The notes below the pieces were generated by a model, which was not told the origin of the DNA, made no database searches, and was given only the letters and a program-made list of their open reading frames with translations. Positions 1 through 64,000 of a stretch of DNA of 64,000 bases are shown one piece after another. The stretch lies in contig JAJZQJ010000001.1 of NCBI GenBank assembly GCA_021851895.1, forward strand, positions 135,338 to 199,337, in the 5' to 3' direction. Origin of the DNA: a bacterium. Lineage in GTDB: Bacteria; Patescibacteriota; Minisyncoccia; Phycocordibacterales; UBA6899. Made by a program: the position numbers and the translations under genes. How positions within the stretch are numbered: the stretch's first letter is position 1; the number at the start of each line of letters is the position of its first letter.

Positions 1-474
1 TTCACTGCAGGTATCCCGAAGGAGAATGCGATCATCCCGGACAACGGATCGATTCTCGAGATCAGAGAGAACGGTACGAAGTTCGTGAAGCTTCCTGTCA
101 TGGCACCTAATGAAATGGTCGCCGTAGATGGATTCAATGTCGGCAATATCCAAGAGGCAGTCGTTCGCGATCGACAGATGCTCGCTTCCGATGGTATCGT
201 CGTGCTTGTTGCGACTGTCGATATGCAAACAGGAAAGATCATGAAGAGCCCCGACATCATCGCACGCGGATTCGTCTACGTGAGAGAGTCACATGAATTG
301 CTCAACCATGCTCGCCTCATCATCAAGAAGACGATCGAGGATGCATGCGGCAAGGATATGAATGGTGTAAACTTTGAATTCCTGAAGGAGGATCTCCGCG
401 ATAAGGTCGGGAAGTTCTTCTTCCAGAAAACGATGAAGCAACCAATGGTCATCCCCGTACTTCTCGGTATGTAA
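1..474 (+). CDS. rnj: Ribonuclease J (beta-CASP family) C-terminal portion; 5' end lies outside the window
   Basis: Frame 1 is open from nt 1 (FTAGIPKENAIIPDNGSILEIRENG...). The IPxxNxxIxxNG(D/S)xxEI motif and the following C-terminal domain resemble RNase J1/J2. Stop at 472-474. Confidence 0.6.
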   Translation, partial: FTAGIPKENAIIPDNGSILEIRENGTKFVKLPVMAPNEMVAVDGFNVGNIQEAVVRDRQMLASDGIVVLVATVDMQTGKIMKSPDIIARGFVYVRESHELLNHARLIIKKTIEDACGKDMNGVNFEFLKEDLRDKVGKFFFQKTMKQPMVIPVLLGM

Positions 475-570
475 AAACAGGCTTTGCCTGTTTTTATTTT
501 GCTGAATGCACTTATACACACCTCGATGACACTACCACTTGTTATATCTATAGTATGCTATTATATAGTC

Positions 571-1827
571 ATGGATCAGCCACAACAATTGGAACCTGAG
601 CATTTCTCCCGCGAGACTATCATGATCGCATCCGTAGGGGCCATCATCATCTTCATTGTTTTTTGGGCAGCGGTCACGATCATCAGAAAACGTCCGGTAC
701 CCGAACCAACGATGAAGACCTATACGATCTACGCGAGTGCTCCACTGCAATATGAGATCGGGAAATTCCCAATAGATGCTGCGCAGCTCGCATTCGACCA
801 AGAACTCAGTATAAAGAGAAACTTCATTCTTCGGTTTGTCCCCCTCGATGATTCATCGCTAGACGGAGGGTGGGATGAGACACGCCTTCGAGACAATCTC
901 AAGACAGCGATAAATGACCCAACGACCATAGCCTTCTTTGGACCGATCCTCAGCACTGCAGCAAAAGTTGCGATACCGATACTCAATGTGGAGGATATTC
1001 CGATGATCTCACCGACGAATTCATGGCCAGGGCTTACGAAACTCGGTTTCTCTATCGATGAGCCTGGGCGCTACTACCCTACTCAAAAAAGAAACTATGT
1101 ACGTTTCTCAACGACAGATGAACTAGAGCTTACCAACGCGGCTACTTGGGCAAAGTCACTCGGCTTTAAGACCGTCTCCATAACCGGCGACAAATCACTC
1201 GACCCCGCAACAACGCTCTTCTTTTCCAAGAGAGCCGAGGAATTGGGTATAAAGGTGAATTCGCGATCTTTCCTCGAAGAGAATACGACCATGAAGATCG
1301 CGCAAATGCTTGTCAAAGAAAAACCTGATCTTGTGTATCATCTCGGGGCGAACAGCACACTCTTCACCAAATTCATAAAAGATCTCCGACAGGCCGGCTA
1401 TCGTGGAAACGTAATGGTCAGCGACTCCGTCCTCAGTCAACAGCTCTTCGATGCGGCCACACCAGAGATGGAAGGCGTATATGTGACGTCAGTAAGTATC
1501 CCGATCGAGAAATTAGGAAATTCGCAATCCGAACGGTTTATTGATGCATACAAAGAACGCTTTAAGGCGGCGCCAGATACCTCCGCAGGAATGTCTTACG
1601 AATCGATGCGCATACTTTTGAGCGCGATCGACCAAAGTGATCAATCAAAGGATGGTGTCTTGCGCGCGCTCTTCGCAACGCACAACTTCCCGACGATGTA
1701 TGGTCCGATAACGATCGATAACAATGGAGATAACGTGAGTGGAAACATCGGCGGAAGCATCATTAGAAACGGTGCCATGGACTATGTCGGTATCATCGGT
1801 CATACACCGAACCTGCTCGAACAATAA
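571..1827 (+). CDS. Membrane-anchored type-I periplasmic-binding-protein fold protein (Leu/Ile/Val-binding LivJ-like, Peripla_BP_6 family); start chosen at internal ATG 571
   Basis: N-terminal TM helix (IMIASVGAIIIFIVFWAAVTII) followed by a PBP type-I-like domain (GPILSTAAKVAIPILN..., WPGLTKLGF, YVRFSTTD...). Paralog of 62300..63496. A TATTATAT -10-like box lies just upstream of 571. Terminator-like hairpin at 1829-1852. Confidence 0.55.
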   Translation: MDQPQQLEPEHFSRETIMIASVGAIIIFIVFWAAVTIIRKRPVPEPTMKTYTIYASAPLQYEIGKFPIDAAQLAFDQELSIKRNFILRFVPLDDSSLDGGWDETRLRDNLKTAINDPTTIAFFGPILSTAAKVAIPILNVEDIPMISPTNSWPGLTKLGFSIDEPGRYYPTQKRNYVRFSTTDELELTNAATWAKSLGFKTVSITGDKSLDPATTLFFSKRAEELGIKVNSRSFLEENTTMKIAQMLVKEKPDLVYHLGANSTLFTKFIKDLRQAGYRGNVMVSDSVLSQQLFDAATPEMEGVYVTSVSIPIEKLGNSQSERFIDAYKERFKAAPDTSAGMSYESMRILLSAIDQSDQSKDGVLRALFATHNFPTMYGPITIDNNGDNVSGNIGGSIIRNGAMDYVGIIGHTPNLLEQ

Positions 1828-1845
1828 AAACGGCCTCAGCCGTTT

Positions 1846-2640
1846 TTATTGTGGGAGATAAAGTGTTACCACTGGCATGCCGATAGCATAAGGACCTACC
1901 TGGTACTGATCGAAATAAAAAGTGATCTGATGCTCATAGGTCGTGAAGGACCTGAAGTTCTCGAGCTTCGGCGCTGCGCCTTCATGTATCCATTTCAGTT
2001 CGTAATCACTGATATCCTGCTGCATCGTCATACGTTTCCTATCCGCGATGAGCTCATCAATAGCTGAACTCGACACCTTATTTAGGTATTCAGGATCACC
2101 GCCATAAAGATCGGAGAGAGTGAGGAGACGGTGCTGCTTCATATCATAATTATAGGTCACGACATGCTCGCTTCCGTGTGCACCACCACTGAATTCATCA
2201 TAGCGAATGAGTAAGCTCATACGATCACCATCGAATTGCGTGATCGACCATGTTGCGTGTAACGGAAACTTTTCTGAGTCACTTGGAAACTGTGCAAACT
2301 CCCCCTTCTTGGACTCCGTCGCGATGCGTGCATTCCAGTTCTCCTTCGAGTTCTTCTCGTGTTGTGCGATCAATTCACCCATCATATTTTCGATCGGCGC
2401 GTTGATGACTGAAAGCTCACCCGTAAAATATGGGTAATCAATGGTTGTCACCGTATATGGTGATGTGCGATGGATCGCTACGTTCGAAACAGAAGGAATA
2501 CGCCCGCCGACATTGAGCGCATGGGCGATCGGAGAAACGGCGGATGTTCGCATCGCTCTTCCGTAAGCAAATGGAAGATAGAGACCAACAAAGGTAACGA
2601 GTATAAGTGAAATATAAACGGGGAGATATTGCTTATGCAT
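1846..2640 (-). CDS. Secreted/membrane-anchored DUF4163 + DUF3298 (RsiV/PdaC C-terminal-like) domain protein
   Basis: N-terminal hydrophobic segment. C-terminal ITFYFDQYQVGPYAIG motif typical of DUF3298. Paralog of the adjacent gene. Confidence 0.5.
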   Translation of the reverse strand: MHKQYLPVYISLILVTFVGLYLPFAYGRAMRTSAVSPIAHALNVGGRIPSVSNVAIHRTSPYTVTTIDYPYFTGELSVINAPIENMMGELIAQHEKNSKENWNARIATESKKGEFAQFPSDSEKFPLHATWSITQFDGDRMSLLIRYDEFSGGAHGSEHVVTYNYDMKQHRLLTLSDLYGGDPEYLNKVSSSAIDELIADRKRMTMQQDISDYELKWIHEGAAPKLENFRSFTTYEHQITFYFDQYQVGPYAIGMPVVTLYLPQ

Positions 2641-2682
2641 AAGATGATTATTCCATACTTTATGTTTTTTGAAAGCGGATCA

Positions 2683-3573
2683 TCATTGTCCAGGCATGAC
2701 ATAGACGACCTCTAGGGTGCCCTGTTCATATGCAGCCACCTGATATTGGCTAAAATAGAGGGTGATTCTCCCGTTGTCGACAGTAAACTCCTTGAAATTT
2801 CGTGGGTCCGGTGAGGTTCCCGCCTTCAGCCAACGCAACGCCGCATCACTCAGTTTCGCATTGAAGGCGCCTGAAAGCTGTTGCTTTAAGCTATCATAAG
2901 AGAATCCGGAGAGTTGATCGAGGTAGTTTGGGTCACCAGGAAACATGTCTGCGATCGCAAGTAAGCGATGTCCTCGAAGATCGTAATTGAATGTCTTCAC
3001 CTCATCGAGATCGTGAACACCGCCAGTCGCCCCATGTATACGCAAGAGCACACTGATACGATCCAGCCCGATCTCCGCGGGCTCCCATCGTATTCTAAGT
3101 AATAATTTCTCAGCTGAACTCGGCGTCCCCTGTGCGCTTGCCGCATTTCCAAGAGCATTCATCTTGGCGCTCCAGCTCTCGGTCGCAGTTCTCTCTTCAT
3201 CCGCAACGGCGCCCAGCACTGCGCCCTCGATCGCATTATTAAGATCGAGCGGTCCACGCACAAACTGCGGATAGGAGACATCACTTTTACTATAGGTGCC
3301 TTCTTTCACCTCAGCAACAATGCGGAGCATTGGGGTCACCGCCTGCCTCTTACTGAACATTGCGCTTGTATATGTCGCACCATTATTCTCATCGATGTAT
3401 GCGAAGTTAAGTGCAATCAGCACCCCAAACACCAATACAGCGACCGCGAACACCGCCTCCGCGATTTTTTGCTTATCCATGAGACAATTATCGCACATAC
3501 TATAATAATATGAAGTAAAGCTATACACAGCCATAATAATAGTTACCCACAGGCTCAAGTTGCAAACGAACAA
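2683..3573 (-). CDS. Paralogous DUF4163 + DUF3298 domain membrane-anchored protein
   Basis: N-terminal TM helix. C-terminal ITLYFSQYQVAAYEQG. Same architecture as 1846..2640. Confidence 0.5.
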   Translation of the reverse strand: MFVCNLSLWVTIIMAVYSFTSYYYSMCDNCLMDKQKIAEAVFAVAVLVFGVLIALNFAYIDENNGATYTSAMFSKRQAVTPMLRIVAEVKEGTYSKSDVSYPQFVRGPLDLNNAIEGAVLGAVADEERTATESWSAKMNALGNAASAQGTPSSAEKLLLRIRWEPAEIGLDRISVLLRIHGATGGVHDLDEVKTFNYDLRGHRLLAIADMFPGDPNYLDQLSGFSYDSLKQQLSGAFNAKLSDAALRWLKAGTSPDPRNFKEFTVDNGRITLYFSQYQVAAYEQGTLEVVYVMPGQ

Positions 3574-3587
3574 TTGTTCGCTATACT
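3567..3587 (+). promoter_or_regulatory. LexA operator (Cheo-type SOS box CGAACAATTGTTCG) abutting a TATACT -10 box upstream of lexA
   Basis: Perfect palindrome CGAACAATTGTTCG at 3567-3580, matching the Gram-positive-type LexA consensus CGAACnnnnGTTCG. It is immediately followed by CTATACT. The lexA ATG is at 3594. Confidence 0.6.
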
Positions 3588-3593
3588 AGAAAC

Positions 3594-4175
3594 ATGAGCA
3601 CACATGACGACGCGAAACATATTGCGCACCTAAAAGATTTTTATAGAAGACATGGGAGACTTCCCGCATATAAAGAACTCCTCTTTATCACAGGGTTCTC
3701 CTCGCGCGCCTCAGTGTTCGGCTTGATCAACCGTCTCTCGAAACAGCAATTCATCGCCAAAGACGACGAGGGACACCTCTCCCCCGGGCCACAATTCTTT
3801 GCGCGCCCAAAACTCGGCATCGTCGAAGCAGGCTTCGGATACGATGCTGACGAAATTCCTGACGATGCACATGCGATCGATGACTATTTGATCCAAAGAC
3901 CAGAGGCGACATTTCTTCTGACGGTAAAAGGTGAATCGATGATCGATGCAGGTATACTCCCCGGAGACATCGTTGTTGCAGAGCGCACAAGAGAGGCAAA
4001 GAATGGGGAGATCGTCGTCGCCGAAGTCGATGGCTCGTGGACGATGAAATACTACCGGAATGAGGCTGGTAAAATATTACTGATTCCCGCGAATCGCACG
4101 ATGAAGCCTTATTCTCCAAAGCAATCACTTTCCATCGCTGCAGTCGTACGTGGAGTAGTAAGAAAATACTCTTGA
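3594..4175 (+). CDS. lexA: LexA repressor (S24 peptidase family)
   Basis: N-terminal winged-helix region. C-terminal S24 autopeptidase with GESM serine motif and catalytic Lys (KGESMIDAGILPGDIVVAERT...GEIVVAEVDG...KYY). Own SOS box upstream. Confidence 0.85.
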   Translation: MSTHDDAKHIAHLKDFYRRHGRLPAYKELLFITGFSSRASVFGLINRLSKQQFIAKDDEGHLSPGPQFFARPKLGIVEAGFGYDADEIPDDAHAIDDYLIQRPEATFLLTVKGESMIDAGILPGDIVVAERTREAKNGEIVVAEVDGSWTMKYYRNEAGKILLIPANRTMKPYSPKQSLSIAAVVRGVVRKYS

Positions 4176-4178
4176 ACC

Positions 4179-4208
4179 GAGTCATGAGTTTAAGTCATGA
4201 GTCATGAG
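4179..4208. repeat. Left inverted-repeat arm (3x GTCATGA(G) heptamer array)
   Basis: Seen directly; exact reverse complement of 4584-4613. Confidence 0.8.
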
Positions 4209-4239
4209 ATAACCACAAAATAGTAATAGCATAAATACT

Positions 4240-4590
4240 ATGGAAAACTACGGCTTTAGAAAACTTATCATTTGGCAAAAATCGATGGATATTATTAGTG
4301 ATATATATAAGATGACAAAGAGTTTTCCAAAAGAAGAAATCTTTGCATTGACTTCCCAAATGCGCAGAGCTGCGGTATCTATACCCTCTAATATCGCCGA
4401 GGGTACAAGCAGAAAAACAAAGAATGACTATCAGCACTTCATGGCAATTACACGAGGGTCTTCACTGGAACTTGAAACGCAAATTGAAATCGCCCTTCGT
4501 TTAAGATATTGCACGGAAGCGCAAAGCTCGCCTTTACTAGAGAAAATTCATGAGATACAAAAGATATTGAATAAGTTATCACTCTCATGA
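4240..4590 (+). CDS. Four-helix-bundle protein of the 23S rRNA intervening-sequence protein family (PF05635/TIGR02436-like)
   Basis: 116 aa. MENYGFRKLIIWQKSMDIISDIYKMTKSFPKEE...SQMRRAAVSIPSNIAEG...LELETQIEIA matches the conserved IVS four-helix-bundle signature. Confidence 0.7.
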   Translation: MENYGFRKLIIWQKSMDIISDIYKMTKSFPKEEIFALTSQMRRAAVSIPSNIAEGTSRKTKNDYQHFMAITRGSSLELETQIEIALRLRYCTEAQSSPLLEKIHEIQKILNKLSLS

Positions 4591-4613
4591 CTCATGACTT
4601 AAACTCATGACTC
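4584..4613. repeat. Right inverted-repeat arm
   Basis: Exact reverse complement of 4179-4208. Confidence 0.8.
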
Positions 4614-5749
4614 GTTATATCCTCCACGGCGATGGCGATAACTTCTTCGCCTCCTGCCTCATCGCAAAGTACCCAAGCCTACGCGGCAAACCGCTCGTTG
4701 TTGGCGCAGAGCGCGGCATGGTGACCGCGCTTTCGATAGAAGCGAAGGCGATCGGGCTTGCTCGAGGAATGCCTATCTTCGAGGTGAGAGCGCGCTTCCC
4801 CGAAGCAGTCATACTCTCTGGAGACTATAAGCTCTTCGCTCAGGTATCGAGACGTATGCATAGCCTTATCGAGCAGACGACTGACGCCATTGAGAAATAT
4901 TCCATAGACGAATCTTTTGCGGATATCACTGAGGCCATAGAAAAACGTCGTTCCAGCCCAGAGATCATCGGCAAGGAGATCAAGGAGCGCACGTTTATAC
5001 AACTTGGAATACCTATATCATTTGGCATTGCTCCAACGAAAACCCTTGCAAAGCTCGTCTCTACATCAAGCAAGCCGAACGGATTTCGCGTCGCGATGAC
5101 CGACAAAGAACTCTCCCCTATCCTCTCTGAGGTTCCGATAGAGAAAGTATGGGGTATCGGCAGGCGCACCGCGATCAAGTTACGTGCGCGTGGTATTCTT
5201 ACTGCACTTGAATTACGCGACGCTCCGGTCGAAATACTCGCACACTTTGCAAGTCCGATCATCGACATCCAAAAGGAATTGCGCGGGACGATAGTGCACC
5301 CGATAAACAAAGAGGGGGCACTACAGCAGTCAATGATCTCGTCACTCTCATTCCCTGCCACCACAGACCGTACATTCATACACAAGGAATTCATTCGCCA
5401 TATCGAGCATGTCTGTGCGCGCCTACGAAAACACGAAGCAGTAGGACGTACATTTACCATTCACATCAAAAACAGTGCTCAGGAGTTGCGTAGTGAAACG
5501 TGTGTACTTCCACAACACGCAAACACACCAGGAACCTATATCGACCATTTTGAGAGACTCTTTACGCGGTTGATCAAAAAAGGTGAACGTGTGCGCACAA
5601 CGGGCATATGCATCAGTGACATCATACCTCAAAGCGCTGCAAATACCTCCCTCTTTGACCATCGCGATGTACGTGAGAACGAGATATACGCAACCCTCGA
5701 TCAACTGCACAAGCGTGGACTTGAAGTGAAAACAGGCACTGGGATTTAA
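4607..5749 (+). CDS. Y-family translesion DNA polymerase (UmuC/DinB-like)
   Basis: ILHGDGDNFFASC, YSIDESFADITE, GIAPTKTLAKL and VWGIGRR motifs match Y-family polymerases. Co-oriented downstream of lexA. The start ATG lies inside the right IR arm. Confidence 0.8.
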   Translation: MTRYILHGDGDNFFASCLIAKYPSLRGKPLVVGAERGMVTALSIEAKAIGLARGMPIFEVRARFPEAVILSGDYKLFAQVSRRMHSLIEQTTDAIEKYSIDESFADITEAIEKRRSSPEIIGKEIKERTFIQLGIPISFGIAPTKTLAKLVSTSSKPNGFRVAMTDKELSPILSEVPIEKVWGIGRRTAIKLRARGILTALELRDAPVEILAHFASPIIDIQKELRGTIVHPINKEGALQQSMISSLSFPATTDRTFIHKEFIRHIEHVCARLRKHEAVGRTFTIHIKNSAQELRSETCVLPQHANTPGTYIDHFERLFTRLIKKGERVRTTGICISDIIPQSAANTSLFDHRDVRENEIYATLDQLHKRGLEVKTGTGI

Positions 5750-5756
5750 AAAACGA

Positions 5757-5783
5757 AAACCCACCATATCATGGTGGGTTTTC
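5757..5783. terminator. Bidirectional rho-independent terminator between the polymerase gene and the giant gene
   Basis: AAAACCCACCATATCATGGTGGGTTTT hairpin with flanking A/T runs. Confidence 0.7.
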
Positions 5784-5789
5784 TATACA

Positions 5790-8700
5790 TCAGTTTGCAG
5801 AAACACTAATGAAGCCGTTATGCGTAAGTGGTTTCGTACCAAATGGGATATAAAGTCCGAAATAGAGATTATTGACCACTGGTGTTGTCGAAACTGGCTT
5901 CGGGAACGTCAAACTGAGTGGTGTTGTGCTTGTCGAGAGCGTCGTACAGAGCGTACAAGATGAGTAATCGAATGTCGATGTTGCAACCTTCTCATTATCA
6001 ACAGGAATCGTACTTCCTGTCGTTGTGAGGTCGGTTCCCGCAATATCGAGACCAAATTGCGCATTACCCGTATTCTGCAACGTCGCTGTCGGATTCGCAT
6101 ATGCTGGGGTCGTACTGCCGATATCGAGACTTCCGAAATCAACGTCCCCCGTAGTAAATGCGAGTGCTTTCAGCGTATTAAGTGTCGCATCCGCAGTTGC
6201 ATTGTCGTAGACATCTGCCATGTTATGCACATGTACTGCTGCAGTCCACATATCGCCTGCATAAGCACCGATATCCGTAGGCTCAGCGAAATACTGAAGG
6301 TCAGCCGTACACGTGAGCGTACACGAGATGCCCGCACAATCACTCAATGAACACTGCGTCTTCCCTCCGGTATAACAATTGTTGTCATTCGCCATACAAG
6401 ATTCACCGAGACTCTTGCGGAAGATCGTTCCTGTCGCAACTGGAGAGATATCCGTATAGCCACTGTAATCGGTCACTGTTCCCGTCGCCATGACGGTCGT
6501 CGTTCCTCCTTCATTGATAAGTGACAATGTCGGAGTAGTCCAATTCCAGTTCGAAATCTTCGGAGGATGTGAGACGGATGCCTCTGCGACCTTCGTATAT
6601 GAAACGAGACGATTTCCGTTGTCTGAGACACGGAAACAGTATGAAGGCTGAATAGCATTCGGAGTGATCTGCAGAGCATACTCAACCTCAGTGAAGAAGT
6701 TCTGGTTGATGTCGAGACCAGTCGTCTTATTCGACGGATCCTCGACGATGCGTCCAGTGACGAAATCAAGACCTTTCGGAGTAGAGAGTAACGGTGTCGT
6801 CGGATCTCCATCCATGAAGTATGTCGACGTCGACATACACACATCCTGTGTCGCACATGAACTTGCCGGGAGTACTGGTGTGTAATTTACGTCAGCCACC
6901 GACTCACAGTTCGGCGCAGCACCCTTGATCGCATAATCAAGTTCAAGCTGCTGATTGGTGAGTGGCGTTCCCGTATTCCTGATACTGAAGCGCAGGCGGA
7001 CCTTCTCTCCAAGAGATGCAGTACCATATGCCGTATTCTCTGGAGTGATCCACGATGCACCTCCATGCTGCTGTGGCGAGAGGACCGTAACTGTTGGCGT
7101 GCCCTTTACGAGCGGCGTTGCGGTCACATTGTCCCATCCACCATGCTGGTACCAATAGGAGAAACCTATACCTGAACCCGGATTGTAACTATCCGTCGCA
7201 GAGATGTTTGCCACTTGATTCCCATTCGGATCATAGAGCCATGCGGTGATCTTGCCTATCGCCTCCCAATCGATGCGCGCACTATACCAACCTGCGGTCG
7301 AAAGCGTAATGTCCTGTGAGGACACCTCCGCAGACGCATTCGGTATATATCCATCCTTCGTCGCATCCTTCACGAGGCGTACATTCTTTGCAGCCTGTTG
7401 TGGCGAGACACAGAATCCCCAGTTCGAGCCACTCGTCGAGTTCGCTCCAAATGTGAGACATGTATCGTCGTTCGATGTTCCATCGATATAGAGATTCTCT
7501 CTTATCGTGACCCCTGTGCCCACGACAGAACCTCGCGATACGCCCGCAGAGAGGTTTGCCATACCGAGCGTCTGACCTGTATCGGTCATCGCACGGAGGT
7601 ACTTCAGTCCGAGCTGTTCTAGTGGTGAGCGTGACGCCATGTCCACAGTCTTAAACGCGCCAGTATCACCGCTCATTCCCGTAAGACCTGATTCGCCATC
7701 GAAGAAGTAGGTGAACACATTCGCACCATTGGATGCCGCGGTGGCTGCCGAATTGCCATAGTAGACGTAGATATCACTTGCCGCATTCGCTGTGATCGTA
7801 GGTACCTTGACCCAGACATTCGCTTCGGCGGTCGTATAGGTATCTATCCAAAAAGGAATACTCGTCACGCCATCAGCTGCAGTAAATCGTATATCACGAT
7901 AATCTGCCTGCATCTGTGAGTGATACGGCAACTTCACAAGAACCGCGACATTTGATGCAGCCGAACTTGTGTTGTTCGTGATACTGACACGCTCGCGGTA
8001 TGGCCAGCTTGATGTCGCACCACCAAACCATTCACTATCGGGCACTGCTTCTGTTCCATCATCATGCCTCCACCTATAATAACGTTGATCGACGAACTGA
8101 CATGATGAATCATCCCATCGGAACGCACCGCAGTCACCTCCACCGTCGTTATCAAACGCCTCACCAGCGAGGTTTCCCGTCGCACTCATGAAGTTAAGTG
8201 CGTTTGTGCTCGTACCGTTAAGGTATGCGTTGACACCACTTGTATGCCCCACACCAAGCGCGAACATATCATTCGAGAGGATCGCACCTGCATTCATGTC
8301 GACGGTTGCACCATCGATCGATAGGATATTACCCGTGTCGACACCTGTTGCGAGATCCGCATCGTCGAGTGCGAGTATATGCGTATTTCCAAGAAGCTGG
8401 ATACCATTACCGGTCGTATTGCGCACCTTTAGGTATCGGCCCTCAAACGTTCCATCGGAAACAGTGAGGTCATAATTACCTGAAATCGACTGAACAGATG
8501 TCGTCGCCACGGACGTACCAACGATATGGAGTTCAGTGCCCGTATTCCACGTTCCAGAACTTCCTGGAGCGAAGCGTACATTCACCGTTCGTGATGCGAT
8601 CGGCGTTCCGTCGAAATTCGTGGTTGCTGACCAATAGTCCGCACCAGTATTTCTCACGTATTGACCATAGATCTGCAGTGCGCCATTTACATTCGCGTAG

Positions 8701-11700
8701 TTCTGCGCGTACAATGCAGCACCAGACCCCGTCGAAACACTCGTCGATGACGCGTTCCAGACAGATACCTGTGCGCTCGGACCAAGGTCGATAGTGCTAT
8801 AGCTCGATGCCGAAGCTGATTTCGTATTTATCGATGAGACACCAGTCTTTTCAAGACGCAACGTACTTCCTGTCCACGTACCGCCCACATTATTTGTAAA
8901 GAGGTCTTGCACGACGAGTCGCGTCGATGGTGACTGCACGAACGCTGCCGCAGTCTTGATCGTCATCGACTTTGTCGTCGTCGCATTGGCTTCAATAGTG
9001 AAGCCACCACCAGCTCCATCGATAATGAGATTAGTGAATGTGGAATTGCCAGGATTGATCAGTTTACCGGTCGTCGTCGCAGTCATTCGTACAGTAGAAG
9101 ATGCACCCGCACTGAATGCACCTGCGATGTTCTTGAATGTTCCTCCGACGGAGAATACCTCTGTTGGAAGCGCGAGGCTTCCGGAATCGATGTACACATC
9201 CCCCGTCGTTGTTGCATTCGCAACATTAGTTGAGAAGTCTCCATTTGCGATTCTCAGGTTTGCGAATGTCGAACCACCCGGAACAAGAAGTCGCGTGCCT
9301 GATCCGCTCAGAGAGAGCGTTCCACCGTTTGCATTGAATCCACCACCGATATTCTGGAAGTCACCCCCAACCGCGAGTGCACCTGCAGGCAATGTTGGTG
9401 TACCTGATGCGATAGTGAAGTTCCCTGTTGTCGTCGCATTATCGAGGAAGCTCCATGCGCCAGTGCCAAGGAAAGTGAGATCCTTGAACGCGCTACCGCT
9501 CGTTCTTATCTGCCTCCCCGTACTCGTCGCAGTCATATAGACAGCACCACCATTTGCACTGAACGTACCCGAATTGAGGAATGAACCTCCGATCGCGAGC
9601 GATGAAGATGGCAATGTCACCGTACCTGTCGTAATGGTCACATCACCAGTAGTCGTCGCGATTCCCGACATCGTCCACGACCCCGCACCATTGAAGGTGA
9701 GATTGGTCATGGTCGACGGAGACGCTGATGTGATCGATCGACCAGCTACAGCAGAAGTGAAGGTAAAGTCACCTGAGGTACCTGCGACATGAGCCCCTGC
9801 ACCAATAGAAAGATCGCCTCCTATTGTATACACGTCTGCTCCATTTGTAGTCCACGTCGAGCCTGGACGCAATTCAAGATCGCCCTCTATAGATGACGTA
9901 TTCGTATTTCCAGGGATCGAGACGTTTCCACCTGGAGCAAACGACTTCGCATCCCATACGAGAAGCTTTGTGTTTGTATCGAGCGTGAGTGCATTCGACA
10001 CGACGCGTGCAGGAATATTTGACGACTGATCCTTATCGAATCCATCGATCAAAGCATTAGTGATCGGATTCGACTGTTCATTTCGAACAATGACCGTATT
10101 CTCATAGAGATCGTAATCGGCAATGTTCGTCAGCGGATCATAAGTATAGGTCACCGCCTTCACGCCACTTGTCGATGTTGCAAACACTGCGAGCACATCA
10201 TTACCTGCTGGAAGAATGTTCGGAATACTGAAGCTTCCATCCGCTGCACTACATGCGGTCGCCACCGTAGTTGACGCGTTTATGACTCTCAAGACAACAT
10301 TTTGACTGACCCCATTACATGCAGAAGATACCGTGACTCCATCACTCTTATAGAAGTGCCCAGAGAGCGTGAATTGTGCAGTCGAATCATCCCAAATGAG
10401 GTAACCAGGATTGCCTGCGGGATCATTATCATAAGCCTCTCCATCGCGACCACCATAGTGATTAACGAATCGCCACGCAGAAGCAGTTGTACCGGTTGCA
10501 GTAACGTTATTTCCACCCGAGGCGATGAAGCCAAGGCGATACATGATCTTCACTGGGTTTGCAGATATCACCGAACCCGCGACCGTCATCATTGACCCTG
10601 TGCCGCTTGGATTTCGGAAGACCACATCATTCATTCCAGCGACCTTCACTGATCCAGTGAGCGATACGCCAGTTGTATTCGCATCTGAGATATCGAGATA
10701 CTGCATCGATGTCGTTGCACCACCTATCGTGAGCCCATATGTTCCTGAAAGTGCTCGCACCGTCGTTGTCGCAGACGGATCACCGACCATCTCGAGGATG
10801 CTCGTACCCGAATAGGTTGCTGTTGCACCCGAAGCGAATCGTACTCTTGCAGCACGTGGTGTTCCAAGTGTTTCGCCATCGAAGTCCTTCGTATAATCCC
10901 AATATTCTGGTGCGCTCGAATTCTTATAGTCACCGAAGATATAGAGATCTCCATTTACCCCTGCATGATTCATCGAGAGCACACCACTTCCCGCGGCCGT
11001 CACCATCTGCGTTGATGATGAATTCCACATCACTGCTTCCGTATTCACGCCGAGCTTCAAGATGTTATACACATCCGCTCCGCTCGTCTTCGTGTTGAGT
11101 GCAACGCGATTTCCTGTATTCAAATACAATGTTGAACCAGTCCATGTTGTCTTTGCACTACCCACAAGATTAAGAAATGCATTATCGATCTCGAGCGTCT
11201 TTCCTGAAGCAAGCGTCCAGCTTGAAACATCTGAGAGCGACACTACCGAAGCGGTTGTATTCCCCGTGAGAGTCCAACTTCCGAGTGGATCGTTGAAGTC
11301 GACTCTTCCGAACGCTGAATTACCCGCTGCGATCGTCTTCACCCCAGAACCGATGAACTGCACAAGTCCAAGCGAGTTCGTAAAGGTTCCTGCATTCGTC
11401 CAATTCCCCTTCACGGTCGTCGTCGCTGCATCGGATGCAATGTAGGTTGCTCCTGACGCGATCGACACATCACCAAGAATGGAAAGGAGTGGATCTCCTG
11501 AAAGCCCAGTCACCGTAGGAGTCGTTATTCCGTCACCAACAGTGAAGTTTCCCTTCACGACGAGCGCAAGACTTGGAAGTGTGTATGTTCCTGAGCCAAG
11601 GAACGTGAGGCCGTTATAGACGATATTCGTCACATTTGTTGCCCCCGCACTTGCATAAGTAACCGTACTACCGGTTGTATCGATCGTTCCATTCACAACG

Positions 11701-14700
11701 AGCGGAGTGCCCGTTGCGGTGAGCGTGAGTGGATGTGTCGCAAGATCAAGATCATGATTCATGCTGACCGTGAGTACTCCCGCAACCGTCGTTGTACCAA
11801 CACCACTCTTCGTGGTTGTACTGTTCGTCGTACCATCACCGAGCGTGAGGTTGAATGCGGTCCAAGGATTCGGACCTCCCCAACTTCCACCGTTCGGCAA
11901 AGCAAATGTACCACCAGTCATCGCGAGCGCACCGGCTCCGGTCGCTCCATTCTGCGTAGTGATATTTCCTGTGCCGAGAAGCGTTCCTGATGCGAGATCG
12001 AAGGTATTCGCAACAGCAATATCAGAAGCGAGCGACCATGACCCCGTACCAGTAAAACTCAAATTCCAGAATGTGAATGGGTTCACTCCCGCGATCGTGC
12101 GCGCATCGGTTGCCGTGAGCTGTACAGTCGATGAGGCCGTATTGAATACTGCTCCGGAATCCGCCTGTAAACGCCCGCCAATGCTGAAGAGTTCAGTACT
12201 CTGCGCATTCAGTGTTGCTCCATTATCGATATGCAATGCACCACCATACACACCAGTACCACCAGTTCCTGTCGTCACATTTCCGCCTGGGGTGAATGTC
12301 TTTCCTGCCCAAATCCAGAGCTCATCATTTGATGGAATGTTCAATGTTCCACTATTTGAGGTGAAGAGCATATCTGGATCATTATCTGCATCGAATCCAG
12401 CAAGTGCCGCATTCGTCATCGCCAGCGTATCTTCGTGGCGTAATATGACACGATCCTGATAAAGCGCTATACCCGAAAGGTTTACCGACGCACCTCGCGT
12501 GACCGTGACTGCCTTCGCATTCGGATTACCCTTCAAATATATAGACATCGTTGTCTCGCCAGAGAAGGTCACACCATTCACTGTGAAGTTTCCACCTGCA
12601 CCACATGTGCCTCCGAACGCCCCACCTCCTGTTACCTGGACTCGTACCACCGCAGTGACACCGTCGCAGACCGTAGCGCCCATTGGAAGGAGGTTTTTAT
12701 CGTAAACCGTACCAGAGACACTGATGATATAGCTCGAGTCGTCCCAACGGACCTCACCTGGATCTCCTGATGGATCGTTATCGAAGTTCTCGCCAGCGAT
12801 ATTCCCTCCATGCTGCTTAAATCGGATGTAATTCGTCGATGCACTCGTCACGCGCACGTTCTTCGTACCGGTAAATCCACCGCTTCTCCACATATCATGC
12901 GCATACTGTTTGCCCGCATTTGCGTCGATGACCTCTTTCGTGAGTGTCATCGCGTATCCCGAGTTGACTCCCGCACTAATATCAACATCATCGAAAGCCG
13001 CCAATGTAGACGAACCAGTGATCGATATTCCCGCGATGCCAAGATTCGAAAGCGTTGCATACTGCGCTGAGAGTGTGCTTGTCGCGAGATTGACTGCATA
13101 CGTCCCCGAAAGCGCACTCACTGTTGTCGTCGCAGACGGAGCGCCAACGATCTCGAGTGCTGTATTCGGCACAAAGTTAAGCGTCGAGCCACCAGCGATC
13201 GCTACCGCTACCGGTCTTGGTGTCGACAATAGCGTACCATCGAAATCGGTTCCATTATTCCAATATGCGGATCCTGAGTTTTGTGAGTATGTACCGTAGA
13301 TACGCAACGCACCACTCACTGCGCCCCAATTCTGTCCATAGAGCGAACTCCCCGCATTCGTCGTAACACTTGTTGCTGTCGAATTCCACATGCGCAACTG
13401 CGTACCATTGTCGAGAATGATCGCACCATAATCATCATCACCTGTATTCTTCGTATTGATCGACATCGTCGCACCAGAGGTGAGACGCAACGTCGAGCCA
13501 GTCCATGTCGTGTTTACATTCGCTGCAGCATTCGTAAAGAATCCATCGACGCGCAATTCGTTTCCAGTCTGCATCGTAAATGATCCCACGGTACCGATCG
13601 TCGTTGTTGCGCTGACGCGTGTATTACCAACGATGGTGAAGTTTCCACCACCGGCGATACCGAGGCCGGAGAGCACCGTTGTCCCCGCTGAGAGTGTTGC
13701 TGCACCAGAGGCGCGATTCATCGACAAGAGCGACGCATTCGCATTCGCCGTGCCATTATTAATGAATGATCCTCCAACGGTCAATGATCCGTTCGTTGGG
13801 AAATTCAACGTCGAACCCGCATTCACGATGATCGAACCCGCCGCAATTACATTAGTGTCGACAAACGTCAGATTCGTACCGCCAGCAGTCACTCCTCCGA
13901 TGGTCTTACCACCGAGAGCGATCGTCTGCGTACCACCATTCATGAAGAGCGTTCCGCCATTGTGTACGATGTTTGCAGTGTTACTGAAGTTTCCACCGAC
14001 AGTGAGTGTTCCCGATGGTAATGTGACCGCACCACCAGAGATCACGAGTTCTCCCGTCGTCGTCGCACTCGAAATAAAGTTCCAAGAACCTGTTCCCGTG
14101 AAGGAAAGCGCCTTGAAGCTTGAAATCGCGCTCATCTGCTTGTTTGCAGATGTACCATTCAAGATCGTCTGATTCGATGCCGTGAATGTACCACCGGTTT
14201 GAGTGAATCCACCACCAACGGTAAGCGTATTCACCGGTAAGGTGTGCGCTCCGCCTGAAACGAGCACATCTCCTGAAGTTGTTGCGGAAGTATCCACCCA
14301 GCTCACCGAACCACTCTGCAGGGTGACGTTATTGAGCACCGCACTTCCCTGCTTGATCGTTGCAGCCGCGACTGGCGCCATGAGCAACTTTCCTGTTCCA
14401 CCATTTACCGTACCATCATTTTCGAAACTTCCCGACAATGATAACGTATTCACTCCAAAGAAGAGTGTGTCCCCAGATGCAATAGTGACGTTTGTCGCAT
14501 GAACCCCCGAACTTAAGCTCAGTGACTTAGGAGATCCGTCGATGAGTATGTTACCGAGATCCTGTCCTCCTGAGGAAAGATCAGACCATGTCGCAACGGG
14601 CACACCAAGGAATGTCGTCGTCGCTGTACCCTTAGTGAACTTACCATTTGCACCAATCGAGAGACTGCTCTCTATTGATAGTGGCTGCGCTCCAGGCGAG

Positions 14701-17700
14701 AGTGTTCCATAATTTATCGCGAGACTACCATTGAGATAGAGCGGCGTCGTCGTCTGCCAGGTTGCTGTCGTCGCACTCTCGCCAAAGGTGACATCATTGA
14801 ATTTATACTGCGAAGCACCAGTATTATCTATCGTATGCACGCTCGATGTCGCATTGAAGACGGTGCGTCCTGTACCGGGAGTAAATATGCCAGAGTTACG
14901 CCAATCCCCAGAGATCTTGATGATGTTTGCATCTGCATTCGTCTCTCCTTCGATCACGTGAGCATACATCGTATTCGTGACACTTCCTGTCGACTGTGGA
15001 CGCCATGTCGTGCCCGAGAGCACGGCAAGCGAAGCATCAGGACATGGAAGTAGCGTACTTGCACACAACGTCAGATTCCCCGACGCATCAACATTATGGA
15101 AGATACTTGTACTCGTTGCGCCGCTCGTCTCATTACGATAATCGATGAGCCCGAGATCTGCGTTCGATATCGTTTCTCCAGTCTGTGTGAGGTCACCGAG
15201 CGTAAGCCAGCGTCTGGAAAGTTCCATATTCGAGAGACTACCCGCACCCATGAATTTCGCGACCGCGACGGCGCGATTTGCCGCACCAGGATTATTGATC
15301 CAAGCAGTCACGACGTCTCCATTACGGTATGAGACGCTCGGAATAGTCCAATGCCCCGTCGCATCAATGCTTCCCGTCTGTGCGCTCGGCACTCCATTTA
15401 CCGCGACGCTCACCGTTCCTGACGTGAGCACAGTTGTACGATCGTGGTCACGAGCGATACCGCCCACTGCAAGACCCTGTGCCCAATCGACGGTCCAATC
15501 ATTGAGTGTTGGACAATTCGTCAGCCCATTACATGCGAGGTCCGCACGCAACCTGATCGTTGTATATGTTCCGACATTCAAGCCCGAAAGATCGATCGGA
15601 CTCGTCGATGTCCCAACGCTGTTGCCCGGAAGATCGTTATCAGGAATACGCGTCCAATTCCCTGTCGGATCGAGATACTCGAGTGAAACGAGTGCGGTCG
15701 AACCTCCAGGAATACTCGTATTGAAGCGTGCCTGACGCCATGCAGGCGCTTGACCGTCTGCAAAGTTGATCGGCGAAGAGTAGATACGGCCCGTCGAAAG
15801 ACCCTCCTGCGTTGCAAGGTCAAATGGCGCACCGTACGGTTTCGTCGAAACAGATGGTGTGGCGATATTTTGCGGCGTCGTCCATGCCGACCCATTCCAT
15901 ATCGAGAACATATAGCGTAGGCTCGGCGAGCGTGAAAGGATCATCGCGAGCACATCGCCAGAGGCTGAGGCTCGTGCGAGCTTTGTCGTCCAAGCCTCTA
16001 CTCCACCCCACTGGTAGGTCGTTCCTGACCATGTCCAGAGCTTATTTGTATTGCTTGTTGAACCTGACTGCCATGTTCCCGCAGCGACATTTCGAGCATC
16101 CCAAATTGTATGATTATTTGTTGCACTTCCATCTGCTATCGCCCAAGACTCGTCGGCGACGACCATGAGGCGCCCAGTACGTCCAGGTTTCGTCTCATAG
16201 ATACAGCTATTGGATTGTGCATGACGCGAATATGGCCAATACTCACCGGGAGCGACACTCACCGGTGCAGTGTTGGTAAAACGGACATAATCGGTATATG
16301 CACCATCATCAGTTGCGGAATACTGGGAGTTTGTACAGAGCTCAAGATCATTGCTTGCGGGATCGCGCACAAGCTTTCCCCATGCGAGTTTGGCAATCGT
16401 CGCACCACCGCCCAAGTTTGTATAAGCAGCTTCTGCTCCAGACCAATTCGAGCCACCCCAAATTCTATAGCGGAATCCCCTTGTCGTATTTGCGCCGACG
16501 ATTGCAACTGCCCTGCCGCTTGTGCGCTCGAATTCGATATCCATTGCATCATGTGCAGGCTCAACGACTCCAGCACTTGCGCTGAAGGTAAACTCGCGTG
16601 ACGCAACCCATTGTGTACCATCCCACTCCTCAGCGGTAAATGAAGAACCGGTATTTCGGAAGAGCGCGAGGATCTGATTCTGGATGGGATTCGATGCCAA
16701 TTTCACAAGCTCACAGTTTGTCGTGAATGGGAGGTTGAGCGACTGCACCGCCCCCCATGTCGAACCATCAAAGACCGCGTACGACGCATCCATACCGTTA
16801 CATGCGACCGCGACTGCACGGCCACTAAGTGCCTCATACGCAACATCGAAACTCTTTCTCGTTGCCGAAGGACCCGATGCAGGCATTGTGAGCATACGCG
16901 ACCATATATCATTCTCGAAGACCTGGAAACTCATCGCACGATCAGCGCCCATCGTACCTAAAATGAATTGATCATATGCGGGCGAAGCCTTTGCGACAGA
17001 CCAAAGCACGGTCGAGTTGATCGAAAGTGCATTACCCTCAGCGCCAAGTGCGCCTGCCTCGTAGAAGCGATACTTTGGATTTGGATTACTGCCACTTCCA
17101 TAGACCATGAGCACACGATCACTGGTCGTTGCAACAGCGACACTATTGCTTGTGTTCGCATAAACACCCGAGAGTGTATCCATCTTGAATTGTCCTGCCA
17201 TCGTCTGAAACCACGTCGTATATGCTGGGGCTGCCGCCTGTGCGGTCACTGCGCGTGTATCAGACCAGAAGGACCAGGCACCACCACCAACACCATATGC
17301 AGCGATACGGTAGTAATATGTCGTTCCGCTCGTAAGCGGCGCACTCGGCACGAACTTGATGGTATGACCCGACGCAAACGGAGCAGTACCACCACTGGTC
17401 ATATCGGTGAATGTACCACACGCAGGTGCCGTCGGTGTCTGCGTATCGCTATAACATGTCGTTGATGCAGCGAAAGTCGGATCCGTAGAATAGGAGAACC
17501 AATAACGAATCGGATATGATTGCGGATCGATAGCAGAAAAGACAAACGGCGTTGATGATGCCACGCTTGCATGACTGAATGGACTCGTGATCGTCGGAGC
17601 AAGCGTCTTATACGCCCACTTTATCGTCCAATCACTGAGGACTGGGGTTGCGGTATTTGTGAAGTTCGCACGAACGCGCAACGATGGATATAGTTGTGGA

Positions 17701-20700
17701 TCAAGTGCTTTCAGTGACGTTGTCACTGAAAGACCCGTCGAATTCCCTGGGATCAAACTGTCGGGAACGAGCGACCATGTACCGCTCAAATCCTTATATT
17801 CGATCTGGAATGTGATTCCCCCGCCTGCATCCTTCGTAAACTCGAGACTTCCCCAAACAGTACCCATCGTCCCCTCACTAAAGATGAGCTCCGGAGAGAC
17901 GATCGTACCTGAGGTTGAAGTCGATGCGAGCCTTACTGCATTTCCGGTCACAGTCAATCCCGTTGACACATCTTGCGCGAACTGCGCATCGGTCGTTTGG
18001 AACCACGCCGAAACATTGAGCGAGGTGTCCACTGTAATTGCCTTTGCTATAGACCAATCACTGTACTGTGTGCTTCCTGTCGGATCCTTCGCACGCACAC
18101 GCCACCAATAGGTCGTATTATTCGTAAGCGCCTTCGCTTGCGGAACAGTGAATTGTACCGTATCCCCCGAGGTATATGGTGCCTTATTCGTCGGATTGTT
18201 CACATTGAGGAAATTCGATGCGGCATTGGTCGTCGAAAGGTCTACAAAAGGCGCACCAAAATTAGGATCGGTGTCTATCTGCACCTCGTAGTGCTCAGTA
18301 TTCGACTCGTCGTCTGCGGCAGAGAATGTGAATGTTGGCGTAGTTGTCGAAATCTTTTCATGATTGAACGGTGTTTTGAGGTCCGGCGCAAACGGAGCAT
18401 TATTTGTGATGAAGCTCGGAAAATTCTGATATGCCCCAAGGATCTTTCCACTATCCTCCACCATACGCAGACAGTACTGCGTCGACGAGGCCAGTGTGGT
18501 ACCTGCTTCAAGTGACCAGTCCCACTCTGCGTTCTCGCCAATACCCGTCGTATTGACGAAGTTCACCGAGCCGCTTGATTCACGATATGCCTGCTCGCGT
18601 CCAGGAGTCGTCGTCGAAAGCAGGGCGGATGGTAGTGCAGCGCCCTCATTAACGAGCGTGTTGTCATAACCCATAAGCGGCGCACCACTTCCTGGAGCAC
18701 CAACATCGTTCCAATTGAGTGCTGAGGCACAATTATTATCTGCTGCATACTGCAGTTTGAGCGGGAAAAGACCCGCGGTCGAGGTAGCATTCTCAACATG
18801 CATACCCATACGCACACGAAATACACTTCCCGGACGGAAACGATAGGTCGCATCCGCGACGGGCATGTCTTCAGTGACATCAACCGCTCCTGCTGGCCAT
18901 GGATCGACTGGCGTTAAGTCATTGACGTTATCATAGAATCGATAATCCGTCTGCGAAAACATCGGAATACCGACTGAACGTTTTGCGAAAACGACCGTGA
19001 TGAACGGTGGAAGATTTGAGGTTGTCGAGAAGGATGCAAGGTCGACCGTATGGGTGTGGTTTGGATCCGCTCCGAACAACGAGCCAGAGGTGACCGTCGC
19101 GCGTGCACTTCCCACTCCAGCATTTGTAGGCAAACCAAGAAGATCAGGATGGTCGTGTGAAGCATGTCCACCCGTCGCCCCTGCAGCTGCAGCAATTTTT
19201 ACGAATCGATTGCTAAGCACTCCGCCATCTGATGAAAGATTGATCCATCCTGCAGCAGGATCGGCGTCCCACATCGTGATAGCATCATTAGGAACAGGAC
19301 CCGCGGCAGTTGATTGTGCCAAACGATAGGTCACATATGGTGGGTCATTTGAAAGCGGTGGTGTCGTCGTGCTGATGAGCGTGTGTGTATGTGTAACCGT
19401 CGATACATATGGATATGTTCCACTCGTTCGACGAGCATACGTCGGACCACCGGTCGGCGCACCTAGCGTTCCCGAGACCGAATGTGCATGCGTTGGAGAG
19501 CCCGTTGCCATACCGACTGAGTTCTCTCCGTATGGATAGTTCCCTTCCATGCTCGTCAAAGCATTCCACCCTGAACTTGGGATGGATTCGAAGAGGACTG
19601 CTGCACCTGCAGGCAGATTCACTTCACCGGCAGTCTGCGATCGAAGGACGCGCAGTGAGAGTGATGGAGGGAGATTACTTCCGTCACCGAAAGTCGGCGT
19701 GAATGCATGCGTATGATCCTTATAGGAGAGGAAGTTCGTCGTACCTGCAGCAGGAACTGCAGTCGTATAAACCGCCGAGCTCACAGATGTAGTAAACGTA
19801 TGCGTATGCGTTGTCGCACCACCGGTAATACCATACGTCGACGAACCCATCGCCCAACGATCAAAGAACGGCCCAGTCGAAGAGGAAACGAGATCCCACC
19901 CCGCAGGAATACTCATGCCGTCAGTCCAATAGATGATCATCTTCCCTGCCGCATCAGATGCGACCTGCCATGTGCGCGGTTCGGTATATGCATTCGCTCC
20001 ATCACCTATCGTCGCAGGACCAAGGAAGAACATGTACGGCGAGATATCCGGTGCATCAAAACGATAGGTGAACTGATACACCTCACCAGGATTCATGTCG
20101 ACATCCCAACTAATGCGCTTCACTGCGTGCGTCTCATCTGTCCAATCGAGCGTCCCTCCACCGCGCTCAACGACGTCAAAATCACCAGGAATGAGATCGG
20201 AGATCTTTCCCTTGTAAGGCTCGCGCGAGAATACGCGCAACGTCATATTATACAAAGCGGTCGGGTTGATACGTGTCGGTCCTGAGCGTTCGATCACATA
20301 GGTCATGTGTGGAACAACAGAGAACGTATCACGAACATCTGCGAGGATGTTTTCTGCGTCATCAAGACGGACAAGGCGCACCATGTATTTACCCGCATCG
20401 ACAGGAGTGTAGCTTGCGGTGTAATCAGGAACATCGGTGATGTTGTTACCATTACAATCATTAGAAGCCGTAACGGGCACTTCGATGGTCGTACTTGCAG
20501 GAGTCGTCACAAAGAGCTTTAAGCGCGCATCACAGATCGTATTTCCTGTATCCGAAAGTGCACCCATGGTGATCTGCGCAGTCTCACCTTGTTCATAGGT
20601 TGCCTTATTGAAGTTCACCGCAAGGAGCGCCCAATAGAAATCATACGAATCCTCATAAGTTGATGAGCCTTCATGAATCTGCATGCGCAAGGTCAACTTT

Positions 20701-23700
20701 CCAGGAGTGATGCGCATGCGCGCGTCCTTCGCGAAACGTACTGTCCATTCATTGTTCGTGCCATACTCCACGCTTGTCTCGATATCGAGCGGTTTACCCG
20801 ACTGCTCGACGACAACATTGTCCACACTGAATGCAGGCATCCCAACAAACTTTCGTAACGACTGTAGGAAAGAATTGCTCTGTGGCTTATACTGGAATTT
20901 GAATGTTGGCACCTCTTCTGCAGAGAATTCTCTCTTCGCGCTCAAGAAACGATTCACGTGCGCGACTTCCTTATCTCCAAGTCTATCGAAGAGACGATGC
21001 TCACCAGGAAGTACGAATTCAGGTTCACCAAAAGCGGCTTGAACACCATATGCATCTGCAGTCCTTGAAACAACGTCACGAGCAACGATCTGTCCATCGG
21101 CATCATTCGAGCCAAAGAAGCGCGCGCCAACGGTTCCGCCGTCCTGATCTCTAAACATACGCACAAGCGTCCCCTCGTCGAACGGACCACTGAGGGTCAC
21201 GCCACAGGTGCTCGTTGCAAGCAAACTTCCGCGTGCATCGTAAGCACCAAATATATGATGACCTTCACAAGCCGCACGCACTGAGCGCTCCTTGTGATCG
21301 AGCACCGCACTCGCGGCAAGCTGCTCAGGAATACTCTTCCCGTTTTCTGCGATGAGTGTCGCCTTCTCTGCATCTTCTGCAACAAACAATGTAGGTACCG
21401 ACGATGTTGCCTTCTGCTCTCCATCGATATCCATGCTCGAAACATTGCCCGGAGTAAGTTCCATCGACTGCTCCCCTGCGGTGACCGTCGTACCCTCATA
21501 AGTACCAGAGATCGCATTGAGTTTACGTGTATATTCAGGAAGCACCGCCGAGAGGCCTGAGAGGCCAAGAGGTGCAGCTACCGCACGTCCGAATACAGAA
21601 TGTGCCTTCGCTGAAATAGGACCGGTCGCACGAATGACCGCATTGTTTGCCACATGTTCAAAAAGCGCCGTCTCACCGTAAAGCAGTGTACGTTCATCAT
21701 GACCATCAACGACCACATGGAGCTGCGGTGCGAGTGCAGTAATGGTGACATCAGCCTCCTCTCCGCCTGGGCTCATGAGCACAGCACGTGGCGTCACAAC
21801 CGAAGTCGTGAAAGGTGCCCATGGCTTACTCGAAGCCTCGGCATCAGGATTTCCCGCATAAACATAGATGCGCGGAATGATTCCACCATTCTGCGGCATG
21901 CGTACCCAGATCATTCCGGTGTGGTCACGAATGTCAAAATCAGCGATCCAATATGGCAACTCATTCAATCCATCCTCATCGGAGAATCGAATGTCAGAGC
22001 CGTCGTTCTTCACGTGGTTCCAGAACTCAAGCGGCATCTTATTGAGCGCTATCGGCACAGCAACCTCATTTGAACTCTCCGCATAAGGCAGTGTGACATC
22101 GATCGGCATACGCCAGTTCCATGATCCATCGAATTCGGTATGACCGAGTCCATATGCGCCACTTGCAGCAACCGCCTCGACATAGATATCGCCTCGGGTA
22201 TTCAGTTGCGTATCGTAATTGAAACGGAAATACTGTGTAGCGCCCGGCTCGATGTCGAATGGATTGGTATAGGACACCTCATGTACCGAGGTAGGAAGGA
22301 TATCGCTCGGCATCTCCGAGAGTAATGCATCCATCGCTCGCCCGAAAATATTCTGATCGTCCCTAAAGGAACCAGAATAGATGGCATCCGGCACAAAATC
22401 CCTGCGATAGACCGTATCTTCCTGTTGACCAACTGCGGTCACTTCAGAAAGACAGCTCGTCTTGTCGTCGCTCAATGATGCACATACATGTGTCTCATTC
22501 GAATCGGCACAAGAGTAGCCGTTCGTTTGTGCAAGCACATCCGAGCTCGTTGCGGAAACCCAACCTGAAGAACACACATAAGCGATCGGTGCAGTGCGTG
22601 CTTCGACCACCTTGTGCGGAACGTTATGGGAATACTGTGCGATATCGGTCACTCGCCCACCATTTTCAGGAAAATGGAACGAGAGTCTCACGTGTTCTGG
22701 GTTCTTCCCAACATTAGTGACGGAAACATAATCCTCACCACTACCAAGTACCGCATGACGATCCTTTGTCATCGCGACACGCAATTTTGCACCTGGAGTC
22801 TCTGCGACAAGATCATTGAAGTCGATCGTCGTCCCATCCTCAAGTTTCAAATGATCGCGCTCCTTGATTCGTCGCTCAGCATCACGCGCGAGCAAAGCAC
22901 TCTTCACGTTAGGTGAAAGCAAAGCGAGGTCGTCTGGCGCTTCATCCGCAGCAAACCCAACATCGACCCAAGCTGCATCAAGAAGTACCGATGCATCAGC
23001 CTCTCCATCGCGAACGTATTCGACGGAAATCGTCATGTTCGCGAGCTCAGACCAAGAACTTATACCAAGTGGGAAAGTCAAGAATCCTCCACGAGAACTA
23101 TTATCGAATTCTCCAGTAACTTGCTGCTCTCCAAGATAAACCCACTTACCATTACGATAAGCACGGAAGATCACTCGATCAGGATCATCTTGCGGCGCAG
23201 CCCGACCTGCGATCGAAACCATGAGCTGTGCATTGCGTACAGGATATTTCGAAAGCTCTGGTCCAACACCAAAGCCTTCCATGACAAGAAGATGACACTG
23301 CTTTCCAAAAAGCGTACATGAAGCAACCTTATATGGATCGCGATCATCAGGAGTATCAACCTGACTTGCACCATCAGCGACAGAACCCGCATCTGTACCA
23401 ACATCCGCCGCGGAAGTCGAACTTTCATTTGAAGTAGGAGCGGAAACACTTTCTACGGGAGCAGGAGCTGCCGTTGCGCTTGCATCTTCCGTTGTGACCA
23501 CGGTTGACGGAGCAGGTGCAGGAACTGGAGCTGATACTGTCGCGCTCGAAGGCGCAGCTGCCCCACCATCAGATGTTGCGGCTGGCGCAGAAGATTCCGC
23601 AGGGGCCGCAGCAGTGGTCGCTTGTGTCTGATCGCCGCTAGAAGAAGGCACGTCTTGAGCAAGCGCAGTATGAGGAGTGAAATAGCGTGCAAGTATATGA

Positions 23701-24683
23701 CCAATGCGTGCAGATGCTGATGTAGTGGTCGACGTATCTGCTGCAGGCGTAACAGTAGATTGCGCTGCTGGCTCCTCTGGCATCGTTGCCGTAGCAGGTG
23801 CGACGTTTACCGTATCGGACTCTGGCGCGGGAACGATTGCGGGGAGCACATTGTGAATCACTGTCTGTATCGAGTCGATGATCGAAGGTGCCGATGTCGC
23901 GGTCACGACAGGAGCCGATGGAACAGCAGTATCAACTGCAGATGATGTGCTGCTCGTTGCAGCAGAAGCCTCAGTAGAAGTGCTCGTGCTTGAAACTACA
24001 TCAATCGCTGGCGACGATGTCGATACAGAATCGACGGCAGTAGTCGATGCGGCGGATGACGTTGCATCGAGTGTCGTTGAAGCATCGATCATCGGTGCGC
24101 GCTCGGTCACTGCGTATGAGCCAAATGCAAATCGAGCACTGTAGCTGAGATCGAAATCAGCAACACGCGCATCGATCGAGAGATCCTGTACTGCTGCCGC
24201 TGTAGGATTTTCGACACCTTCTCCTGAGACAAAGGAAGGTGAAATATATGCATGCACTTCTTTTTCCGCACGCGCTGAATAGGAGAAGAAGATCGACGTT
24301 GCGAAGAAGACAACCATCAATAGGGATGCCGAAAGTACCGTAACGCGACGATGCTTGCGATAAAACGCAAAGGAGCGCTTTGTGATATATGTAAAAACCT
24401 CAATGAGAAAAACGAGAACCAGATTTTCGCGCAAAGCCTCAAAAAACGCACGTAGTTTTTCCACAACTGCGAGGAATCCGTGGATCAAGGGCTTCAGGGT
24501 ACGCCCATGACGCTTGTAGGTCTCAGAAAATGCATGTGCAAAAAAAGATAAAACGAAAGAAGTCACCTCCAGGATAAATGCAAAAAATCCACGCAATGCA
24601 AAAGCGACCGTGCGTGTGCAGTGTGAAAACCATTTCCTCCAAGAGGGCGTGGTCATTACATTGATTTTACCATTTTTAGCCAT
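5790..24683 (-). CDS. Giant (6,297 aa) membrane-anchored surface protein: N-terminal TM helices, S/T/A/P-rich linker, two DUF2341-like modules, FN3-like modules, long Gly-rich beta-helix-type repeats, three tandem ~780-aa repeat units
   Basis: Single uninterrupted ORF of 18,894 nt. N-terminal hydrophobic helices; about 270 aa of Ser/Thr/Ala/Pro low complexity. DUF2341-like segments (WNWRMPIDVTLPYAESS...IRFSDEDG near nt 21850-22140; WPYRERVSITNNTSS...DIRFTAADG near 7700-7960). FN3-like ...TTYWWRVRAKDPTGSTQYSDWS. Triple repeat ...NDP(S/A)GxPGxxxWDDS at nt about 12760, 10390, 8110. Confidence 0.8.
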   Translation of the reverse strand: MAKNGKINVMTTPSWRKWFSHCTRTVAFALRGFFAFILEVTSFVLSFFAHAFSETYKRHGRTLKPLIHGFLAVVEKLRAFFEALRENLVLVFLIEVFTYITKRSFAFYRKHRRVTVLSASLLMVVFFATSIFFSYSARAEKEVHAYISPSFVSGEGVENPTAAAVQDLSIDARVADFDLSYSARFAFGSYAVTERAPMIDASTTLDATSSAASTTAVDSVSTSSPAIDVVSSTSTSTEASAATSSTSSAVDTAVPSAPVVTATSAPSIIDSIQTVIHNVLPAIVPAPESDTVNVAPATATMPEEPAAQSTVTPAADTSTTTSASARIGHILARYFTPHTALAQDVPSSSGDQTQATTAAAPAESSAPAATSDGGAAAPSSATVSAPVPAPAPSTVVTTEDASATAAPAPVESVSAPTSNESSTSAADVGTDAGSVADGASQVDTPDDRDPYKVASCTLFGKQCHLLVMEGFGVGPELSKYPVRNAQLMVSIAGRAAPQDDPDRVIFRAYRNGKWVYLGEQQVTGEFDNSSRGGFLTFPLGISSWSELANMTISVEYVRDGEADASVLLDAAWVDVGFAADEAPDDLALLSPNVKSALLARDAERRIKERDHLKLEDGTTIDFNDLVAETPGAKLRVAMTKDRHAVLGSGEDYVSVTNVGKNPEHVRLSFHFPENGGRVTDIAQYSHNVPHKVVEARTAPIAYVCSSGWVSATSSDVLAQTNGYSCADSNETHVCASLSDDKTSCLSEVTAVGQQEDTVYRRDFVPDAIYSGSFRDDQNIFGRAMDALLSEMPSDILPTSVHEVSYTNPFDIEPGATQYFRFNYDTQLNTRGDIYVEAVAASGAYGLGHTEFDGSWNWRMPIDVTLPYAESSNEVAVPIALNKMPLEFWNHVKNDGSDIRFSDEDGLNELPYWIADFDIRDHTGMIWVRMPQNGGIIPRIYVYAGNPDAEASSKPWAPFTTSVVTPRAVLMSPGGEEADVTITALAPQLHVVVDGHDERTLLYGETALFEHVANNAVIRATGPISAKAHSVFGRAVAAPLGLSGLSAVLPEYTRKLNAISGTYEGTTVTAGEQSMELTPGNVSSMDIDGEQKATSSVPTLFVAEDAEKATLIAENGKSIPEQLAASAVLDHKERSVRAACEGHHIFGAYDARGSLLATSTCGVTLSGPFDEGTLVRMFRDQDGGTVGARFFGSNDADGQIVARDVVSRTADAYGVQAAFGEPEFVLPGEHRLFDRLGDKEVAHVNRFLSAKREFSAEEVPTFKFQYKPQSNSFLQSLRKFVGMPAFSVDNVVVEQSGKPLDIETSVEYGTNNEWTVRFAKDARMRITPGKLTLRMQIHEGSSTYEDSYDFYWALLAVNFNKATYEQGETAQITMGALSDTGNTICDARLKLFVTTPASTTIEVPVTASNDCNGNNITDVPDYTASYTPVDAGKYMVRLVRLDDAENILADVRDTFSVVPHMTYVIERSGPTRINPTALYNMTLRVFSREPYKGKISDLIPGDFDVVERGGGTLDWTDETHAVKRISWDVDMNPGEVYQFTYRFDAPDISPYMFFLGPATIGDGANAYTEPRTWQVASDAAGKMIIYWTDGMSIPAGWDLVSSSTGPFFDRWAMGSSTYGITGGATTHTHTFTTSVSSAVYTTAVPAAGTTNFLSYKDHTHAFTPTFGDGSNLPPSLSLRVLRSQTAGEVNLPAGAAVLFESIPSSGWNALTSMEGNYPYGENSVGMATGSPTHAHSVSGTLGAPTGGPTYARRTSGTYPYVSTVTHTHTLISTTTPPLSNDPPYVTYRLAQSTAAGPVPNDAITMWDADPAAGWINLSSDGGVLSNRFVKIAAAAGATGGHASHDHPDLLGLPTNAGVGSARATVTSGSLFGADPNHTHTVDLASFSTTSNLPPFITVVFAKRSVGIPMFSQTDYRFYDNVNDLTPVDPWPAGAVDVTEDMPVADATYRFRPGSVFRVRMGMHVENATSTAGLFPLKLQYAADNNCASALNWNDVGAPGSGAPLMGYDNTLVNEGAALPSALLSTTTPGREQAYRESSGSVNFVNTTGIGENAEWDWSLEAGTTLASSTQYCLRMVEDSGKILGAYQNFPSFITNNAPFAPDLKTPFNHEKISTTTPTFTFSAADDESNTEHYEVQIDTDPNFGAPFVDLSTTNAASNFLNVNNPTNKAPYTSGDTVQFTVPQAKALTNNTTYWWRVRAKDPTGSTQYSDWSIAKAITVDTSLNVSAWFQTTDAQFAQDVSTGLTVTGNAVRLASTSTSGTIVSPELIFSEGTMGTVWGSLEFTKDAGGGITFQIEYKDLSGTWSLVPDSLIPGNSTGLSVTTSLKALDPQLYPSLRVRANFTNTATPVLSDWTIKWAYKTLAPTITSPFSHASVASSTPFVFSAIDPQSYPIRYWFSYSTDPTFAASTTCYSDTQTPTAPACGTFTDMTSGGTAPFASGHTIKFVPSAPLTSGTTYYYRIAAYGVGGGAWSFWSDTRAVTAQAAAPAYTTWFQTMAGQFKMDTLSGVYANTSNSVAVATTSDRVLMVYGSGSNPNPKYRFYEAGALGAEGNALSINSTVLWSVAKASPAYDQFILGTMGADRAMSFQVFENDIWSRMLTMPASGPSATRKSFDVAYEALSGRAVAVACNGMDASYAVFDGSTWGAVQSLNLPFTTNCELVKLASNPIQNQILALFRNTGSSFTAEEWDGTQWVASREFTFSASAGVVEPAHDAMDIEFERTSGRAVAIVGANTTRGFRYRIWGGSNWSGAEAAYTNLGGGATIAKLAWGKLVRDPASNDLELCTNSQYSATDDGAYTDYVRFTNTAPVSVAPGEYWPYSRHAQSNSCIYETKPGRTGRLMVVADESWAIADGSATNNHTIWDARNVAAGTWQSGSTSNTNKLWTWSGTTYQWGGVEAWTTKLARASASGDVLAMILSRSPSLRYMFSIWNGSAWTTPQNIATPSVSTKPYGAPFDLATQEGLSTGRIYSSPINFADGQAPAWRQARFNTSIPGGSTALVSLEYLDPTGNWTRIPDNDLPGNSVGTSTSPIDLSGLNVGTYTTIRLRADLACNGLTNCPTLNDWTVDWAQGLAVGGIARDHDRTTVLTSGTVSVAVNGVPSAQTGSIDATGHWTIPSVSYRNGDVVTAWINNPGAANRAVAVAKFMGAGSLSNMELSRRWLTLGDLTQTGETISNADLGLIDYRNETSGATSTSIFHNVDASGNLTLCASTLLPCPDASLAVLSGTTWRPQSTGSVTNTMYAHVIEGETNADANIIKISGDWRNSGIFTPGTGRTVFNATSSVHTIDNTGASQYKFNDVTFGESATTATWQTTTPLYLNGSLAINYGTLSPGAQPLSIESSLSIGANGKFTKGTATTTFLGVPVATWSDLSSGGQDLGNILIDGSPKSLSLSSGVHATNVTIASGDTLFFGVNTLSLSGSFENDGTVNGGTGKLLMAPVAAATIKQGSAVLNNVTLQSGSVSWVDTSATTSGDVLVSGGAHTLPVNTLTVGGGFTQTGGTFTASNQTILNGTSANKQMSAISSFKALSFTGTGSWNFISSATTTGELVISGGAVTLPSGTLTVGGNFSNTANIVHNGGTLFMNGGTQTIALGGKTIGGVTAGGTNLTFVDTNVIAAGSIIVNAGSTLNFPTNGSLTVGGSFINNGTANANASLLSMNRASGAATLSAGTTVLSGLGIAGGGNFTIVGNTRVSATTTIGTVGSFTMQTGNELRVDGFFTNAAANVNTTWTGSTLRLTSGATMSINTKNTGDDDYGAIILDNGTQLRMWNSTATSVTTNAGSSLYGQNWGAVSGALRIYGTYSQNSGSAYWNNGTDFDGTLLSTPRPVAVAIAGGSTLNFVPNTALEIVGAPSATTTVSALSGTYAVNLATSTLSAQYATLSNLGIAGISITGSSTLAAFDDVDISAGVNSGYAMTLTKEVIDANAGKQYAHDMWRSGGFTGTKNVRVTSASTNYIRFKQHGGNIAGENFDNDPSGDPGEVRWDDSSYIISVSGTVYDKNLLPMGATVCDGVTAVVRVQVTGGGAFGGTCGAGGNFTVNGVTFSGETTMSIYLKGNPNAKAVTVTRGASVNLSGIALYQDRVILRHEDTLAMTNAALAGFDADNDPDMLFTSNSGTLNIPSNDELWIWAGKTFTPGGNVTTGTGGTGVYGGALHIDNGATLNAQSTELFSIGGRLQADSGAVFNTASSTVQLTATDARTIAGVNPFTFWNLSFTGTGSWSLASDIAVANTFDLASGTLLGTGNITTQNGATGAGALAMTGGTFALPNGGSWGGPNPWTAFNLTLGDGTTNSTTTKSGVGTTTVAGVLTVSMNHDLDLATHPLTLTATGTPLVVNGTIDTTGSTVTYASAGATNVTNIVYNGLTFLGSGTYTLPSLALVVKGNFTVGDGITTPTVTGLSGDPLLSILGDVSIASGATYIASDAATTTVKGNWTNAGTFTNSLGLVQFIGSGVKTIAAGNSAFGRVDFNDPLGSWTLTGNTTASVVSLSDVSSWTLASGKTLEIDNAFLNLVGSAKTTWTGSTLYLNTGNRVALNTKTSGADVYNILKLGVNTEAVMWNSSSTQMVTAAGSGVLSMNHAGVNGDLYIFGDYKNSSAPEYWDYTKDFDGETLGTPRAARVRFASGATATYSGTSILEMVGDPSATTTVRALSGTYGLTIGGATTSMQYLDISDANTTGVSLTGSVKVAGMNDVVFRNPSGTGSMMTVAGSVISANPVKIMYRLGFIASGGNNVTATGTTASAWRFVNHYGGRDGEAYDNDPAGNPGYLIWDDSTAQFTLSGHFYKSDGVTVSSACNGVSQNVVLRVINASTTVATACSAADGSFSIPNILPAGNDVLAVFATSTSGVKAVTYTYDPLTNIADYDLYENTVIVRNEQSNPITNALIDGFDKDQSSNIPARVVSNALTLDTNTKLLVWDAKSFAPGGNVSIPGNTNTSSIEGDLELRPGSTWTTNGADVYTIGGDLSIGAGAHVAGTSGDFTFTSAVAGRSITSASPSTMTNLTFNGAGSWTMSGIATTTGDVTITTGTVTLPSSSLAIGGSFLNSGTFSANGGAVYMTATSTGRQIRTSGSAFKDLTFLGTGAWSFLDNATTTGNFTIASGTPTLPAGALAVGGDFQNIGGGFNANGGTLSLSGSGTRLLVPGGSTFANLRIANGDFSTNVANATTTGDVYIDSGSLALPTEVFSVGGTFKNIAGAFSAGASSTVRMTATTTGKLINPGNSTFTNLIIDGAGGGFTIEANATTTKSMTIKTAAAFVQSPSTRLVVQDLFTNNVGGTWTGSTLRLEKTGVSSINTKSASASSYSTIDLGPSAQVSVWNASSTSVSTGSGAALYAQNYANVNGALQIYGQYVRNTGADYWSATTNFDGTPIASRTVNVRFAPGSSGTWNTGTELHIVGTSVATTSVQSISGNYDLTVSDGTFEGRYLKVRNTTGNGIQLLGNTHILALDDADLATGVDTGNILSIDGATVDMNAGAILSNDMFALGVGHTSGVNAYLNGTSTNALNFMSATGNLAGEAFDNDGGGDCGAFRWDDSSCQFVDQRYYRWRHDDGTEAVPDSEWFGGATSSWPYRERVSITNNTSSAASNVAVLVKLPYHSQMQADYRDIRFTAADGVTSIPFWIDTYTTAEANVWVKVPTITANAASDIYVYYGNSAATAASNGANVFTYFFDGESGLTGMSGDTGAFKTVDMASRSPLEQLGLKYLRAMTDTGQTLGMANLSAGVSRGSVVGTGVTIRENLYIDGTSNDDTCLTFGANSTSGSNWGFCVSPQQAAKNVRLVKDATKDGYIPNASAEVSSQDITLSTAGWYSARIDWEAIGKITAWLYDPNGNQVANISATDSYNPGSGIGFSYWYQHGGWDNVTATPLVKGTPTVTVLSPQQHGGASWITPENTAYGTASLGEKVRLRFSIRNTGTPLTNQQLELDYAIKGAAPNCESVADVNYTPVLPASSCATQDVCMSTSTYFMDGDPTTPLLSTPKGLDFVTGRIVEDPSNKTTGLDINQNFFTEVEYALQITPNAIQPSYCFRVSDNGNRLVSYTKVAEASVSHPPKISNWNWTTPTLSLINEGGTTTVMATGTVTDYSGYTDISPVATGTIFRKSLGESCMANDNNCYTGGKTQCSLSDCAGISCTLTCTADLQYFAEPTDIGAYAGDMWTAAVHVHNMADVYDNATADATLNTLKALAFTTGDVDFGSLDIGSTTPAYANPTATLQNTGNAQFGLDIAGTDLTTTGSTIPVDNEKVATSTFDYSSCTLCTTLSTSTTPLSLTFPKPVSTTPVVNNLYFGLYIPFGTKPLTHNGFISVSAN

Positions 24684-24840
24684 TTTTTGCGCCTTTCCTT
24701 ATGGCACAAAAATTTCTATAGTATGGCTAAGTTGAGCCATATTTATTTGTCTATTCACCATATCCACAGGAAGTAAATGTAAGTGAGTAACATATGCATG
24801 AAATAGTCGGAACCAACTACACTCATATGCGCAAAAAAAT

Positions 24841-24868
24841 AAAAACAAGACGATCAGTCGTCTTGTTT
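24841..24868 (-). terminator. Rho-independent terminator after the cohesin-like gene
   Basis: AACAAGACGATCAGTCGTCTTGTT hairpin directly after the stop at 24869, with a T-run on the minus strand. Confidence 0.7.
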
Positions 24869-26371
24869 TTATCGCGAGAGCATCTTGCGAACGTCCTCTG
24901 CCTCTTTTGCGAGAAGCTCTTCAGAGAGATCCATCGCCTCGTGAATACGGCGCGTAACCTCCCTATCCTCCGCTGACGGATTCGGTTTCTGATACAGCCT
25001 ATTCAACTGTTCATCAACCTCCTCACGCAACGCAGAGAATACTGATGCAATGCGGTCACGTACTTCATCAGCCTCTCGCTTGGTAAGGAATTTCTCTTGT
25101 CTAAAGGCATTACGCTCATACCAGATGACACCAATAAGACCGCCAATTGCTGCAAAGAGTGCGGCGATTCCGATCATCGGCCAAACTGAATTCGTCTGCT
25201 GATCTGCAGCGGGTGCATCAGCCTTCACTGGTGCATTGACCATGAATGCTGTTTCCGCTGAGGTGGTATTTCCACCAACATCGTAGGCGATGATCTTGAC
25301 GCTATGACTACCATTAGGGACTGCGAGCAATGGATACTTACCATCGCGCACCTCTGCGAGGGAGATCTTCTTAGCCTGTCCCCCATCGAGAACGATCTCA
25401 TAGTTTGCAAGACCCGAAAGTTCGTCAGTCGTCGAAAAGGCGAGTGTAACATTGTTCTCCTTTTCGGGAACTGTTGCCGTCACTGTGAACTCCTTTGGGG
25501 GAACACGATCAACAAGGAACCTTCTGTGCGCCGTTGGACCCCAACCGGATGCATTCTTATATCTTATATGAAAATAATTCTCCCCATCCTTAAAATCCCT
25601 AAATTCCTTTTCTGCGATTGCGGGATCATATGACTGCTTCGGTATAGTGGTGCTCGACTGATCGACTTCGAGTCGAACGACAGAGACATCAAGCGGAAGC
25701 TCCCAAGAGAACTTCGCGGTGTCCCCACCGTAATAGACATCCTCTTTTGGATGTGTAGTTGACGTGATGATCGGGAGTTCAGGAAGGTCAGACGCAACAT
25801 TACTGCCTGAGCTCGAAGTATTATCAGAGGATGAAGGTGCCGATGGACCTGGATCAACATAGCCGCCTGGCCCAACACTAACACTAAGCGCACTCCCTGC
25901 CTGGTACATATCAGCACCAGAGCCATCACCCGCGAGAATCGATCCCTTATCTACAGTGATACTTGTCGTACCTTCTTTCTTTGCAGTAAACGTGACCTGG
26001 ATGATCTTCTTTTCTCCAGAGATCGGCGCAGTATGTCCACCCTCAAAAGTCACCGTGCCTTGACTCGCCGATATCGCTGGCTCAACCGCCCAAATAGAAA
26101 ACGCTGAACCATCCTTTACGATCTTCGAGGCACTCAATGCTGCAGGATCGAATTTTATTGTCGCGCTGCCAGCGTTGTAAACTTTATCACTCGTCACATC
26201 GACGGAAACCGTGAATGGTTTTCCGACGACAGTCGAAACCGCGGGTGGTACGAATTGATAGGTGGCCGCTTCGGCACGCAATGCCAAAGCTGGCGCATAG
26301 AGAAATGCGCCAGCGATGACCGCGACTATTTGTAAACGTACGCGAGAAAACATGATACTATTCTGAATCAA
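24869..26371 (-). CDS. Cohesin-like domain surface protein with C-terminal TM anchor and cytoplasmic coiled-coil tail
   Basis: Signal peptide; N-terminal beta-sandwich resembling the cohesin fold (FTVSVDVTSDKVYNAGSATIKFDPAAL...TVTFEGG...IQVTFTAKKEGTTSITV); Ig-like middle region; TM helix PMIGIAALFAAIGGLIGVIWY near the C-terminus. Start overlaps the hsp20 stop by 14 nt. Confidence 0.5.
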   Translation of the reverse strand: MIQNSIMFSRVRLQIVAVIAGAFLYAPALALRAEAATYQFVPPAVSTVVGKPFTVSVDVTSDKVYNAGSATIKFDPAALSASKIVKDGSAFSIWAVEPAISASQGTVTFEGGHTAPISGEKKIIQVTFTAKKEGTTSITVDKGSILAGDGSGADMYQAGSALSVSVGPGGYVDPGPSAPSSSDNTSSSGSNVASDLPELPIITSTTHPKEDVYYGGDTAKFSWELPLDVSVVRLEVDQSSTTIPKQSYDPAIAEKEFRDFKDGENYFHIRYKNASGWGPTAHRRFLVDRVPPKEFTVTATVPEKENNVTLAFSTTDELSGLANYEIVLDGGQAKKISLAEVRDGKYPLLAVPNGSHSVKIIAYDVGGNTTSAETAFMVNAPVKADAPAADQQTNSVWPMIGIAALFAAIGGLIGVIWYERNAFRQEKFLTKREADEVRDRIASVFSALREEVDEQLNRLYQKPNPSAEDREVTRRIHEAMDLSEELLAKEAEDVRKMLSR

Positions 26372-26864
26372 CCTTGGTGATATTCATGCGCAACTTATTC
26401 GTCTGCTGACCCTTCAAAGGGAGATGCAAAACAAGCACGCCATCCTTTATCTTTGCTTGTGCAGCCTGAGCATCGACTTCCTGAGGAAGAATGATCTGAC
26501 GGAAGAACTTTCCCCAAACACACTCTTCGAGGACGTAATCGAGTTGCTCATCTTCATCGCGTCGACGACCTACCTTTATACGCACATCATTATCCGAATG
26601 CTGTATGAGATCCTGTGGACGCATCGAAGCACCCTGGATCGTCACAATATCATTATCGCCCTCGATAGAGACATCGAGGTCCTTAATATCCGTACCCGCG
26701 ACCTGCGCGAATATAGTGATCTCGGTATCGGTCTGACAGACGTCCACAGGAAGCTGCGCGACTCCGATAGGAGCAGCAGTCTTCGTGTGTTCGATCGACT
26801 CGATCTCGTGCGTGTCTGATACTCCGACACCACGTCCTTTTAATTTCTGTAAGAAAGAACTCAT
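26358..26864 (-). CDS. Hsp20/alpha-crystallin family small heat-shock protein
   Basis: Alpha-crystallin domain motifs (VDVCQTDTEITIFAQVAG..., GKFFRQIILPQEVD..., IKDGVLVLHLPL). Confidence 0.8.
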   Translation of the reverse strand: MSSFLQKLKGRGVGVSDTHEIESIEHTKTAAPIGVAQLPVDVCQTDTEITIFAQVAGTDIKDLDVSIEGDNDIVTIQGASMRPQDLIQHSDNDVRIKVGRRRDEDEQLDYVLEECVWGKFFRQIILPQEVDAQAAQAKIKDGVLVLHLPLKGQQTNKLRMNITKVDSE

Positions 26865-27253
26865 ATAAATTTATTGGTTTGGTTGTACGTTTTCCAACAA
26901 CGTTTAACGATGACTCTATTGTACCGCTCACGAGTGATAGGTGCAAGTAATTTGCTGTCGTATGATGTGTACAACATGTGTGTAATTCCATCTGCAAATA
27001 CATATTCGATACGGATACAAATATTATTTTTTCAAATCCTCACGCCATTTTCGAGAAACAAAAGTTTCTAAATGCAAATGATGAATTTTTTTGACATATA
27101 GTATTTTTATCATCAAGGTAATTGCATCCATTAAAGCAAACGGTGGGTAGATATGAGCGATACGAATGAGCACGATATGAAAAAGCCACAGAGAGATGTG
27201 AAATGCTTATGCATGCATACACCCTCTCCGTGGCCTTCAGTCATATTTTCACA

Positions 27254-28939
27254 CTAGCCCGTCCATGCAGAAAGCAAGATCGAGAAGTCTGTCATATTTA
27301 CGATACCATCGTTATTGATATCTGCAGTAGGAGATGATTTCTTCCAATTGAATAGCAACATAGAAAGGTCTGCGAGATTGACCTTTCCATCACCGTTGAT
27401 GTCCGCGCGTTTTCTCATGTCTCCTTGCGGCTTCTCTCCAACACCGAGGAGAAACGCATTCGAGAAAAGAGAATTACCCTGTCCACTGATGAGCGATTGC
27501 GCACGCAAACTATATGTCCCCTTTCGCAATCCGTCAGTTGGCAGATTGAGTGACCATGCACCAGCTGAATTCGCTGTTGTCGTTGCAATGACAAGCGGCA
27601 TCTGTAATGGATCCTGCTCAGTAAGCACAACAACCTGAACTGCCGCTGACGGTATCGCGAGACCCGAGACGAGCGTTTGCTGTCCTGGTTCGATACGCTG
27701 AGCAGGTGCGGTGATCGTCGGGGAAAGAAATACAGGACCTATGTTATTTTGCGTCTGCGCAGAAATGTAAAGCGTCGTACTGTACGTCGCCGAACGAAGC
27801 CCATTCGCATCGACAGCAGAGATCGTAAATCCATAGGTACCACGGTCGAGATTATTCTCCGAGGTACTAAAATTACCTTGCGTGTCCGCTGAAAGAACCC
27901 TGAATTCCTGTCCGTCTTTGAGAATGCTTACCTGTGCCCCCGGGAATGTTCTACCTGATATATACATTCCACTTTGCGGCAAACTGATACCACCTCCAGT
28001 ATGATCTCCCTCCTGTGTACCTGGCGGTGGTGGTGGCAAACGATGCTCCTTCGGTACAACACCGACATCGAATGTGATCGGATAATCAACATTATTCGCG
28101 GTCAAGCCATACTTTGTGAAACAGCGTATGTAATAGGCGTACGATGTGTCATCCACAGTGTCGACGATGAGACTTTGATTACGATAAAAATTCGTAGACA
28201 GAAAACGCTGGAGTATCGGCATGTCCTCATACGCCACATTTGGTGTCATCGAATAGCGACAAAATGCAGGCAAGTCAGTTTGAAATGAAAGCATGACCTT
28301 CTTCGTTCCTCCAGGCAAAAGCCCTGTAGGCAAACCATCACTTAAGACCGCGGCCATCCCCTGTCCGATCGCACCGACTCCTATCGGATCCATGATATTG
28401 ATGAGGCCGATCGCCATATCGATCACCTTTCCACCGGCACCAAATGTAGCGATCGTATATCGCTGTGGCCCCACAGAGGCACTATTTGTGATCGCATTTG
28501 CTACGGCTCCCGCGCCGATACGCACGCGCACACGCGCACCACTCGGGATAGCAAACTCGGGGTCGCTCGCAAGATGGACCCTTACGTCACCGTCACCCAT
28601 CGGGAGCAAGCTTACCGTCGACGTCGCGGGACCTGCAACCGATTCGAGGACATAAGGCACAAAGTCACTCGATGTCGCAACAGCAAAATCGACGTTCGTG
28701 TAATCGAAGCCATCTGGGAATGTAAAGGGAAGACCTTTCGCATCGAAGCGAATTGAGATCTCACCGTCTGCAGGTATTGGATTAGTTGGAATGAAGGTGA
28801 TGTCATGTGTCGCAGGTACCCCAGGAGCAGATGACGAAACAACATCGGTTGCGAGCTTCAGTTGCGCAGCATCAACAAAAAACGGCATACTCAAAAACAT
28901 GCCAAACAAAAAGAACGTTGTGTGCCATGTGCGTCGCAT
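27254..28939 (-). CDS. Secreted protein with C-terminal type-I dockerin module
   Basis: Signal peptide; Ig-like/CarboxypepD_reg-like middle. C-terminal duplicated Ca-binding dockerin repeat DINGDGKVNLADLSMLL ... DINNDGIVNMTDFSILLSAW. Confidence 0.7.
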   Translation of the reverse strand: MRRTWHTTFFLFGMFLSMPFFVDAAQLKLATDVVSSSAPGVPATHDITFIPTNPIPADGEISIRFDAKGLPFTFPDGFDYTNVDFAVATSSDFVPYVLESVAGPATSTVSLLPMGDGDVRVHLASDPEFAIPSGARVRVRIGAGAVANAITNSASVGPQRYTIATFGAGGKVIDMAIGLINIMDPIGVGAIGQGMAAVLSDGLPTGLLPGGTKKVMLSFQTDLPAFCRYSMTPNVAYEDMPILQRFLSTNFYRNQSLIVDTVDDTSYAYYIRCFTKYGLTANNVDYPITFDVGVVPKEHRLPPPPPGTQEGDHTGGGISLPQSGMYISGRTFPGAQVSILKDGQEFRVLSADTQGNFSTSENNLDRGTYGFTISAVDANGLRSATYSTTLYISAQTQNNIGPVFLSPTITAPAQRIEPGQQTLVSGLAIPSAAVQVVVLTEQDPLQMPLVIATTTANSAGAWSLNLPTDGLRKGTYSLRAQSLISGQGNSLFSNAFLLGVGEKPQGDMRKRADINGDGKVNLADLSMLLFNWKKSSPTADINNDGIVNMTDFSILLSAWTG

Positions 28940-28979
28940 GTGATGGTTTCATTTTATCACATTATGGTATAATGTCGCC

Positions 28980-29450
28980 ATGCGACTGCAGCACACATAT
29001 CACAGCTTGCTCGCGCTTTTTGCGTTCACTACGCTCGCTGTTTTTGTATTCGTGCCTGTCTCCAAAGAACTCCGCGTGATCGGAGCCGAACAAGTAGCCT
29101 CGGTCTCTCAGGTCGGCGCTGGCGTTGCGCCGAGTCCGAGCAATACACTTGCCCTCGCACTCAAGCAACGTGCACAAGAGCTCGACAACAAAGAAAAAGA
29201 TCTCATCCAGAGAGAAGATACATTACGTCTTGAAAAAGAAGCCGCAGCGACTGCACAGAGAAATATGTTGCTTGGAAGCATCGCCTTCGCACTCTTACTT
29301 CTCGCAAGCCTGAATACCTATGCCCATCACAGGGATATGACAAGCGATAAAAAGAAGGCTCGAGATATCATAGATATGGGAACACCGACGACACTACACA
29401 TCCCCCACAGGCCCTACGTCACCGATCTCCACCACGCGAATCGCACATGA
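28980..29450 (+). CDS. Hypothetical membrane protein (N- and C-terminal hydrophobic segments, central coiled coil)
   Basis: TATAAT box 6 nt upstream of the ATG (possibly leaderless). Its own rho-independent terminator at 29451-29474. Confidence 0.4.
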   Translation: MRLQHTYHSLLALFAFTTLAVFVFVPVSKELRVIGAEQVASVSQVGAGVAPSPSNTLALALKQRAQELDNKEKDLIQREDTLRLEKEAAATAQRNMLLGSIAFALLLLASLNTYAHHRDMTSDKKKARDIIDMGTPTTLHIPHRPYVTDLHHANRT

Positions 29451-29474
29451 AAACTCCGCGAACGGAGTTTTTTC
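29451..29474 (+). terminator. Rho-independent terminator
   Basis: AACTCCGCGAACGGAGTT hairpin followed by TTTTTT. Confidence 0.7.
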
Positions 29475-29504
29475 GTAACGAAGAAAGTATGTGCGAAGCG
29501 AAAT

Positions 29505-29532
29505 AAAACACTGACCTCCGGGTCAGTGTTTT
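29505..29532. terminator. Rho-independent terminator (serves minus gene 29549..30592)
   Basis: AAAACACTGACCTCCGGGTCAGTGTTTT. Confidence 0.7.
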
Positions 29533-29548
29533 ACGAAGTAGCGATCGA

Positions 29549-30592
29549 TCAACCGAAATAGAAGAAGATGACGAGGAATGCGATGATGATCGAGAGCAAT
29601 ATACCTATCAGGACAGAAGTGAAGACAGACAATCCCTCTGCGGCATTCGTTGTCCTCCCTCTCTTCACCGCACCGATCTGTCTGCGCACATAGATACGCA
29701 AGAGGATGTATGAAACGAGAAGGAATGCACCAAATCCAAAGAACGTAGGCAAGATGATGTTCGTCGGCAGAACCCAGAATTCAACCTGTCTCGTGAGCGT
29801 CTCTGTCCCCTGCTCAGTCTCTATCGCCAAGGCGACAAGCGCAGTGAACTTACCGAAAACGATCTCATTTGGTGACCATGCAGCCTTCCACTCTCTTGTT
29901 GTCTTTGGGAAAACGCCAGCGCCAGTATCATTTACAGGGATACTCGCAACCTTACGTCCCATCATGTTCGTGATATCGATGAGGCCTATCGGACGCACGA
30001 GCGTGTTCCCCTCATTTTCGATAGCGACAGAGAAATCGACTGGTGGCTTCCCGTAAATTGAATGATCTGTCGAAAAGTGTCGAATATTCGCCTTTGTGAC
30101 AGAATCTCCCGTGACCTGGAAATGAATGATCGCGCCCACGTCGAAACCAACTGATGCGCCGAGAATATTTGTTTGGGTGATCGGCTTGTCACTAAAGAAG
30201 AAACCTGCGATATGTGAACCTGGAGATGCATCCTTAGGAATATCTGCCGTCACTATGAGTGATGCGGTCTTCCCCGGAGCGACGGTAATAGGAGAATCGT
30301 CAAACTTGAGCCAAAGTGAGAGATCGTGCGGTTCCCCTGATCCATCCTTCTCGAACAAAGGCTGGTTCTGCTCATTGACACCGGTGACATTACGAACAAC
30401 AGGATAGTAGACCTGCTGCGCCATGTCATTATTGGTGACTGACATCGTGAATGTCTTTGTCGTACCAGGATCGATCTTTTGCTCGACCTGCGCCGGTTTG
30501 ACTGCTACCGCGAAACTCGAAAGCGGTATGACGAGGAATGTAGCGATGAATAAGAGAAGACTATGGCGAAATTGGCGCATAAATTTTTGCAA
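29549..30592 (-). CDS. Secreted beta-sandwich surface protein with C-terminal TM anchor (DUF916/DUF3324-like architecture)
   Basis: Signal peptide, two Ig-like regions, C-terminal TM helix LSVFTSVLIGILLSIIIAFLVIFFYFG. Family assignment is tentative. Confidence 0.4.
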   Translation of the reverse strand: MQKFMRQFRHSLLLFIATFLVIPLSSFAVAVKPAQVEQKIDPGTTKTFTMSVTNNDMAQQVYYPVVRNVTGVNEQNQPLFEKDGSGEPHDLSLWLKFDDSPITVAPGKTASLIVTADIPKDASPGSHIAGFFFSDKPITQTNILGASVGFDVGAIIHFQVTGDSVTKANIRHFSTDHSIYGKPPVDFSVAIENEGNTLVRPIGLIDITNMMGRKVASIPVNDTGAGVFPKTTREWKAAWSPNEIVFGKFTALVALAIETEQGTETLTRQVEFWVLPTNIILPTFFGFGAFLLVSYILLRIYVRRQIGAVKRGRTTNAAEGLSVFTSVLIGILLSIIIAFLVIFFYFG

Positions 30593-30673
30593 ATGAGTTA
30601 CAATTAGCTTTGCTAGTATACCATACTGTGCGTCGCCGTATATCCACAGCAGACGAAAAGCACACTTGTATGT

Positions 30674-31663
30674 TTGTCACCGTCATCAAGCCCACTGCGA
30701 CGATATGTTATACTAGGTTTCTTGAAAAGCATCATATTGAAAACCCTCATCTCCTTGTTTTCACTCGCGATTTTTGCCGTACTCGGATATGCTGGATATC
30801 AGTATCAGCAGATCTCAAACGAACTTGCGCGCGTGAACGCGGAGAATGACTCCAATTCCAGACTTGGCGCAAAACAAACCGTGGAATATCAGGGCAACAT
30901 AAAACAACTCGAAGATAGCATCAAACAAAAAGATGCCTATATTACTTTCCTTGAGGGAGAGAATGCCGACCTTACGCGTTCACTTGCAGATGAGCGAGGA
31001 AAGACACAAGGCTTTGAAGAACAGGTTAGTATCATCGGAAAGACGATTGCGGAAATACAGAAGATCCAAAATACCGATGCTGAATTACTAAAAAAGTATT
31101 CGAAGGTCTATTTCCTGAACGAGAACTATAAACCTGCTGCACTTACCACAATCCCGAGTGATGAGCTCGTCGAGAAGAAACGGATCATCGAGATTCACGC
31201 AAAAGTCGCACCCTTTTTGAATGCAATGGTTGCCGCATCCAATGCAACAGGAACACCAATTCGGATCATCTCTGGATTCCGCTCCTACGAAGAGCAGCGC
31301 GCACTTAAGACAACGTATCAAGTCACCTATGGTGCTGGCGCAAATAAATTCTCCGCAGACCAGGGCTATTCTGAACACCAACTCGGCACCACAGTCGACC
31401 TCTCAACCGAGAAACTTGGGTTAGCGTACACACAATTTGCTGAAACGAAAGCGTATCAATGGATGCTCAATAACGCCTATCAGTATGGCTTCATCATCTC
31501 TTACCCGAAAGGAAATAAGAGCTATCAGTACGAACCATGGCATTGGCGATTCGTTGGCATCGCTTTGGCGACATATCTCCATGACAACAACATGTACTTC
31601 TATGACCTCGACCAGCGTACGATCGATACATACCTCGGCAAACTCTTCGATGATCACATATAA
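30674..31663 (+). CDS. D-alanyl-D-alanine carboxypeptidase, VanY/peptidase M15B family, membrane-anchored (start uncertain)
   Basis: SGFRSYEEQ, SEHQLGTTVDL and EPWHWRFVG zinc-peptidase motifs. N-terminal TM helix and coiled coil. An in-frame TTG/ATT start further downstream is possible. Confidence 0.75.
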   Translation: MSPSSSPLRRYVILGFLKSIILKTLISLFSLAIFAVLGYAGYQYQQISNELARVNAENDSNSRLGAKQTVEYQGNIKQLEDSIKQKDAYITFLEGENADLTRSLADERGKTQGFEEQVSIIGKTIAEIQKIQNTDAELLKKYSKVYFLNENYKPAALTTIPSDELVEKKRIIEIHAKVAPFLNAMVAASNATGTPIRIISGFRSYEEQRALKTTYQVTYGAGANKFSADQGYSEHQLGTTVDLSTEKLGLAYTQFAETKAYQWMLNNAYQYGFIISYPKGNKSYQYEPWHWRFVGIALATYLHDNNMYFYDLDQRTIDTYLGKLFDDHI

Positions 31664-31687
31664 AAACAGCCCCTGTGGCTGTTTTTC
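31663..31687. terminator. Bidirectional terminator
   Basis: AAAAACAGCCCCTGTGGCTGTTTTT. Confidence 0.7.
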
Positions 31688-32123
31688 ATGAACCGATTTC
31701 GTGATAGACGTCGAATGGGACCAAGGCGGGGTCGGATTCCAACTCCGGCGGTGCGACGTCCTGATCATCAACACTTCGCTCCTTTTGCATGATCGCTTCT
31801 TCGATCTCTGTCGCAAAGGCTTCACGCACGACAGGTATACGTGCAGAAAGTTCCATAGGACCCTCCGCAAAAGCATTCGTTTCGAGCGCGCCTGCCGTCG
31901 TACCCATAACGACAAGGAGGAATGCAAAGGTGAACGCAAAACGCTGTGCGGAACGAGAGAATAGTGAGAGGTATGGTGACGGCAATGCAGTGCGCTCGGC
32001 TGTACTCAAGATCCTTCCGAGAAGCAGCTCATCGGGAAGCACATCCATGTGACGAGCTTCAGAAAAATATGCATTGAGCAATTCATCAAGCTCCGACTCG
32101 CTGATTGTATTATGATTTTTCAT
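31686..32123 (-). CDS. Putative anti-sigma factor (single TM) paired with the ECF sigma factor
   Basis: Overlaps the sigma gene stop by 14 nt. Central hydrophobic helix FAFTFAFLLVVMGTTAGA. Typical position for an anti-sigma partner. Confidence 0.5.
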   Translation of the reverse strand: MKNHNTISESELDELLNAYFSEARHMDVLPDELLLGRILSTAERTALPSPYLSLFSRSAQRFAFTFAFLLVVMGTTAGALETNAFAEGPMELSARIPVVREAFATEIEEAIMQKERSVDDQDVAPPELESDPALVPFDVYHEIGS

Positions 32124-32655
32124 ATTTCTCCAAAATACCCCTTAGCTGCCGCTGACCGCGCGATTTTATCTGACGCACGGCCTCTTCAGACTTCCCTATC
32201 ACCCCCGCCACCTCACTGATGCTCATTTCCTTCATATAGATCAGCGTGATCACCGTCCGCTGCTCTTCACTGATCGAAAGGAGTGCATCGCTCACACGAG
32301 CACTCATCTCGCTGTCGAGTGTATACGTGTCCGCGCGTAGACCACCATCTACTTGCTCGATATCCTCGTAGTGCATGAAGAGATCCTTATGCTTACGATA
32401 GTGATCGATCAGTGTATTACGAGTGATCGTATAGAGATACGGCAATATGGTCTCATCGTTCCTCTTCAAAACGATACCCTTGTAAGCTTTCATAAAGACA
32501 TCTTGGATGATATCACTCACACTATCGGTATTACGCAAGCGCGCAAAGAGAAAACGATAAATCTGCGCATAATACATGCGATATATGTGCGCGAAATATT
32601 GCTCATCGCTTTTTCCTGCTCGTGGCTCCGGTTCGTCTTCCATCGTGAACTTCAC
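32110..32655 (-). CDS. ECF-type RNA polymerase sigma-70 factor
   Basis: Sigma region 2 (IIQDVFMKAYKG...YLYTITRNTLIDHYRK) and region 4 HTH (LIYMKEMSISEVAGVIGKSEEAVRQIKSRGQRQLR). Confidence 0.8.
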   Translation of the reverse strand: MKFTMEDEPEPRAGKSDEQYFAHIYRMYYAQIYRFLFARLRNTDSVSDIIQDVFMKAYKGIVLKRNDETILPYLYTITRNTLIDHYRKHKDLFMHYEDIEQVDGGLRADTYTLDSEMSARVSDALLSISEEQRTVITLIYMKEMSISEVAGVIGKSEEAVRQIKSRGQRQLRGILEKYEKS

Positions 32656-32747
32656 TCTGTTTCGCCGCCTACTTTTATATACGGATGATCACGTGGTTTG
32701 TGACACTGTCACAAAGCGTGTGCACGCACGTATGATTTGTTGCGGCC

Positions 32748-33299
32748 GTGAAATATTTATTCATTATGAACGAGCCGAAGAAAAACACAATGACAACTAA
32801 ACAAATCGGTACTGCGACGGTACTTATCGGAGTGCTTCTAAGCCCTATACTCGCGCTGGCACAGACTGCGGATTCCGCATCAACAACGCCAAATGGAGCT
32901 GGTTCAACCTCGTGGCAGCAGCGCCATGCTGACTTGCTTGCAAAGCAAGCAGCAAAAAAGGCTGCACGAGAGGCCATGAATGAAGCGAATCTCCAGTGTG
33001 TCCAGGCAGCGACCGATAAGCGCGAGGACGCGATTGCGAGCGACTGGTCAACTTATGAAACAGCAATAAGCGCTGCACTCTCGGCGCGCAAGAGCGCGCT
33101 CCATGACGCATGGGGTATCACTGACACAAAAACAAGAATCGCCGCACGTAACACCGCATGGAACACCTATCGCACTGCAGCGAAGTCTGCATCGAGTGCT
33201 TTGCGCTCTGCACGTCTTAGCGACTGGTCGGCATTTGCATCTGCTTCGAAGGCATGTAAGGTACCTGTCGTCGAAAAGAGCGCGAATGATGGCATCTAA
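32748..33299 (+). CDS. Secreted hypothetical protein (signal peptide, Ala/Ser-rich helical); divergent from the ECF sigma operon
   Basis: Signal peptide TATVLIGVLLSPILALAQT. Terminator at 33306-33336. Start may be the internal ATG (MTTKQ...). Confidence 0.4.
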   Translation: MKYLFIMNEPKKNTMTTKQIGTATVLIGVLLSPILALAQTADSASTTPNGAGSTSWQQRHADLLAKQAAKKAAREAMNEANLQCVQAATDKREDAIASDWSTYETAISAALSARKSALHDAWGITDTKTRIAARNTAWNTYRTAAKSASSALRSARLSDWSAFASASKACKVPVVEKSANDGI

Positions 33300-33305
33300 T
33301 ATGAC

Positions 33306-33336
33306 AAAAAGAATGTACGAAAGTACATTCTTTTTT
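33306..33336. terminator. Bidirectional terminator
   Basis: AAAAAGAATGTACGAAAGTACATTCTTTTTT. Confidence 0.7.
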
Positions 33337-34072
33337 ATTTCTCTTTCTTTGATGCTGCTTGCGTTTTTTCGAGCTGTCCCTTTCTCCACTCCTCGATGAG
33401 ACGATGGTTTCCCGTCTTCAAAACCGGAGGGACTTTATATTTCTTCTTTTTCCAAACGAGCACATCCGGTCGTGTATATACGTCAGGAGAAGCAACACGC
33501 TCCTCTTCAAGACTCGTAAAGTCCCCCAATACTCCTGGTATCTGTCGCGTCATCGCATCAATACAAATCATCGATGGCAACTCTCCTCCCGTAAGTACAT
33601 AAGGACCCACAGTCACGACTTCGGGGCGCAAGATCTTCTTCACGCGGGCGTCAATACCCTCATAACGGCCGCTAATGAATATGAATTCGTCGTACTTCTT
33701 CACCCATTCGCGTGCGAGCTCATTCGTGAACTGTTTTCCTTCAGGTGCAAAAAAGATGACCTTCGTCTTTGCTACCCGCTTACCCTTCGCTTTTTCTATC
33801 GCCTTGAGGTATGGCTCCGCCTGAAGTACCATCCCTGGCCCACCACCATACGGACGGAGATCGACCCGTGCAAACTTATCCTTCGTGAAAGTGCGCGGAT
33901 TTTGATAGTCTATTTTGATGAGCTTCTTCTCCTGAGCTCGCCCTATGATCGAGTCATTCAAATACCCCTGCATAGTTTCAGGGAAAAGTGAGATGATGTG
34001 GAAGCGCTTCGCAGTAATTTTCTTGCGTGCTGGTTTTTTTAGTGCCGGTAGAGCTGTAGACGATCTTTTCAT
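33335..34072 (-). CDS. trmD: tRNA (guanine37-N1)-methyltransferase TrmD
   Basis: RPYGGGPGMVL, SGRYEGIDARV and YVLTGGELPSM motifs. The N-terminal roughly 20 aa may be an over-extension (the real start may be at MKRFHIISLFPE). Confidence 0.85.
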   Translation of the reverse strand: MKRSSTALPALKKPARKKITAKRFHIISLFPETMQGYLNDSIIGRAQEKKLIKIDYQNPRTFTKDKFARVDLRPYGGGPGMVLQAEPYLKAIEKAKGKRVAKTKVIFFAPEGKQFTNELAREWVKKYDEFIFISGRYEGIDARVKKILRPEVVTVGPYVLTGGELPSMICIDAMTRQIPGVLGDFTSLEEERVASPDVYTRPDVLVWKKKKYKVPPVLKTGNHRLIEEWRKGQLEKTQAASKKEK

Positions 34073-34292
34073 CTTGACAGGATAGCAGAATGTAGGGCCG
34101 ATGGGAATAGTACGAGCGCATGAGTTCGGTAGCTGTAATGCCCATATTCATAGCCACAGGCTAAAGTACTCTGTCCACTGTTATCCTCATTACTAAGCAT
34201 TCATATACTTGCGTTATCGAGGTGATACCCTATAATTACTCCATAGCGTAACTTTTATCTACGCGATTAATTGCTAGCACATCAGAAATCAT

Positions 34293-34631
34293 ATGTCTGA
34301 AGCACATAACGATAAGGAGTTTCTCGAATTTATAGTCCAGTCGATCGTCACAAATCCCGCAGGAGTCAAGGTCACTCGCGTCGTGGATGAGATGGGTGTT
34401 CTCCTTACACTCGATGTCGATCCCGCAGATATGAGCCGTGTCATCGGTCGCATGGGTAATACCGCAAAGGCGATCCGTACGCTTCTCCGCGTCGTCGGAA
34501 TGAAGCACAATGCTCGCGTTAATCTCAAGATCAACGAACCAGCAGGTGGCCGACCAATGCAGTCAGCAGGCGCAAGCGCAGCGGATGCGGATGCGGTTGA
34601 TGATGTCATCAACGATTTGAAGGCGGAATAG
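34293..34631 (+). CDS. khpA: KH-domain RNA-binding protein KhpA (YlqC/UPF0109)
   Basis: VIGRMGNTAKAIRTLL KH motif; small, about 110 aa, with an acidic tail. Confidence 0.7.
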   Translation: MSEAHNDKEFLEFIVQSIVTNPAGVKVTRVVDEMGVLLTLDVDPADMSRVIGRMGNTAKAIRTLLRVVGMKHNARVNLKINEPAGGRPMQSAGASAADADAVDDVINDLKAE

Positions 34632-34632
34632 A

Positions 34633-34709
34633 AGTAATCAGCAAGCGGTAATCAGTAATCAGGTTAATACCTGCATTTCCTGTTTACTGTTTACTGATCA
34701 CTGTTTACT
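34633..34709. repeat. Heptamer-array imperfect inverted repeat in the khpA 3' UTR (3x GTAATCA ... 3x TGTTTAC)
   Basis: AGTAATCAGCAAGCGGTAATCAGTAATCAGG - 17 nt spacer - TGTTTACTGTTTACTGATCACTGTTTACT. Lies between the khpA stop (34631) and its terminator (34730-34751). Confidence 0.6.
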
Positions 34710-34729
34710 TTCAAAAACATACAATCATC

Positions 34730-34751
34730 AAACACCCGAGGGGTGTTTTTT
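34730..34751 (+). terminator. Rho-independent terminator for khpA
   Basis: AAACACCCGAGGGGTGTTTTTT. Confidence 0.7.
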
Positions 34752-34811
34752 GTTTTTGTAAATTTCTAAATGCGAATTACTAACATCTGCATTTTGTTAT
34801 ATAATGCAGGC

Positions 34812-35807
34812 ATGAGCCGCGAATCATTCACACACGAAACACAACATTTCGATCCTGAACACAAGGAAGCAAATCAGCAACCTGCATCGATCGAGGTCGC
34901 AGAGGAAGTATATATACAGAAAGAATCCTCTCCCCTAGCACCGAATTATGAATCGACGCGCTGTAAGCTCACGACGGACCTCGATGACTATATCGACTGC
35001 ATGCGCATCGAAGAGATCACAAAAGATAAAGCAGAAACAGAACGTGCGCGAATGAATAACCTCAAAAAAGAGGCAAGTCTCTCCCCTGAGGAACTTGAGG
35101 GTAGTAAGGAGGGCAAGAAAGTCGCTACGATGCTCGAAGAGATCACCGTCAATCTTGGTAATAGTCCCGCATGGATACCAAATGCACGCTTCATCAAAGC
35201 GTCTGAATATGACGACCTCTGTAAGGGAACCGATCTCATCATCGACATAAAGCAACCAAAAACAGGACGGCCGATCATCGTTGCCGTCGATGTCACCACG
35301 GGGCGCAATGAGGTCGGGAAGAAGTTGCGTTCGATCATCAGCCCAGGAGATATGATCTTCGAAAAACCATCATTGAAATATCATCCTGGTCTCAAATATA
35401 TGCATGAGCAGCGCCAAAAGGGCGAGGAAGTGAAACCCGTCGCTGTTGCAAAGCTCGTGCTTGGTGCATCAAGTGAAGTGGTCAAAGAGACATACACGGC
35501 AATGCGTGCGGCTGCGAATGCGAATGATCGACTCGCAGCACGAAATATGAATCGTCTGAAATATGTCATCCTTGAGGGAGGACTCGTGCAAGCTCGTGGT
35601 CTACGAGACCACGCACTCTCCATCAACCAAGGACAAACTGCGAAGATATATGACCATATCGCGCAAGTCTTCCAGAAAGCGCTTGAAGTACACGATCATA
35701 TCTTTGGAGCATTCCCCGCAGAGTACGCAGAAAAAGGCGATGCGGTGCTCGACGAGATAAGGACGATCGAGTCGAGTCGATATACTCCAGTAAAAAGAAC
35801 GGCATAG
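34812..35807 (+). CDS. Hypothetical protein (no recognisable family; possible PD-(D/E)xK-like DLIIDIK motif)
   Basis: ORF 34770..35807; the ATG at 34812 (MSRESF...) is preferred because a TATAAT box lies just upstream. Bidirectional terminator at 35808-35834. Confidence 0.4.
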   Translation: MSRESFTHETQHFDPEHKEANQQPASIEVAEEVYIQKESSPLAPNYESTRCKLTTDLDDYIDCMRIEEITKDKAETERARMNNLKKEASLSPEELEGSKEGKKVATMLEEITVNLGNSPAWIPNARFIKASEYDDLCKGTDLIIDIKQPKTGRPIIVAVDVTTGRNEVGKKLRSIISPGDMIFEKPSLKYHPGLKYMHEQRQKGEEVKPVAVAKLVLGASSEVVKETYTAMRAAANANDRLAARNMNRLKYVILEGGLVQARGLRDHALSINQGQTAKIYDHIAQVFQKALEVHDHIFGAFPAEYAEKGDAVLDEIRTIESSRYTPVKRTA

Positions 35808-35834
35808 AAAAAGAGAGGCTCAGCCTCTCTTTTG
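35808..35834. terminator. Bidirectional terminator
   Basis: AAAAAGAGAGGCTCAGCCTCTCTTTT. Confidence 0.7.
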
Positions 35835-35850
35835 ATTTTCCTTTTGAGTT

Positions 35851-36264
35851 CTAGGAAAGGAACTCCCGCAGACCTTCGAACATCGCGTGCGCAGCGTAGG
35901 TGGCATCACCATCGTACAGCGGGAGGATGTAATCCTCCTTCGCCACCGCACCAAGGAGCCCACGAAGTCCATTTCCTCGAACTGCGATCGCGCCCAAGAC
36001 AGGACCATGAAAACCTGACGGCGTACCATTAGGAAAACAATTATGGAGAAAACATTTCCCCACGAAGTTCTCCGTGACACCGAGAAATTCTATCTCTGCA
36101 TGCTCTGCGAAGTGAAGCCTCAGCTTCTCCGTTTCATCATGCGCGAGCGCGAGCGCTGACAACATGATGATCGCCTTTTCCTTGTAACGAAGTCTTCCTC
36201 TGGAAAACTCCATGATATTCGATGCGGGAGATATCTCTCCACTGGTGGGAATTTTCCCTTCCAT
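35851..36264 (-). CDS. Hypothetical protein
   Basis: 137-aa ORF ending at the bidirectional terminator; no family recognised. Confidence 0.35.
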   Translation of the reverse strand: MEGKIPTSGEISPASNIMEFSRGRLRYKEKAIIMLSALALAHDETEKLRLHFAEHAEIEFLGVTENFVGKCFLHNCFPNGTPSGFHGPVLGAIAVRGNGLRGLLGAVAKEDYILPLYDGDATYAAHAMFEGLREFLS

Positions 36265-36351
36265 CGGACGTCCTTAAAAGTAAAAGTGCATGATTGAAAA
36301 GTGCTGCGTCTCTTTTTAAGCGACTCTCAATATACCATATTATATCAAAAA

Positions 36352-36419
36352 GTCAAGTCATGGGTCATGTGTATTGAATTCAAAGCCACTCACCTGTTAA
36401 TTCAGTCATGAGTCATGAG
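36352..36419. repeat. Relic of a GTCATG(A/G)-heptamer element (two arms in direct orientation, 30-bp spacer, no enclosed gene)
   Basis: AGTCAAGTCATGGGTCATGTG ... 30 nt ... CAGTCATGAGTCATGAG; the same heptamer as the IRs flanking the four-helix-bundle cassette at 4179/4584. Confidence 0.5.
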
Positions 36420-36462
36420 AATTAAATTCGAGGATTCCTACCCAAGATATATGAAACCGCTC

Positions 36463-36548
36463 GGATTTTCGCGTGCGGTTGCCTCGCTGGAGCCCGACGA
36501 CGTACAAGGGTACGGCGAGGGCGAAGCGTGAGGCAACCCCGCGCGAAA
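36463..36548. repeat. Long imperfect hairpin / inverted repeat (about 20-bp arms around a roughly 45-nt GC-rich core); possible structured RNA or element boundary
   Basis: TTTCGCGTGCGGTTGCCTCGC ... GCGTGAGGCAACCCCGCGCGAAA with an internal CGTAC-AAGG-GTACG sub-hairpin. Noncoding, downstream of the rpsP terminator. Confidence 0.45.
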
Positions 36549-36588
36549 AGACAGCGGCCGTGATTCTCACCACGACACCCAGAAAAAG

Positions 36589-36624
36589 GAGGTCAAAAAA
36601 AATAAAACGCCGATAGGCGTTTTA
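36589..36624 (-). terminator. Rho-independent terminator of rpsP
   Basis: Minus strand: AACGCCTATCGGCGTT followed by TTATTTTTTTTG immediately after the rpsP stop. Confidence 0.75.
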
Positions 36625-36921
36625 TTCCTTAACCTCCTTTTTCTGAGGAGTTTTTTTGTTGAGCGCATTGACCTTCTTCCCCTCGACGATCTTGAGATCT
36701 GCGAAGATATTGAATACGGTCTCAGATGGCTGTGCACCCTGGCTAAGCCAGTACTTTGCACGCTCTGCGTTTACCTGCGGCTTGCCCTTGCGAGCGTCGT
36801 AGGAACCGAGGTATTCAACGATACCCTGCGTCTTCTTAGGCGAGCGGCGGCTTTCCTGCACGATGACGCGGAAAGATGGGTCATTCTTACGACCAACACG
36901 CTTTAAACGGATTGCTAACAT
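36622..36921 (-). CDS. rpsP: 30S ribosomal protein S16
   Basis: MLAIRLKRVGRKNDPSFRVIV...GIVEYLGSYD...AKYWLSQGAQPSETV. The longer predicted ORF (to 37089) is an upstream over-extension. Confidence 0.85.
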   Translation of the reverse strand: MLAIRLKRVGRKNDPSFRVIVQESRRSPKKTQGIVEYLGSYDARKGKPQVNAERAKYWLSQGAQPSETVFNIFADLKIVEGKKVNALNKKTPQKKEVKE

Positions 36922-36977
36922 GGGTCTCAGTTTAACAGAAAACATGAAATCGTCAAGCAGTAAAAGGCTCTTCTGGT

Positions 36978-37016
36978 CAAGGGAAATCAAAACGCAACCC
37001 AAATATGAGGGTTGCG
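36978..37016 (-). terminator. Rho-independent terminator ending the island operon
   Basis: Minus strand: CGCAACCCTCATATTTGGGTTGCG followed by TTTTGATTT. Confidence 0.65.
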
Positions 37017-37028
37017 GGTGAAAAAGTC

Positions 37029-37310
37029 CTACGAATCGCAGGTGCAGCGCAGCGGGAGGCCATTGAGATGCGCCCAGGGGTCTCCGCACGAAGAGGCGGG
37101 AATGATCGGCTCCTCAGCCTCAGCAACCTCAGGATTCTGGGTGTCGTCGGCAAGGACGAGCGGATCAACGAGCGGGCCCTTGCTGAGACCACAGCCCTTG
37201 CACTCATCGACGAGATCGGCACGGTCAACACCGTCCCACGCTTCAGGATTGGACGGAAGCTGGAGAGGCCTCCGCACGGAACCGACACGCTCAGTATTGC
37301 TACACATCAT
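37029..37310 (-). CDS. Hypothetical acidic 93-aa protein (island gene A)
   Basis: GGAGGAATG-ATG strong SD. MMCSNTERVGSVRRPLQLPSNPEAWDG...ECKGCGL...CGDPWAHLNGLPLRCTCDS. Chosen over the overlapping shadow ORF 36977..37288. Confidence 0.45.
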   Translation of the reverse strand: MMCSNTERVGSVRRPLQLPSNPEAWDGVDRADLVDECKGCGLSKGPLVDPLVLADDTQNPEVAEAEEPIIPASSCGDPWAHLNGLPLRCTCDS

Positions 37311-37444
37311 TCCTCCAGAAAAGGGAGTTTTAGGAGAGAGAACACGCTTTTTTCATCATATGCCTCTCTCTAAACCTGTCAACATTACACGAAATGAAAA
37401 ACCGCGTCCACAAGGTGGACGCGGGAATTGAAGGCGTTGCACGC

Positions 37445-37594
37445 TACTGCTTGAAGAGGTTACTGATGATCTCCTTGGCGGTCCCTCCGCTGATGTTCTT
37501 GGGAGTCGGGAGCTTGGCGAGCTCAGGAGCGAGCACACCATGCTTCTTTTCATGATCACCCGGCTTCTGGGTGTAGGACACGGAACGGTCCATA
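37445..37594 (-). CDS. Small 49-aa protein (island gene B), absent from the ORF track because under 60 aa
   Basis: Minus-strand ORF MDRSVSYTQKPGDHEKKHGVLAPELAKLPTPKNISGGTAKEIISNLFKQ preceded by AAGGAGG 5 nt upstream of the ATG. Begins about 20 nt after the gene C stop. Confidence 0.4.
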
Positions 37595-37614
37595 GGACCT
37601 CCTTGTGGAAATGC

Positions 37615-38505
37615 TCAGTGCTGAAAGAACAGCAGAGCAGCGTGATTGAAACAGTCGAGAAGACCTTGCCTGGTCTCTAGGTCCTCACCGAAGTAAGCAC
37701 CGTCGAGCTCAGCGAAGTAATCTTCCTTGCGACGCGCTTCGAGCACTTCCTCTTGCTGCAGATCCTCGAGTCCCTTGAAGGAGCTCGAATTCTGGATCAT
37801 ACGCGACGAGGCGACGAACTTGGCCGAGGACGCAACGAGCGACGGGAAGTTCCGCATGAGAAGCTCAGCACGCTTCGTGGGATGCAGCCTCACGCACTCC
37901 TCGGGATAGAACCCATCGAAGTAGCGCAGGTCCTGCTGGATCCAGAACTCGCGATCGTTCTCTTCCTCGCGAGCGAGGATCTGGCCGATGCGCTCACGAT
38001 CGCGACGCGACTTCAGGAAGGGCTTCTTGCGCTTTTCGTTCGCGAGTGAGCGGCGATAGCGCAACATCGCGCCCTCGTTCTCACACACCCTGCCCCACCG
38101 CACGATCTGCTCATGCCGCGACGTACGCGTGCGCTTGTTCACGCGCACACGAGGCTCGGGCACATCATCGAAAGCGACTGCGCCGTCCGCGATGAAGTTG
38201 CCGGAGAAGTCGTAACGCTTGTAGGAGTCATCCCCCCACTGCACGCAACACTCCGACCTCCCGGTCCTGCACCAGAAACACATGCAGGGGTAATCCTCGA
38301 TGTCATCGAAGGGATCGGGGTCTTCCCGGCGATCGAAGTCGGGAAACTCATCCAGCTCGCCGAGATCAGGCATCGGGAGAATGCACTCGCACTCTTCCGG
38401 CCGACCGATCTTGTGCCAGTAGCAGTGGCACTCTTCTTCCTTGATGTTCTCCGCGGCGATGTGCTGCAGAGCGGAACCAGTGATGAGCTTCGGAAAACCA
38501 GACAT
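37615..38505 (-). CDS. Cys-rich 296-aa protein with two C-x-C...C-x-C clusters and a basic region (island gene C); function unknown
   Basis: CHCYWHKIGRPEECEC and CMCFWCRTGRSECC clusters; Arg/Lys-rich segment KRTRTSRHEQ...KRKKPFLKSRRDRER. AGGAG SD; driven by consensus promoter 38561-38588. Confidence 0.5.
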   Translation of the reverse strand: MSGFPKLITGSALQHIAAENIKEEECHCYWHKIGRPEECECILPMPDLGELDEFPDFDRREDPDPFDDIEDYPCMCFWCRTGRSECCVQWGDDSYKRYDFSGNFIADGAVAFDDVPEPRVRVNKRTRTSRHEQIVRWGRVCENEGAMLRYRRSLANEKRKKPFLKSRRDRERIGQILAREEENDREFWIQQDLRYFDGFYPEECVRLHPTKRAELLMRNFPSLVASSAKFVASSRMIQNSSSFKGLEDLQQEEVLEARRKEDYFAELDGAYFGEDLETRQGLLDCFNHAALLFFQH

Positions 38506-38560
38506 GGATGCTCCTAGAAAGGAGGTTATTGGGGATGGAAAGGATCAAAAGTTCGTTGTA

Positions 38561-38588
38561 ATTATACCATAAAATATGTATATGTCAA
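38561..38588 (-). promoter_or_regulatory. Near-consensus sigma-70 promoter (TTGACA-N16-TATAAT) for island genes C-B-A
   Basis: Minus-strand TTGACATATACATATTTTATGGTATAAT read directly. Confidence 0.6.
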
Positions 38589-38620
38589 TGAAATACCGCA
38601 CTACTCGGGGAGTAGTGCGG
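38586..38620 (-). terminator. Rho-independent terminator after island gene D
   Basis: Minus strand: CCGCACTACTCCCCGAGTAGTGCGG (11-bp perfect stem) followed by TATTTCATT. Confidence 0.6.
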
Positions 38621-38640
38621 TAGAGGTTGACGAGGAACTG

Positions 38641-38952
38641 CTAGGCCACCTGGGCCAGCAGGAGTGTGCGCTTGGGGGCACGACGATCATGCCGACGCCC
38701 GTGGCGGCGATGGTTGCACTCCTTGCAGGAGCTCGGCCGCGTGTAGCGGCTGAACTTCTCGGAGATGCGCACCTCGCCGTCCCCGAAGCGCTCGTCGCAC
38801 TTGCGCTTGCGCACCTTCGGCACCACCGCGTCGATGTGGTGTTCCGGGTGGTCGAAGTGCTCGAGGTGCTCGCAGCACTCTTTGCCGTCATCCATCATGA
38901 TGAGCGTGAGGCCAGCGAGCAGGGGGTGGACGTGCGCGGAAGAGATCGACAT
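38641..38952 (-). CDS. Cys/His-rich small protein with HNH-like motif (island gene D); start at the ATG giving MSISSAHVH
   Basis: CCEHLEHFDHPEHHIDAV ... SCKECNHRRH resembles an HNH/treble-clef zinc finger. GGAGA SD. Own consensus promoter at 39004-39031. Confidence 0.4.
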   Translation of the reverse strand: MSISSAHVHPLLAGLTLIMMDDGKECCEHLEHFDHPEHHIDAVVPKVRKRKCDERFGDGEVRISEKFSRYTRPSSCKECNHRRHGRRHDRRAPKRTLLLAQVA

Positions 38953-39003
38953 GATGTCTCCAAGAGGAGGGTTATAGTGGAAAGCCAAAGATCTGACAAA
39001 ATT

Positions 39004-39031
39004 ATTATATCACAGATATCATATTTGTCAA
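39004..39031 (-). promoter_or_regulatory. Near-consensus sigma-70 promoter (TTGACA-N16-TATAAT) for island gene D
   Basis: Minus-strand TTGACAAATATGATATCTGTGATATAAT. Confidence 0.6.
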
Positions 39032-39102
39032 TAACTCAAATGTTCTTGAATTTTAAGCATTTCATGCTGTATGGTCTTCCCTATTCCTGCTATACTAGTC
39101 TT

Positions 39103-39381
39103 ATGCAGGATTATGCACCAACAGGCTTACCGACGCTTTCAATACCAGACTTCGGTCTACCGAACCTCGGGATGGGGATTTCGAGCGAAATGCTCTCCAT
39201 CTTCTTTTTCATCGTTATCGTCTTTACCCTCATCTATACGATTCTTCTTTTCAATCAATGGAGGAAGTACTCCCCTAGCCCGCTACGTGCCTTCAAATAC
39301 GCCGCGATCTATCTGATCGGCACCATCGGAATCATCCTCGCACTACTTTCACTTCTTCCTCTCTATGCGGGGAGCCTCTGA
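39103..39381 (+). CDS. Small (92 aa) two-TM membrane protein
   Basis: ATG at 39103 preceded by a TATACT -10-like box. Two hydrophobic helices. The upstream part of predicted ORF 38689..39381 is antisense shadow of the GC-rich island. Confidence 0.4.
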   Translation: MQDYAPTGLPTLSIPDFGLPNLGMGISSEMLSIFFFIVIVFTLIYTILLFNQWRKYSPSPLRAFKYAAIYLIGTIGIILALLSLLPLYAGSL

Positions 39382-39408
39382 TGAAATTATCCTCTTCTCA
39401 CAATCATC

Positions 39409-39948
39409 ATGTCCATCGTTGAACTCACACCGGACGAAACCATTCTCCGTATCGTCCATAGGCACATTTATTCATTTGTCGACGACATGTTCGGCATATT
39501 GCTCTTTTTCGCTCTACCGCTCATCTTTGCGGTGCTTATGATCTATTTCGTGCCGACATCGATTCAGCAATCGATATTCCAAGGCAATCCGAATATCGGC
39601 ATCATCTTCATCGCACTCACTGGAGCACTCGTCGCTTGGATGTACGCTTGGTGGCGGTGGACGGACTATTTCCTCAATGTCATCGTCATTAGCAACGAGC
39701 GTATATACGAGATCAAGCAACGCGGATTCTTCCGTCGTGAAGTTGGCTCATTTGGACTCGACCGAATCCAAAACATAACGACGACACAAAAAGGCGTCAT
39801 CGCAACCATGTTCAATTTCGGTGATCTCTATATTGAGACTGCGGGAGAGAACGAAAACCTCAATATGCTCACCATTCCAAATCCAAGCGAACTCAAACAA
39901 TTCATCAATGAACTTCAAGACCACTTCAAAGCGACACGGAAACTCTAA
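39409..39948 (+). CDS. Membrane protein with bacterial PH domain (YdbS/YdbT-like, DUF304/bPH_2)
   Basis: Two N-terminal TM helices followed by VISNERIYEIKQRGFFRREVGSFGLDRIQNITTTQKGVIATMFNFGDLYIET, typical of DUF304. Confidence 0.55.
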   Translation: MSIVELTPDETILRIVHRHIYSFVDDMFGILLFFALPLIFAVLMIYFVPTSIQQSIFQGNPNIGIIFIALTGALVAWMYAWWRWTDYFLNVIVISNERIYEIKQRGFFRREVGSFGLDRIQNITTTQKGVIATMFNFGDLYIETAGENENLNMLTIPNPSELKQFINELQDHFKATRKL

Positions 39949-42088
39949 GCCAACGCATGCACCTCGAAAAGGTGCTCTGCATGATCAAGAAGATGCGAAA
40001 AGAAATCGCCCTTCCAAAGAGCGCAGAGCGCAGGCAAAACTGAGCCCAAGCAAAAAATTTCCCCCGAACCATCGCGTCGAGGGCACTCTTCGTATAACCG
40101 GAAAAGGTCTCGGTCTCGTTGCCGTCGATGGAATGGAAGATATGATCGAGATCGATCAGAATGATCTACATACTGCACTCGACGGAGATCGCGTCGAGGT
40201 ACTGCTCTATGGTAAGGCCGCGGGAAGGCGACCGACAGGAACGATAACGAATATCCTCCTACGACTGAAGCTAAGTTTCGCAGGTACGATCGACATCCTC
40301 GGAAGGGCACATTTTCTCATTCCTGATGACACAAGGATGTATAAACCCATCTTCATTCCAGAAGAGTCTCTTGCAGGAGCAAAAAAGGGAGACAAGGTAT
40401 TCGGAGAGATCACGAGGTGGACCGACGCAATAAAAGACCCTCTCGGTAAAGTATTACGCATACTCGGCAAACCAGGAGAGAACGATGCGGAAATGTATGC
40501 GATCATCCTCGAAAAGGGATTCTCCCCCGACCATCCGAAGGAAGTCATTGAGGCCGCGGAAGCATTCGATGGGGTCATCTCCAGCGAAGAGATCGCAAAG
40601 CGCAGAGATTTTAGAGGTGTACTCACGATGACCATCGATCCATGGGATGCAAAGGACTTCGATGATGCACTTTCCATAAGGATGCTTCCCGATGGAAATG
40701 TGGAAGTGGGCATACACATCGCAGATGTCTCGCACTATGTCACCCCAGGGAGCACGATCGACCAGGAGGCGATCGCAAGAGCAACGAGTATATATCTCGT
40801 TGACAGAACCATCCCTATGCTCCCCGAGCGCCTCAGCAATGATCTTTGCTCGCTCGTCCCAAATAAGGATCGACTCACGATGAGCGCAGTATTTGTTCTC
40901 GATAAGCATGCGTCCATCGTCTCTGAATGGTTTGGAAAGACGATCGTCCACAGCAAACGACGATTCTCCTACGAGGAGGCGCAGGAGGTCATTGATTCCG
41001 GAAATGGTGACCATGCTGCAGAACTTGCCGTACTGAATCAACTCGCAATCATCCTTCGAGAGGAGCGCACCAGAGATGGATCCATCGCTTTCGAAGCAGA
41101 GGAAGTCAAATTCAAACTCGATGATGCAGGGAGACCATTGTCGGTTTACGTAAAGGAGATGCGTGATGCGAATAAGCTCATTGAGGAGTTCATGCTCCTT
41201 GCAAACAAGCGTGTTGCGACATATCTCGCACAAAAGGATCCGCGCACGGAAAAGGCCTTCATTTACCGTGTGCACGATGTCCCGAATGAAGAGCGCATGC
41301 AAGATCTCTCTGAGTTCTTGCAATCACTTGGTATCCCTTTCAACCGCTCGCGCAAGACGGGAAACTGGGACTCTCGCGATATCAACAAGATGCTCCTTTC
41401 GATAAAAGGACGCGCGGAATCCGCGATGATACAAATGGCGACCGTTCGTGCTATGGCAAAAGCGATCTACACTACGAAGAATATCGGCCATTATGGTCTC
41501 GGTTTCGAATACTATACCCATTTCACCTCACCCATAAGACGTTACCCCGACCTCATGGTGCATCGTCTCCTCCATGCGGAACTTAATGGACGCACCATCA
41601 AAGATGCTGACCTAAAACGCCAAGAGGAACTTGCGCGCTATTGTTCCCAAATGGAGAAGGATGCAACAGATGCCGAACGATCATCGATACGACTGAAGCA
41701 GTGTGAATATTTCGCCGTGCGCATCGGAACAGCGATCGAGGGTACGATAAGTGGTGTAACCGAATGGGGCCTCTACGTCGAAGATAACCTCACGAAAGCG
41801 GAAGGAATGATACACATCCGAGACCTCCCTAATGATTTCTTCTTCTTTGAAGAGAAGAAATACAGACTCGTCGGTAAGAATAGTGGTGTGGCCTTCAGGC
41901 TTGGCGATCACGTACGCGCAGAGATCACCGCAGTCGACATGAAACGTAAACAATTGTCCATGAAACTACTTGGGCAACCTACGGCCTCGCGCGTAGAGCA
42001 GCGAGTGACACAGAGAGACCGCACAAAGACTGCACGAAACAAAAACCCGACACACAAGGAATTCCCGCAAAGAAAAAAGAGGCGCTAG
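39908..42088 (+). CDS. rnr: Ribonuclease R (RNB-family 3'-5' exoribonuclease); start uncertain (ORF opens at 39821 and overlaps the previous gene)
   Basis: N-terminal cold-shock-like regions; RNB catalytic domain (WDAKDFDDALSI, IADVSHYV, LVDRTIPMLPERLSNDLCSLVP, GHYGLGFEYYTHFTSPIRRYPDLMVHR); C-terminal S1 domain and basic tail. Confidence 0.8.
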   Translation: MNFKTTSKRHGNSKPTHAPRKGALHDQEDAKRNRPSKERRAQAKLSPSKKFPPNHRVEGTLRITGKGLGLVAVDGMEDMIEIDQNDLHTALDGDRVEVLLYGKAAGRRPTGTITNILLRLKLSFAGTIDILGRAHFLIPDDTRMYKPIFIPEESLAGAKKGDKVFGEITRWTDAIKDPLGKVLRILGKPGENDAEMYAIILEKGFSPDHPKEVIEAAEAFDGVISSEEIAKRRDFRGVLTMTIDPWDAKDFDDALSIRMLPDGNVEVGIHIADVSHYVTPGSTIDQEAIARATSIYLVDRTIPMLPERLSNDLCSLVPNKDRLTMSAVFVLDKHASIVSEWFGKTIVHSKRRFSYEEAQEVIDSGNGDHAAELAVLNQLAIILREERTRDGSIAFEAEEVKFKLDDAGRPLSVYVKEMRDANKLIEEFMLLANKRVATYLAQKDPRTEKAFIYRVHDVPNEERMQDLSEFLQSLGIPFNRSRKTGNWDSRDINKMLLSIKGRAESAMIQMATVRAMAKAIYTTKNIGHYGLGFEYYTHFTSPIRRYPDLMVHRLLHAELNGRTIKDADLKRQEELARYCSQMEKDATDAERSSIRLKQCEYFAVRIGTAIEGTISGVTEWGLYVEDNLTKAEGMIHIRDLPNDFFFFEEKKYRLVGKNSGVAFRLGDHVRAEITAVDMKRKQLSMKLLGQPTASRVEQRVTQRDRTKTARNKNPTHKEFPQRKKRR

Positions 42089-42098
42089 CCTCTTTTTT
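42074..42098. terminator. Bidirectional terminator
   Basis: AAAAAGAGGCGCTAGCCTCTTTTTT. Confidence 0.7.
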
Positions 42099-42477
42099 AT
42101 TTCATCTCATGACCCGTGCAATTTGGAGTACATGCAACACAATGATCGCATACCATTGCCATCTTTTCATCCTTCTCATGACCGGTGCAACCACCTGCCA
42201 TACATTTATCGCAGTGATCACACTCGCTCTCACCACGTGCAAACATGCACTTACCGCAAGGACAACCAAAGAGCTTATAAAGGGCAGCGATACCAACGAT
42301 GAGATACACGGTCGCAGGAAGCATTGGCCATGCCCCCAAGAACAGCATCACCGGATCAAGCTCAAGACCCATGAAAATGCCGAGACCACGAAGACCGTGC
42401 ACTAGGGCGCCGATAATGATGAGCCACCAGGCGATCTTGCCGCCGAGGCAACCCTCCCCCTTCTTTTTGTCGTACAT
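42097..42477 (-). CDS. DUF378-family membrane protein fused to a Cys/His-rich (putative metal-binding) C-terminal tail
   Basis: N-terminal IAWWLIIIGALVHGLRGLGIF... matches the DUF378 pattern; C-terminal 50 aa contains 13 Cys and 5 His (CPCGKC...CDHCDKC...GCTGHEK...CDHCVACTPNCTGHE). Confidence 0.55.
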   Translation of the reverse strand: MYDKKKGEGCLGGKIAWWLIIIGALVHGLRGLGIFMGLELDPVMLFLGAWPMLPATVYLIVGIAALYKLFGCPCGKCMFARGESECDHCDKCMAGGCTGHEKDEKMAMVCDHCVACTPNCTGHEMK

Positions 42478-42610
42478 AATTGCTTATAGTTACTATTATA
42501 TATATAGTATAACACGCGATAGTGCACTTTTGTGTGTACTATGCACAACACGGATTTATCCACAGGTAACCCTTTACCGATCTTCATTATGGGTATATAT
42601 TCATAATATG

Positions 42611-42883
42611 GTACGACCAAAATGTGAAAAAATCGTCAAGTTCAAGGGCTCTATCCATTCCCTTCTCCCCTCTTGTCCGATACGACAGAAAGAGCCATTC
42701 ATTGAACTTCTCCCAGAAGAACTCGAGGCATTGCGCCTTGCCGATAGCCAAGGACTCACTCAGGTCGTATCAGCAAAACATATGGGCATCTCTCAAAGCA
42801 CGTTTCAACGGTTGCTCGAGAATGCTCGTAAAAAGACCGCGACCGCTCTTGTCGAGGGCCGAGGTATTAATCTTTTAACTTAA
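42611..42883 (+). CDS. DUF134/UPF0251-family putative DNA-binding protein
   Basis: MVRPKCEKIVKF...ELLPEELEALRLADSQGLTQVVSAKHMGISQSTFQRLLENARKKTATALVEG matches the DUF134 consensus (N-terminal Cys pair plus sigma-70 region-4-like HTH). An ATG at 42611 with a TATAAT-like box upstream is preferred over the long ORF 42299..42883. Confidence 0.6.
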   Translation, partial: VRPKCEKIVKFKGSIHSLLPSCPIRQKEPFIELLPEELEALRLADSQGLTQVVSAKHMGISQSTFQRLLENARKKTATALVEGRGINLLT

Positions 42884-42887
42884 AATC

Positions 42888-43508
42888 ATGTCATTTCTTA
42901 CACAACTCGAACGTCGTTATGCGACGAAGAAGTTTGACCCAAAGAATCCCATCTCAAAAGAACAGTTCGATGAGGTGCTTCGTGCGATCCGCATGGCACC
43001 GACCTCACTCGGCTTACAGCCATTCCATGTAACTGTAGTAACAAACATGGATACAAGGCAGAAGCTCGCGGAAAACGGATGGAATCAGCCACAGTTCACT
43101 ACTGCAGATTACGTACTCGTTTTTTCTGCGCGCACTGATGTACTTGAGCGCGGCAAGAAGTTCACAACGGACATGCTCGCACACGGCGCACCATCGGAAA
43201 AGATGACTGCATTTACAAACATGGTGACCGGTCTCGACGGAGGTTTTACTTCCGCTGAGCAGCGCATTGCATGGGCAAAATACCAAGCATATATCGCCCT
43301 CGGCTTTGGACTCGCAGCAGCTGCAGAGCTCGGCATAGACTCTTGCCCCATGGAAGGATTCGATCGTGACGCTTTCAAGAAAATACTCGGTCTTCCTGAA
43401 CACTTCTACCCTGCAGCGGTTCTCGCGCTTGGAAACCACGCAGCGGACGATGTTGCATATCCAAAATATCGCTTCGAAGAATCAGATCTCTTCGACGCCA
43501 TCGCATAA
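42888..43508 (+). CDS. Nitroreductase-family NAD(P)H-flavin oxidoreductase
   Basis: RYATKKFDP...LRAIRMAPTSLGLQPFHVTVV and C-terminal LALGN... are typical of the nitroreductase fold. Confidence 0.7.
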   Translation: MSFLTQLERRYATKKFDPKNPISKEQFDEVLRAIRMAPTSLGLQPFHVTVVTNMDTRQKLAENGWNQPQFTTADYVLVFSARTDVLERGKKFTTDMLAHGAPSEKMTAFTNMVTGLDGGFTSAEQRIAWAKYQAYIALGFGLAAAAELGIDSCPMEGFDRDAFKKILGLPEHFYPAAVLALGNHAADDVAYPKYRFEESDLFDAIA

Positions 43509-43531
43509 AAACGCCACTTCCTGGCGTTTTT
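43507..43531. terminator. Bidirectional terminator
   Basis: AAAACGCCACTTCCTGGCGTTTT. Confidence 0.7.
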
Positions 43532-44084
43532 ATAATGTATGCGTGTGTGTATGTAATGCTGCACGGAGTCGCGCATAATCGGGGATCTGCTGTGCGACGA
43601 GACTCCAGAAACGGGCGGAGTGATTGAACTCTCCAAGGTGGCAGAGCTCGTGAACGATCACATAATCTGCGATCTCGGGAGGCAATAAAATAATACGATA
43701 ATTGAAATTCAGATTTCCTTTTCGTGAACATGATCCCCAGCGCGTATGTTGATCGCGAACACTGACACGATGGAAAACATATCCATAGTGTCGATTAAAA
43801 TACTCGACGCGTTCTTTCACAAAAGATAATGCTTTTTCCTTATTGGCGATAAATCGATCTCTTCCTTCTTTTTTTGAAAGTTTTCTCGGTACATGCTCCA
43901 TGCGCTCGATCTCATGGGCAACCCAAACACGCTTCTCTCGCAAAAATCGCTCGATCAGATAAACCGGGAGTAATTTCGGTGCACTCACGCGAACAATTCC
44001 ACCCGGATACACAGAAATTCGAATATGCCGTGCATTTTTGCGACGGAAGAGACGATAAGGAAACGGTATCGAGGGATTGACCAT
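43530..44084 (-). CDS. YgjP-like metal-dependent hydrolase (DUF45/M48-like; HExxH)
   Basis: RWGSCSRKGNLNFNYRIILLPPEIADYVIVHELCHLGEFNHSARFW. Confidence 0.7.
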   Translation of the reverse strand: MVNPSIPFPYRLFRRKNARHIRISVYPGGIVRVSAPKLLPVYLIERFLREKRVWVAHEIERMEHVPRKLSKKEGRDRFIANKEKALSFVKERVEYFNRHYGYVFHRVSVRDQHTRWGSCSRKGNLNFNYRIILLPPEIADYVIVHELCHLGEFNHSARFWSLVAQQIPDYARLRAALHTHTHTL

Positions 44085-44123
44085 ATCAAAATCATAGCAT
44101 GAGAAAACTCGCCGAAGCGAGTT

Positions 44124-44648
44124 TTATTGAATTACGGTAGTTGCGGTTCCGGAAGCAGCTACAGGAACGACATCTTGCACACCAACAGTAGACGATGATA
44201 CAACAGGAGCCGGAGCAGTAGACGTAGTCGTCACCGTCTGTTCTACTGGCCCGGGAGAAACTGGAAGGGTCTCGCTCGAAGTTGCCAAAACAGGCTTCAC
44301 TGATGCCGATGGCGCAGAGAGTGAGGGCATGAGAAAACGCACGTAAAGGAATATCGCTGCAGCGGCCACGACAATAATACCGAAAATTAAAGCAATGATC
44401 GTACCTATGGGTGCGTGCTTTGTTATTTCTGGTTGTGTAACGGGTCCAGCCTGCCCCTTTCCATCCGGCTTTATGACGACCTCTGGTTCCTTCTTCGGAG
44501 ATGGGACCATCTTCTCGGTCAACTTCATTCCCTTTTCTACATCAACCTCTTCCCATCCTGCATGAAGCAAAGCATTCCTTATATTTGCGGTGCTCGCACC
44601 ATGAACGCGCTGATGCATAATATAATCGATCAATTCTTGTTGTGCCAT
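44124..44648 (-). CDS. Membrane protein with conserved N-terminal ELIDYI..QR..GAS domain, TM helix and Ser/Thr/Val-rich extracellular tail (paralog 1)
   Basis: MAQQELIDYIMHQRVHGASTANIRNALLHAGWEEVDVEKG is about 60% identical to the N-terminus of 44751..45710. Palindrome CGTCGAA-GT-TTCGACG in the 5' leader. Confidence 0.45.
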   Translation of the reverse strand: MAQQELIDYIMHQRVHGASTANIRNALLHAGWEEVDVEKGMKLTEKMVPSPKKEPEVVIKPDGKGQAGPVTQPEITKHAPIGTIIALIFGIIVVAAAAIFLYVRFLMPSLSAPSASVKPVLATSSETLPVSPGPVEQTVTTTSTAPAPVVSSSTVGVQDVVPVAASGTATTVIQ

Positions 44649-44750
44649 ATATTGAGATGCTTCTTATCGTCGAAACTTCGACGTACATGTATATAAGTAT
44701 ATCAGGAGAGCGCATGGACGGCAAAAAAAGACCAGCAAAGGTCTTTTTTC

Positions 44751-45710
44751 TTATTGTGTCACCGCTGACGTCGTCCCCATATCAGATGTCGAAGAAGCAG
44801 CTTCGGTAGTGGACGTTGCTTCTGACGAAGATGCTGCTGTATCTTGCTGCGGCATCGACGATGGGAAGACGATAGGTACCATCGTATTATCAGACGTTGT
44901 CGCCGTGTCTGGACTTACTCCGGTCGATACATTATCAGGCACAACGATCACATCGTTCACGACGGGAACATCGGCTGCGGGAACAGGAGCTGGAACTGCG
45001 GCACTTTTTACATATTTCCAATACGCATATGCACCCCCTCCTACAACCAAAAGTAAACCAAGTATGATAAATATGATCTTCAGTGATGAGCCATGCTCTT
45101 TCTTTTCGATTGGCATAGCTGCTGGCGCAGCAGTGGACATTGTCTGCATAGGCTCCGGTTGCGCACTTTGCATCGTCGAGATAGGCGAAGCTGGCATTGG
45201 GGCCACCACAGAAGATGCCTTCATGTCGTTGATATTCGGCATAACCATCGATACTGGTGGATGCACAATTCCAAGAGGTGTGGTTCCCTGATTCACAACA
45301 GGAGTTTTCCCTAATGCTGCTGCAGCAGAAAAGACAGGGGCCTGCAAAGATGCTGCGGGAGTATTTTCACTTTGAGCTACTGCGGGCATGTCCATCTTCG
45401 TAACAAAAGCCTCATTCGTCGTCATTGTGGCTTGAGGAGCGACAGCCTCCATCTGCTTCACTTCAGGTGACGCCTGAGGAGCAACTTGTGCTACAGGCGT
45501 AGCGGGAATCTCTTGCGACTGTACATTTGAAAATACCGGTGCGGTGGGCACATACTCAGCGACCTCTGGAGCTGGGGCAGTCGCCGCAATACCCTGTTCA
45601 ACGTCCTGTGCATCCCAACCTGCCTTCAATAAGGCTTCCTTTATATTCTCTCCACTTGCACCAAATGCACGCTGACGATTTATATAATCTATGAGTTCTT
45701 GATTTGCCAT
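44751..45710 (-). CDS. Paralog 2 of the ELIDYI-domain membrane protein family (longer low-complexity region)
   Basis: MANQELIDYINRQRAFGASGENIKEALLKAGWDAQDVEQG; TM helix LKIIFIILGLLLVVGGGAYAYW. Upstream pair of CGATCG palindromes. Confidence 0.45.
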   Translation of the reverse strand: MANQELIDYINRQRAFGASGENIKEALLKAGWDAQDVEQGIAATAPAPEVAEYVPTAPVFSNVQSQEIPATPVAQVAPQASPEVKQMEAVAPQATMTTNEAFVTKMDMPAVAQSENTPAASLQAPVFSAAAALGKTPVVNQGTTPLGIVHPPVSMVMPNINDMKASSVVAPMPASPISTMQSAQPEPMQTMSTAAPAAMPIEKKEHGSSLKIIFIILGLLLVVGGGAYAYWKYVKSAAVPAPVPAADVPVVNDVIVVPDNVSTGVSPDTATTSDNTMVPIVFPSSMPQQDTAASSSEATSTTEAASSTSDMGTTSAVTQ

Positions 45711-45822
45711 AATGAGTGTCCGTCGATCGCGTGATAATGACGATCGATTTCAATATAATTAGTATAGCAGAGAAAACAGTCAGGCATAGTGAGTTATGAA
45801 CAAAAACCGGCAATGCCGGTTT

Positions 45823-48093
45823 TTATTTCGCAGTAAGCGCAGCTTCATCAAACGAAATCGAGAGGGTCTTCGATACTGCATCAGATCCCATCGTCACTCC
45901 GTAGAGAGTTGTCGCACGCGACATCGTCTCGCGATTATGTGTGATGACCATCAACTGCGAATGTCGTGCGAGCTGCTCGATCATATCGCCGTATTTCCTA
46001 CTATTCGCCTCGTCGAGTGCCGCATCGGTCTCGTCGAGCACCATAAATGGAGGTGGATTTACCTGCGAGATGGCAAAAAGCAACGCAATTGATGTGAGCG
46101 CGCGCTCTCCGCCAGAGAGCATCTGCAAGCCCTTGATCTTCTTGTGTGGAAGAGATACGGAGACATCAACGCCCTCTTCGTCCTCACCCTCCTCCTCATC
46201 AGTAACTGCACCACCAGGAATATCAGAAAGATCGATGTCTGTATCCTTTCTCCTGCGTTTCTCGATCTTCACGACCATAAGCTCAGCAACACCGCCACCA
46301 AACATCAATCGGAAGAAGTCACTGAATTGCTTGTTGATACGCGATACTCCATCACGGAACTCGGTATTGAGCTTTTCATTAAGCTCATCGATGAGCGCAC
46401 GCAAAGACTCTTGCGTCTTGATGAGATCCTCTGTTTCGCGCGCAAGGAACGCATCGCGTTCGAGTGTCTCGTTGAATTCTTTCTCGACGTCGTCACCACC
46501 GGCGCCACCGAGATCTTCGAGGCGAAGCTTTCCTCGCTCGATATCCCTTCGACGCGACTCCTGACGAGTACGATCCTCACCCATGACCTCTTCGATCGAG
46601 ACGACGACCGAGGAGTGGTCGAGCACAGCTCTTCCAAGCAACACTCCCGCCTCGCTGAGTTCTTCGTCGAGGCGCTGCGTCTCTCTCGTGATGCGCTCCT
46701 CGTCGCCATGTATTCTCTCTACAGTATGCTGCAACTCTCCGCGCTCTTGCATCATCGAAAAGAGTGCACGCTCTGTATCGCGAGATCGCTCTTTCTCAGC
46801 ATCGATCGAAGACTTCACCTTTGCGTAGCTCTCCTCGAATATCGTGTACTCTGCATCGATGCGATGAAGCTCTTCTTCGTGCACAATGCGTTCTGCGCGC
46901 AAACCCTCAAGCTCACGTCGATCCTCATCGGTGATCGCCTGTTGGCCTGCCGACTGTTTCTTCATGCCAATGAACTCACGAACGAGATCGCGAGCGCGAT
47001 AAGCGATCCATCGCCATCGATCGAGCTCGTTGTTCCCTTCCATGCCATCGAAAAGCGCATCGAGCTCACGAGATACGTGCTCGACTTCACCGAGATGCAT
47101 AGCAATATCTTCCTGACGTGCGAGCTGCTCTTCACGCTTCTTCAATCTGCGCTCTTCGAACTCGATCATACCATCAACCTTACCGAGTGCACGAGCCGCA
47201 CCATCTCTACGAGTACGTGCATCACGCAATTTCGCTTCTACTGCCAAGAGTTCGTGACTCATTGAATCACCTGCGCTCTCCGCTGCGAGCTGCTCGCGCG
47301 CATGCTCTATCTTTATATTGAGATCTGCAAGTTTTGCTGCAGGCTCGCTCAATTTGCCCGCGAGTAATGCGCGAGACTCCGTAAGATAGATCTCTTCACG
47401 TTTCAAGTATTCCCTATAGAGACCGACGAGTCTGTCACGGAGTGTCTTTGCCTCCTCCATCTTCTCCATCTGCTTCTTGAGAAAACGCAAATGTGGCGCG
47501 ATCTCTCTACGCAAACTCTCCACCTCGCGCATATTCTCTTCCGTCTTTGTTAGTCTCCGCTCGCTCTCTTCGCGCTTATATTGATATGCCTTGAGTCCAA
47601 GCGCATCCTCGAGCATTGAACGACGCTCCTTTGGATTTGCAGAGAGGATGCGATCCGCTTCGCCCTGAGAGATCATATGATGACCCGACGCACCGATGTG
47701 CACCGAGGCGAGCAACTCAAAGATGTCACGCAATCTTGCGGTTGAGCCGTTGATGAAATATTGATTGCTTCCATCACGAAATACCTCACGAGTCATGGAA
47801 ACCTCATCGAAATCAAGTGGGAATTCACGCTTCGTGTTATCGAAGACAATCGTAACACTCGCACGATTCGCGCGAGCCGCGGATTGCGATCCGTTGAAGA
47901 TCATGTCTTCTCCTCGCTTACCGCGCATAGACTTCATCGATTGTTCACCAAGCACAAAACGTATCGCTTCCGCGACATTCGACTTACCGGATCCATTGGG
48001 ACCAACAACAGCGGTGATCTGTGAGATAAAATCGAGAGTTACCTTTCGGCCAAATGACTTGAAGCCAAATATCTCCAATCGTTTCAGACGCAT
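45823..48093 (-). CDS. smc: SMC-family chromosome segregation ATPase (short, 756 aa)
   Basis: N-terminal Walker A (FKSFGRKVTLDF...VVGPNGSGKSNVAEAIRFVLGEQS), long coiled coils, C-terminal signature LSGGERALTSIALLFAI and Walker B PFMVLDETDAALDEAN. Divergent from rnc. Confidence 0.7.
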   Translation of the reverse strand: MRLKRLEIFGFKSFGRKVTLDFISQITAVVGPNGSGKSNVAEAIRFVLGEQSMKSMRGKRGEDMIFNGSQSAARANRASVTIVFDNTKREFPLDFDEVSMTREVFRDGSNQYFINGSTARLRDIFELLASVHIGASGHHMISQGEADRILSANPKERRSMLEDALGLKAYQYKREESERRLTKTEENMREVESLRREIAPHLRFLKKQMEKMEEAKTLRDRLVGLYREYLKREEIYLTESRALLAGKLSEPAAKLADLNIKIEHAREQLAAESAGDSMSHELLAVEAKLRDARTRRDGAARALGKVDGMIEFEERRLKKREEQLARQEDIAMHLGEVEHVSRELDALFDGMEGNNELDRWRWIAYRARDLVREFIGMKKQSAGQQAITDEDRRELEGLRAERIVHEEELHRIDAEYTIFEESYAKVKSSIDAEKERSRDTERALFSMMQERGELQHTVERIHGDEERITRETQRLDEELSEAGVLLGRAVLDHSSVVVSIEEVMGEDRTRQESRRRDIERGKLRLEDLGGAGGDDVEKEFNETLERDAFLARETEDLIKTQESLRALIDELNEKLNTEFRDGVSRINKQFSDFFRLMFGGGVAELMVVKIEKRRRKDTDIDLSDIPGGAVTDEEEGEDEEGVDVSVSLPHKKIKGLQMLSGGERALTSIALLFAISQVNPPPFMVLDETDAALDEANSRKYGDMIEQLARHSQLMVITHNRETMSRATTLYGVTMGSDAVSKTLSISFDEAALTAK

Positions 48094-48111
48094 ATGGTGG
48101 AATTATATCAT

Positions 48112-48209
48112 AAGTGAGAAGTAAGAAGCGAGAAGTAAGAAGGATCATTCATGGAAATATACATCTATCTTTCACTCCTTCTTCTTACTTCTTACTGTTT
48201 ACTTCTCAC
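48112..48209. repeat. Heptamer-array inverted repeat in the smc/rnc divergent intergenic region (GAAGTAA arrays), spacer encoding a possible 24-aa hydrophobic peptide
   Basis: AGTGAGAAGTAAGAAGCGAGAAGTAAGAAGGA - 31 nt - TCCTTCTTCTTACTTCTTACTGTTTACTTCTCACT. ATG at about 48151 (MEIYIYLSLLLLTSYCLLLTISIV) with AAGGA upstream. Confidence 0.55.
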
Positions 48210-48232
48210 TATTTCTATAGTATAGTGCGCAA

Positions 48233-48931
48233 ATGATGGCGCTTCCTGATTTTCAGGCTTTTGCAGAAAGCATTGGCTACCCATTCAAAAATATAGAGTT
48301 TCTTCGCGAAGCCTTCACGCACCGTTCTTATCTGAATGAACATCGTGGAGTACAGTGGAGTCACAATGAACGCATCGAATTCCTTGGCGATGCGGTTCTT
48401 GAATTGGTGATCACTGAATATCTCTTCAAAAAATTCCCTAAGGAGAACGAGGGCAGGATGACTGCATACCGATCTGCCCTTGTGAACACGAATTCGATCG
48501 CAGAGGTCGCCGCTGAACTCAACATGGGTGAATATCTTCTACTCAGTAAAGGTGAAGCAAAGGATGTTGGACGTGCACGCCTTGCCATCCTCGCAAATAC
48601 CTTTGAATCTGTCGTTGGCGCGATCTTTCTCGACCAGGGCCACGAAGCTGCAAAGAGCTTCATCCTAAAAGTGCTTGCACCAAAGATCGACAAGATCATA
48701 GAGGCGCGCCTGTGGCAAGATGCGAAGAGCAACTTCCAGGAGCTCGCCCAAGAGCATGTAGCGATCACCCCTTCCTATAAGACGATCAGAGAGATAGGCC
48801 CCGATCATGAGAAGATATTTGAAATCGGACTCTACCTCGGCGATGAACTCGTTGCGACCGGGCAAGGAAAATCGAAGCAGGATGCGGAGCAAGCAGCTGC
48901 ACGTGCGGCCATTGAACGCAAAGGCTGGTAA
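48233..48931 (+). CDS. rnc: Ribonuclease III
   Basis: RNase III signature ERIEFLGDAVLELVITEYLF; C-terminal dsRBD (FEIGLYLGDELVATGQGKSKQDAEQAAARAAIE). Confidence 0.9.
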   Translation: MMALPDFQAFAESIGYPFKNIEFLREAFTHRSYLNEHRGVQWSHNERIEFLGDAVLELVITEYLFKKFPKENEGRMTAYRSALVNTNSIAEVAAELNMGEYLLLSKGEAKDVGRARLAILANTFESVVGAIFLDQGHEAAKSFILKVLAPKIDKIIEARLWQDAKSNFQELAQEHVAITPSYKTIREIGPDHEKIFEIGLYLGDELVATGQGKSKQDAEQAAARAAIERKGW

Positions 48932-48933
48932 GG

Positions 48934-48956
48934 AACGCCTCAACGGGGCGTTTTTT
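48934..48956 (+). terminator. Rho-independent terminator for rnc
   Basis: AACGCCTCAACGGGGCGTTTTTT. Confidence 0.75.
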
Positions 48957-49036
48957 CATTTCCTCTCCGAAGAAGTAATACACACAACGTGTGCAGCACA
49001 CATACTTCCATCGAGGTATCGTGTTACAATACACCT

Positions 49037-49615
49037 ATGGAACAAACACCAAACACACTAAAAGGGCCTCGCTGTGCGGAGATGCTTTTTAACGACAAGC
49101 GTCTCTCCTTTCTATGGCTCATCCTTCGTGTCTACGTAGGATATGAGTGGATAACCGCAGGTTGGGCAAAGATCGTAAGCGGCGTCTGGATCGGCGCGAA
49201 CGCAGGCGGAGCACTCCAGGGTTTTCTTAATGGTTCCCTTGCAAAGACTGCGGGCGCGCATCCCGATGTTTCTGGATGGTATGCATATTTCATCTCGCAT
49301 GTCGCGCTTCCGCACGCATTCTTCTTTTCACATCTCGTTGCGATCGGTGAGGTCCTCGTTGGAGCGGCACTCATTCTCGGCGTCTTCACTGGTGTTGCAG
49401 CATTCTTCGGTGCATTCATGAATCTGAATTTCATGCTCGCCGGAACAGTGAGCACAAATCCCGTTCTTTTTGTCATCGAAGTCTTCCTCGTGCTCGCATG
49501 GCGCATCGCGGGATATATTGGCCTCGATAAGTGGGTACTCCCAATGCTCGGCACACCATGGCAGCACGGTAAATGCTGTAAAGGTGCAGCAGAACAAGCT
49601 CCTACACAACAATAA
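49037..49615 (+). CDS. DoxX-family membrane protein
   Basis: LRVYVGYEWITAGWAKI is typical of the DoxX first helix; four predicted TM helices. Internal ATG at 49037 preferred over 48989. Confidence 0.6.
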   Translation: MEQTPNTLKGPRCAEMLFNDKRLSFLWLILRVYVGYEWITAGWAKIVSGVWIGANAGGALQGFLNGSLAKTAGAHPDVSGWYAYFISHVALPHAFFFSHLVAIGEVLVGAALILGVFTGVAAFFGAFMNLNFMLAGTVSTNPVLFVIEVFLVLAWRIAGYIGLDKWVLPMLGTPWQHGKCCKGAAEQAPTQQ

Positions 49616-49638
49616 AAAACGACCAATGGTCGTTTTTT
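49615..49638. terminator. Bidirectional terminator
   Basis: AAAAACGACCAATGGTCGTTTTTT. Confidence 0.7.
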
Positions 49639-49649
49639 ATTTCTACGTT

Positions 49650-50558
49650 CTATGCCTGCTCAGCAAGCAGTATGTTGATCGCCTTCGTGATCAACGGAAG
49701 AATATCATCATAAAGATTGAGGCTCGTGATCTCTGCCGCTTTGAACCAGCGCGCATCGTCGAGACCACCCTTCTCTTCCTCAAGCTGCAATGCCTCAAAT
49801 GGACACTCTGCGAGGAAATAGACGACATGCTTACGGATCTTACCCTTTTGTGGATGCGAGGCGATGTACTCATTCTCTCCGAGCTTCTCTTTGATCGTGA
49901 TATTTGCGTTGATCTCTTCCTTGATCTCTCTTATCGTACCCTCTTCGACAGTCTCTCCTTCTTCGACATGACCCTTTGAAAGCGTCCAATGCCCGAAGAT
50001 ATCATGAACGAGTGCAAGATAGATCTCCCCGTTGTCTCGTGCGTAAACGACCGCTCCACCAAGCTGCTCCAGAGGGAATGTTGATGGGTCCTGAGATTGA
50101 TTGCGTTTCACTCTCGTCGCCTGCTCGTCCTTACCCGGCTCTCCGATCTCCTTATAGACTGCACCAAGCACACCATTAACGAACTTACCACTGTTGTCAC
50201 CACCGAATGCTTTTGCAAGTTCGATAGCCTCATTGATCGCGACCTTTGGAGGGACCTGCGCACGGTCACCAAAAAGCAGCTCCGCGAGTCCGATGCGAAG
50301 CACGTTGCGATCGACGACTGAGATCTTATCGATCGGCCATGCAGGCGCAGCCTTCTCGATAATGAGATCGAGATCGCGCTGCTTTGCGAGAACGGTATTC
50401 AAAAGCTCTATCGTAAAGAGATCATCTTCCAATCCTGGACCAAACTCAGCAACATCTCTATTCAAGATCTCTTCAACGACCGGATTTGTCCGTCCATTAA
50501 AGTCCCACTCGTAGAGTGCCTGTAAAACAATACTTCGTGCGAGGTGCCTGTTTGCCAT
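49650..50558 (-). CDS. nusB: NusB (transcription antitermination factor) fused to a C-terminal NUDIX hydrolase domain
   Basis: N-terminal MANRHLARSIVLQALYEWDF...AINEAIELAKAFGGDNSGKFVNGVLGAV (NusB). C-terminal GGAVVYARDNGEIYLALVHD...GHVEEGETVEEGTIREIKEEINA (Nudix box GX5EX7REUXEEXGU). Confidence 0.75.
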   Translation of the reverse strand: MANRHLARSIVLQALYEWDFNGRTNPVVEEILNRDVAEFGPGLEDDLFTIELLNTVLAKQRDLDLIIEKAAPAWPIDKISVVDRNVLRIGLAELLFGDRAQVPPKVAINEAIELAKAFGGDNSGKFVNGVLGAVYKEIGEPGKDEQATRVKRNQSQDPSTFPLEQLGGAVVYARDNGEIYLALVHDIFGHWTLSKGHVEEGETVEEGTIREIKEEINANITIKEKLGENEYIASHPQKGKIRKHVVYFLAECPFEALQLEEEKGGLDDARWFKAAEITSLNLYDDILPLITKAINILLAEQA

Positions 50559-50618
50559 AGATTTGCGATGTACGAGAGTAATCAGACTTATTGTAAGGCA
50601 TTTGCGCGAACAGTCAAG

Positions 50619-50646
50619 AAAAAACCTCGCGGACTGCGCGAGGTTT
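50619..50646 (-). terminator. Rho-independent terminator
   Basis: AAAAAACCTCGCGGACTGCGCGAGGTTT. Confidence 0.65.
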
Positions 50647-50650
50647 GGGC

Positions 50651-51340
50651 TCAATTGAGCATAATTTGCTTGATTTTTGCTGCGTCAATGCCCTGCCCAT
50701 CCCAGTTTCCGGCATAGAAACCGAACGAGGGGCAGCAATCGCTGCGGAGACATCCGACCGCTGCACCATCGATGATCGTTGCCGTCTCGTGGATACCTTC
50801 ACTCTCCGCACCATAAAGCGCAATACCATCCCCAGGGAGGATCGACTGACCACAAAGACAACAGTGGATCGCGCCTTTCCGTGCTTTTTCAAAATGGCAT
50901 CTTGGGCAAAGGAACTCCTCGTTGGCGGTTTTCCTCATGAAACCCGAAATGAAGTTCGCGGGAAGCTCGAAGCCGAGCTTCTCCCTGCCCCAAAGTAATA
51001 TTTCGAATTTTAGCGGCCCGAAGTGGCCACATTTAGGAAAGAAGATGTCATCACGCCCCGAAAGCGAGGTGAACACGGATTCACCTTCTTCCTCGAAATG
51101 CTTCGTGCGCACGAGCTTCGCTCCACCGACGGAGCAAACGACTCCGAAACCATCAGATGAAACGATACCTTTTGCGTGTTCGGTGTTATCGACGACGGCT
51201 ACACTGATATCCCCCTTCTCCGCCTTCGTTGCATTGGTTACCACCTTCCGAGACCAACCAAACAGCATGTTCCACGAAAAAATCGAGAATATGCTCATAA
51301 ACGCCCCCATGTACAAGCACTCGCAACAAACTAACACCAA
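50651..51340 (-). CDS. Hypothetical Cys-rich protein (start uncertain)
   Basis: Several Cys pairs (CPRCHFEKARKGAIHCCLCGQ, CLRSDCCPSFG). Terminated by the hairpin at 50619-50646. No family recognised. Confidence 0.35.
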   Translation of the reverse strand: MVLVCCECLYMGAFMSIFSIFSWNMLFGWSRKVVTNATKAEKGDISVAVVDNTEHAKGIVSSDGFGVVCSVGGAKLVRTKHFEEEGESVFTSLSGRDDIFFPKCGHFGPLKFEILLWGREKLGFELPANFISGFMRKTANEEFLCPRCHFEKARKGAIHCCLCGQSILPGDGIALYGAESEGIHETATIIDGAAVGCLRSDCCPSFGFYAGNWDGQGIDAAKIKQIMLN

Positions 51341-51397
51341 GGAAGACTGAAAGCAAATGAAAAACCTCGCAATTGCGAGGCGCTACTGAAAGAACAC

Positions 51398-51529
51398 TCA
51401 GTCTTCAGAAGAATGCCCATCGGACTGCGGCACAGGACCACCACCCTCCAACGGATCGGGCGTCGCGGGAGGATTTCCCTCCTCGATTTGGTCCTGGATG
51501 GACCTAAGGTACATACCCAGTGCACACAT
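51398..51529 (-). CDS. Small acidic 43-aa protein (MCALGMYLRSIQDQIEEGNPPATPDPLEGGGPVPQSDGHSSED)
   Basis: AAGGAGG SD 5 nt upstream of the internal ATG of ORF 51398..51583; own terminator hairpin (AAAACCTCGCAATTGCGAGG, about 51358-51382). Coordinates are plus or minus 1 nt. Confidence 0.35.
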   Translation of the reverse strand: MCALGMYLRSIQDQIEEGNPPATPDPLEGGGPVPQSDGHSSED

Positions 51530-51617
51530 GGTGCCTCCTTGAAAGAGTTCTGAACGATACCATAGAAAAAGGCTATAACGCAAGTGCCTGAATGAACTTT
51601 CGATGAAGCATCCCTAC

Positions 51618-51646
51618 TTGCCAAAATATGGGTTTCCTGCTATATT
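51618..51646 (+). promoter_or_regulatory. Sigma-70-type promoter for rpmF (TTGCCA-N17-TATATT)
   Basis: Read directly upstream of the rpmF ATG at 51656. Confidence 0.5.
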
Positions 51647-51655
51647 ATCCCCACT

Positions 51656-51820
51656 ATGGTAACCCACATGCGACATACGCGCGGTCACACGAACAATCGT
51701 CGTTCACACCACGCGCTCAAGGAGGCACGTTTTGTGACGTGCGAGTGTGGTGCGCAGCAACTCATGCACCGTGCGTGCGGAAAGTGTGGCACCTACCGCG
51801 GCAAGAAGGTCACGGCCTAA
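51656..51820 (+). CDS. rpmF: 50S ribosomal protein L32 (54 aa; under the 60-aa ORF-track cutoff)
   Basis: MVTHMRHTRGHTNNRRSHHALKEARFVTCECGAQQLMHRACGKCGTYRGKKVTA: basic N-terminus plus CxC...CxxC zinc ribbon ending ...YRGKKV. Frame 2; stop TAA at 51818-51820. Confidence 0.75.
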   Translation: MVTHMRHTRGHTNNRRSHHALKEARFVTCECGAQQLMHRACGKCGTYRGKKVTA

Positions 51821-52076
51821 AGCCCAACTCCAAGACAAACACCCCTAACGGGTGTTTGTTTTTAGCACCGTGCGTGCGGAAAGTGTGTCACGCATATATT
51901 TACTTGGCGGCAAGAAGGTCACGGCCTAAAGCCCAACTCCAAGACAAACACCCCTAACGGGTGTTTGTTTTTAGCACCGTGCGTGCGGAAAGTGTGTCAC
52001 GCATATATTTACTTGGCGGCAAGAAGGTCACGGCCTAAAGCCCAACTCCAAGACAAACACCCCTAACGGGTGTTTT
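51766..52076 (+). repeat. Tandem triplication (about 99/109/104 bp) of the rpmF 3' end plus its intrinsic terminator
   Basis: CACCGTGCGTGCGGAAAGTGTG...GGCAAGAAGGTCACGGCCTAAAGCCCAACTCCAAGACAAACACCCCTAACGGGTGTTTGTTTTT occurs three times in tandem. Copies 2 and 3 are identical to each other; they differ from copy 1 by a 10-bp insertion/substitution (TGGCACCTACCGC to TGTCACGCATATATTTACTTGGC) that breaks the L32 frame. Confidence 0.85.
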
Positions 52077-52334
52077 TCTTATCCGGCCTCACGGCCTGGT
52101 TTTGGCGCAAGAGCGCCTCGACTACTCCTGTTGCGTCACGGAATATAGGTATTCATTCTTTAGATATTGTCACGTAGAAAAGCGCCGATGGATCGGCGCT
52201 TTTACGATACGAGATCTACGACATTACATAACCACACTTAGTAACTTTTGACGTTGAGATTGCACACGTAAATGTGTGAAACGCAAGGTCTTTATCCCCT
52301 ATACCCCCCACCCCATACCTTGTATAATAGCCCC

Positions 52335-55300
52335 ATGGAAGGATCTTCACGAGCACCTTTTGTGCATCTCCACACGCATACCCATTACTCCCTACTCGAT
52401 GGTTTGAGTAAGCCTCATCAGATCGTGAAAATCGCAAAGGAAGACGGTCAGCCCGCAGCAGCGATCACCGATCACGGAGCGATGTACGGAGCGATCGACT
52501 TCTACATGGAATGCAAGAAGGAAGGAATCAAACCGATCATCGGCGTCGAAGCATACATTGCAAATCGCACACGCTTCGACAAGGAGCCCGGAATCGACAA
52601 CAAGCGCTACCACTGCACTCTTCTCGCAAAAAATGACACGGGATATCGCAACCTCATCAAGCTGACGAGCCTCGCTTATACCGAAGGATATTATTACAAA
52701 CCTCGCATGGACAAGGATCTTTTGCGGGTACACTCCGAAGGCATCATCGCACTCTCGGGATGCCCTGCAGGGGAGCTTGGACGCTGTATCTTGAATACGG
52801 GAGACAAGGAACGCTGCAAGGAGATCATCAAGGAGTATCAGGATATCTTCGGGCCAGAGAACTACTACATCGAGATCATGCACCATCCCGATGTCGAGGA
52901 CTTCGAGCGCTGGAGAAGTACACTCATAGAACTCGCGCGCGAACTCGATATACCACTGGTCGCAACACAAGACTCGCACTACCCACATGCTGATGATGCA
53001 CGTGCGCACAAGACGCTGATCGCTATTTCGACTGCATCGGACATCACCGATACGGGTATCTTTGGAGGCGAAGGACATTATCACTTCATCACCACTGATG
53101 AGGCATATAAACTCTTCCACGACATCCCGGATGCAGTGGAAAACACAAGCAAGATCGCGGAGCGCTGTAACGTCGAGATCACATTGGGTAAATTCATCTT
53201 CCCGAAGTTTCCACTTCCCGAAGGAAAGACCGATGACGAGGTGCTACAGGAACTCTGTTATGCGGGCCTCAAACGTCGCGGTCTCGAGAATGATAGCAAG
53301 GCGAAGGAGCGTCTCGATTACGAGCTCGGCATCATCAAATTCAAGGGCTATGCATCTTACTTCCTTGTCGTTGAAGATCTCATCCGTTTCGCGTACGAAA
53401 ATGACATCTATACGAACATCCGTGGTTCGGTCGCCGGTTCGATGACGACCTATACCCTCGGAATCACCAAGGTCAATCCGCTCGAATATCATATCCCCTT
53501 CGAACGCTTTCTCAATCCAGAGCGCCCTTCCGCACCTGATATCGATATGGACTTCGGTGATACTCGCCGCGAAGAAGTACTTGAATACGCGAAACGTAAA
53601 TATGGTGCAGACAAGGTCGCACAGATCGGTACGTTCGGTACCATGCTCGCAAAGGGTGCCGTACGCGATGTTGCACGTGCGCTCGGAAAGAGCTATGACT
53701 TCGGTGATCGTATCTGTAAGATCATTCCCGATGGTGCACAGGGGGCACCGATGACGCTCGATCATGCGATGGAACTCGAACCCGAGCTCAAGCGTATGTA
53801 TGATACCGACGCCGAGACGAGAGAAGTGCTGAACATCGCGAAGAAACTCGAGGGTACCGTGCGCCACGTTTCGGTCCACGCTGCGGGAGTCGTTATCTCA
53901 CCGATGCCGATGACCGACATGACACCCGTGCAGTTCGACCCTAAGGGAGGAAAGCTGATCACACAGTACGACATGTACACTGTCGGAGAAGACGGTGTCG
54001 GACTGACGAAGTTCGACTTCCTTGGTATTCGCAACCTCACCATCTTGGGAGATGCAGTGAAGCTCATCAAAAAACATCGCGGCATCGATCTCGATATCGA
54101 AAAGATCCCACTCGACGACAAGAAGACCTTCGCAATGCTCTCCCGGGGCGAGACGGTGGGGCTCTTCCAGCTGAACGGTGCAGGTATGACCAAATGGCTC
54201 ATGGAGCTCCACCCGACGAGCATCCACGATATCAACGCTATGGTCGCGCTCTATCGCCCAGGACCACTGCAGTTCATTCCAGATTACATCGCGAGAAAAA
54301 AGAACCCCGCACTCATCAAGTACCCTCACCCTGCGGTGAAACCACTTCTCGAGCGAACATATGGTGTGCTCGTCTATCAAGACGACCTCCTCTTCATGGC
54401 GCACGATCTCGCAGGATTCTCGTGGGGAGAAGTCGATAAGTTCCGAAAGGCGGTCGGAAAGAAGGTCGCCTCGCTGATGGCGGAGCAAAAAGAGAAATTC
54501 ATCAAGGGTATCGTCAAGCACTCGAATTTCTCACAAAAGGATGCTGATGAGATTTGGGCATGGATCGAGCCTTTCGCGTCTTATGGATTCAATAAAGCGC
54601 ACTCCGTTTCTTACGGATATGTCGCCTACCAGACTGCATACCTCAAGGCGAACTATCCTGCTGAGTATATGACCGCGGTCCTTACGAACGAAGCGGGAGA
54701 TACCGATATGATCGCCGAGATCATTCATGAGTGTAAACGCATGAAGATACCCGTGCTTCAGCCTGATATCAATCTCTCCTACTCTCCATTCACGACAGTG
54801 AAAGGTGCAACCGAAGCAGAAGATCAGATCCGATTCGGACTCTTCACCATCAAAGGACTCGGTGGCGCGATCGCGCAGGCTATCATCGACGAAAGAGAGA
54901 AGAATGGACCATATAAAAGTTTCGTCGATCTCCTTGAGCGTGTGCAACACAAAGATTTGAATAAGAAATCCCTCGAGGCGCTCATTCGCACAGGAGCATT
55001 CGACTCTCTCGGAGAGGAGCGCGGTGTTCTCCTCCATAATATCGATGATGCGCTTGAATACCACAAACTGCATCGCCAAGAACAAGAGAGCGACCAGGTC
55101 TCACTATTCTCACTGATGACAGACAAGAAGGACCTCCCTAAATTACGTATTCGTCCCGCAAAGCACTCAACTGCGGACGAACGACTAAAATGGGAAAGAG
55201 AGCTTCTCGGACTCTACGTGACAGGACATCCACTCGAGAAATACCGTTCGAAGCTCGACAAGGCGATGCCGATCAAGCAGCTTATCGAACATGGTAAGGA

Positions 55301-55601
55301 AAATTCTGTCATTGTCGTCGCGGGACTCGTCGAGGAATACAAAGACATCCTCACGAAGAAGAACGAGCACATGGCTTTCATAAAGATCGCCGATTTCACG
55401 GGAACCATCGAGGCAGTGGTCTTCCCTCGCACACTCGCAGAGTTCAAAGACCTACTCTCGCTCGATAAGTGTATCGCAGTCAAAGCGAAATTCAGTCGTC
55501 GCAACGACCAGCCGAGTATACTCATCGAAAAAGTGAAATCTTTGGATGATAATACAGCACCAGCGACAAGTGAAAGCGTTCGAGATGGCGCACCATACTA
55601 A
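52335..55601 (+). CDS. dnaE: DNA polymerase III alpha subunit
   Basis: N-terminal PHP domain FVHLHTHTHYSLLDG; polymerase core and C-terminal OB fold. The ATG at 52335 is preferred (TATAAT box immediately upstream); the ORF opens at 52272. Confidence 0.9.
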   Translation: MEGSSRAPFVHLHTHTHYSLLDGLSKPHQIVKIAKEDGQPAAAITDHGAMYGAIDFYMECKKEGIKPIIGVEAYIANRTRFDKEPGIDNKRYHCTLLAKNDTGYRNLIKLTSLAYTEGYYYKPRMDKDLLRVHSEGIIALSGCPAGELGRCILNTGDKERCKEIIKEYQDIFGPENYYIEIMHHPDVEDFERWRSTLIELARELDIPLVATQDSHYPHADDARAHKTLIAISTASDITDTGIFGGEGHYHFITTDEAYKLFHDIPDAVENTSKIAERCNVEITLGKFIFPKFPLPEGKTDDEVLQELCYAGLKRRGLENDSKAKERLDYELGIIKFKGYASYFLVVEDLIRFAYENDIYTNIRGSVAGSMTTYTLGITKVNPLEYHIPFERFLNPERPSAPDIDMDFGDTRREEVLEYAKRKYGADKVAQIGTFGTMLAKGAVRDVARALGKSYDFGDRICKIIPDGAQGAPMTLDHAMELEPELKRMYDTDAETREVLNIAKKLEGTVRHVSVHAAGVVISPMPMTDMTPVQFDPKGGKLITQYDMYTVGEDGVGLTKFDFLGIRNLTILGDAVKLIKKHRGIDLDIEKIPLDDKKTFAMLSRGETVGLFQLNGAGMTKWLMELHPTSIHDINAMVALYRPGPLQFIPDYIARKKNPALIKYPHPAVKPLLERTYGVLVYQDDLLFMAHDLAGFSWGEVDKFRKAVGKKVASLMAEQKEKFIKGIVKHSNFSQKDADEIWAWIEPFASYGFNKAHSVSYGYVAYQTAYLKANYPAEYMTAVLTNEAGDTDMIAEIIHECKRMKIPVLQPDINLSYSPFTTVKGATEAEDQIRFGLFTIKGLGGAIAQAIIDEREKNGPYKSFVDLLERVQHKDLNKKSLEALIRTGAFDSLGEERGVLLHNIDDALEYHKLHRQEQESDQVSLFSLMTDKKDLPKLRIRPAKHSTADERLKWERELLGLYVTGHPLEKYRSKLDKAMPIKQLIEHGKENSVIVVAGLVEEYKDILTKKNEHMAFIKIADFTGTIEAVVFPRTLAEFKDLLSLDKCIAVKAKFSRRNDQPSILIEKVKSLDDNTAPATSESVRDGAPY

Positions 55602-55626
55602 AAACGGGGTCATCCCCGTTTTTTGC
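55601..55626 (+). terminator. Rho-independent terminator for dnaE
   Basis: AAAACGGGGTCATCCCCGTTTTTT. Confidence 0.75.
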
Positions 55627-55686
55627 TCGACAGAACTCATATTTGTGTTAAAAAATGTTAAGCAAGCACCTACACATGGAGGCATT

Positions 55687-56169
55687 ATGCGACTCCACAA
55701 TCTCCCCGTCTCCGACCTCGTGCACATCGCCAAGCATGGCATGACCGAGGAAGTTGCGACCTTCGCCGTCCGCGAGTTCATCAAACGACCCGAGGGGACG
55801 ATCCTGATGTGTTACCACATCATCCATAGCGCGCGCTACATGCCGGTAAAGATCATCGCAGAGGCTGCGCTGCTCAATCGAAAGGATGCCACACACAGAG
55901 ACATCGTATGGATCGCGCTCCATGCGCACCAGAGAACGCTTCAACTCGAGGCATTGTGGAAACTCTCCTCGATCGAGAATGTCTCAGCACTTCATTGGAG
56001 TGCGCTAGCGCGAGACGCAGAGGACAAGACGATCTCGCTCCGAGCACAAGAGCATCTCGTCATGCACGAAAAAGCAAATGCCGACGACCTCCTCTTTCTT
56101 GATGAAAACGGCCTCACGGACGATATCAGGAAGAAAGCACAAGAGCGCCTCCGTGACATCTTCGAATAA
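55687..56169 (+). CDS. Hypothetical alpha-helical protein
   Basis: ATG at 55687 preceded by GGAGG; 160 aa; no family recognised. Confidence 0.4.
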   Translation: MRLHNLPVSDLVHIAKHGMTEEVATFAVREFIKRPEGTILMCYHIIHSARYMPVKIIAEAALLNRKDATHRDIVWIALHAHQRTLQLEALWKLSSIENVSALHWSALARDAEDKTISLRAQEHLVMHEKANADDLLFLDENGLTDDIRKKAQERLRDIFE

Positions 56170-56184
56170 CGCATTCCTTGAAAC

Positions 56185-56211
56185 AAAAACACAACCGAGG
56201 TTGTGTTTTTT
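56185..56211. terminator. Bidirectional terminator
   Basis: AAAAACACAACCGAGGTTGTGTTTTTT. Confidence 0.7.
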
Positions 56212-56771
56212 CACTCGCCGATCTCTATTTGCGCACCCTTTGAGAGCGTAGGTGCTGCTTCTGTCGATGAAACCGGTGCGGCGTCCTCAATTACGTTCGG
56301 CGCAGACGCAGGTTCATCCTTCGGGGCGACTGGCCCATCCTTCGGGAGTACAGCACCGATCACTGCGGACGCATGCTCATCCTCGCTCGGCATGGGAGCA
56401 ACAGACTGCACGACCTCTGCTGCAACAGCATGATCATTTATATCTTTTACGCTCGGGAGCACCATAAGTATGAAGAGCCAGATCCAACCGATCATCGGTA
56501 TGAATCCGACAAGTGCCCACCAGCCACTATGACCTGAGTCATGAAGGCGGCGCACGGTGAGTGTTAATGAGGGGAGGAATACTGCGAGCAGGTAGACCAT
56601 CGACAAAAACATGAAGACATTCACGTGCGTAAGGAGCGCGAGGAGTCCGCCGATAAATTGCATGAGCAAAAACACGAAGAAATTGAACAACGTGAACATC
56701 CAAAATTCGGTCCTACTTGCTCTTCCCGCAAATTGCGTGTACCTCTTCAACACATCGACATAGTAATGCAT
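56211..56771 (-). CDS. DUF805-family membrane protein with Pro/Ala-rich C-terminal tail
   Basis: YTQFAGRASRTEFWMFTLFNFFVFLL matches the DUF805 N-terminal signature; three TM helices. Confidence 0.55.
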   Translation of the reverse strand: MHYYVDVLKRYTQFAGRASRTEFWMFTLFNFFVFLLMQFIGGLLALLTHVNVFMFLSMVYLLAVFLPSLTLTVRRLHDSGHSGWWALVGFIPMIGWIWLFILMVLPSVKDINDHAVAAEVVQSVAPMPSEDEHASAVIGAVLPKDGPVAPKDEPASAPNVIEDAAPVSSTEAAPTLSKGAQIEIGE

Positions 56772-56832
56772 ACATATTGATTACTCGAATAAATGCATCG
56801 CACTTTACGATTATAACACGAATGGAAACTGC

Positions 56833-57831
56833 CTACTTACGAATCGCAGACATGATCGTGGCTGCTACCTTGTGCGGATCGTGACGCAGGAGGCTTCTTC
56901 GTGATACATCTCCCTTCTCTTCGATCACCGGCTCACTGCGCAAGAGGTCTGCACGTATGATATGTGACGCTTTTGGAAGGTCGTCGAAAAATGGAAACTC
57001 GTGTTCTCCTGCATAATGTTCAAGAAGCTCCTTTGGGAATGCTGTCGAATTGAGCAAAATGAGGTCTGCACTCCTCCCAGAATAACGCTCCAATTCCTTG
57101 AGCTGCGCAGAGAGTGTCATCTTCGATGTCTGTGCTGCTTTTGTCATAAGGCTCGGTATGACAACGATCGAGGCATCAGAGAGCTCTAGTGCCTCCCTAA
57201 TTCCTGGCACGACGAGGTTCGCGATCGTGCTCGTATAAAGATCACCGGGACCCAGTATGATATGTGTCGCTTCATGGATCGCCTCACGCGCGAAACGACT
57301 TGCAGGTACTTCAGGCTCTATCCATATACGCTCTATTCTCGTCGTCGGAGGGAGATGCAGGCCATTCATATCGATGATCGACTCACCCTCAGCAATGACC
57401 CCACCTTCATAACGTGCGAGAAGATTCAATTTTTCCCCAGCGACAGGGATGACATTTCCACAAACATGCAATAATTTTCCTGCGGCGAGCAATGCTTGCT
57501 CCTCACTACCCAGGAGATCGGTAAGCGCCGTCAAGAAAAGGTTACCGAAATTATGCCCTGCGAGCCCGTCCCCTTTTTCGAATCGATACTGAAAAAGATC
57601 GCGAAGTAATGACTCAGAATCATTATCTGCTGAAAGTGCGGTAAGCGCCATGCGAGAATCACCGACGGGGAGAAACCCGAAAGCATCACGGAGTCTCCCT
57701 GTACTTCCACCAGTATCTGCGACAGTGACGACGGCAGAGAGTTCCACCTCCGGAACATATTTCTTTAAACCAGAGAGAAGCATGTGCGTGCCCGTTCCTC
57801 CGCCGATCGTGACGATGCGTAATTGCTTCAT
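56833..57831 (-). CDS. YvcK/CofD-like gluconeogenesis-factor family protein (UPF0052)
   Basis: IVTIGGGTGTHMLLSGLKKY N-terminal signature. Start ambiguous (TTG at 57846 or ATG at 57831). Confidence 0.7.
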   Translation of the reverse strand: MKQLRIVTIGGGTGTHMLLSGLKKYVPEVELSAVVTVADTGGSTGRLRDAFGFLPVGDSRMALTALSADNDSESLLRDLFQYRFEKGDGLAGHNFGNLFLTALTDLLGSEEQALLAAGKLLHVCGNVIPVAGEKLNLLARYEGGVIAEGESIIDMNGLHLPPTTRIERIWIEPEVPASRFAREAIHEATHIILGPGDLYTSTIANLVVPGIREALELSDASIVVIPSLMTKAAQTSKMTLSAQLKELERYSGRSADLILLNSTAFPKELLEHYAGEHEFPFFDDLPKASHIIRADLLRSEPVIEEKGDVSRRSLLRHDPHKVAATIMSAIRK

Positions 57832-57912
57832 ATATATTGATAACAATCATAATCGGACCGAAGTGACACCACAAGTCTTCACGAAATAGAAATATATGCC
57901 CTACTCAACATC

Positions 57913-57939
57913 AAAAAACGCCCGACGTGATCGGGCGTC
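57913..57939 (-). terminator. Rho-independent terminator
   Basis: AAAAAACGCCCGACGTGATCGGGCGT; stem plus T-run on the minus strand. Confidence 0.65.
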
Positions 57940-57944
57940 ATCGC

Positions 57945-58514
57945 TTATCCCCAACAGCTGATCGACAATCGCATCCACTGCTTTCGCCAATACGCCTTCG
58001 GGAAAATGAGCGGCTGTGCATTATAGAACGACATGAGTTCCTGGAAGTACACGAAATACTCACCCTCAAAACACCCCACTTCTTCCACGATATCCATTCT
58101 TCCCGTATTCATTGCCCAAACGCGCAGCAACGAGACACGGCTCTCGATCTCACAAAGCAAGTGTGTGAGCAGTCGGTGAGGATCTCCAGAAGCTGGCGTC
58201 CCCCAGAGACCAAAGGCCGCAGAAAGAGCGAACCGCGGACGAATTTCTCCGTCGCCGAGCGCGCAGATGGGATACCTCGGCCACTCCGATGAATCACGCG
58301 GGAAGATCCGGAGCAACAGAGGATCATTCATATACTGACCGAGGTAGAACTCGGAACTGAGATTCACTTGGATCTTATTCGGTCCGTAAGAGAAGAACAC
58401 GGTCTGCGCGAACGGGCACGTGAGCAAATCAGAAAGTTTCACCCAGAAACGCTCAGAGAGCAAGGAATCGAAAGACTGCACTGCGTTTTCGAAAATCGAA
58501 CGCTCAGGCTTCAT
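57945..58514 (-). CDS. Hypothetical protein
   Basis: 189-aa ORF with downstream terminator; no family recognised. Confidence 0.35.
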   Translation of the reverse strand: MKPERSIFENAVQSFDSLLSERFWVKLSDLLTCPFAQTVFFSYGPNKIQVNLSSEFYLGQYMNDPLLLRIFPRDSSEWPRYPICALGDGEIRPRFALSAAFGLWGTPASGDPHRLLTHLLCEIESRVSLLRVWAMNTGRMDIVEEVGCFEGEYFVYFQELMSFYNAQPLIFPKAYWRKQWMRLSISCWG

Positions 58515-58635
58515 CTCTTCCTCCTGGTTACATCTATGATAACCCTACAACACATATTTAGGGAGCGCAAGTGCCTACACAAGAAAAGGCGTCTCACTGT
58601 TCCCCGTTACTGCTTTGTGCTAATATGAGTGAACC

Positions 58636-60375
58636 ATGGATAAGCTACACAATATTCGCCATACGCTCGCCCACCTACTTGCCTCGGCGGCAAAGGAATT
58701 CGATCCCGGAGTACAATTCGGAATCGGACCGGTGACTGATGATGGCTTCTATTACGACCTCCTCTTCTCCGAGAACAAAACACCCACACCCGATGACTTG
58801 AAGACCCTCCAGCGATCGATGCAGAGGCTCATCAACAAAAAACTCCCGATGGAAGGGAAAGAACTCTCTCATAAAGAGGGTCTCGAATTCTTCAAAGATC
58901 AGCCGATGAAACTCGAACTCATCAACGAATTTTCGAGTGATGGCAAGACCATGACGACATATTCTGTCGGCGATTTCACCGATCTTTGCAAAGGAGGTCA
59001 TGTCTCGAATACAAGCGAAATAGATCCAGAGGCATTCAAACTCACAAAGATCGCTGGTGCCTATTGGCGCGGAGACCAGAACAATCGCATGCTTACGCGC
59101 ATCTATGGCGTTGCTTTCGAGACGAAAGACGAACTCAATGACCACCTCACGATGCTCGAAGAGGCAAAAAAGCGTGACCACCGCAAGCTCGGTAAAGAGC
59201 TCGGCCTCTTCACCTTTTCAGATCTTGTCGGGCCAGGATTGCCTCTCTGGACTCCAAAAGGTACCCTTCTTCGCGAGTCACTCAATGATTATGTCTGGAA
59301 ACTCCGCGGTGCAAAGGGATATGAGCGCGTAGCGATACCGCATATCACAAAATCAGATCTCTATAAGACATCAGGACATTGGGCAAAATATGCAGATGAC
59401 CTCTTCAAGATAAACACTCGCGAAGGACATCAGTACTGCATGAAGCCAATGAACTGCCCACACCACACGCAGATCTTCGATGCAGAGCCACGAAGCTATC
59501 GCGACATGCCACAGCGTTACGCAGAGACGACGATGGTCTATCGCGACGAACAATCCGGAGAAGTCTCTGGTCTCACTCGAGTACTCTCGATCACTCAAGA
59601 TGATGCTCACGTCTTCTGCAGAGAGAATCAGCTCAAAGATGAGGTGAATGCGATCTGGGACATCATTACGACGTTCTATGGCACATTCGGTTTCAAGCTT
59701 GTACCACGTTTCTCAAGGAGAGATATGTCCACTCCAGAAAAATACATGGGTGGTACCGATACTTGGGACAGAGCAGAAGGTGCGATCAAAGACATCCTTG
59801 AGGCGCATCACGCAGAATGGATCGATGGCCCTGGTGAGGCAGCATTCTACGGCCCAAAGATAGATTTCATGGCAAAGGACTCTATCGGAAGGACGCACCA
59901 GGTTGCGACCATCCAAGTAGACTTCATACAGCCGACCAACTTTGGGCTCGTCTGTACGAACGAGAAGGGAGAGAAAGAACCAGTGGTCATGATCCACTGT
60001 GCGATCATGGGTTCCATTGAACGCTTTCTTGCTGTCTATATCGAGCACTCTGCAGGAAACTTCCCTCTCTGGCTCGCCCCAACGCAACTCGCAATTCTTC
60101 CGGTTAGTGAGAAACACAAGGATGCTGCAGCGCATCTCACAAAGATCCTTCGAGAGCACGGCATCAGAGTACTCGAAGAATCAAGTGACGACTCTCTTGG
60201 AAAGCGCATGCGCAAGGCGAAGACAGATAAGATCCCCGCATGGATCGTCATCGGTGACAACGAAGTCACAACGGAGACCTTTGCGCTCGAATGGAGAGAA
60301 GGCGGCAAAGAACCTCACGTCAGCGAAAAGGAATTGATCTATATGCTCAAGGATCGTATAGATCAAAAGAAATAA
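58636..60375 (+). CDS. thrS: Threonyl-tRNA synthetase lacking the N-terminal TGS domain
   Basis: Begins at the N2 editing domain (RHTLAHLLASAA...GIGPVTDDGFYYDL); class II core (MKPMNCPHHTQIF...); anticodon-binding domain. 579 aa against about 640 for canonical ThrRS. Confidence 0.85.
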   Translation: MDKLHNIRHTLAHLLASAAKEFDPGVQFGIGPVTDDGFYYDLLFSENKTPTPDDLKTLQRSMQRLINKKLPMEGKELSHKEGLEFFKDQPMKLELINEFSSDGKTMTTYSVGDFTDLCKGGHVSNTSEIDPEAFKLTKIAGAYWRGDQNNRMLTRIYGVAFETKDELNDHLTMLEEAKKRDHRKLGKELGLFTFSDLVGPGLPLWTPKGTLLRESLNDYVWKLRGAKGYERVAIPHITKSDLYKTSGHWAKYADDLFKINTREGHQYCMKPMNCPHHTQIFDAEPRSYRDMPQRYAETTMVYRDEQSGEVSGLTRVLSITQDDAHVFCRENQLKDEVNAIWDIITTFYGTFGFKLVPRFSRRDMSTPEKYMGGTDTWDRAEGAIKDILEAHHAEWIDGPGEAAFYGPKIDFMAKDSIGRTHQVATIQVDFIQPTNFGLVCTNEKGEKEPVVMIHCAIMGSIERFLAVYIEHSAGNFPLWLAPTQLAILPVSEKHKDAAAHLTKILREHGIRVLEESSDDSLGKRMRKAKTDKIPAWIVIGDNEVTTETFALEWREGGKEPHVSEKELIYMLKDRIDQKK

Positions 60376-60405
60376 AAACAACAGCACTATTGTGCTGTTG
60401 TTTTT
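60375..60405. terminator. Bidirectional terminator
   Basis: AAAAACAACAGCACTATTGTGCTGTTGTTTTT. Confidence 0.7.
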
Positions 60406-60986
60406 CTCGCCTCCAGATACTCACGGACCACAGGGACGAATGAAATGATGATGATCACTATGACTATCGGATAGAGAAAACGCTCTGGATTCGGAATAAC
60501 ACTCCCCAGGCCAAAACCAAAGAGAAAGATCGAGAGTGTCCATGCAACTCCCCCAATGACGTTATATGAAAAGAAATCACGATAGGGCATCTTGCCGATA
60601 CCCGCGACTATAGGAACGAATGTGCGTATGATCGGAAGAAAACGAGCGAGCACAAGTGCTTTTTTACCGTGCTTCACGAAGAAGTGGTGTGCATCAACTG
60701 CATACCTTGGCTTAAAGAAGCGAGACTCTGGGCGAGAAAATAACGTCGGACCGACCTTTTTCCCAAACCAGTAGCCAACAGAATCACCAAGCACTGCCGC
60801 AAAAGGAAGGGTCAGCAATAATAACCAAAATGGAAGAACCCCCGTCGAGGAGAGCAATCCCGCGGTAAAGAGCAGACTGTCGCCAGGAAGGAAAAAACCG
60901 AAGAAAAGCCCCGACTCAGCAAAAATGATACTAAGGACGCCGAGTGTACCTACCGCGCTGATAAGCGCGATCAAATCAATATGCAT
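60387..60986 (-). CDS. DedA/SNARE-associated (VTT domain) membrane protein
   Basis: FFLPGDSLLFTAG...LARFLPIIRTFVPIVAGIGKMPY are typical DedA motifs. Confidence 0.75.
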   Translation of the reverse strand: MHIDLIALISAVGTLGVLSIIFAESGLFFGFFLPGDSLLFTAGLLSSTGVLPFWLLLLTLPFAAVLGDSVGYWFGKKVGPTLFSRPESRFFKPRYAVDAHHFFVKHGKKALVLARFLPIIRTFVPIVAGIGKMPYRDFFSYNVIGGVAWTLSIFLFGFGLGSVIPNPERFLYPIVIVIIIISFVPVVREYLEARKTTAQ

Positions 60987-61031
60987 GGGAACAATATACA
61001 GGGAAATATGCGCTCCGTAAACAACATTTCA

Positions 61032-62303
61032 TCAATGTACACCGCCGTCGTCTTCTTTAGTACCATTTTCCTTCATACGCAACTCCTCCTCAAGATGGTG
61101 TACGCGCTCCTTAAGCTCACGCATGCGTAACTCTCTATTCACCATGAAGGCGTTCAAACGCTCCGCCTCCTCTGTCTTTGCTGCAAGATGCTCCGTGCGC
61201 TCCGCGATCCGCTCCTCGAGTCCTAGCCTTAACATGCGGACATGATGTGCCATTGCATTCATCGTCTCGCCAACCGTGTCGAACTCATTATTCGCGCTCG
61301 TATTCACCCATGAATTTTGTTCACCTTTTGCGATACGTTGTGCATTCTCACTCAGAGAGCGTAAGGGCGCGAATATCTTTGTCCTCACAATGATCACTTC
61401 GTTCACAAAAAGGAAGATAATGATGAAAAAGATAAACCCTATGAATGCGTACATGGCATCGAGCTGTCCATAGAGTGCTGCGAGAGGCTCCTCAACGACG
61501 ATAGCCCACCCCGACAAACGTATCGGTGACCATGCACTCGACATCGCAACGCCGTCCTCCTCCTTGTATTCACTCACGACACGCTTCTTCTCGACAAAGT
61601 TGCGCACCCCAGGCACCGAAGCGATCGTTGTCGTGCTCTCCCCATCGGTCTTACGTGAGAGCAGTACATCTCCTGTCTTGTCGATGATATAGGCATCACC
61701 GAATTGGTAATCTGCCAAAATCTCCCAGTAGACACTGATGTCATAAGTCACCATGAGCACGCCGATCTGTTCTCCTGATTTTCCATACACTGGAAAATGG
61801 ACGGTTTCTTGCATATATCCACTGCTCCCCATCTCCGCATCATCAAAGCGCACTGTTGTTGGTAGCGCGAGCATCTGCATCTCTTTCATGGGATAAGATG
61901 AAGCGGTCTTTATCTCCCACACCATTTGCAAACTTGCGTCAACGAAAGACACCGAGAGAATGGCTCGATCACTGTCGATCAGGGTATGGATCACTTCAAG
62001 ATTCTTCGCGTCGATCTGTGCACTCGATAAACGCGCAATGATACTCCCTATGGCGACACTGTGTTCAAGCCCCTGCTCCACCCTCAGCGCGATCCCATCT
62101 GCATGTGATTGTGGAATGACCTGAGTCGAGGCACTCGCACGATCTTGTACAATGTAGGTTGCGACAAGCAGCAAGAAAATGACCGCAACAACGAAGATAC
62201 CAAAAGGAAGCCCAAGCTGCACCGAAAGTCGCTTGCGTGTTCTTTGAGCAAGGGTCACATTTTCAGTCGACTTTTTTTCACTTGAATTGAACTGCATACT
62301 CAA
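61032..62303 (-). CDS. Membrane sensor protein: extracellular Cache-like domain - TM - HAMP - coiled coil, with no output domain
   Basis: N-terminal TM, roughly 230-aa extracellular region, second TM (FIGFIFFIIIFLFVNEVIIV), HAMP-like IFAPLRSLSENAQRIAKGE...FDTVGETMNAM, then coiled coil ending MVNRELRMRELKERVHHLEEELR. Confidence 0.55.
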   Translation of the reverse strand: MSMQFNSSEKKSTENVTLAQRTRKRLSVQLGLPFGIFVVAVIFLLLVATYIVQDRASASTQVIPQSHADGIALRVEQGLEHSVAIGSIIARLSSAQIDAKNLEVIHTLIDSDRAILSVSFVDASLQMVWEIKTASSYPMKEMQMLALPTTVRFDDAEMGSSGYMQETVHFPVYGKSGEQIGVLMVTYDISVYWEILADYQFGDAYIIDKTGDVLLSRKTDGESTTTIASVPGVRNFVEKKRVVSEYKEEDGVAMSSAWSPIRLSGWAIVVEEPLAALYGQLDAMYAFIGFIFFIIIFLFVNEVIIVRTKIFAPLRSLSENAQRIAKGEQNSWVNTSANNEFDTVGETMNAMAHHVRMLRLGLEERIAERTEHLAAKTEEAERLNAFMVNRELRMRELKERVHHLEEELRMKENGTKEDDGGVH

Positions 62304-63496
62304 AGATTATTTTCTATCACACGCATAAAGTCCCATGTGTTCTTATTGAAATGAAACACACTGGTCATATTATTTTCGATATCTCCCCTCGAATCGAAAT
62401 TAGCGAGACCGAAAATCGTATCGAAGTCCTTTATGTTTCGAAATGCAGACAATACGCCCGCACGCGACCCATCACTCGTTCTTATGGAGTCCAAGATCAT
62501 ACGCATGGCCTCATAAGCGAACCCCGCATACGCATCGGGCTCCTCGTTATATACACGCATGTATTCTTGCAAGAAATGTAAGGCTTGTATGTTCTTTTGA
62601 TCCCTCGCAGCGACCCCTGGTGCAGTGGTATATACGCTATTGTCATTCGGTAGGATCACTTTCTCAAAATCAGCACCCTTGAACTCTGCGCCTATGAATA
62701 CCCCTTTATAGCCACCCTTTCTCAGCTCCAAGTAGACTTGTTGTAGCCCTTTATTGTCGTCCGAGCCCACATAAACCGCATCGGGATCTTCTGTTATGAT
62801 CTTTGTGACAAGATCCTTCGACACCGTTTCACTGTGTATAACGTCCTGGAAGAGCACATTCATACCTATGTCTCGCGCACGCGTGCTGAAAAGTTTTGCA
62901 GCTCCGGCACCAAACACCCCTTCATCACTCAATACAACAACCGTCTGCTTCTTGAGCCCCCGAAGAAACAATGCAGCAGATGGACCCTGTATTGCATCAG
63001 TCGGCGTCAGGCGAAAGAAATGCCTATTACCCGTCGGATAGAATTTTGCTGGTTCGCCCACCGCGAAACCGGGCTTCGTGAGCCCTGGCCAAGTCACCGT
63101 CCCAGAGACCTGCAACAAATGAGCCCTATTGAGTATAGGTAAAGACACTTTTGCAGCACCACTATTAAATGGTCCATAGTATGCAACAACATCTTGCCTT
63201 TTCGCGGCATTCTTCGCATTCTCGGTCTCTTTCGTTGCACTCCATGTATCTCCCTCTCCATCATCCCAATCGAGGAGCACGACATTAAGATCGCCGACTT
63301 TATTCCCCACTTCCTTGAGAGCAAGTCGTAATCCCTTTAATTGACCTGCGGAGCGATGTACGTTGTGTGGAAGTGAAGAAACGATACTGACTGTTCTCAC
63401 CTCTACGGGAAGCAAAAGGTACCAGGACAGTGCCCCGAGAAATACACACACGAGAATGATGATCGATAGATTACGCATATCAAACTGAAGTTCCAC
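62300..63496 (-). CDS. Membrane-anchored type-I periplasmic-binding-protein fold protein (paralog of 571..1827)
   Basis: N-terminal TM then PBP-I-like domain (GPFNSGAAKVSLPILN, WPGLTKPGF, HFFRLTPTD...). Start overlaps the upstream PAS gene; stop overlaps the downstream Cache-HAMP gene (4 nt). Confidence 0.55.
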   Translation of the reverse strand: MELQFDMRNLSIIILVCVFLGALSWYLLLPVEVRTVSIVSSLPHNVHRSAGQLKGLRLALKEVGNKVGDLNVVLLDWDDGEGDTWSATKETENAKNAAKRQDVVAYYGPFNSGAAKVSLPILNRAHLLQVSGTVTWPGLTKPGFAVGEPAKFYPTGNRHFFRLTPTDAIQGPSAALFLRGLKKQTVVVLSDEGVFGAGAAKLFSTRARDIGMNVLFQDVIHSETVSKDLVTKIITEDPDAVYVGSDDNKGLQQVYLELRKGGYKGVFIGAEFKGADFEKVILPNDNSVYTTAPGVAARDQKNIQALHFLQEYMRVYNEEPDAYAGFAYEAMRMILDSIRTSDGSRAGVLSAFRNIKDFDTIFGLANFDSRGDIENNMTSVFHFNKNTWDFMRVIENNL

Positions 63497-64000
63497 TTAC
63501 CAATTGCTTTTTGAGCTCTATGATACGCAATTCTCGATTTACCATGAGTTGATTGAGCTTCTCGACCTCCTCAACATGAGAACGCTCGCGCGCACTACGC
63601 ACTCGATCTTCGGTGATATCACGACCGATGACAACATACACCATTCCACCAGCATCATCCTCAAAACGCGAGAGCGAGAGAGAAAATGCACGTTCGTTAC
63701 CTGCCTTGTCCCGATGCACAAAAGAGCCATGGAATGCACCTTGCTGTGAGATCTCAGCATCGAACTCAGGAGAAAAGAGCTTCGATTGGCGCTCGAGAGG
63801 AATGAGCTGTAAGAATTCAAGCGTCTTTTTCCCAATGACCTGTTCTCTCTCATATCCGGTGAGCTGCTCCCACAAAGCATTCACGAAGATGAATCGATGA
63901 CTTGCGGAATCGAGTAGTGCGACGAGCATATCGGCACGTTCGATGACGAGCCGAAATTTCTTTGCATCGAAAAGCGCATCGAGGAGCGTGCGTGTCCTAT
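63480..64000 (-). CDS. PAS-domain protein with C-terminal coiled coil; 5' end outside the window
   Basis: Frame stays open to nt 64000 upstream of the first ATG (63929). PAS-like ...FIFVNALWEQLTGYEREQVIGKK...VVIGRDITE. C-terminal LNQLMVNRELRIIELKKQL, a motif shared with 61032..62303. Confidence 0.5.
   Translation of the reverse strand, partial: RTRTLLDALFDAKKFRLVIERADMLVALLDSASHRFIFVNALWEQLTGYEREQVIGKKTLEFLQLIPLERQSKLFSPEFDAEISQQGAFHGSFVHRDKAGNERAFSLSLSRFEDDAGGMVYVVIGRDITEDRVRSARERSHVEEVEKLNQLMVNRELRIIELKKQLVSGTSV

Follow-up and report, generated by a model that had tools for sequence, protein, structure and literature searches.

An intervening-sequence-type element with a four-helix-bundle gene at the junction between lexA and a Y-family polymerase gene

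Introduction

In the 64-kb stretch of bacterial DNA that has been analysed here (hereafter, the window), a lexA-like gene and the gene of a Y-family translesion polymerase are parted by 431 nt, and this space is filled by an inverted-repeat cassette, which encodes a four-helix-bundle (4HB) protein of the S23p family (PF05635), i.e. the family of the intervening sequences (IVSs) of rRNA genes. The comparison of the same junction in close relatives shows that the cassette is a discrete insertion/deletion unit, since filled sites, empty sites, sites with a different, ORF-less element and sites with a remnant all occur. Our interpretation, which we consider rather probable, is that an IVS-type element is located at the stop/start junction of lexA and the polymerase gene, and that its arms pair in the transcript, rejoin the two cistrons and offer a site for RNase III.

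IVS elements and S23p proteins have been known since the early 1990s, and in the papers that we have searched, the origin, the mobility and the function of IVSs are still described as unclear. A preliminary description of this locus had already recognised the IVS-family gene in its inverted-repeat cassette, seamlessly placed between lexA and the polymerase gene; the main elements that it listed do exist, at or within 1-2 nt of the positions given below.

Results

The operon and the cassette

The locus comprises the following features:

3560..3587, plus strand: promoter-like site from a consensus scan, TTGCAA (3560-3565) and TATACT (3582-3587) with a 16-nt spacer
3567..3580, no strand assigned: LexA box of the Cheo type, CGAACAATTGTTCG, within the promoter spacer, conserved in relatives
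3594..4175, plus strand: lexA-like repressor gene, N-terminal domain and S24 peptidase domain (Peptidase_S24, E 2.8e-24)
4178..4209, plus strand: 5' arm of tandem AGTCATG-type heptamers
4240..4590, plus strand: 116-aa 4HB ORF of the S23p family (PF05635, E 1.2e-39; TIGR02436, E 7.7e-37)
4583..4614, plus strand: 3' arm of CATGACT units, the exact reverse complement of the 5' arm
4607..5749, plus strand: Y-family (DinB/UmuC-like) translesion polymerase gene (IMS, IMS_C and IMS_HHH domains)
5755..5783, no strand assigned: 13-bp GC-rich hairpin from the scan, between the polymerase gene and a convergent giant gene

The arrangement is that of a predicted SOS operon: a LexA-type repressor gene, which scores 96.5 with the lexA model TIGR00498 (under its cutoff of 110.95), is preceded by a palindromic box that overlaps the putative promoter. 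The box is the sole match to CGAAC-N4-GTTCG in the 64 kb, the promoter-like site upstream of lexA is the only one that bears a LexA box, and the same layout (TTGCAA-16-TATACT with the box) is repeated in three relatives (L002, L184 and L185). The lexA mRNA is probably leaderless, because the ATG lies only 6 nt past the -10 hexamer.

A consensus scan has found no promoter-like or terminator-like site on the plus strand inside the cassette, a result that cannot prove co-transcription, and a single weak match on the plus strand of the region 3600-5750, at 4994, inside the polymerase gene. The LexA control presumed in the preliminary description agrees with this distribution of sites, and the lexA-polymerase pair would appear, as far as can be judged from sequence, to be LexA-controlled, in what is apparently a Paceibacteria-type bacterium of the candidate phyla radiation (CPR). 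The neighbours of the cassette are lexA and the polymerase gene, beyond which lies the gene of a giant DUF2341 protein; the hairpin at 5755-5783 is scored as terminator-like on the minus strand only, and likely also marks the 3' end of the lexA-cassette-polymerase unit.

The cassette (4178-4614) is 437 nt long, and its arms form an inverted repeat with 100% complementarity, for which no comparable match has been obtained in 100 shuffles. The arms had been described as perfect 30-bp repeats, the left one starting 4 nt after the lexA stop; they are indeed perfect and adjacent to lexA, but they measure 32 nt, and the 5' arm begins 2 nt past the stop codon. Tandem Repeats Finder (TRF) detects a period of 7 with 4.4 copies in each arm, and the folded transcript contains the long stem that had been anticipated, of 32 bp, with z = -6.4. 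The cassette ORF has the same orientation as the operon; its TGA (4588-4590) and the polymerase ATG (4607-4609) are both located within the 3' arm, as previously described, and the terminal unit of the element supplies codons 1-2 of the polymerase, ATG ACT.

No second copy of the cassette arm has been found within the window, and a scan of viral contigs for exact matches to AGTCATGAGTCATGAG has returned 8 loci, all of them lacking a nearby PF05635 ORF, a result that is uninformative on other copies. Domain searches have revealed neither a transposase-like gene or transposase domain nor a recognised catalytic motif in the 116-aa protein; at Rfam gathering thresholds no rRNA or other family is present in the window, the region 36250-36650 giving chance-level matches only. 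No RNase III signature has been found in the 64-kb window, which by itself is uninformative about the genome. An origin by artefact or chance can be rejected, as the same architecture occurs in independent NCBI, ENA, JGI and Logan assemblies.

The same junction in relatives

Close relatives have been gathered by exact-protein look-ups; a polymerase-alignment scan of genome contigs did not contain the clade of the window (best identity 42%), and therefore gave outgroup junctions only. The same cassette with the same synteny is found in L002, L003/L004 and L005. In L185 and L188 the junction is empty, consisting of TGA, 8 nt and ATGACT (footprint AGTCATGACT); the search for an empty site in relatives, which the preliminary description had recommended, has thus succeeded, and the gene is not universally present between the same flanks; its universal presence is what the description had named as refuting its own proposal. 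ORF-less elements with a different, AGGGAAT-type unit occupy the junction in L184 and L189, the L184 remnant folding no better than shuffled sequences (z = -0.24), and the junction of L190 holds a lone 3' arm. The flanks of L002 and L189 are 89-91% identical, while their elements are different. The N-terminus of the polymerase reads M-T-R with AGTCATG elements or footprints and M-R-Y with AGGG-type elements; there is a single TCATGA at the empty sites, and the filled site has one at each outer end.

In a neighbour-joining tree, the cassette is present in both subclades of the lineage, and across the relatives divergence runs in parallel for lexA (85/80/69%), the 4HB protein (78/68/63%) and the polymerase (77/54/60%). 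The dN/dS ratios (4HB 0.061, polymerase 0.058, lexA 0.048) are rough values, as dS is saturated; the 4HB protein is under purifying selection. Because the cassette is carried by both subclades and the divergence of its protein parallels that of its two neighbours, a recent insertion is rejected: of the mobile-looking insertion that had been suggested, the insertion/deletion unit stands and the recent arrival does not. From these comparisons, the cassette appears to be old at the junction and to have been lost or replaced repeatedly, and precise loss is the best reading of the empty sites.

Among 80 polymerase loci of Patescibacteria, lexA is located directly upstream in 54, with a gap of at most 60 nt in 32 of these, which suggests that the compact lexA-polymerase bicistron is the ancestral state. 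One of the 54 outgroup junctions holds a PF05635 cassette: in L055, a distant member of the Patescibacteria, the cassette protein is 34% identical and the arms are different (9-mer units), and the polymerase ATG is likewise inside the 3' arm. At the L064 junction there are ORF-less inverted arrays of the same unit class as the arms of the window, and other lexA/polymerase junctions in Patescibacteria hold unrelated cargo, including GIY-YIG, PemK and Gp49/HTH genes.

Regularities of the PF05635 family

Significant inverted repeats flank the gene in 71 of 93 PF05635 loci (median element size 455 nt across the 71), and the period is 7 in 51 of the 57 loci with clear periodicity; the number of heptamer units per arm has a mode of 4-5 and a median of 5 in both arms. 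The unit is strand-asymmetric, of the form AGTNNNN on the 5' arm (consensus A-G-T-G-G-N-Y): the 5'-arm consensus units contain AG in 48 of 56 cases versus CT in 8, and GT in 45 versus AC in 10. The heptamer build of the arms, with its strand asymmetry, is therefore general in the family and nothing peculiar to this locus.

The elements also abut genes in a directional manner: of 66 loci, 58 have a same-strand upstream stop codon at the 5' arm, with a median gap of 1 nt (mirror control 20/66), and of 62 loci, 49 have a same-strand downstream start codon close to the 3' arm (mirror control 27/62). A G.U wobble asymmetry has been tested as a sign of sense-strand RNA pairing, with a negative outcome: over the 71 loci, G.U pairs are not favoured on the sense strand among the arm mismatches (61 vs 57, p = 0.78), which are mostly transversions, so that this test gives no support for selection on the RNA duplex as such.

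In none of the 98 other family loci does a lexA or polymerase gene adjoin the PF05635 gene. A specific association of the family with SOS genes is therefore rejected, and the placement within an SOS operon, which had been offered as a clue to the function of the family, looks like one tolerated junction instead, in keeping with the unrelated cargo that the junction hosts elsewhere.

Other heptamer arrays in the window

Two further inverted heptamer arrays, both ORF-less, are located in the window:

34631..34710, plus strand: AGTAATC units and the reverse complement of AGTAAAC (fold z = -6.1)
48110..48215, plus strand: AAGTAAG-type units (fold z = -7.6)

The first array starts directly after a stop codon and belongs to the unit class of the cassette arms; the second ends 18 nt 5' of the ATG of the ORF at 48233. 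No cognate protein gene for AGTAATC or AAGTAAG arrays has been found in the window. The preliminary description had left these two hairpins unconnected to the cassette, and had pointed to 36352-36419 as a degenerate, ORF-less copy of it; this candidate is weak, as its AGTCATG units are direct instead of inverted and its fold has z = -2.7.

Discussion

A probable transcript-level element at a stop/start junction

According to the reading that we favour, the element would be transcribed within the operon, from the LexA-repressed promoter, and its arms would pair in the RNA as a helix of 32 bp, with the 4HB ORF in the loop. The helix would set the lexA stop codon, 2 nt from its base, beside the polymerase ATG, which would be buried 6-8 nt deep in the helix; a ribosome that ends its translation of lexA would melt the helix base and expose the ATG, maintaining the tight coupling of the empty sites with their 8-nt gap. 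The same helix is a predicted RNase III substrate; its cleavage may free the 4HB RNA, after which the polymerase mRNA would retain only a very short leader, and this organism seemingly starts lexA with no leader at all. The element would be tolerated because the stem rejoins its flanks, the same reason as for IVSs in rRNA. Against this reading stand the strand-asymmetric AGT motif, for which a plain stem does not account, and the arm mismatches without a G.U bias.

A different role for the arms, which we regard as a speculative though compatible addition, is that the 4HB protein is a pentameric, sequence-specific binder of heptamer arrays, in RNA or single-stranded DNA, its targets being the arms of its own cassette and perhaps also ORF-less arrays at other sites; on this view the inverted repeat would consist of two operator arrays and not merely of a stem, and the binding could be layered on top of the pairing. 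The strand asymmetry of the units points in this direction, as do the purifying selection on the ORF and the arm mismatches, whose lack of G.U bias argues against a pure RNA-duplex constraint. The typical arm of five units is in line with the closest solved homologues, each deposited with five chains, and with Xcc0516, which is described as a homopentamer (cited in PMC4990558), but five units are also simply about 35 bp of helix. The orphan TAACTGA repeats (PMC4679880), which lack a known binder, fit the form of the 3' arm, NNNNACT. Against binding stand the ORF-less arrays of the window, which use other units (AGTAATC, AAGTAAG) with their cognate gene absent from the window, and the Coxiella protein, which is apparently not made (PMC4990558); moreover, protein and arms are co-inherited, so that any correlation between protein and unit comes free.

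In its widest form, which is equally doubtful, the proposal is that PF05635 proteins are pentameric rings that read tandem AGTNNNN arrays, one unit per subunit, each cassette being a protein-address pair. If so, cassettes and their ORF-less derivatives would constitute a widespread, unrecognised layer of post-transcriptional control at operon junctions, which would explain the rRNA IVSs, the many "S23p / four helix bundle" genes of operons, and the orphan TAACTGA and STRR arrays; in the window, the array-reading system would gate the translation of the error-prone polymerase, because the polymerase ATG sits in the array.

That the Y-family polymerase has recruited the 4HB protein as a partner induced in the SOS response, with the cassette being kept for a role in translesion synthesis or mutagenesis, is rather improbable. 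Avd, an obligatory accessory factor of a mutagenic reverse transcriptase, would provide a precedent, and the conservation of the cassette between lexA and polymerase in two subclades, at a dN/dS of about 0.06, together with the L055 cassette at the very same junction, could be understood in this way. However, close relatives with an intact lexA and polymerase have precisely lost the cassette (L185, L188) or carry ORF-less elements in its place (L184, L189); the lack of lexA or polymerase neighbours in the other family loci and the rarity of the cassette at outgroup junctions also speak against a partnership, and the protein scores 34.6 with the NCBIfam Avd model (NF033474), against a cutoff of 80.

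Least probable, and by our estimate very unlikely, is a classical DNA transposon or MITE-like element, with terminal inverted repeats (TIRs) read by a transposase in trans or by the small protein, a TCATGA target-site duplication (TSD) and incidental RNA traits: the inverted repeats, the filled and empty sites that differ exactly at the arm ends, the ORF-less derivatives and the swapping of elements between genomes with about 90% identical flanks would fit, but the TCATGA found once at empty sites and at both ends of filled ones is not diagnostic, because it is part of the repeat unit itself, no transposase-like gene, recognised catalytic motif or second identical copy is present in the 64 kb, and the strict co-orientation and stop/start abutment, unusual for DNA transposons, indicate selection at the transcript level.

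Significance

Elements of the IVS type, known for interrupting rRNA genes, also live in ordinary operons, and the single junction described here offers a natural set of alleles, some filled, some empty, others swapped or decayed. The locus also has a protein-coding version of the IVS that is clearly under selection, and the polymerase gene, which starts within the element, can serve as a readout. In this lineage, the expression of the translesion polymerase probably hinges on the handling of a selfish RNA structure. The regularities of the family, i.e. inverted arrays of about five heptamers, co-orientation and stop/start abutment, lead to testable hypotheses on the protein and its arms, and could tie together several scattered repeat phenomena.

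Comparison with known systems

The compact SOS bicistron shares with our locus the LexA box in the promoter and the order of lexA and polymerase on the same strand; it has a gap of at most 60 nt in the 32 outgroup loci, whereas here a foreign element of the IVS type lies between the genes. The Avd proteins of diversity-generating retroelements (DGRs; 4DWL, 8UB7) are about 13% identical to the 116-aa protein, and unlike the cassette ORF, their genes are not described with flanking inverted heptamer arrays; an identification as a DGR Avd is rejected by the score given above and as no reverse transcriptase gene adjoins.

Short ORF-less IVSs and MITE- or REP-like hairpins resemble the ORF-less arrays of the window (34631-34710, 48110-48215) and of L184, L189 and L064; the arrays have a conserved AGT with a variable tail, whereas MITE- and REP-like elements have one conserved palindrome and a RAYT-type or IS transposase. 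PF05635 genes are numerous in Beggiatoaceae, Cyanobacteria and Bacteroidetes, and STRR heptamers of cyanobacteria were reportedly described by Mazel in 1990. Like the arms, intergenic heptamer repeats (TAACTGA, STRR) occur as 2-6 tandem heptamers a few nt upstream of start codons. TAACTGA direct repeats are found near start codons in the same three groups (MacGregor 2015, PMC4679880), and TAACTGA is a cyclic permutation of GATAACT, i.e. of the NNNNACT form of the 3' arm; we infer that the two may be connected, although the published description of the TAACTGA arrays is one of direct repeats, with no partner arm, associated protein or link to PF05635 (PMC4679880).

The closest resemblance is to the IVSs of 23S rRNA (helix 45 of Coxiella burnetii; Leptospira), with which the cassette shares a PF05635 ORF of about 115-125 aa, a total size of about 430-450 nt, terminal inverted repeats that form a stem of about 30 bp around the ORF (the usual total size of such IVSs being about 0.4-0.8 kb), tandem heptamers from the stem base to the ORF on the 5' side, and a sporadic presence among relatives. 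The Coxiella IVS, in particular, has 428 nt, a 28-bp terminal stem, an S23p ORF with tandem heptamers upstream of it, and a mid-stem cleavage by RNase III that has been experimentally shown (PMC4990558); for the cassette, the 32-bp duplex of the fold is a predicted substrate. The host site differs, being an rRNA helix for the IVSs and a protein-coding operon junction here, flanked by lexA and the polymerase gene, so that the cassette lacks the IVS trait of an insertion in a helix of a 16S or 23S rRNA gene. The Coxiella ORF is decaying and apparently not expressed (PMC4990558), whereas the cassette ORF is clearly under purifying selection, and unlike an rRNA IVS, the cassette provides the start codon of the downstream gene.

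The lexA-polymerase operon and the unit at its junction

The arrangement given in the preliminary description is borne out by the reading of positions 3300-6300 and by the list of open reading frames (ORFs): a lexA-like gene is separated from a Y-family polymerase gene by a unit of two inverted arms, which enclose the gene of a 116-aa four-helix-bundle (4HB) protein.

Features of the operon and its surroundings
3560-3565 and 3582-3587: promoter-like site from the promoter scan, TTGCAA and TATACT with a 16-nt spacer
3567-3580: LexA box CGAACAATTGTTCG, inside the spacer of the promoter-like site
4178-4209 and 4583-4614: inverted repeat, 32 nt, perfect
4240-4590: enclosed 4HB ORF, a clear member of PF05635 / TIGR02436
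4607-5749: Y-family polymerase ORF with IMS, IMS_C and HHH domains
5755-5783: 13-bp GC-rich hairpin directly past the polymerase gene, before a convergent giant gene; terminator-like on the minus strand only, according to the scan
5790-24683, minus strand: one 6297-aa ORF with DUF2341 domains, convergent with the polymerase

The pattern CGAAC-N4-GTTCG has a single occurrence in the 64 kb, i.e. the box at 3567-3580, and the lexA-like ORF, which contains a Peptidase_S24 domain and whose match to the LexA equivalog model falls short of the cutoff, starts at position 3594, 6 nt past the -10 hexamer. The distance from the -10 hexamer to the lexA ATG is 6-8 nt in four genomes (the window, 3582-3596, and the homologous loci L002, L184 and L185), and because of this short spacing the lexA mRNA is probably leaderless in their lineage. 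The relatives of the polymerase carry the taxon names Candidatus Paceibacterota or Patescibacteria; genes homologous to the giant gene occupy the same place in loci L184, L185, L188 and L189.

The 3' arm of the unit holds both the stop codon of the 4HB gene (4588-4590), the only PF05635 ORF in the window, and the polymerase ATG (4607-4609). No comparable inverted-repeat match occurs in 100 shuffles, and the RNA fold across the unit forms a complete 32-bp stem (z = -6.4), the long stem for which a transcript fold had been proposed as a check.

States of the junction in close relatives

The three closest 4HB proteins (78, 68 and 63% identity; loci L002, L003/L004 and L005) are all encoded between lexA and the polymerase, with arms of AGTCATG or AGTCATA heptamers; the arms vary between loci in number and sequence, yet are complementary within each locus (in L005, GTCATAA in the left arm and TTATGAC in the right arm). 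The lexA, 4HB and polymerase genes diverge in parallel across the relatives, with dN/dS values between the window and L002 of 0.048, 0.061 and 0.058 respectively, which are rough because dS is saturated. The 4HB protein is kept by selection in this lineage.

Closer polymerase relatives, found by exact look-ups and set in the same surrounding synteny, display other states of this junction, among them the empty site that had been suggested as a check: L185 and L188 lack the cassette and have a gap of 8 nt, the junction of L185 reading TGA-ACCAAGTC-ATGACT. ORF-less elements of 110 and 174 nt with AGGGAAT-type arms are present in L184 and L189 respectively, the 3' arm alone remains in L190, and L187 has an AGGGTAT-type 3' arm at the end of its contig; L002 and L189 carry different elements while their lexA and polymerase DNA is 89-91% identical. 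What occupies this stop/start junction is a discrete, co-oriented unit of insertion or deletion. In a neighbour-joining tree of the polymerase, AGTCATG cassettes occur in both subclades, which argues that the cassette is ancestral to the group and that the empty sites are precise losses. The empty sites keep one unit, AGTCATGACT, a 10-bp palindrome that spans the ATG, and the polymerase begins with M-T-R wherever the AGTCATG element or its footprint is present and with M-R-Y beside the AGGG-type elements; judged from these sequences, the ATG-ACT of the polymerase is therefore donated by the element.

The junction across Patescibacteria

One genome per GTDB species was scanned; the results do not include the close clade of the window and comprise 80 Patescibacteria polymerase loci of 33-42% identity, of which 54 have lexA as the immediate upstream gene, in the same orientation. 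The gap is at most 60 nt in 32 of these 54 junctions, the stop and start codons often overlapping, while the remaining 22 (within L024-L103) contain inserts: a second PF05635 cassette (L055), two ORF-less repeat hairpins (L064, L042) and unrelated cargo, i.e. GIY-YIG (L066), PemK/MazF (L093), Gp49 with HTH (L096), a YgjP-like metallopeptidase with a small ORF (L043, L073), NTP_transf_2 (L075) and DUF5680 (L077). A conserved 43-aa ORF (MTTxT..LYQLxSFERVLRR), without a match in Pfam, is found at five junctions (L046, L062, L077, L082 and L089). The lexA-polymerase junction behaves like a slot for cargo.

The cassette of L055 has arms that consist of 9-mer units and are 92% complementary over 38 nt; its left arm begins 1 nt past the lexA stop and its right arm contains the polymerase ATG. 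Its 4HB protein is only 34% identical to that of the window, and since hundreds of 4HB proteins from unrelated contexts have at least 50% identity to the latter, the L055 cassette is most simply read as an independent acquisition.

Architecture across the family

The broader regularities are the more interesting result. They come from 18 viral-contig loci, 80 metagenome loci, the loci of the relatives and the window; the loci were chosen as best matches to a SIPSNIAE-type profile, so that the sample represents one large subfamily and not the whole of PF05635.

Architecture of the sampled elements
Inverted repeat in the flanks that exceeds 99% of shuffles: 71 of the 93 loci with both flanks
Period, among clearly periodic loci: 7 in 51, 8 in 5, 9 in 1
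5'-arm consensus unit, sense strand: AG 48 versus CT 8, of 56
Same 5'-arm units: GT 45 versus AC 10
End of 5' arm to ORF ATG: median 21 nt
Stop codon of the ORF to 3' arm: median 3 nt
Length of the cassette: median 455 nt
Number of units in an arm: mode 4-5, median 5
Same-strand ORF upstream that ends at the 5' arm: 58 of 66, median gap 1 nt (mirror control 20 of 66)
Same-strand ORF downstream that starts close to the 3' arm: 49 of 62 (mirror control 27 of 62)

When the units are rotated into phase with one another, their consensus reads A-G-T-G-G-N-Y; the AG/AGT start is common to the loci, and the unit sequence otherwise varies between them. Two PF05635 ORFs lie within about 5 kb in each of L021, L124 and L183, which suggests tandem or clustered cassettes. 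One paper reports 23S_rRNA_IVP genes wedged between cas genes; within limited literature access, no paper was found that describes this architecture as general or assigns it to operon junctions, and this absence is not proof of novelty.

Heptamer arrays of the same AGT-type class as in the cassette arms also occur in the window without an ORF.

ORF-less arrays (TRF and folding)
34631-34710: inverted heptamer array, AGTAATC / AGTAAAC, z = -6.1; directly past a stop codon, ahead of an intrinsic terminator
48110-48215: inverted heptamer array, AAGTAAG type, z = -7.6; ends 18 nt before an ATG

The "degenerate copy" of the arms previously placed at 36352-36419 is weak, its units being in direct orientation (z = -2.7). 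Next to it, at 36430-36570 on the minus strand and downstream of ORF 36622-37089 (by eye, ribosomal protein S16-like), there is a hairpin, GC-rich and roughly 100 nt long (-64.5 kcal/mol, z = -4.7), that matches nothing in Rfam at the gathering threshold or at E <= 1 and may represent a leader or small RNA not yet recognised. At 51798-52075, a 109-bp unit is repeated 2.6 times with 100% identity (TRF score 556), each unit holding a terminator-like hairpin, ACACCCCTAACGGGTGTTTGTTTTT. In an IMG/VR contig (L198, ~4960-5160), arrays of CTCATGC, CTCATGA, AGTCCAT and CAGCGT type are adjacent within about 200 nt; no PF05635 ORF was detected there, and the cluster may be a pile-up of ORF-less arms.

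Predicted coupling of translation and the role of the 4HB protein

The cassette would be transcribed from the LexA-controlled promoter and its arms would pair in the RNA, which would place the lexA stop codon (4173-4175) 2 nt from the stem and pair the polymerase ATG with 4183-4185. During termination a ribosome occupies about a dozen nucleotides downstream of the stop codon; one that terminates on lexA would therefore unwind precisely the stretch of helix in which the polymerase ATG is hidden, and this opening of the helix base would recreate the coupling that the empty junction has through its 8-nt gap. By analogy with the rRNA IVSs, for which this has been demonstrated, the arm helix would also be a canonical RNase III substrate.

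Two observations do not fit a plain-stem model: the AGT is conserved in a strand-specific manner, and the 290 arm mismatches have no G.U bias (61 sense versus 57 antisense). Together with the five-unit mode per arm and the pentameric, RNA-binding relatives of the protein, they keep open the idea that the 4HB protein reads the heptamer arrays. Among the relatives, Xcc0516 is a toroidal homopentamer, according to its citation in PMC4990558, and the DGR accessory variability determinant (Avd), a pentamer with positive charge, binds a stem-loop of RNA within the DGR ribonucleoprotein. The family is described as functionally uncharacterised in the literature within reach (bioRxiv 10.1101/2024.02.27.582315; PMC3936711).

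The placement in an SOS operon, which the preliminary description regarded as a clue to function, is only weakly informative: an SOS context occurs in 0 of the 98 other family loci. This count, the precise loss of the 4HB gene in close relatives and the miscellaneous cargo of the junction elsewhere also make it less likely that the protein serves the polymerase as a dedicated partner. Identity with Avd was rejected: the NCBIfam equivalog score, 34.6, is below the cutoff of 80, and the 4HB gene is not adjoined by a gene for a reverse transcriptase.

Comparison with the rRNA intervening sequences

The identity and the cassette nature of the element had been recognised correctly from the sequence. 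The Coxiella IVS fits the same plan (PMC4990558): it is 428 nt long with a 28-bp terminal stem, the heptamers upstream of its S23p ORF are GACAGAT (AGATGAC when set in the AG phase), and RNase III cuts it midway along the stem. The element of the window differs from the rRNA IVSs in the defining feature, i.e. a location inside rRNA, and shares with them the other features that could be tested; the best classification is an IVS-type element whose host site, the junction of a protein-coding operon, is of a new kind.

Follow-up and report, generated by a model that had tools for sequence, protein, structure and literature searches.

Intergenic heptamer arrays with a polar AGT phase and their relation to four-helix-bundle gene cassettes

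Four intergenic sites in the window, the 64,000-nucleotide stretch of bacterial DNA analysed here, carry arrays of 7-base units, and all four were found where the original prediction had placed them (Table 1). Site A separates a LexA-like gene from a Y-family polymerase gene, while site B lies between divergent promoter-like sites, site C in the 3' UTR of khpA, and site D between smc and rnc. A single four-helix-bundle gene was seen in the window and it belongs to site A; no PF05635-type ORF is present at B, C or D. The window contains no rRNA and no Rfam family.

Table 1. Positions of the arrays and of the cassette gene in the window
Feature	Position	Strand	Description
Site A left arm	4178..4209	+	CG AGTCATG AGTTTA AGTCATG AGTCATG AGA
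Site A right arm	4583..4614	+	reverse complement of left arm
Four-helix-bundle gene (cassette cargo)	4240..4590	+	116 aa; PF05635 23S_rRNA_IVP, E = 1.2e-39
Site B left doublet	36352..36372	+	AGTCA AGTCATG GGTCATG
Site B right doublet	36403..36420	+	AGTCATG AGTCATG, within small palindrome TTAATTC...GAATTAA
Site C gene-less hairpin (khpA 3' UTR)	34625..34712	+	fold and period-7 arrays
Site D left arm	48104..48142	+	AGTGAGA AGTAAGA AGCGAGA AGTAAGA AGG
Site D right arm	48181..48219	read on -	AGTGAGA AGTAAAC AGTAAGA AGTAAGA

The two 32 nt arms of site A are 100% complementary, lie 373 nt apart and enclose the four-helix-bundle ORF in a cassette of 437 nt. A canonical SOS box, CGAACAATTGTTCG (CGAAC-N4-GTTCG), is located at 3567-3580, ahead of the LexA-like gene (3594-4175) and its operon, and the left arm begins 2 nt past the stop codon of this gene. 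Within the right arm, the four-helix-bundle gene ends (stop codon at 4588-4590) and the Y-family polymerase gene begins (ATG at 4607). In a 456-nt transcript, the 32-bp stem is present in both the MFE and the centroid fold (z = -6.2). The gene order S24 - four-helix-bundle - IMS is kept in the relatives L002, L003, L004 and L005, and the arm unit stays AGTCATR in all of them although synonymous sites are saturated (pS = 0.69-0.88). Array copy numbers vary among these relatives, and in L005 both arms have shifted together to AGTCATA. The four-helix-bundle gene is under strong purifying selection, with a dN/dS of 0.06-0.09 relative to its orthologues. Site A has been stably syntenic since before synonymous sites became saturated.

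The protein encoded in the cassette scores above the curated cutoffs of both PF05635 (135.2 bits, cutoff 33.8) and TIGR02436 (125.8 bits, cutoff 24). The family profile matches the five-chain structure 2GSC of XCC0516 (E = 2e-40) and also 2RLD, which again has five chains; homology to these structures suggests that the window protein is a pentamer. Identification as the DGR accessory protein Avd was rejected, with scores of 34.6 bits for NF033474 (cutoff 80) and 37 bits for PF22296 (cutoff 40). The neighbours, LexA-like and Y-family polymerase genes with no reverse transcriptase, also argue against Avd.

At site C, the left array (34633-34660, in a left region that extends to 34662) reads AGTAATC AGCAAGC GGTAATC AGTAATC. 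The right array (34682-34709, in a region that starts at 34676) is of the TGTTTAC type on the + strand, the reverse complement of AGTAAAC/AGTGATC, and reads AGTAAAC AGTGATC AGTAAAC AGTAAAC on the - strand. Complementarity between the arms is incomplete, each unit showing one U.U mismatch, and the RNA hairpin has an energy of -41.2 kcal/mol (z = -6.0). The stems of C and D are both interrupted and span about 33-35 bp. The khpA stop codon TAG (34629-34631) is located inside the C stem, which is followed by a conserved intrinsic terminator at 34730-34748. Since it lies within the khpA 3' UTR, site C is certainly transcribed. The arrays are absent from L170, an 89% relative, and from L171, in both of which an unrelated long hairpin occupies the same place.

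The arms of site D are 79% complementary and 38 nt apart, with fold z-scores of -6.1 for the + strand and -4.2 for the - strand. The left arm is directly upstream of the extended -10 of smc (TGATATAAT, - strand), while the right arm stops just short of the conserved -10 of rnc (TATAGT, 48221-48226), a gene that occupies 48233-48931. Site D is thus flanked by the -10 boxes of two promoters that diverge and seem to be leaderless, so that it is probably in neither mRNA. In the relatives, AGT-phased arrays with other units are found at this position in L166 and L168 and none in L169. In these two relatives, both at about 80%, the arrays of L166 form no significant hairpin (z = -0.86), and the one array of L168 is unpartnered. 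Site D had also been proposed to encode a hydrophobic micropeptide of 24 aa, MEIYIYLSLLLLTSYCLLLTISIV, with an ATG at 48153, 6 nt past an AAGGA. However, this AAGGA merely closes the left arm, both transcription starts probably lie downstream of the region, and the sequence is missing from all three relatives (L166, L168 and L169). The reading frame simply translates the right arm, whose CTT/ACT repeats account for the leucine-rich composition, so that a genuine peptide here is hardly credible.

Site B differs in that its doublets (36356-36368 and 36404-36416) run the same way round, as had been described. They pair with each other through the palindromic TCATGA core only and give no more than a marginal fold (z = -2.5 and -1.0). 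The left doublet adjoins the -35 (TTGACT, - strand) of a promoter-like site for the ORF at 35851-36264. At this position L170-L172 have AGTCAAGTAAyGACC, without the doublet, and the right doublet lies within an insertion of about 20-48 nt that is missing from L170, L171 and L172; B is absent from the 89% relative, L170. The AGTCATG unit is common to A, B and, in L168, the position after rnc.

One of the first suggestions was that the arrays serve as operators, recognised by a helix-turn-helix regulator encoded here (LexA-like, DUF134 or ECF); at the divergent promoters of B and D, they could also be promoter-tuning contingency repeats. The arms of both sites adjoin the -35 regions of divergent promoter-like sites, and a change in copy number would move the upstream DNA by 7-bp steps. 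However, A and C are not at promoters, and the LexA-like gene has its own SOS box, to which the heptamers are unrelated. Furthermore, the B, C and D arrays are missing or different in relatives that retain the genes and promoters, and regulators as well as promoters are conserved in relatives without arrays (L169 and L170-L172). Either role is improbable, and a LexA operator can be rejected.

The arrays are not the product of chance. Seven period-7 runs are found in the window against 0.26 expected and a maximum of 2 in 200 dinucleotide shuffles, an excess of about 25-fold, and two arrays are strictly paired as reverse complements, an arrangement that occurs in none of the same 200 shuffles. 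Unrelated loci totalling 1.38 Mb contain 41 period-7 runs and one pair; scaled to 64 kb, this amounts to about 1.9 and 0.05, respectively. The isolated AGTCATG heptamer is not enriched in the window (13 observed, 10.9 expected); the enrichment concerns the arrays only.

The proposal that the sites form one family holds, and what they share goes beyond geometry: read inwards, the units at all four sites begin with AGT, in three unit families (AGTCATG; AGTAATC/AGTAAAC; AGTAAGA/AGTGAGA). The spacers, first given as 17-31 nt, are in fact 13-18 nt at C, 38 nt at D and 373 nt at A. A structured-RNA role is plausible for A and C. Under the refuting condition set with the original prediction, conservation in close relatives, A stands, D stands only in the sense that some AGT array occupies the position, and B and C fall. 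All four sites belong to a single type of element, in which arrays of 7-base repeats form hairpins and, as a rule, flank a small four-helix-bundle gene of the type originally seen within 23S rRNA genes. At A the element is a conserved cassette with its gene, located in an SOS operon; the elements at B, C and D are young and gene-less.

Like MITEs and REP/BIME elements, the sites are small intergenic palindromes, often past stop codons, and their terminal inverted repeats, small size and intergenic location speak for the MITE-like interpretation first offered. However, a MITE or REP/BIME family has numerous copies that are almost identical, along with a cognate transposase (or RAYT protein), and neither has arms made of internal tandem repeats. 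Here, there are no near-identical copies and no associated transposase, the units differ from site to site so that the sequences have nothing but AGT in common, the arms are internally repetitive, and none of the target-site duplications characteristic of MITEs is visible at any of the four sites. With A also syntenic across saturated divergence, a MITE-like origin is very improbable.

The same architecture proves to be a hallmark of four-helix-bundle (23S_rRNA_IVP) gene cassettes generally. A sample of 80 loci was recruited by one peptide pattern and its proteins are 44-55% identical to the window protein, so that the survey covers one sub-clade within the family. At 44 of 68 four-helix-bundle loci, the gene is bracketed by an inverted repeat whose score exceeds that of every shuffle, with a period of 7 in 40 and of 8 in 4, while only 1 of 492 small control ORFs has bracketing inverted arrays (65% versus 0.2%). 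The bracketed cassettes have a median length of 454 nt and arms that are typically 29 nt long, or about 4-5 units. Although the units differ from locus to locus, AG is present in 37 of 40 (23 expected; maximum 32 in 1000 permutations), whereas CT is present in only 9 of 40. The cassettes run in the same orientation as both neighbours at 41 loci and in the opposite orientation at 4. The median distance is 4 nt between the left arm and the upstream stop codon and 14 nt between the right arm and the next start. None of 40 cassettes is located in rRNA. On the sense strand, the arm mismatches comprise 24 G.U, 28 A.C and 68 others; since there is no G.U bias, they do not demonstrate long-term selection on sense-strand RNA pairing, and DNA-level arm-to-arm homogenisation fits the pattern equally well.

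Among known elements, the closest to site A are the intervening sequences (IVSs) of 23S rRNA that carry an S23p ORF, as in Coxiella burnetii and Leptospira. The Coxiella IVS is 428-444 nt long, with a 28-bp terminal stem, an S23p ORF in the loop and 2-3 tandem heptamers at its 5' end; the copy number of these heptamers varies between strains, and RNase III cuts at or within the first repeat (PMC4990558). Site A is similar in its size, its terminal stem of about 30 bp, its PF05635 ORF in the loop and its tandem heptamers of variable copy number. Enclosing complementary termini are perfect over 32 bp at A, interrupted at C and D and marginal at B, while an S23p-family ORF lies in the loop of A only. 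Unlike the Coxiella IVS, A has full heptamer arrays in both arms, and its ORF is under purifying selection whereas the Coxiella ORF is decaying. A strict-sense 23S rRNA IVS, inserted in a 23S (or 16S) rRNA gene and classically in helix 25 or 45, can be rejected for A, which has a protein gene of an SOS-type operon on either side in a window devoid of rRNA; sites B-D differ from such an IVS in being outside rRNA and having no ORF.

Intergenic heptamer repeats are the other known relatives. These include GGGAATC in Xanthomonas, with 70-75 convergent pairs, GGGGAYT in Nostoc/Anabaena and the cyanobacterial heptanucleotide repeats, and TAACTGA in Beggiatoaceae/Bacteroidetes (PMC4692102, PMC4679880). 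The reverse complements of TAACTGA and GGGGACT read AGT-first. Like these, the window arrays are intergenic tandem 7-mers (at least two units; 2-6 or more in the published arrays) that lie near the 3' end of the preceding ORF, are often paired convergently so that a stem-loop can form, and vary between close relatives. In contrast to those genomes, each with one dominant unit genome-wide, the window has three unit families, and the functions proposed for the published repeats (G-quadruplexes, translational regulation) do not fit AGTCATG. The gene for XCC0516, the crystallised pentamer, is bordered on its 5' side by a 4-unit GGGAATC array, at a distance of 6 nt from bccP (PMC4692102 supplement). 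Despite this array in their own table, PMC4692102 and PMC4679880 draw no link between heptamer repeats and four-helix-bundle genes. The published pieces, the Coxiella heptamers cut by RNase III and the GGGAATC array at the start of XCC0516, fit together, yet they have never been joined.

With moderate confidence, the sites can be described as AG(T)-phased heptamer-array palindromes, the kind of terminal structure typical of four-helix-bundle (23S_rRNA_IVP or 'S23p') cassettes, that is, operon-dwelling cassettes of the intervening-sequence type and their gene-less derivatives. Site A would be a complete IVS-type cassette, long resident behind the SOS box between the LexA-like stop and the Y-family polymerase start. 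On transcription of the operon, its arms would pair as a 32-bp duplex that brings the upstream stop close to the downstream start and, by analogy with the Coxiella IVS experiments, should be an ideal substrate for RNase III. Arm pairing and RNase III cleavage would let the 437-nt insertion sit harmlessly in an operon or in rRNA. Stem formation in RNA, followed by RNase III processing, is plausible for A and C. For B and D, both located between divergent promoters, it is doubtful, and these two sites may play no part at the RNA level. C, D and B would be evolutionarily young arrays of this kind that have no gene and arose through slippage within non-coding spacers. Several observations weigh against this description: the direct orientation and marginal fold of B, the absence of B and C from the 89% relative, the lack of a significant hairpin at the D position in the relatives at about 80%, the probable exclusion of D from both mRNAs, and arm mismatches without G.U bias.

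Alternatively, B, C and D could be functionless simple-sequence repeats with a likeness to A that is only mutational. Polymerase slippage favouring 7-nt units would generate them, hairpin-templated quasi-palindrome correction would maintain the similarity of the arms, and they would build up in any non-coding spacer on offer. No other long simple-sequence repeats are as over-represented in bacteria as heptamers, an excess for which slippage is a proposed cause (cited in PMC4679880 and PMC4692102). The absence of B and C from the 89% relative, D units that are different in each relative, variable copy numbers, the lack of G.U bias and the location of all three sites in spacers made by clade-specific gene inversions are in keeping with this. 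However, slippage alone does not predict a polar AGT phase in three unrelated unit families, for which the chance of an inward AGT in each is estimated at roughly 0.11 cubed. Nor does it predict the association with one gene family or the sequence conservation at A, and the different long hairpin kept by L170 and L171 at the C position hints that a hairpin there matters. This account is possible, if somewhat doubtful.

Since the arm sequence of A is constrained and AG recurs every 7 nt family-wide, a sequence-reading factor that also contacts the arrays is suggested, and the obvious candidate would be the pentameric four-helix-bundle protein. In a stronger version, which overlaps the cassette explanation and does not exclude it, the arrays would be primarily sites for an oligomeric nucleic-acid-binding protein, most likely this pentamer, that reads AG(T) per 7 nt with four free bases, arm pairing being secondary. 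HutP reads (UAG-N4)3 and TRAP reads (G/U)AG (GAG/UAG) repeats. The arrays resemble the targets of these rings, as a functional analogy only, in their short core at a fixed period with free spacer bases and in a homo-oligomer with a number of subunits comparable to that of the repeats. The proteins are not homologous, and here, unlike with HutP and TRAP, the two arrays are mutually complementary. Several features favour such binding: AG is held at period 7 while other positions vary, the A arm sequence is kept through saturated synonymous divergence where pairing alone would not require it, AGTCATG recurs at A, B and after rnc in L168, the D position retains AGT arrays even where they have no potential to form a hairpin, and arms of about 4-5 units accompany homologues whose solved structures are pentameric. 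On the other hand, units are very unlike between loci whose proteins are about 50% identical, the units of C and D are not AGTCATG even though only one four-helix-bundle gene is seen in the window, and the arm-to-arm complementarity of the variable positions is left unexplained. Binding as the primary role is accordingly a tentative and rather unlikely proposal.

At its broadest, the cassette explanation would make AG-phased arrays the cognate ligand of pentameric IVP/S23p and Avd-like proteins. Protein and arrays would together form a very widespread cassette in operon stop-to-start gaps and rRNA genes, rendered harmless by arm pairing and RNase III, and gene-less derivatives would make up a substantial part of the long-unexplained bacterial heptamer excess (Xanthomonas, cyanobacteria, Bacteroidetes, CPR). 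This generalisation is speculative and, as a whole, unlikely.

Two puzzles that are usually treated separately, the role of S23p/four-helix-bundle genes and the excess of 7-nt tandem repeats, are here physically linked. Inverted heptamer arrays, each unit with a polar AG, enclose about two-thirds of the four-helix-bundle genes in the sample; the cassettes fill the stop-to-start gap of co-directional genes, and the same repeats also occur alone. The arrays provide a simple annotation signature for a common, unannotated class of element in CPR, Bacteroidota and other phyla, and the link between gene and array makes the function of both directly testable.

The four heptamer-array sites lie where they were originally placed, and the design attributed to them in common extends beyond geometry. 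Read on the inward strand (from either outer end toward the centre), AGT opens every unit at all four, so that the sequence phase is shared as well. Tandem Repeats Finder detects period-7 arrays at these sites and at hardly any other place in the window. With our own detector, seven period-7 runs are found where 0.26 are expected (200 dinucleotide shuffles never gave more than 2); strict reverse-complement array pairs number two in the window and zero in every shuffle. These values are far above the shuffle control and bear out the claim that the arrays are not due to chance; in unrelated loci totalling 1.38 Mb, used for comparison, the rates per 64 kb are about 1.9 runs and 0.05 pairs. Single AGTCATG heptamers are not enriched in the window, and only arrays carry the signal. 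The strict count of AGT x3 in the window alone is underpowered (2 observed, 0.43 expected, maximum 2). The expected folding holds for sites C and D, whose RNA folds are six standard deviations below shuffles, and for site A, whose predicted fold pairs the two arms over 32 bp, but is only marginal for site B. An Rfam search of the sites and of the relatives' inserts gave no match.

Positions of the array sites and neighbouring features (window coordinates unless a relative's locus, L, is named)
Feature	Position	Description
Site A	4178-4209 and 4583-4614	32-nt perfect inverted repeat enclosing ORF 4240-4590
Site B	about 36352-36420	two AGTCATG doublets, both in direct orientation; folding marginal
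Site C	34633-34662 and 34676-34709	imperfect inverted heptamer arrays
Site D	48104-48142 and 48181-48219	imperfect inverted heptamer arrays
SOS box	3567-3580	perfect Cheo-type; abuts a TATACT -10, close to the LexA-like gene on its upstream side
Giant ORF	5790-24683 (-)	6297 aa, DUF2341 repeats
Lineage-specific ORFs	34812-35807; 35851-36264	between khpA and rpsP, without Pfam domains
Inversion comparison	48094-48232; 34073-36621	compared with L006-L020
khpA 3' UTR hairpin of relatives	L170:925-1035; L171:3452-3560	homologous; outer stem AATTTGG...CCAAATT, interior variable
Rod-like hairpin adjoining site B	36457-36557 (+)	about 100 nt; conserved in L170:2798-2905, L171:5345-5470, L172:1838-1960
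smc and rnc promoters	48221-48235; 48091-48112	apparently leaderless or almost
AGTCATG x4	L168:3451-3478	directly 3' of the rnc stop
Gene-less arrays	L012:17736-17805; L074:4850-4975; L021:12234-12318; L056:7463-7493 and 9645-9675	mostly AG-phased on one strand
109-nt repeat	51798-52075	2.6 copies, 100% identity
dnaE-like ORF	52272-55601	downstream of the 109-nt repeat

Upstream of site A is a LexA-like gene (Peptidase_S24) and downstream of it a Y-family polymerase gene (IMS); a canonical SOS box, CGAACAATTGTTCG, precedes the operon. No further convincing SOS box is present within the window. The arrangement would be an SOS-type lexA/Y-family polymerase operon in a CPR bacterium. The enclosed gene, the cargo, belongs to PF05635/TIGR02436 ('four helix bundle protein'); it scores under the cut-offs of the DGR Avd models, and its family profile matches the structure of the pentameric XCC0516. 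The left arm opens 2 nt past the upstream stop codon, while the right arm holds both the cargo stop codon and the polymerase ATG.

The order of the three genes and the inverted AGTCATR arrays are kept in L002, L003/L004 and L005, where the cargo is 78%, 68% and 63% identical to that of the window and the array copy number ranges from 2 to 6. Even though synonymous sites are saturated (pS 0.69-0.88), dN/dS is 0.06-0.09, and the cargo protein is therefore functional. The non-coding arms are conserved far past neutrality, including a common GAGTTT(T)AAGTCATGAGTCAT arrangement, and in L005 both arms have become AGTCATA, a case of concerted evolution of the arm pair. Judged from these comparisons, site A is old and constrained.

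The architecture of site A recurs across the four-helix-bundle family. Scanning metagenomes with an alignment of the family recovered 80 loci of 44-55% identity; after the window and three orthologous loci were added, both flanks were present in 68. An inverted repeat scoring over the maximum of shuffled flanks brackets the gene in 44 of the 68 loci, with a period of 7 in 40 and of 8 in four and a median element length of 454 nt. Applied to 493 small ORFs of ordinary kind, this test was positive only twice: for the gene of the window itself and for one resembling the Trp repressor, which has an operator palindrome. The units vary by locus (AGGGACT, AGTGGCT, AGGATTG, AGGTAAC and others) and the arms are low in C (12%), while AG is present in 37 of 40 units (23 expected; 1000 permutations reached 32 at most) and CT in just nine. 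The arrays are therefore polar, reading (AGNNNNN)n inward from both ends. This AG-dinucleotide permutation test replaced rotation-phasing by single-column logos, since a permuted null gave similar column maxima. The cassettes run in the same orientation as both neighbours in 41 loci and anti in four, with a median gap of 4 nt from the upstream stop to the left arm and 14 nt from the right arm to the next start; none of 40 is located in rRNA. Stops in all three frames occur within 38% and 25% of arms in the two reading directions, against 7% and 1% of shuffled arms. This enrichment largely follows from a tandem period that is not a multiple of 3, and a role as frame-independent translation stops was set aside as non-discriminating.

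In the best-supported model, site A is an IVS-type cassette (IVS, intervening sequence) that is co-transcribed with its host operon. By analogy with Coxiella, RNase III would cut the duplex, or the duplex would re-juxtapose the upstream stop with the downstream start, or both, and either effect would allow the insertion to be tolerated. Because the arm sequence is conserved and AG recurs every 7 nt, the arrays also point to an additional, sequence-reading partner that would contact them, for which the pentameric cargo protein is the candidate. Arm mismatches, examined for a sign of RNA-level selection, include 24 G.U and 28 A.C and so show no bias; this, together with unpaired arrays that persist at the site D position, counts against selection purely at the RNA level. 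Two other readings in the original prediction fail. Repeated copies, target-site duplications and a transposase are all absent, which argues against MITE-like elements, and operators for LexA, DUF134 or the ECF system are disfavoured by the canonical SOS box and by the lack of joint conservation of arrays and regulators.

Sites B, C and D have a different history. Relatives with the window's gene order were recovered through ORF 34770-35807 (L170, 89%; L171, 78%; L172, 71%) and through RNase III (L166 and L168, about 80%; L169, 70%). At the site C position, the khpA stop codon and the conserved terminator are still present in L170 and L171, where the interval holds an unrelated long hairpin (z about -7) in place of heptamers. 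The promoter frame at site B is conserved in all relatives, from which the AGTCATG doublets are absent. Beside the smc promoter, at the site D position, L166 and L168 carry AGT-phased arrays of other units and L169 carries none; the L166 arrays have no significant fold and L168 has a single array alone. Conservation, which holds for the AGTCATR arms of site A, thus fails for the arrays of B and C and extends to D only as AGT-phased arrays in two of three relatives. By this comparison, B, C and D are young, and a serious rival to a functional reading is that these arrays, nearly or wholly functionless, grew by slippage in spacer that was free. Of the three, a role in RNA is likeliest for site C, given its location in a 3' UTR where relatives retain another hairpin; that spot either requires a hairpin or attracts palindromic insertions.

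Across other Parcubacteria the co-directional orders rpsP-khpA-trmD and rnc-smc are conserved; the window's clade has khpA and rnc inverted with respect to them. The arrays were considered as cause or scar of the inversions, but L169 and L170-L172 have the inversions without arrays. The inversions therefore came earlier and merely made the spacers.

Both smc and rnc have -10 elements (extended TGnTATAAT and TATAGT, respectively) that stop about 7-9 nt short of the start codons, and TATAGTGCGC...ATG, which places the rnc -10 about 7 nt ahead of the ATG, is conserved in the window and L169. No Shine-Dalgarno sequence precedes either gene in the window or in the L166, L168 and L169 equivalents, where the arrangement is conserved. 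Since site D lies between the -10s of two apparently leaderless divergent promoters, it is probably untranscribed. Autoregulation of rnc by RNase III acting on a site D hairpin was rejected, the site being upstream of the transcription start. The 24-aa micropeptide proposed for site D is an artefact of arm composition and is missing in relatives.

Several other features are present. The AGTCATG x4 array of L168, an approximately 81% relative, has the unit of sites A and B; the contig stops 86 nt beyond it, with any partner arm or cargo out of view. Further gene-less arrays occur in CPR and Bacteroidota (for example TAGGCGC x3.7 then GCCTAAG, and AATGGTT x6 then the reverse complement of AGTTGTT x4), with no four-helix-bundle gene in the fetched range; none of 80 RNase R loci has such a gene beside heptamer arrays. 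The rod-like hairpin adjoining site B, which is preceded by a conserved GATATAT...GAAACC, has a consensus fold of -58.3 kcal/mol on the + strand, with compensatory changes in 20 of 38 pairs, against -42.9 and 13 of 36 on the - strand. It matches nothing in Rfam, even at E <= 1, and may be a novel small RNA on the strand opposite rpsP. Each copy of the 109-nt repeat has a terminator-like hairpin (AAGACAAACACCCCTAACGGGTGTTTGTTTT), and the repeat may have arisen by recent duplication or be an artefact of the assembly. The giant ORF is typical of CPR surface proteins.

The 23S rRNA IVS of Coxiella (428-444 nt) has its S23p ORF in the loop of a 28-bp terminal stem and, at the 5' end, two to three GACAGAT heptamers in a number that varies with the strain; RNase III cuts at the first repeat (PMC4990558). 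Site A is alike in architecture but lies outside rRNA. Genes for IVPs, the proteins encoded by IVSs, are known from rRNA insertions in CPR (PMC11270868) and from operons, where they lie between genes such as cmr3/cmr2 (PMC3936711). An excess of heptamer repeats is documented but unexplained, with 70-75 convergent GGGAATC pairs in Xanthomonas (PMC4692102, PMC4679880); in a supplementary table, an array of four units is listed 6 nt from bccP and over the annotated XCC0516 start, without comment by the authors (PMC4692102). Our literature search found nothing useful on HEPN or Avd ties to IVS proteins, and no paper tying together IVS cassettes, operon IVP genes and the heptamer-repeat excess. The original observation stands and its interpretation stands in part: the element shows an IVS architecture outside rRNA, with a general AG-phased heptamer-array signature. 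This signature joins four-helix-bundle cassettes to the bacterial excess of heptamer repeats, a link that had not previously been synthesised.

Follow-up and report, generated by a model that had tools for sequence, protein, structure and literature searches.

Next to the ribosomal-protein gene rpsP, in the 64,000-nucleotide stretch of bacterial DNA analysed here (the window), a compact minus-strand block of four small genes stands out in base composition, raising the question of whether it is foreign cargo or long-held property of its lineage, and of what its products might do. A sequence-only reading had taken it for a horizontally acquired cassette derived from a phage or plasmid. Comparison across related loci favours a different account, to which we give a probability of roughly 55%: a clade-specific orphan cassette of insulated, strong transcription units that would encode abundant small metal-binding proteins, retained by vertical descent with a codon-level GC content under selection.

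The block (36,990–39,031, minus strand) is organized as three promoter–SD–ORF–terminator units rather than two, arranged as P1-D-T1, P2-C-B-T2 and P3-A-T3. The first unit opens with promoter P1 (39004–39031; TTGACA-N16-TATAAT, 12/12, extended −10 TG), whose hexamers are invariant in 6 loci and which drives gene D (38641–38952), encoding a basic, His-rich protein of 103 aa (pI 9.2; GC3 0.88). It is closed by the intrinsic terminator T1 (38594–38622), a 13-bp stem with a T run, separated by 5 nt from the −35 element of P2 that follows and preserved through compensatory changes in 7 loci. Promoter P2 (38561–38588; again TTGACA-N16-TATAAT, 12/12 with extended −10 TG, invariant in 7 loci) drives gene C (37615–38505; 296 aa, pI 5.2) together with gene B (37444–37593; 49 aa, basic, pI 9.5). 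The strong AAGGAGG SD of B lies only 21 nt past the C stop, and B is therefore taken to be co-transcribed with C; the unit ends at T2 (37402–37424), a conserved 10-bp stem with 8 GC pairs and a T run, which shows stem covariation. Promoter P3 (37355–37382; TTGACA-N16-TATGAT, 11/12, invariant in 6 loci) drives gene A (37029–37310), encoding an acidic protein (pI 4.2) of 92–93 aa; a 92-aa product from the second ATG (37307) is more likely than one of 93 aa, since SD spacing is then normal and the orthologs agree. T3 (36993–37016) terminates this unit ahead of the rpsP promoter, and all signals and genes of the block lie on the minus strand. P1–P3 are the only sigma-70 matches of at least 11/12 on either strand of the window, where chance would supply about 0.02 perfect matches; their strength is predicted from the match to the consensus, in a host whose own promoters are unstudied. 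The sequence-only reading had correctly described the four ORFs at these sizes, the two 12/12 promoters at exactly these positions, strong SDs for the genes and a hairpin terminator for each transcription unit; its count of two promoters overlooked P3. Predicted CTCC-N4-GGAG mini-hairpins, which might sequester the SD in the three 5′UTRs, were not accepted as a regulatory element because their stability does not exceed that of shuffled sequence (z −1.75 to +0.64).

On the downstream side the cassette adjoins rpsP (ribosomal protein S16, PF00886; 36622–36921, minus strand), the ribosomal-protein boundary already recognised in the sequence-only reading, which is 94–98% identical among cassette-bearing loci and is read from its own minus-strand promoter (36956–36929) beyond T3. 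On the other side, an operon on the plus strand starts with a 92-aa membrane protein (39103–39381), followed by a bPH_2 protein (39409–39948) and RNase R; in cassette-free genomes this conserved operon stands divergently beside rpsP. The cassette was found to be bounded by neither direct nor inverted repeats, no integrase or transposase domains occur among the neighbouring genes, and the 64 kb contain neither tRNA genes nor phage genes. A tblastn comparison with the remainder of the window returned no paralogs of A–D. Rfam models, applied to the entire window with gathering thresholds and to 36300–39400 at E≤1, gave no more than chance miRNA/snoRNA matches; the block is therefore not a known structured RNA. 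A gene antisense to D, annotated by a gene caller in locus L001 (a 230-aa ORF, 38689–39381), was rejected, as the frame is open only in this genome.

All four reading frames are, on the pattern of their codons and substitutions, real proteins: they display GC1>GC2<GC3 periodicity, an excess of third-position substitutions, and dN/dS values of 0.11–0.58 with the exception of one short-gene comparison (D, 0.35–0.52; C, 0.23–0.38; A, 0.11–0.55). They nevertheless change quickly, with dN of 0.3–0.6 vs 0.02–0.17 in the flanking genes; between the window and L004, A is 39% and C 81% identical. Such fast evolution is atypical of core structural components and counts against the reading preferred here.

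Within this background of change, a small set of residues is held constant. Of the 103 residues of the D protein, 10 are His, and 6 of these do not vary (H7, H9, H35, H38, H81 and H84), partly within DHPxHxI and NHRxH motifs, together with two invariant cysteines, C27 and C52; its other cysteines are mostly unconserved. Specifically, among orthologs that are 46–81% identical (L003, L085, L087, L088 and L089), the CKEC and CC motifs occur only in the window and L088, and the corresponding positions read TCLRLE and ERELNH in L003 and REGNH in L085. The N-terminal half of C contains two CxC[YFH]W[HC]xxG[KR]PxxC clusters joined by an acidic DDYPDFD linker, after which come a conserved DGAVxFDDVPEPxVRVNK segment, basic helices and a likewise conserved RAELLxRNFPxL...IASSxxIQxSSSFKGLE region; P0012 is without the first of these Cys clusters. 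In B, the C-terminal motif LSGxTAxE[IL]IxxLF is conserved, and the gene is found in all 8 of the 8 loci that cover its position. Protein A has exactly four invariant cysteines, contributed by a CxxCG knuckle at 37/40 and a CxC at 89/91, as well as an invariant DPW..NG motif. Both A and B are conserved over their full length rather than as a leader with a hypervariable core.

By every search performed, A–D are orphan families. None of the four proteins matches Pfam, NCBIfam, PHROGs or PADLOC, and PDB profile searches with C, D and A yielded nothing meaningful, D giving a chance match only, in agreement with the failure of the sequence-only reading to recognise any family. For C, collections of 5.8 billion and 1.84 billion proteins gave a family of only about 7 members, with none in 185,579 species genomes or in JGI metagenome contigs. 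Profiles of C, D and A detect no relatives in 2.9 million viral contigs (IMG/VR), and tblastn of C finds none in 50,697 phage and 72,556 plasmid records.

The cassette recurs at the identical site in about 9 metagenomic loci, which share its promoters, terminators and GC3 shift while their cassette proteins are 39–90% identical. The D-C-B-A order is present at this position in L001–L004 and L085–L090, and co-occurrence of the four genes, a check suggested with the sequence-only reading, holds with one departure: L087 lacks C but retains B and A, with P2 driving B directly. The site is empty in the sister lineages L091 and L092 (rpsP 88–89% identical), and likewise in L012, L016, L093 and L099–L101. 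In relatives the vacant site is AT-rich and spans just 100–150 bp, and the empty site to be looked for in relatives is borne out, rpsP directly adjoining the membrane-protein operon, across an empty or different spacer, in both sister and more distant Paceibacteria. Because some 9 loci share site and architecture and the sister lineages have an empty site, the cassette represents an old clade-specific gain that was vertically inherited, not a recent insertion. Of the horizontal acquisition first proposed, the addition relative to relatives stands and a recent date for it finds no support, the flanking genes being synonymously saturated between loci. The carriers form a small group of uncultivated groundwater-type bacteria (CPR, Paceibacteria); among the samples positive for the cassette are SRR13189623, DRR125231, SRR28219346, JGI 3300038795 and the biosample of GCA_035583355.1.

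Analysis of composition reveals where the deviation resides. Windowed GC is 0.55–0.63 in the block vs 0.45–0.50 in the flanks, confirming the compositional contrast that first drew attention to it, and coding GC reaches 0.56–0.66 (0.66 in D) vs about 0.50 in surrounding genes; the cassette spacers are at 0.34–0.47, and the rise is confined to coding sequence. Third positions carry most of it, with GC3 of 0.88 in D, 0.75 in C, 0.76 in B and 0.67 in A vs 0.41–0.60 in 20 other genes, and with third-position A reduced to 0.02–0.05. Of the two findings that were to refute the sequence-only reading together, synteny without a compositional shift, only the first applies, since homologs in related genomes are syntenic and share the shift: every ortholog has a GC3 of 0.63–0.94, vs 0.35–0.67 in neighbouring genes. 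The flanking genes are synonymously saturated between loci, and the cassette nevertheless keeps its skew, which is therefore not to be taken for the mark of a donor; a foreign donor's composition in the course of amelioration is likewise contradicted by high GC3 in all lineages and by spacers that are not GC-rich. The raised GC is thus not the leftover of a foreign donor. Instead, selection appears to uphold raised codon-level GC in every lineage, with avoidance of A-ending codons and AT-rich motifs. The tetramers and shorter words ATA, TAT, ATAT and GATA are rarer in the cassette than codon usage predicts (observed/expected 0.25–0.65, against about 1.0 in bulk genes). A single depleted endoribonuclease motif was rejected as the cause of the skew; AT-rich k-mers are depleted generally in the cassette and in part also in bulk genes. 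At two-fold codons the preference moves the same way as in rpsP, whereas four-fold choices differ (GCA 0.03 in the cassette vs 0.71 in rpsP), so that simple translational optimisation does not account for the skew. It plausibly supports very high expression, either by stabilising the mRNA or by keeping spurious internal signals out of it.

Taken together, these features suggest the following model. A single gain, dating to the root of a narrow Paceibacteria (CPR) lineage, would have placed the cassette in the intergenic region from which rpsP and the membrane-protein/bPH_2/RNase R operon diverge, with vertical inheritance ever since. With a consensus or near-consensus promoter, a strong SD and its own terminator, each unit would be expressed at a high, largely constitutive level and independently of the others. 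The products would be small proteins of the cytoplasm in which metal-ligand residues dominate what is conserved: a putative Cys4 site in A formed by CxxCG and CxC, one or two putative Cys3-His/Cys4 knuckles in C with basic helices behind them, and, as candidate ligands in D, the two Cys and six His that do not vary. From these patterns we infer that A–D are abundant zinc- or other metal-binding proteins acting together; metal binding is deduced from the conserved Cys and His, as the low-confidence AF2 models of C (pLDDT 40, 4-sequence alignment) and A (pLDDT 55, pTM 0.14, 5 sequences) are unusable and lend no fold support. The acidic A and C and the basic D and B may be partners in a complex, and the likeliest contact of the basic helical region of C is nucleic acid or some other polyanion. 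Because L087 is without C and P0012 without the first Cys cluster of C, a strict four-part complex is not obligatory. The fullest version of this model, in which A–D are an undescribed, very abundant zinc-binding set of one Paceibacteria clade with a codon regime held by selection, is distinctly doubtful as a whole; were it true, the proteins could, for example, be new components associated with the nucleoid, the ribosome or RNA, or form a complex connected with symbiosis, and the cassette would be a natural case of locally maintained "expression-hardened" genes instead of foreign DNA.

The alternative closest to the original proposal is that the units are domesticated mobile cargo, moron-type modules that came from a CPR phage or plasmid so far unsampled, were fixed in the chromosome and now serve defence, superinfection exclusion or host-cell interaction. 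In lambdoid prophages, phage morons such as HK97 gene 15 are independent transcription units with their own promoter and factor-independent terminator, a deviant GC content and the status of extra DNA in aligned related genomes (PMC3594210). The cassette shares these hallmarks, having three promoter–terminator pairs conserved across loci, a GC content unlike that of surrounding genes and no counterpart in L091, L092, L012, L016, L093 and L099–L101. Moreover, L006, from another lineage, has different small ORFs with consensus promoters in the same intergenic site, suggesting an insertion hot spot, and rapid divergence of the proteins would suit conflict genes. Unlike morons, however, the cassette is chromosomal, occupies a fixed position between housekeeping genes in about 9 loci, places three units in tandem, and has been inherited vertically to the point of synonymous saturation with its composition kept. 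It likewise resembles a horizontally acquired genomic island in its deviant composition, lineage-specific genes and empty site in relatives, but has no integrase, tRNA target, flanking repeats or identifiable donor, and its deviation is limited to ORF third positions and maintained in all descendants with no amelioration. With no PHROG or PADLOC family matched, nothing akin to C, D or A among the viral contigs and nothing akin to C among phage or plasmid records, the phage or plasmid origin put forward by the sequence-only reading loses its footing, and domesticated cargo is unlikely, though far from fanciful.

A second alternative retains metal binding and assigns the proteins to metal handling, as abundant Cys/His-rich buffers, stores or chaperones for Zn, Ni or Cu in a host with few dedicated systems. 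The invariant His of D, the four invariant Cys of A, the CxC clusters of C and the predicted high expression, which fits a stoichiometric buffer, are all compatible with this role. The ligands, however, occupy a small number of set positions, a pattern typical of structural sites, where metallothionein-type stores would have many; most D cysteines are unconserved, the vicinity contains no metal transporter or metal-sensing regulator, and no known metallochaperone family is matched, making the proposal improbable. Small zinc-binding proteins with CxxCG knuckles include zinc-ribbon and rubredoxin-like modules, among them Cys4 small ribosomal proteins. A is similarly small, with four invariant Cys including a CxxCG, and the cassette shares the strong expression signals and adjoins a ribosomal-protein gene; unlike those proteins, A has its second half-site as CxC, not CxxC, at the extreme C-terminus, A and C are acidic, and no cassette protein gives a sequence or profile match. 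Their evolution is also far faster than that of ribosomal proteins.

Quite improbable is a third account, in which A–D are de novo or highly diverged genes in a variable GC-rich spacer, with a young, weak or still-evolving function. Restriction to one narrow clade with no detectable relatives elsewhere, fast evolution and low AF2 confidence agree with it, as does the ease with which long ORFs arise in GC-rich sequence, exemplified by the antisense frame over D. Purifying selection acts on all four genes, however, their sets of Cys/His ligands and their long motifs do not vary, the expression signals are elaborate and conserved, and the related empty sites are short and AT-rich rather than GC-rich proto-genes. 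The remaining proposals, that D is an HNH nuclease accompanied by C as zinc-finger regulator and by peptide partners, or that the locus is RiPP-like, with A and/or B as precursors and C as modifier, are largely refuted and very improbable: the CC...HxxH and CxxC...H strings that give D a superficial, His-rich likeness to HNH endonucleases in this genome are replaced in L003 and L085 and no HNH model matches at E≤1, while A and B, small as they are and with a Cys-rich tail in A, are conserved end to end and persist without C in L087, C belongs to no RiPP enzyme family, and no recognisable modifying enzyme of the radical SAM, YcaO, lanthionine synthetase or similar kind, protease or exporter lies nearby.

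The orphan-cassette reading carries implications beyond this locus. CPR bacteria are rich in unannotated genes, for which reasons to choose one for study are rare, and the cassette supplies several: what appear to be the strongest expression signals in 64 kb, metal-ligand patterns conserved across about 9 independent metagenomic loci, a gain that can be dated through empty sister sites, and a natural C-less variant. If abundant, the proteins would be good targets for structure determination, and they could serve as lineage markers. The cassette is also a clean counter-example to the usual rule by which deviant GC, together with a vacant site in relatives, signifies recent horizontal transfer; because its deviation is purely codon-level and outlasts synonymous saturation, composition-based island finders would misread it.

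A mutual relationship among A, C and D was considered and dropped, the profile–profile comparisons not being significant; the shared WHxxGxPxxC pattern of C (24–41) and A (73–91) scores E 0.37. The heptamer repeats that had been viewed as relics near the boundary were rejected as insertion scars on account of their position, which is not at the cassette edge: they amount to a small number of CATGACY copies beyond rpsP, immediately before the promoter of the gene that follows.

The four genes form a clade-restricted, vertically inherited orphan cassette organised into three insulated units that carry the strongest expression signals in the window. As claimed earlier, four head-to-tail minus-strand ORFs lie within 39,031–36,993: gene D (38641–38952, 103 aa), gene C (37615–38505, 296 aa), gene B (37444–37593, 49 aa), which starts 21 nt past the C stop behind an AAGGAGG site, and gene A (37029–37310, 93 aa as called). 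The second ATG is more likely the true start of A, giving 92 aa, because Shine-Dalgarno (SD) spacing is normal there and the orthologs agree. The two perfect TTGACA-N16-TATAAT promoters already described, P1 (39031–39004) and P2 (38588–38561), both minus-strand with an extended −10 TG, are present, and the promoter/terminator scan adds P3 (37382–37355, minus; TTGACA-N16-TATGAT, 11/12). Minus-strand intrinsic terminators follow D (T1, 38622–38594), B (T2, 37424–37402) and A (T3, 37016–36993). The third promoter and three terminators therefore define three transcription units, P1-D-T1, P2-C-B-T2 and P3-A-T3, not two; each does have its own terminator, as proposed, but P3 had been overlooked. The feature is thus real and more regular than first seen. 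Beyond P1–P3, a whole-window scan finds no promoter match of at least 11/12 on either strand; chance alone would give about 0.02 perfect matches. The leaders of D (38953–38997), C (38506–38554) and A (37311–37348) end in alike pyrimidine tracts plus SD (ACAACC-CTCC-TCTT-GGAG), a motif common to the three units and conserved across loci; it could form a 4–6 bp SD-sequestering hairpin, but the predicted leader folds are not more stable than shuffled sequence.

Contigs encoding relatives of C and A provide about nine independent cassette loci (L001, identical to the window, L002, L003, L004, L085/L086, L087, L088, L089 and L090), one of them from the NCBI MAG GCA_035583355.1. Where contigs reach, gene order is constant: membrane protein/bPH_2/RNase R are encoded on one strand and D-C-B-A-rpsP on its complement; the three cassette promoters and rpsP's own promoter are kept, and the terminators are the same, with compensatory stem changes. 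A natural variant (L087, DRR125231 contig, 9574–9700) is without gene C while D and A are intact, and there B, with its own SD, lies directly after P2, which drives it. Among these loci the flanks are conserved, with identities of 94–98% for rpsP, 79–87% for bPH_2 and 75–81% for RNase R, whereas the cassette proteins are conserved far less well (46–81% for C, 46–81% for D, 39–90% for B and 39–65% for A). The bPH_2, RNase R and membrane-protein genes have reached synonymous saturation (dS >1, often not computable). The window also encodes DnaE, ThrRS, SMC, RNase R and a 6,297-aa ORF; by RNase R, the nearest genomes are Candidatus Lloydbacteria and "Paceibacterota" MAGs (CPR Paceibacteria), at 58–60% identity.

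The block is compositionally distinct, as had been noted, with GC of 0.55–0.63 versus 0.45–0.50 in both flanks. The rise is limited to the ORFs (0.56–0.66; intra-cassette spacers, 0.34–0.47) and is mainly a third-position effect, GC3 being 0.88 in D, 0.75 in C, 0.76 in B and 0.67 in A versus 0.41–0.60 in 20 other window genes, and third-position A being 0.02–0.05 in all four versus 0.17 in rpsP. Ortholog GC3 is likewise 0.80–0.94 (D), 0.76–0.90 (B), 0.63–0.79 (C) and 0.64–0.74 (A) versus 0.35–0.67 in other genes. At two-fold codons (TAC, ATC, AAG, CAG, TTC) the cassette and rpsP are shifted the same way relative to bulk genes, whereas at four-fold codons the cassette is unlike rpsP (GCA 0.03 versus 0.71; CCA 0.00 versus 0.40). 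Relative to shuffles of synonymous codons, the cassette is poor in ATA, TAT, ATAT and GATA (observed/expected 0.43, 0.65, 0.25 and 0.41), motifs for which bulk genes show no depletion (0.90–1.01); TAA, TAG, TTAA and GAGG are depleted in both alike. With the flanking genes saturated at synonymous positions, any donor signature would be expected to have faded, yet GC3 is 0.63–0.94 in every lineage; moreover, spacers free of the skew argue against regional mutational bias or biased gene conversion. We conclude that the codon skew is maintained by selection at the codon or mRNA level, which may act against AT-rich motifs in heavily transcribed mRNAs, for instance spurious −10 boxes or AU-rich RNase sites. 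The cassette is a clear case of a compositional "island" produced by maintained codon-level selection rather than by recent transfer.

The question of insertion is addressed by searches anchored on the flanking genes rather than on the cassette. In more distant Paceibacteria, rpsP and the membrane/bPH_2/RNase R operon are adjacent and divergent, separated by no more than a short spacer; relatives at ~75% rpsP identity have a spacer of 70–600 bp with none of A–D, and the closest sisters found (L091 and L092, rpsP 88–89% identical) have a ~150 bp AT-rich spacer and no cassette. Because these relatives carry a short spacer without A–D, the cassette was gained at the root of a narrow clade. This gain is not recent: the cassette is fixed in site, order and signals, its proteins have diverged to ~50% identity and the neighbours' synonymous sites are saturated. 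The window contains no tRNA genes, no repeats bound the cassette, nearby genes encode no integrase-like domains, viral contigs hold no relatives of C, D or A, and phage or plasmid records none of C. The fixed site, diverged proteins and saturated neighbouring sites speak against recent acquisition, and the phage or plasmid origin proposed by the sequence-only reading finds no support in these searches. Nor does the cassette show the mobility signatures or the amelioration that a classical genomic island should. In architecture it comes closest to the phage moron, a unit that carries a promoter and terminator of its own, deviates in GC and is extra relative to relatives (PMC3594210). The cassette is alike in all three respects but lacks the defining phage context, so it works like a set of morons without being one. 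Descent from domesticated mobile-element cargo of the moron type, which shares this architecture, is unlikely. L006 (MAG GL114_DN_metabat_102, 7909–9241), one of the relatives at ~75% rpsP identity and of a different lineage, has other small ORFs at the same rpsP/membrane-gene spacer. They are unrelated to A–D, run on the opposite strand (one of 83 aa, with CxxC and HHDC motifs, and one of 51 aa; local GC 0.54–0.59) and each follow a consensus TTGACx-N17-TATAAT promoter. The spacer may thus be permissive for, or a hot spot of, promoter-plus-small-ORF modules.

Protein A (92–93 aa, pI 4.2) contains exactly four invariant Cys, in CxxCG (37/40) and CxC (89/91), and an invariant DPW..NG, while protein B (49 aa, pI 9.5) has a conserved C-terminal LSGxTAxE[IL]IxxLF. 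Protein C (296 aa, pI 5.2) begins with two Cys clusters, CxC[YFH]W[HC]xxG[KR]PxxC, with an acidic DDYPDFD linker between them (its relative P0012 is without the first copy), and continues through an invariant DGxVxFDD.P.P.RV.K motif and basic predicted-helical segments to a conserved Ser-rich C-terminal region. In protein D (103 aa, pI 9.2), C27 and C52 are the only invariant Cys, six invariant His lie within SAHxxHP, DHPxHxI and NHRxH, and the tail is basic (RRAPKxxLLLA). Profile–profile comparisons among A, C and D give nothing significant. We assign a probability of roughly 0.55 to a package in which the vertically inherited orphan cassette is expressed at very high, largely constitutive levels, A, C and D are structural metal binders, probably of zinc, acidic and basic members work together, and the basic helices of C contact nucleic acid; any specific cellular role is put forward with far less confidence. 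Metal buffering or chaperoning, a different use of such Cys- and His-bearing proteins, is doubtful. In L085 (GCA_035583355.1, ~9180–9300), the otherwise conserved gene C basic patch TRTSRHEQIVRWG..CENEGAM is swapped for an unrelated HRVNRIAELEHHGLIVVGLG; as the stretches flanking it are conserved, the swap may result from two frameshifts that compensate each other. A 700-bp ENA contig (L088, 204–206) has an in-frame TAG in D where the window has GAC (codon 41), the ortholog otherwise being 81% identical; misassembly, pseudogenisation or recoding could each account for it. Protein A of the window (37029–37310) and of L004 (1015–1302) are 39% identical (dN 0.61) versus 81% for C, 90% for B and 96% for rpsP, which points to A having been replaced locally or having evolved at an accelerated rate.

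The cassette frames show the GC1>GC2<GC3 periodicity expected of genes, ortholog comparisons show an excess of third-position changes, and dN/dS is 0.11–0.58, bar one noisy comparison of the 49-codon gene B; by these codon-level measures, the ORFs are real genes and their proteins are under purifying selection. At E ≤ 1, Pfam, PHROGs, PADLOC and NCBIfam yield no match for any of A–D, and PDB searches with the family profiles return nothing meaningful, bearing out the earlier statement that the products match no recognised family; the region also has no Rfam family match. Protein C has four matches among 5.8 billion proteins, and a full scan of 1.84 billion cluster representatives with its HMMER profile gives four, two of them new; searches with D and A return one fragment and five proteins, respectively. 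The four protein families are undescribed, and AF2 models are low-confidence (pLDDT 40 for C, 55 for A). De novo or young genes, a reading compatible with such narrow distribution and set beside purifying selection across diverged orthologs, are very unlikely. An HNH nuclease or RiPP locus is hardly credible: neither functional guess finds support, and the CC and CKEC strings that gave D its HNH-like look are replaced in L003, L085, L087 and L089. For CPR bacteria, the cassette is an orphan module that is clearly delimited and accessible to experiment. On the plus strand, public annotation of L001 calls a 230-aa gene (38689–39381) fusing the 92-aa membrane protein to antisense D; because stop codons close the extension in L003, L085 and L087, this ORF is an artefact of the stop-poor antisense frame of the GC3-rich D.

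Adjoining the cassette, rpsP (36622–36956 with its promoter) seems nearly leaderless, with 7 nt from the end of its −10 box TAAACT to the ATG. Between loci it differs very little at synonymous sites (dS 0.17–0.30), whereas adjacent genes are saturated, implying that these sites are strongly constrained. Past the rpsP terminator and ahead of the promoter of the next gene lies a conserved, rod-like hairpin of ~105 nt (36451–36556, minus), with 40 predicted pairs, 17 of them with compensatory double changes (among the window, L004, L085 and L087 only), a consensus energy of −61 kcal/mol and G-U pairs favouring the rpsP strand. It has no Rfam match, ends in GCGG-TTTCAT as the cassette terminators do, and is missing from L086; an undescribed structured RNA is one possibility, a terminator/insulator of unusual length another. 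Four CATGACY copies in 36352–36419 (2.3 in tandem at 36404–36419, with CATGACC-CATGACT beside the −35 element), previously taken for insertion relics, sit just upstream of the promoter (36368–36329) of a 137-aa orphan gene (35851–36264) and look like an operator. Elsewhere in the window, the 6,297-aa ORF (5790–24683, minus) is followed by cohesin (24869–26371) and dockerin plus Ig-like (27254–28939) proteins, so that this CPR genome seems to carry a giant surface-protein/cohesin-dockerin cluster at 5790–28939.
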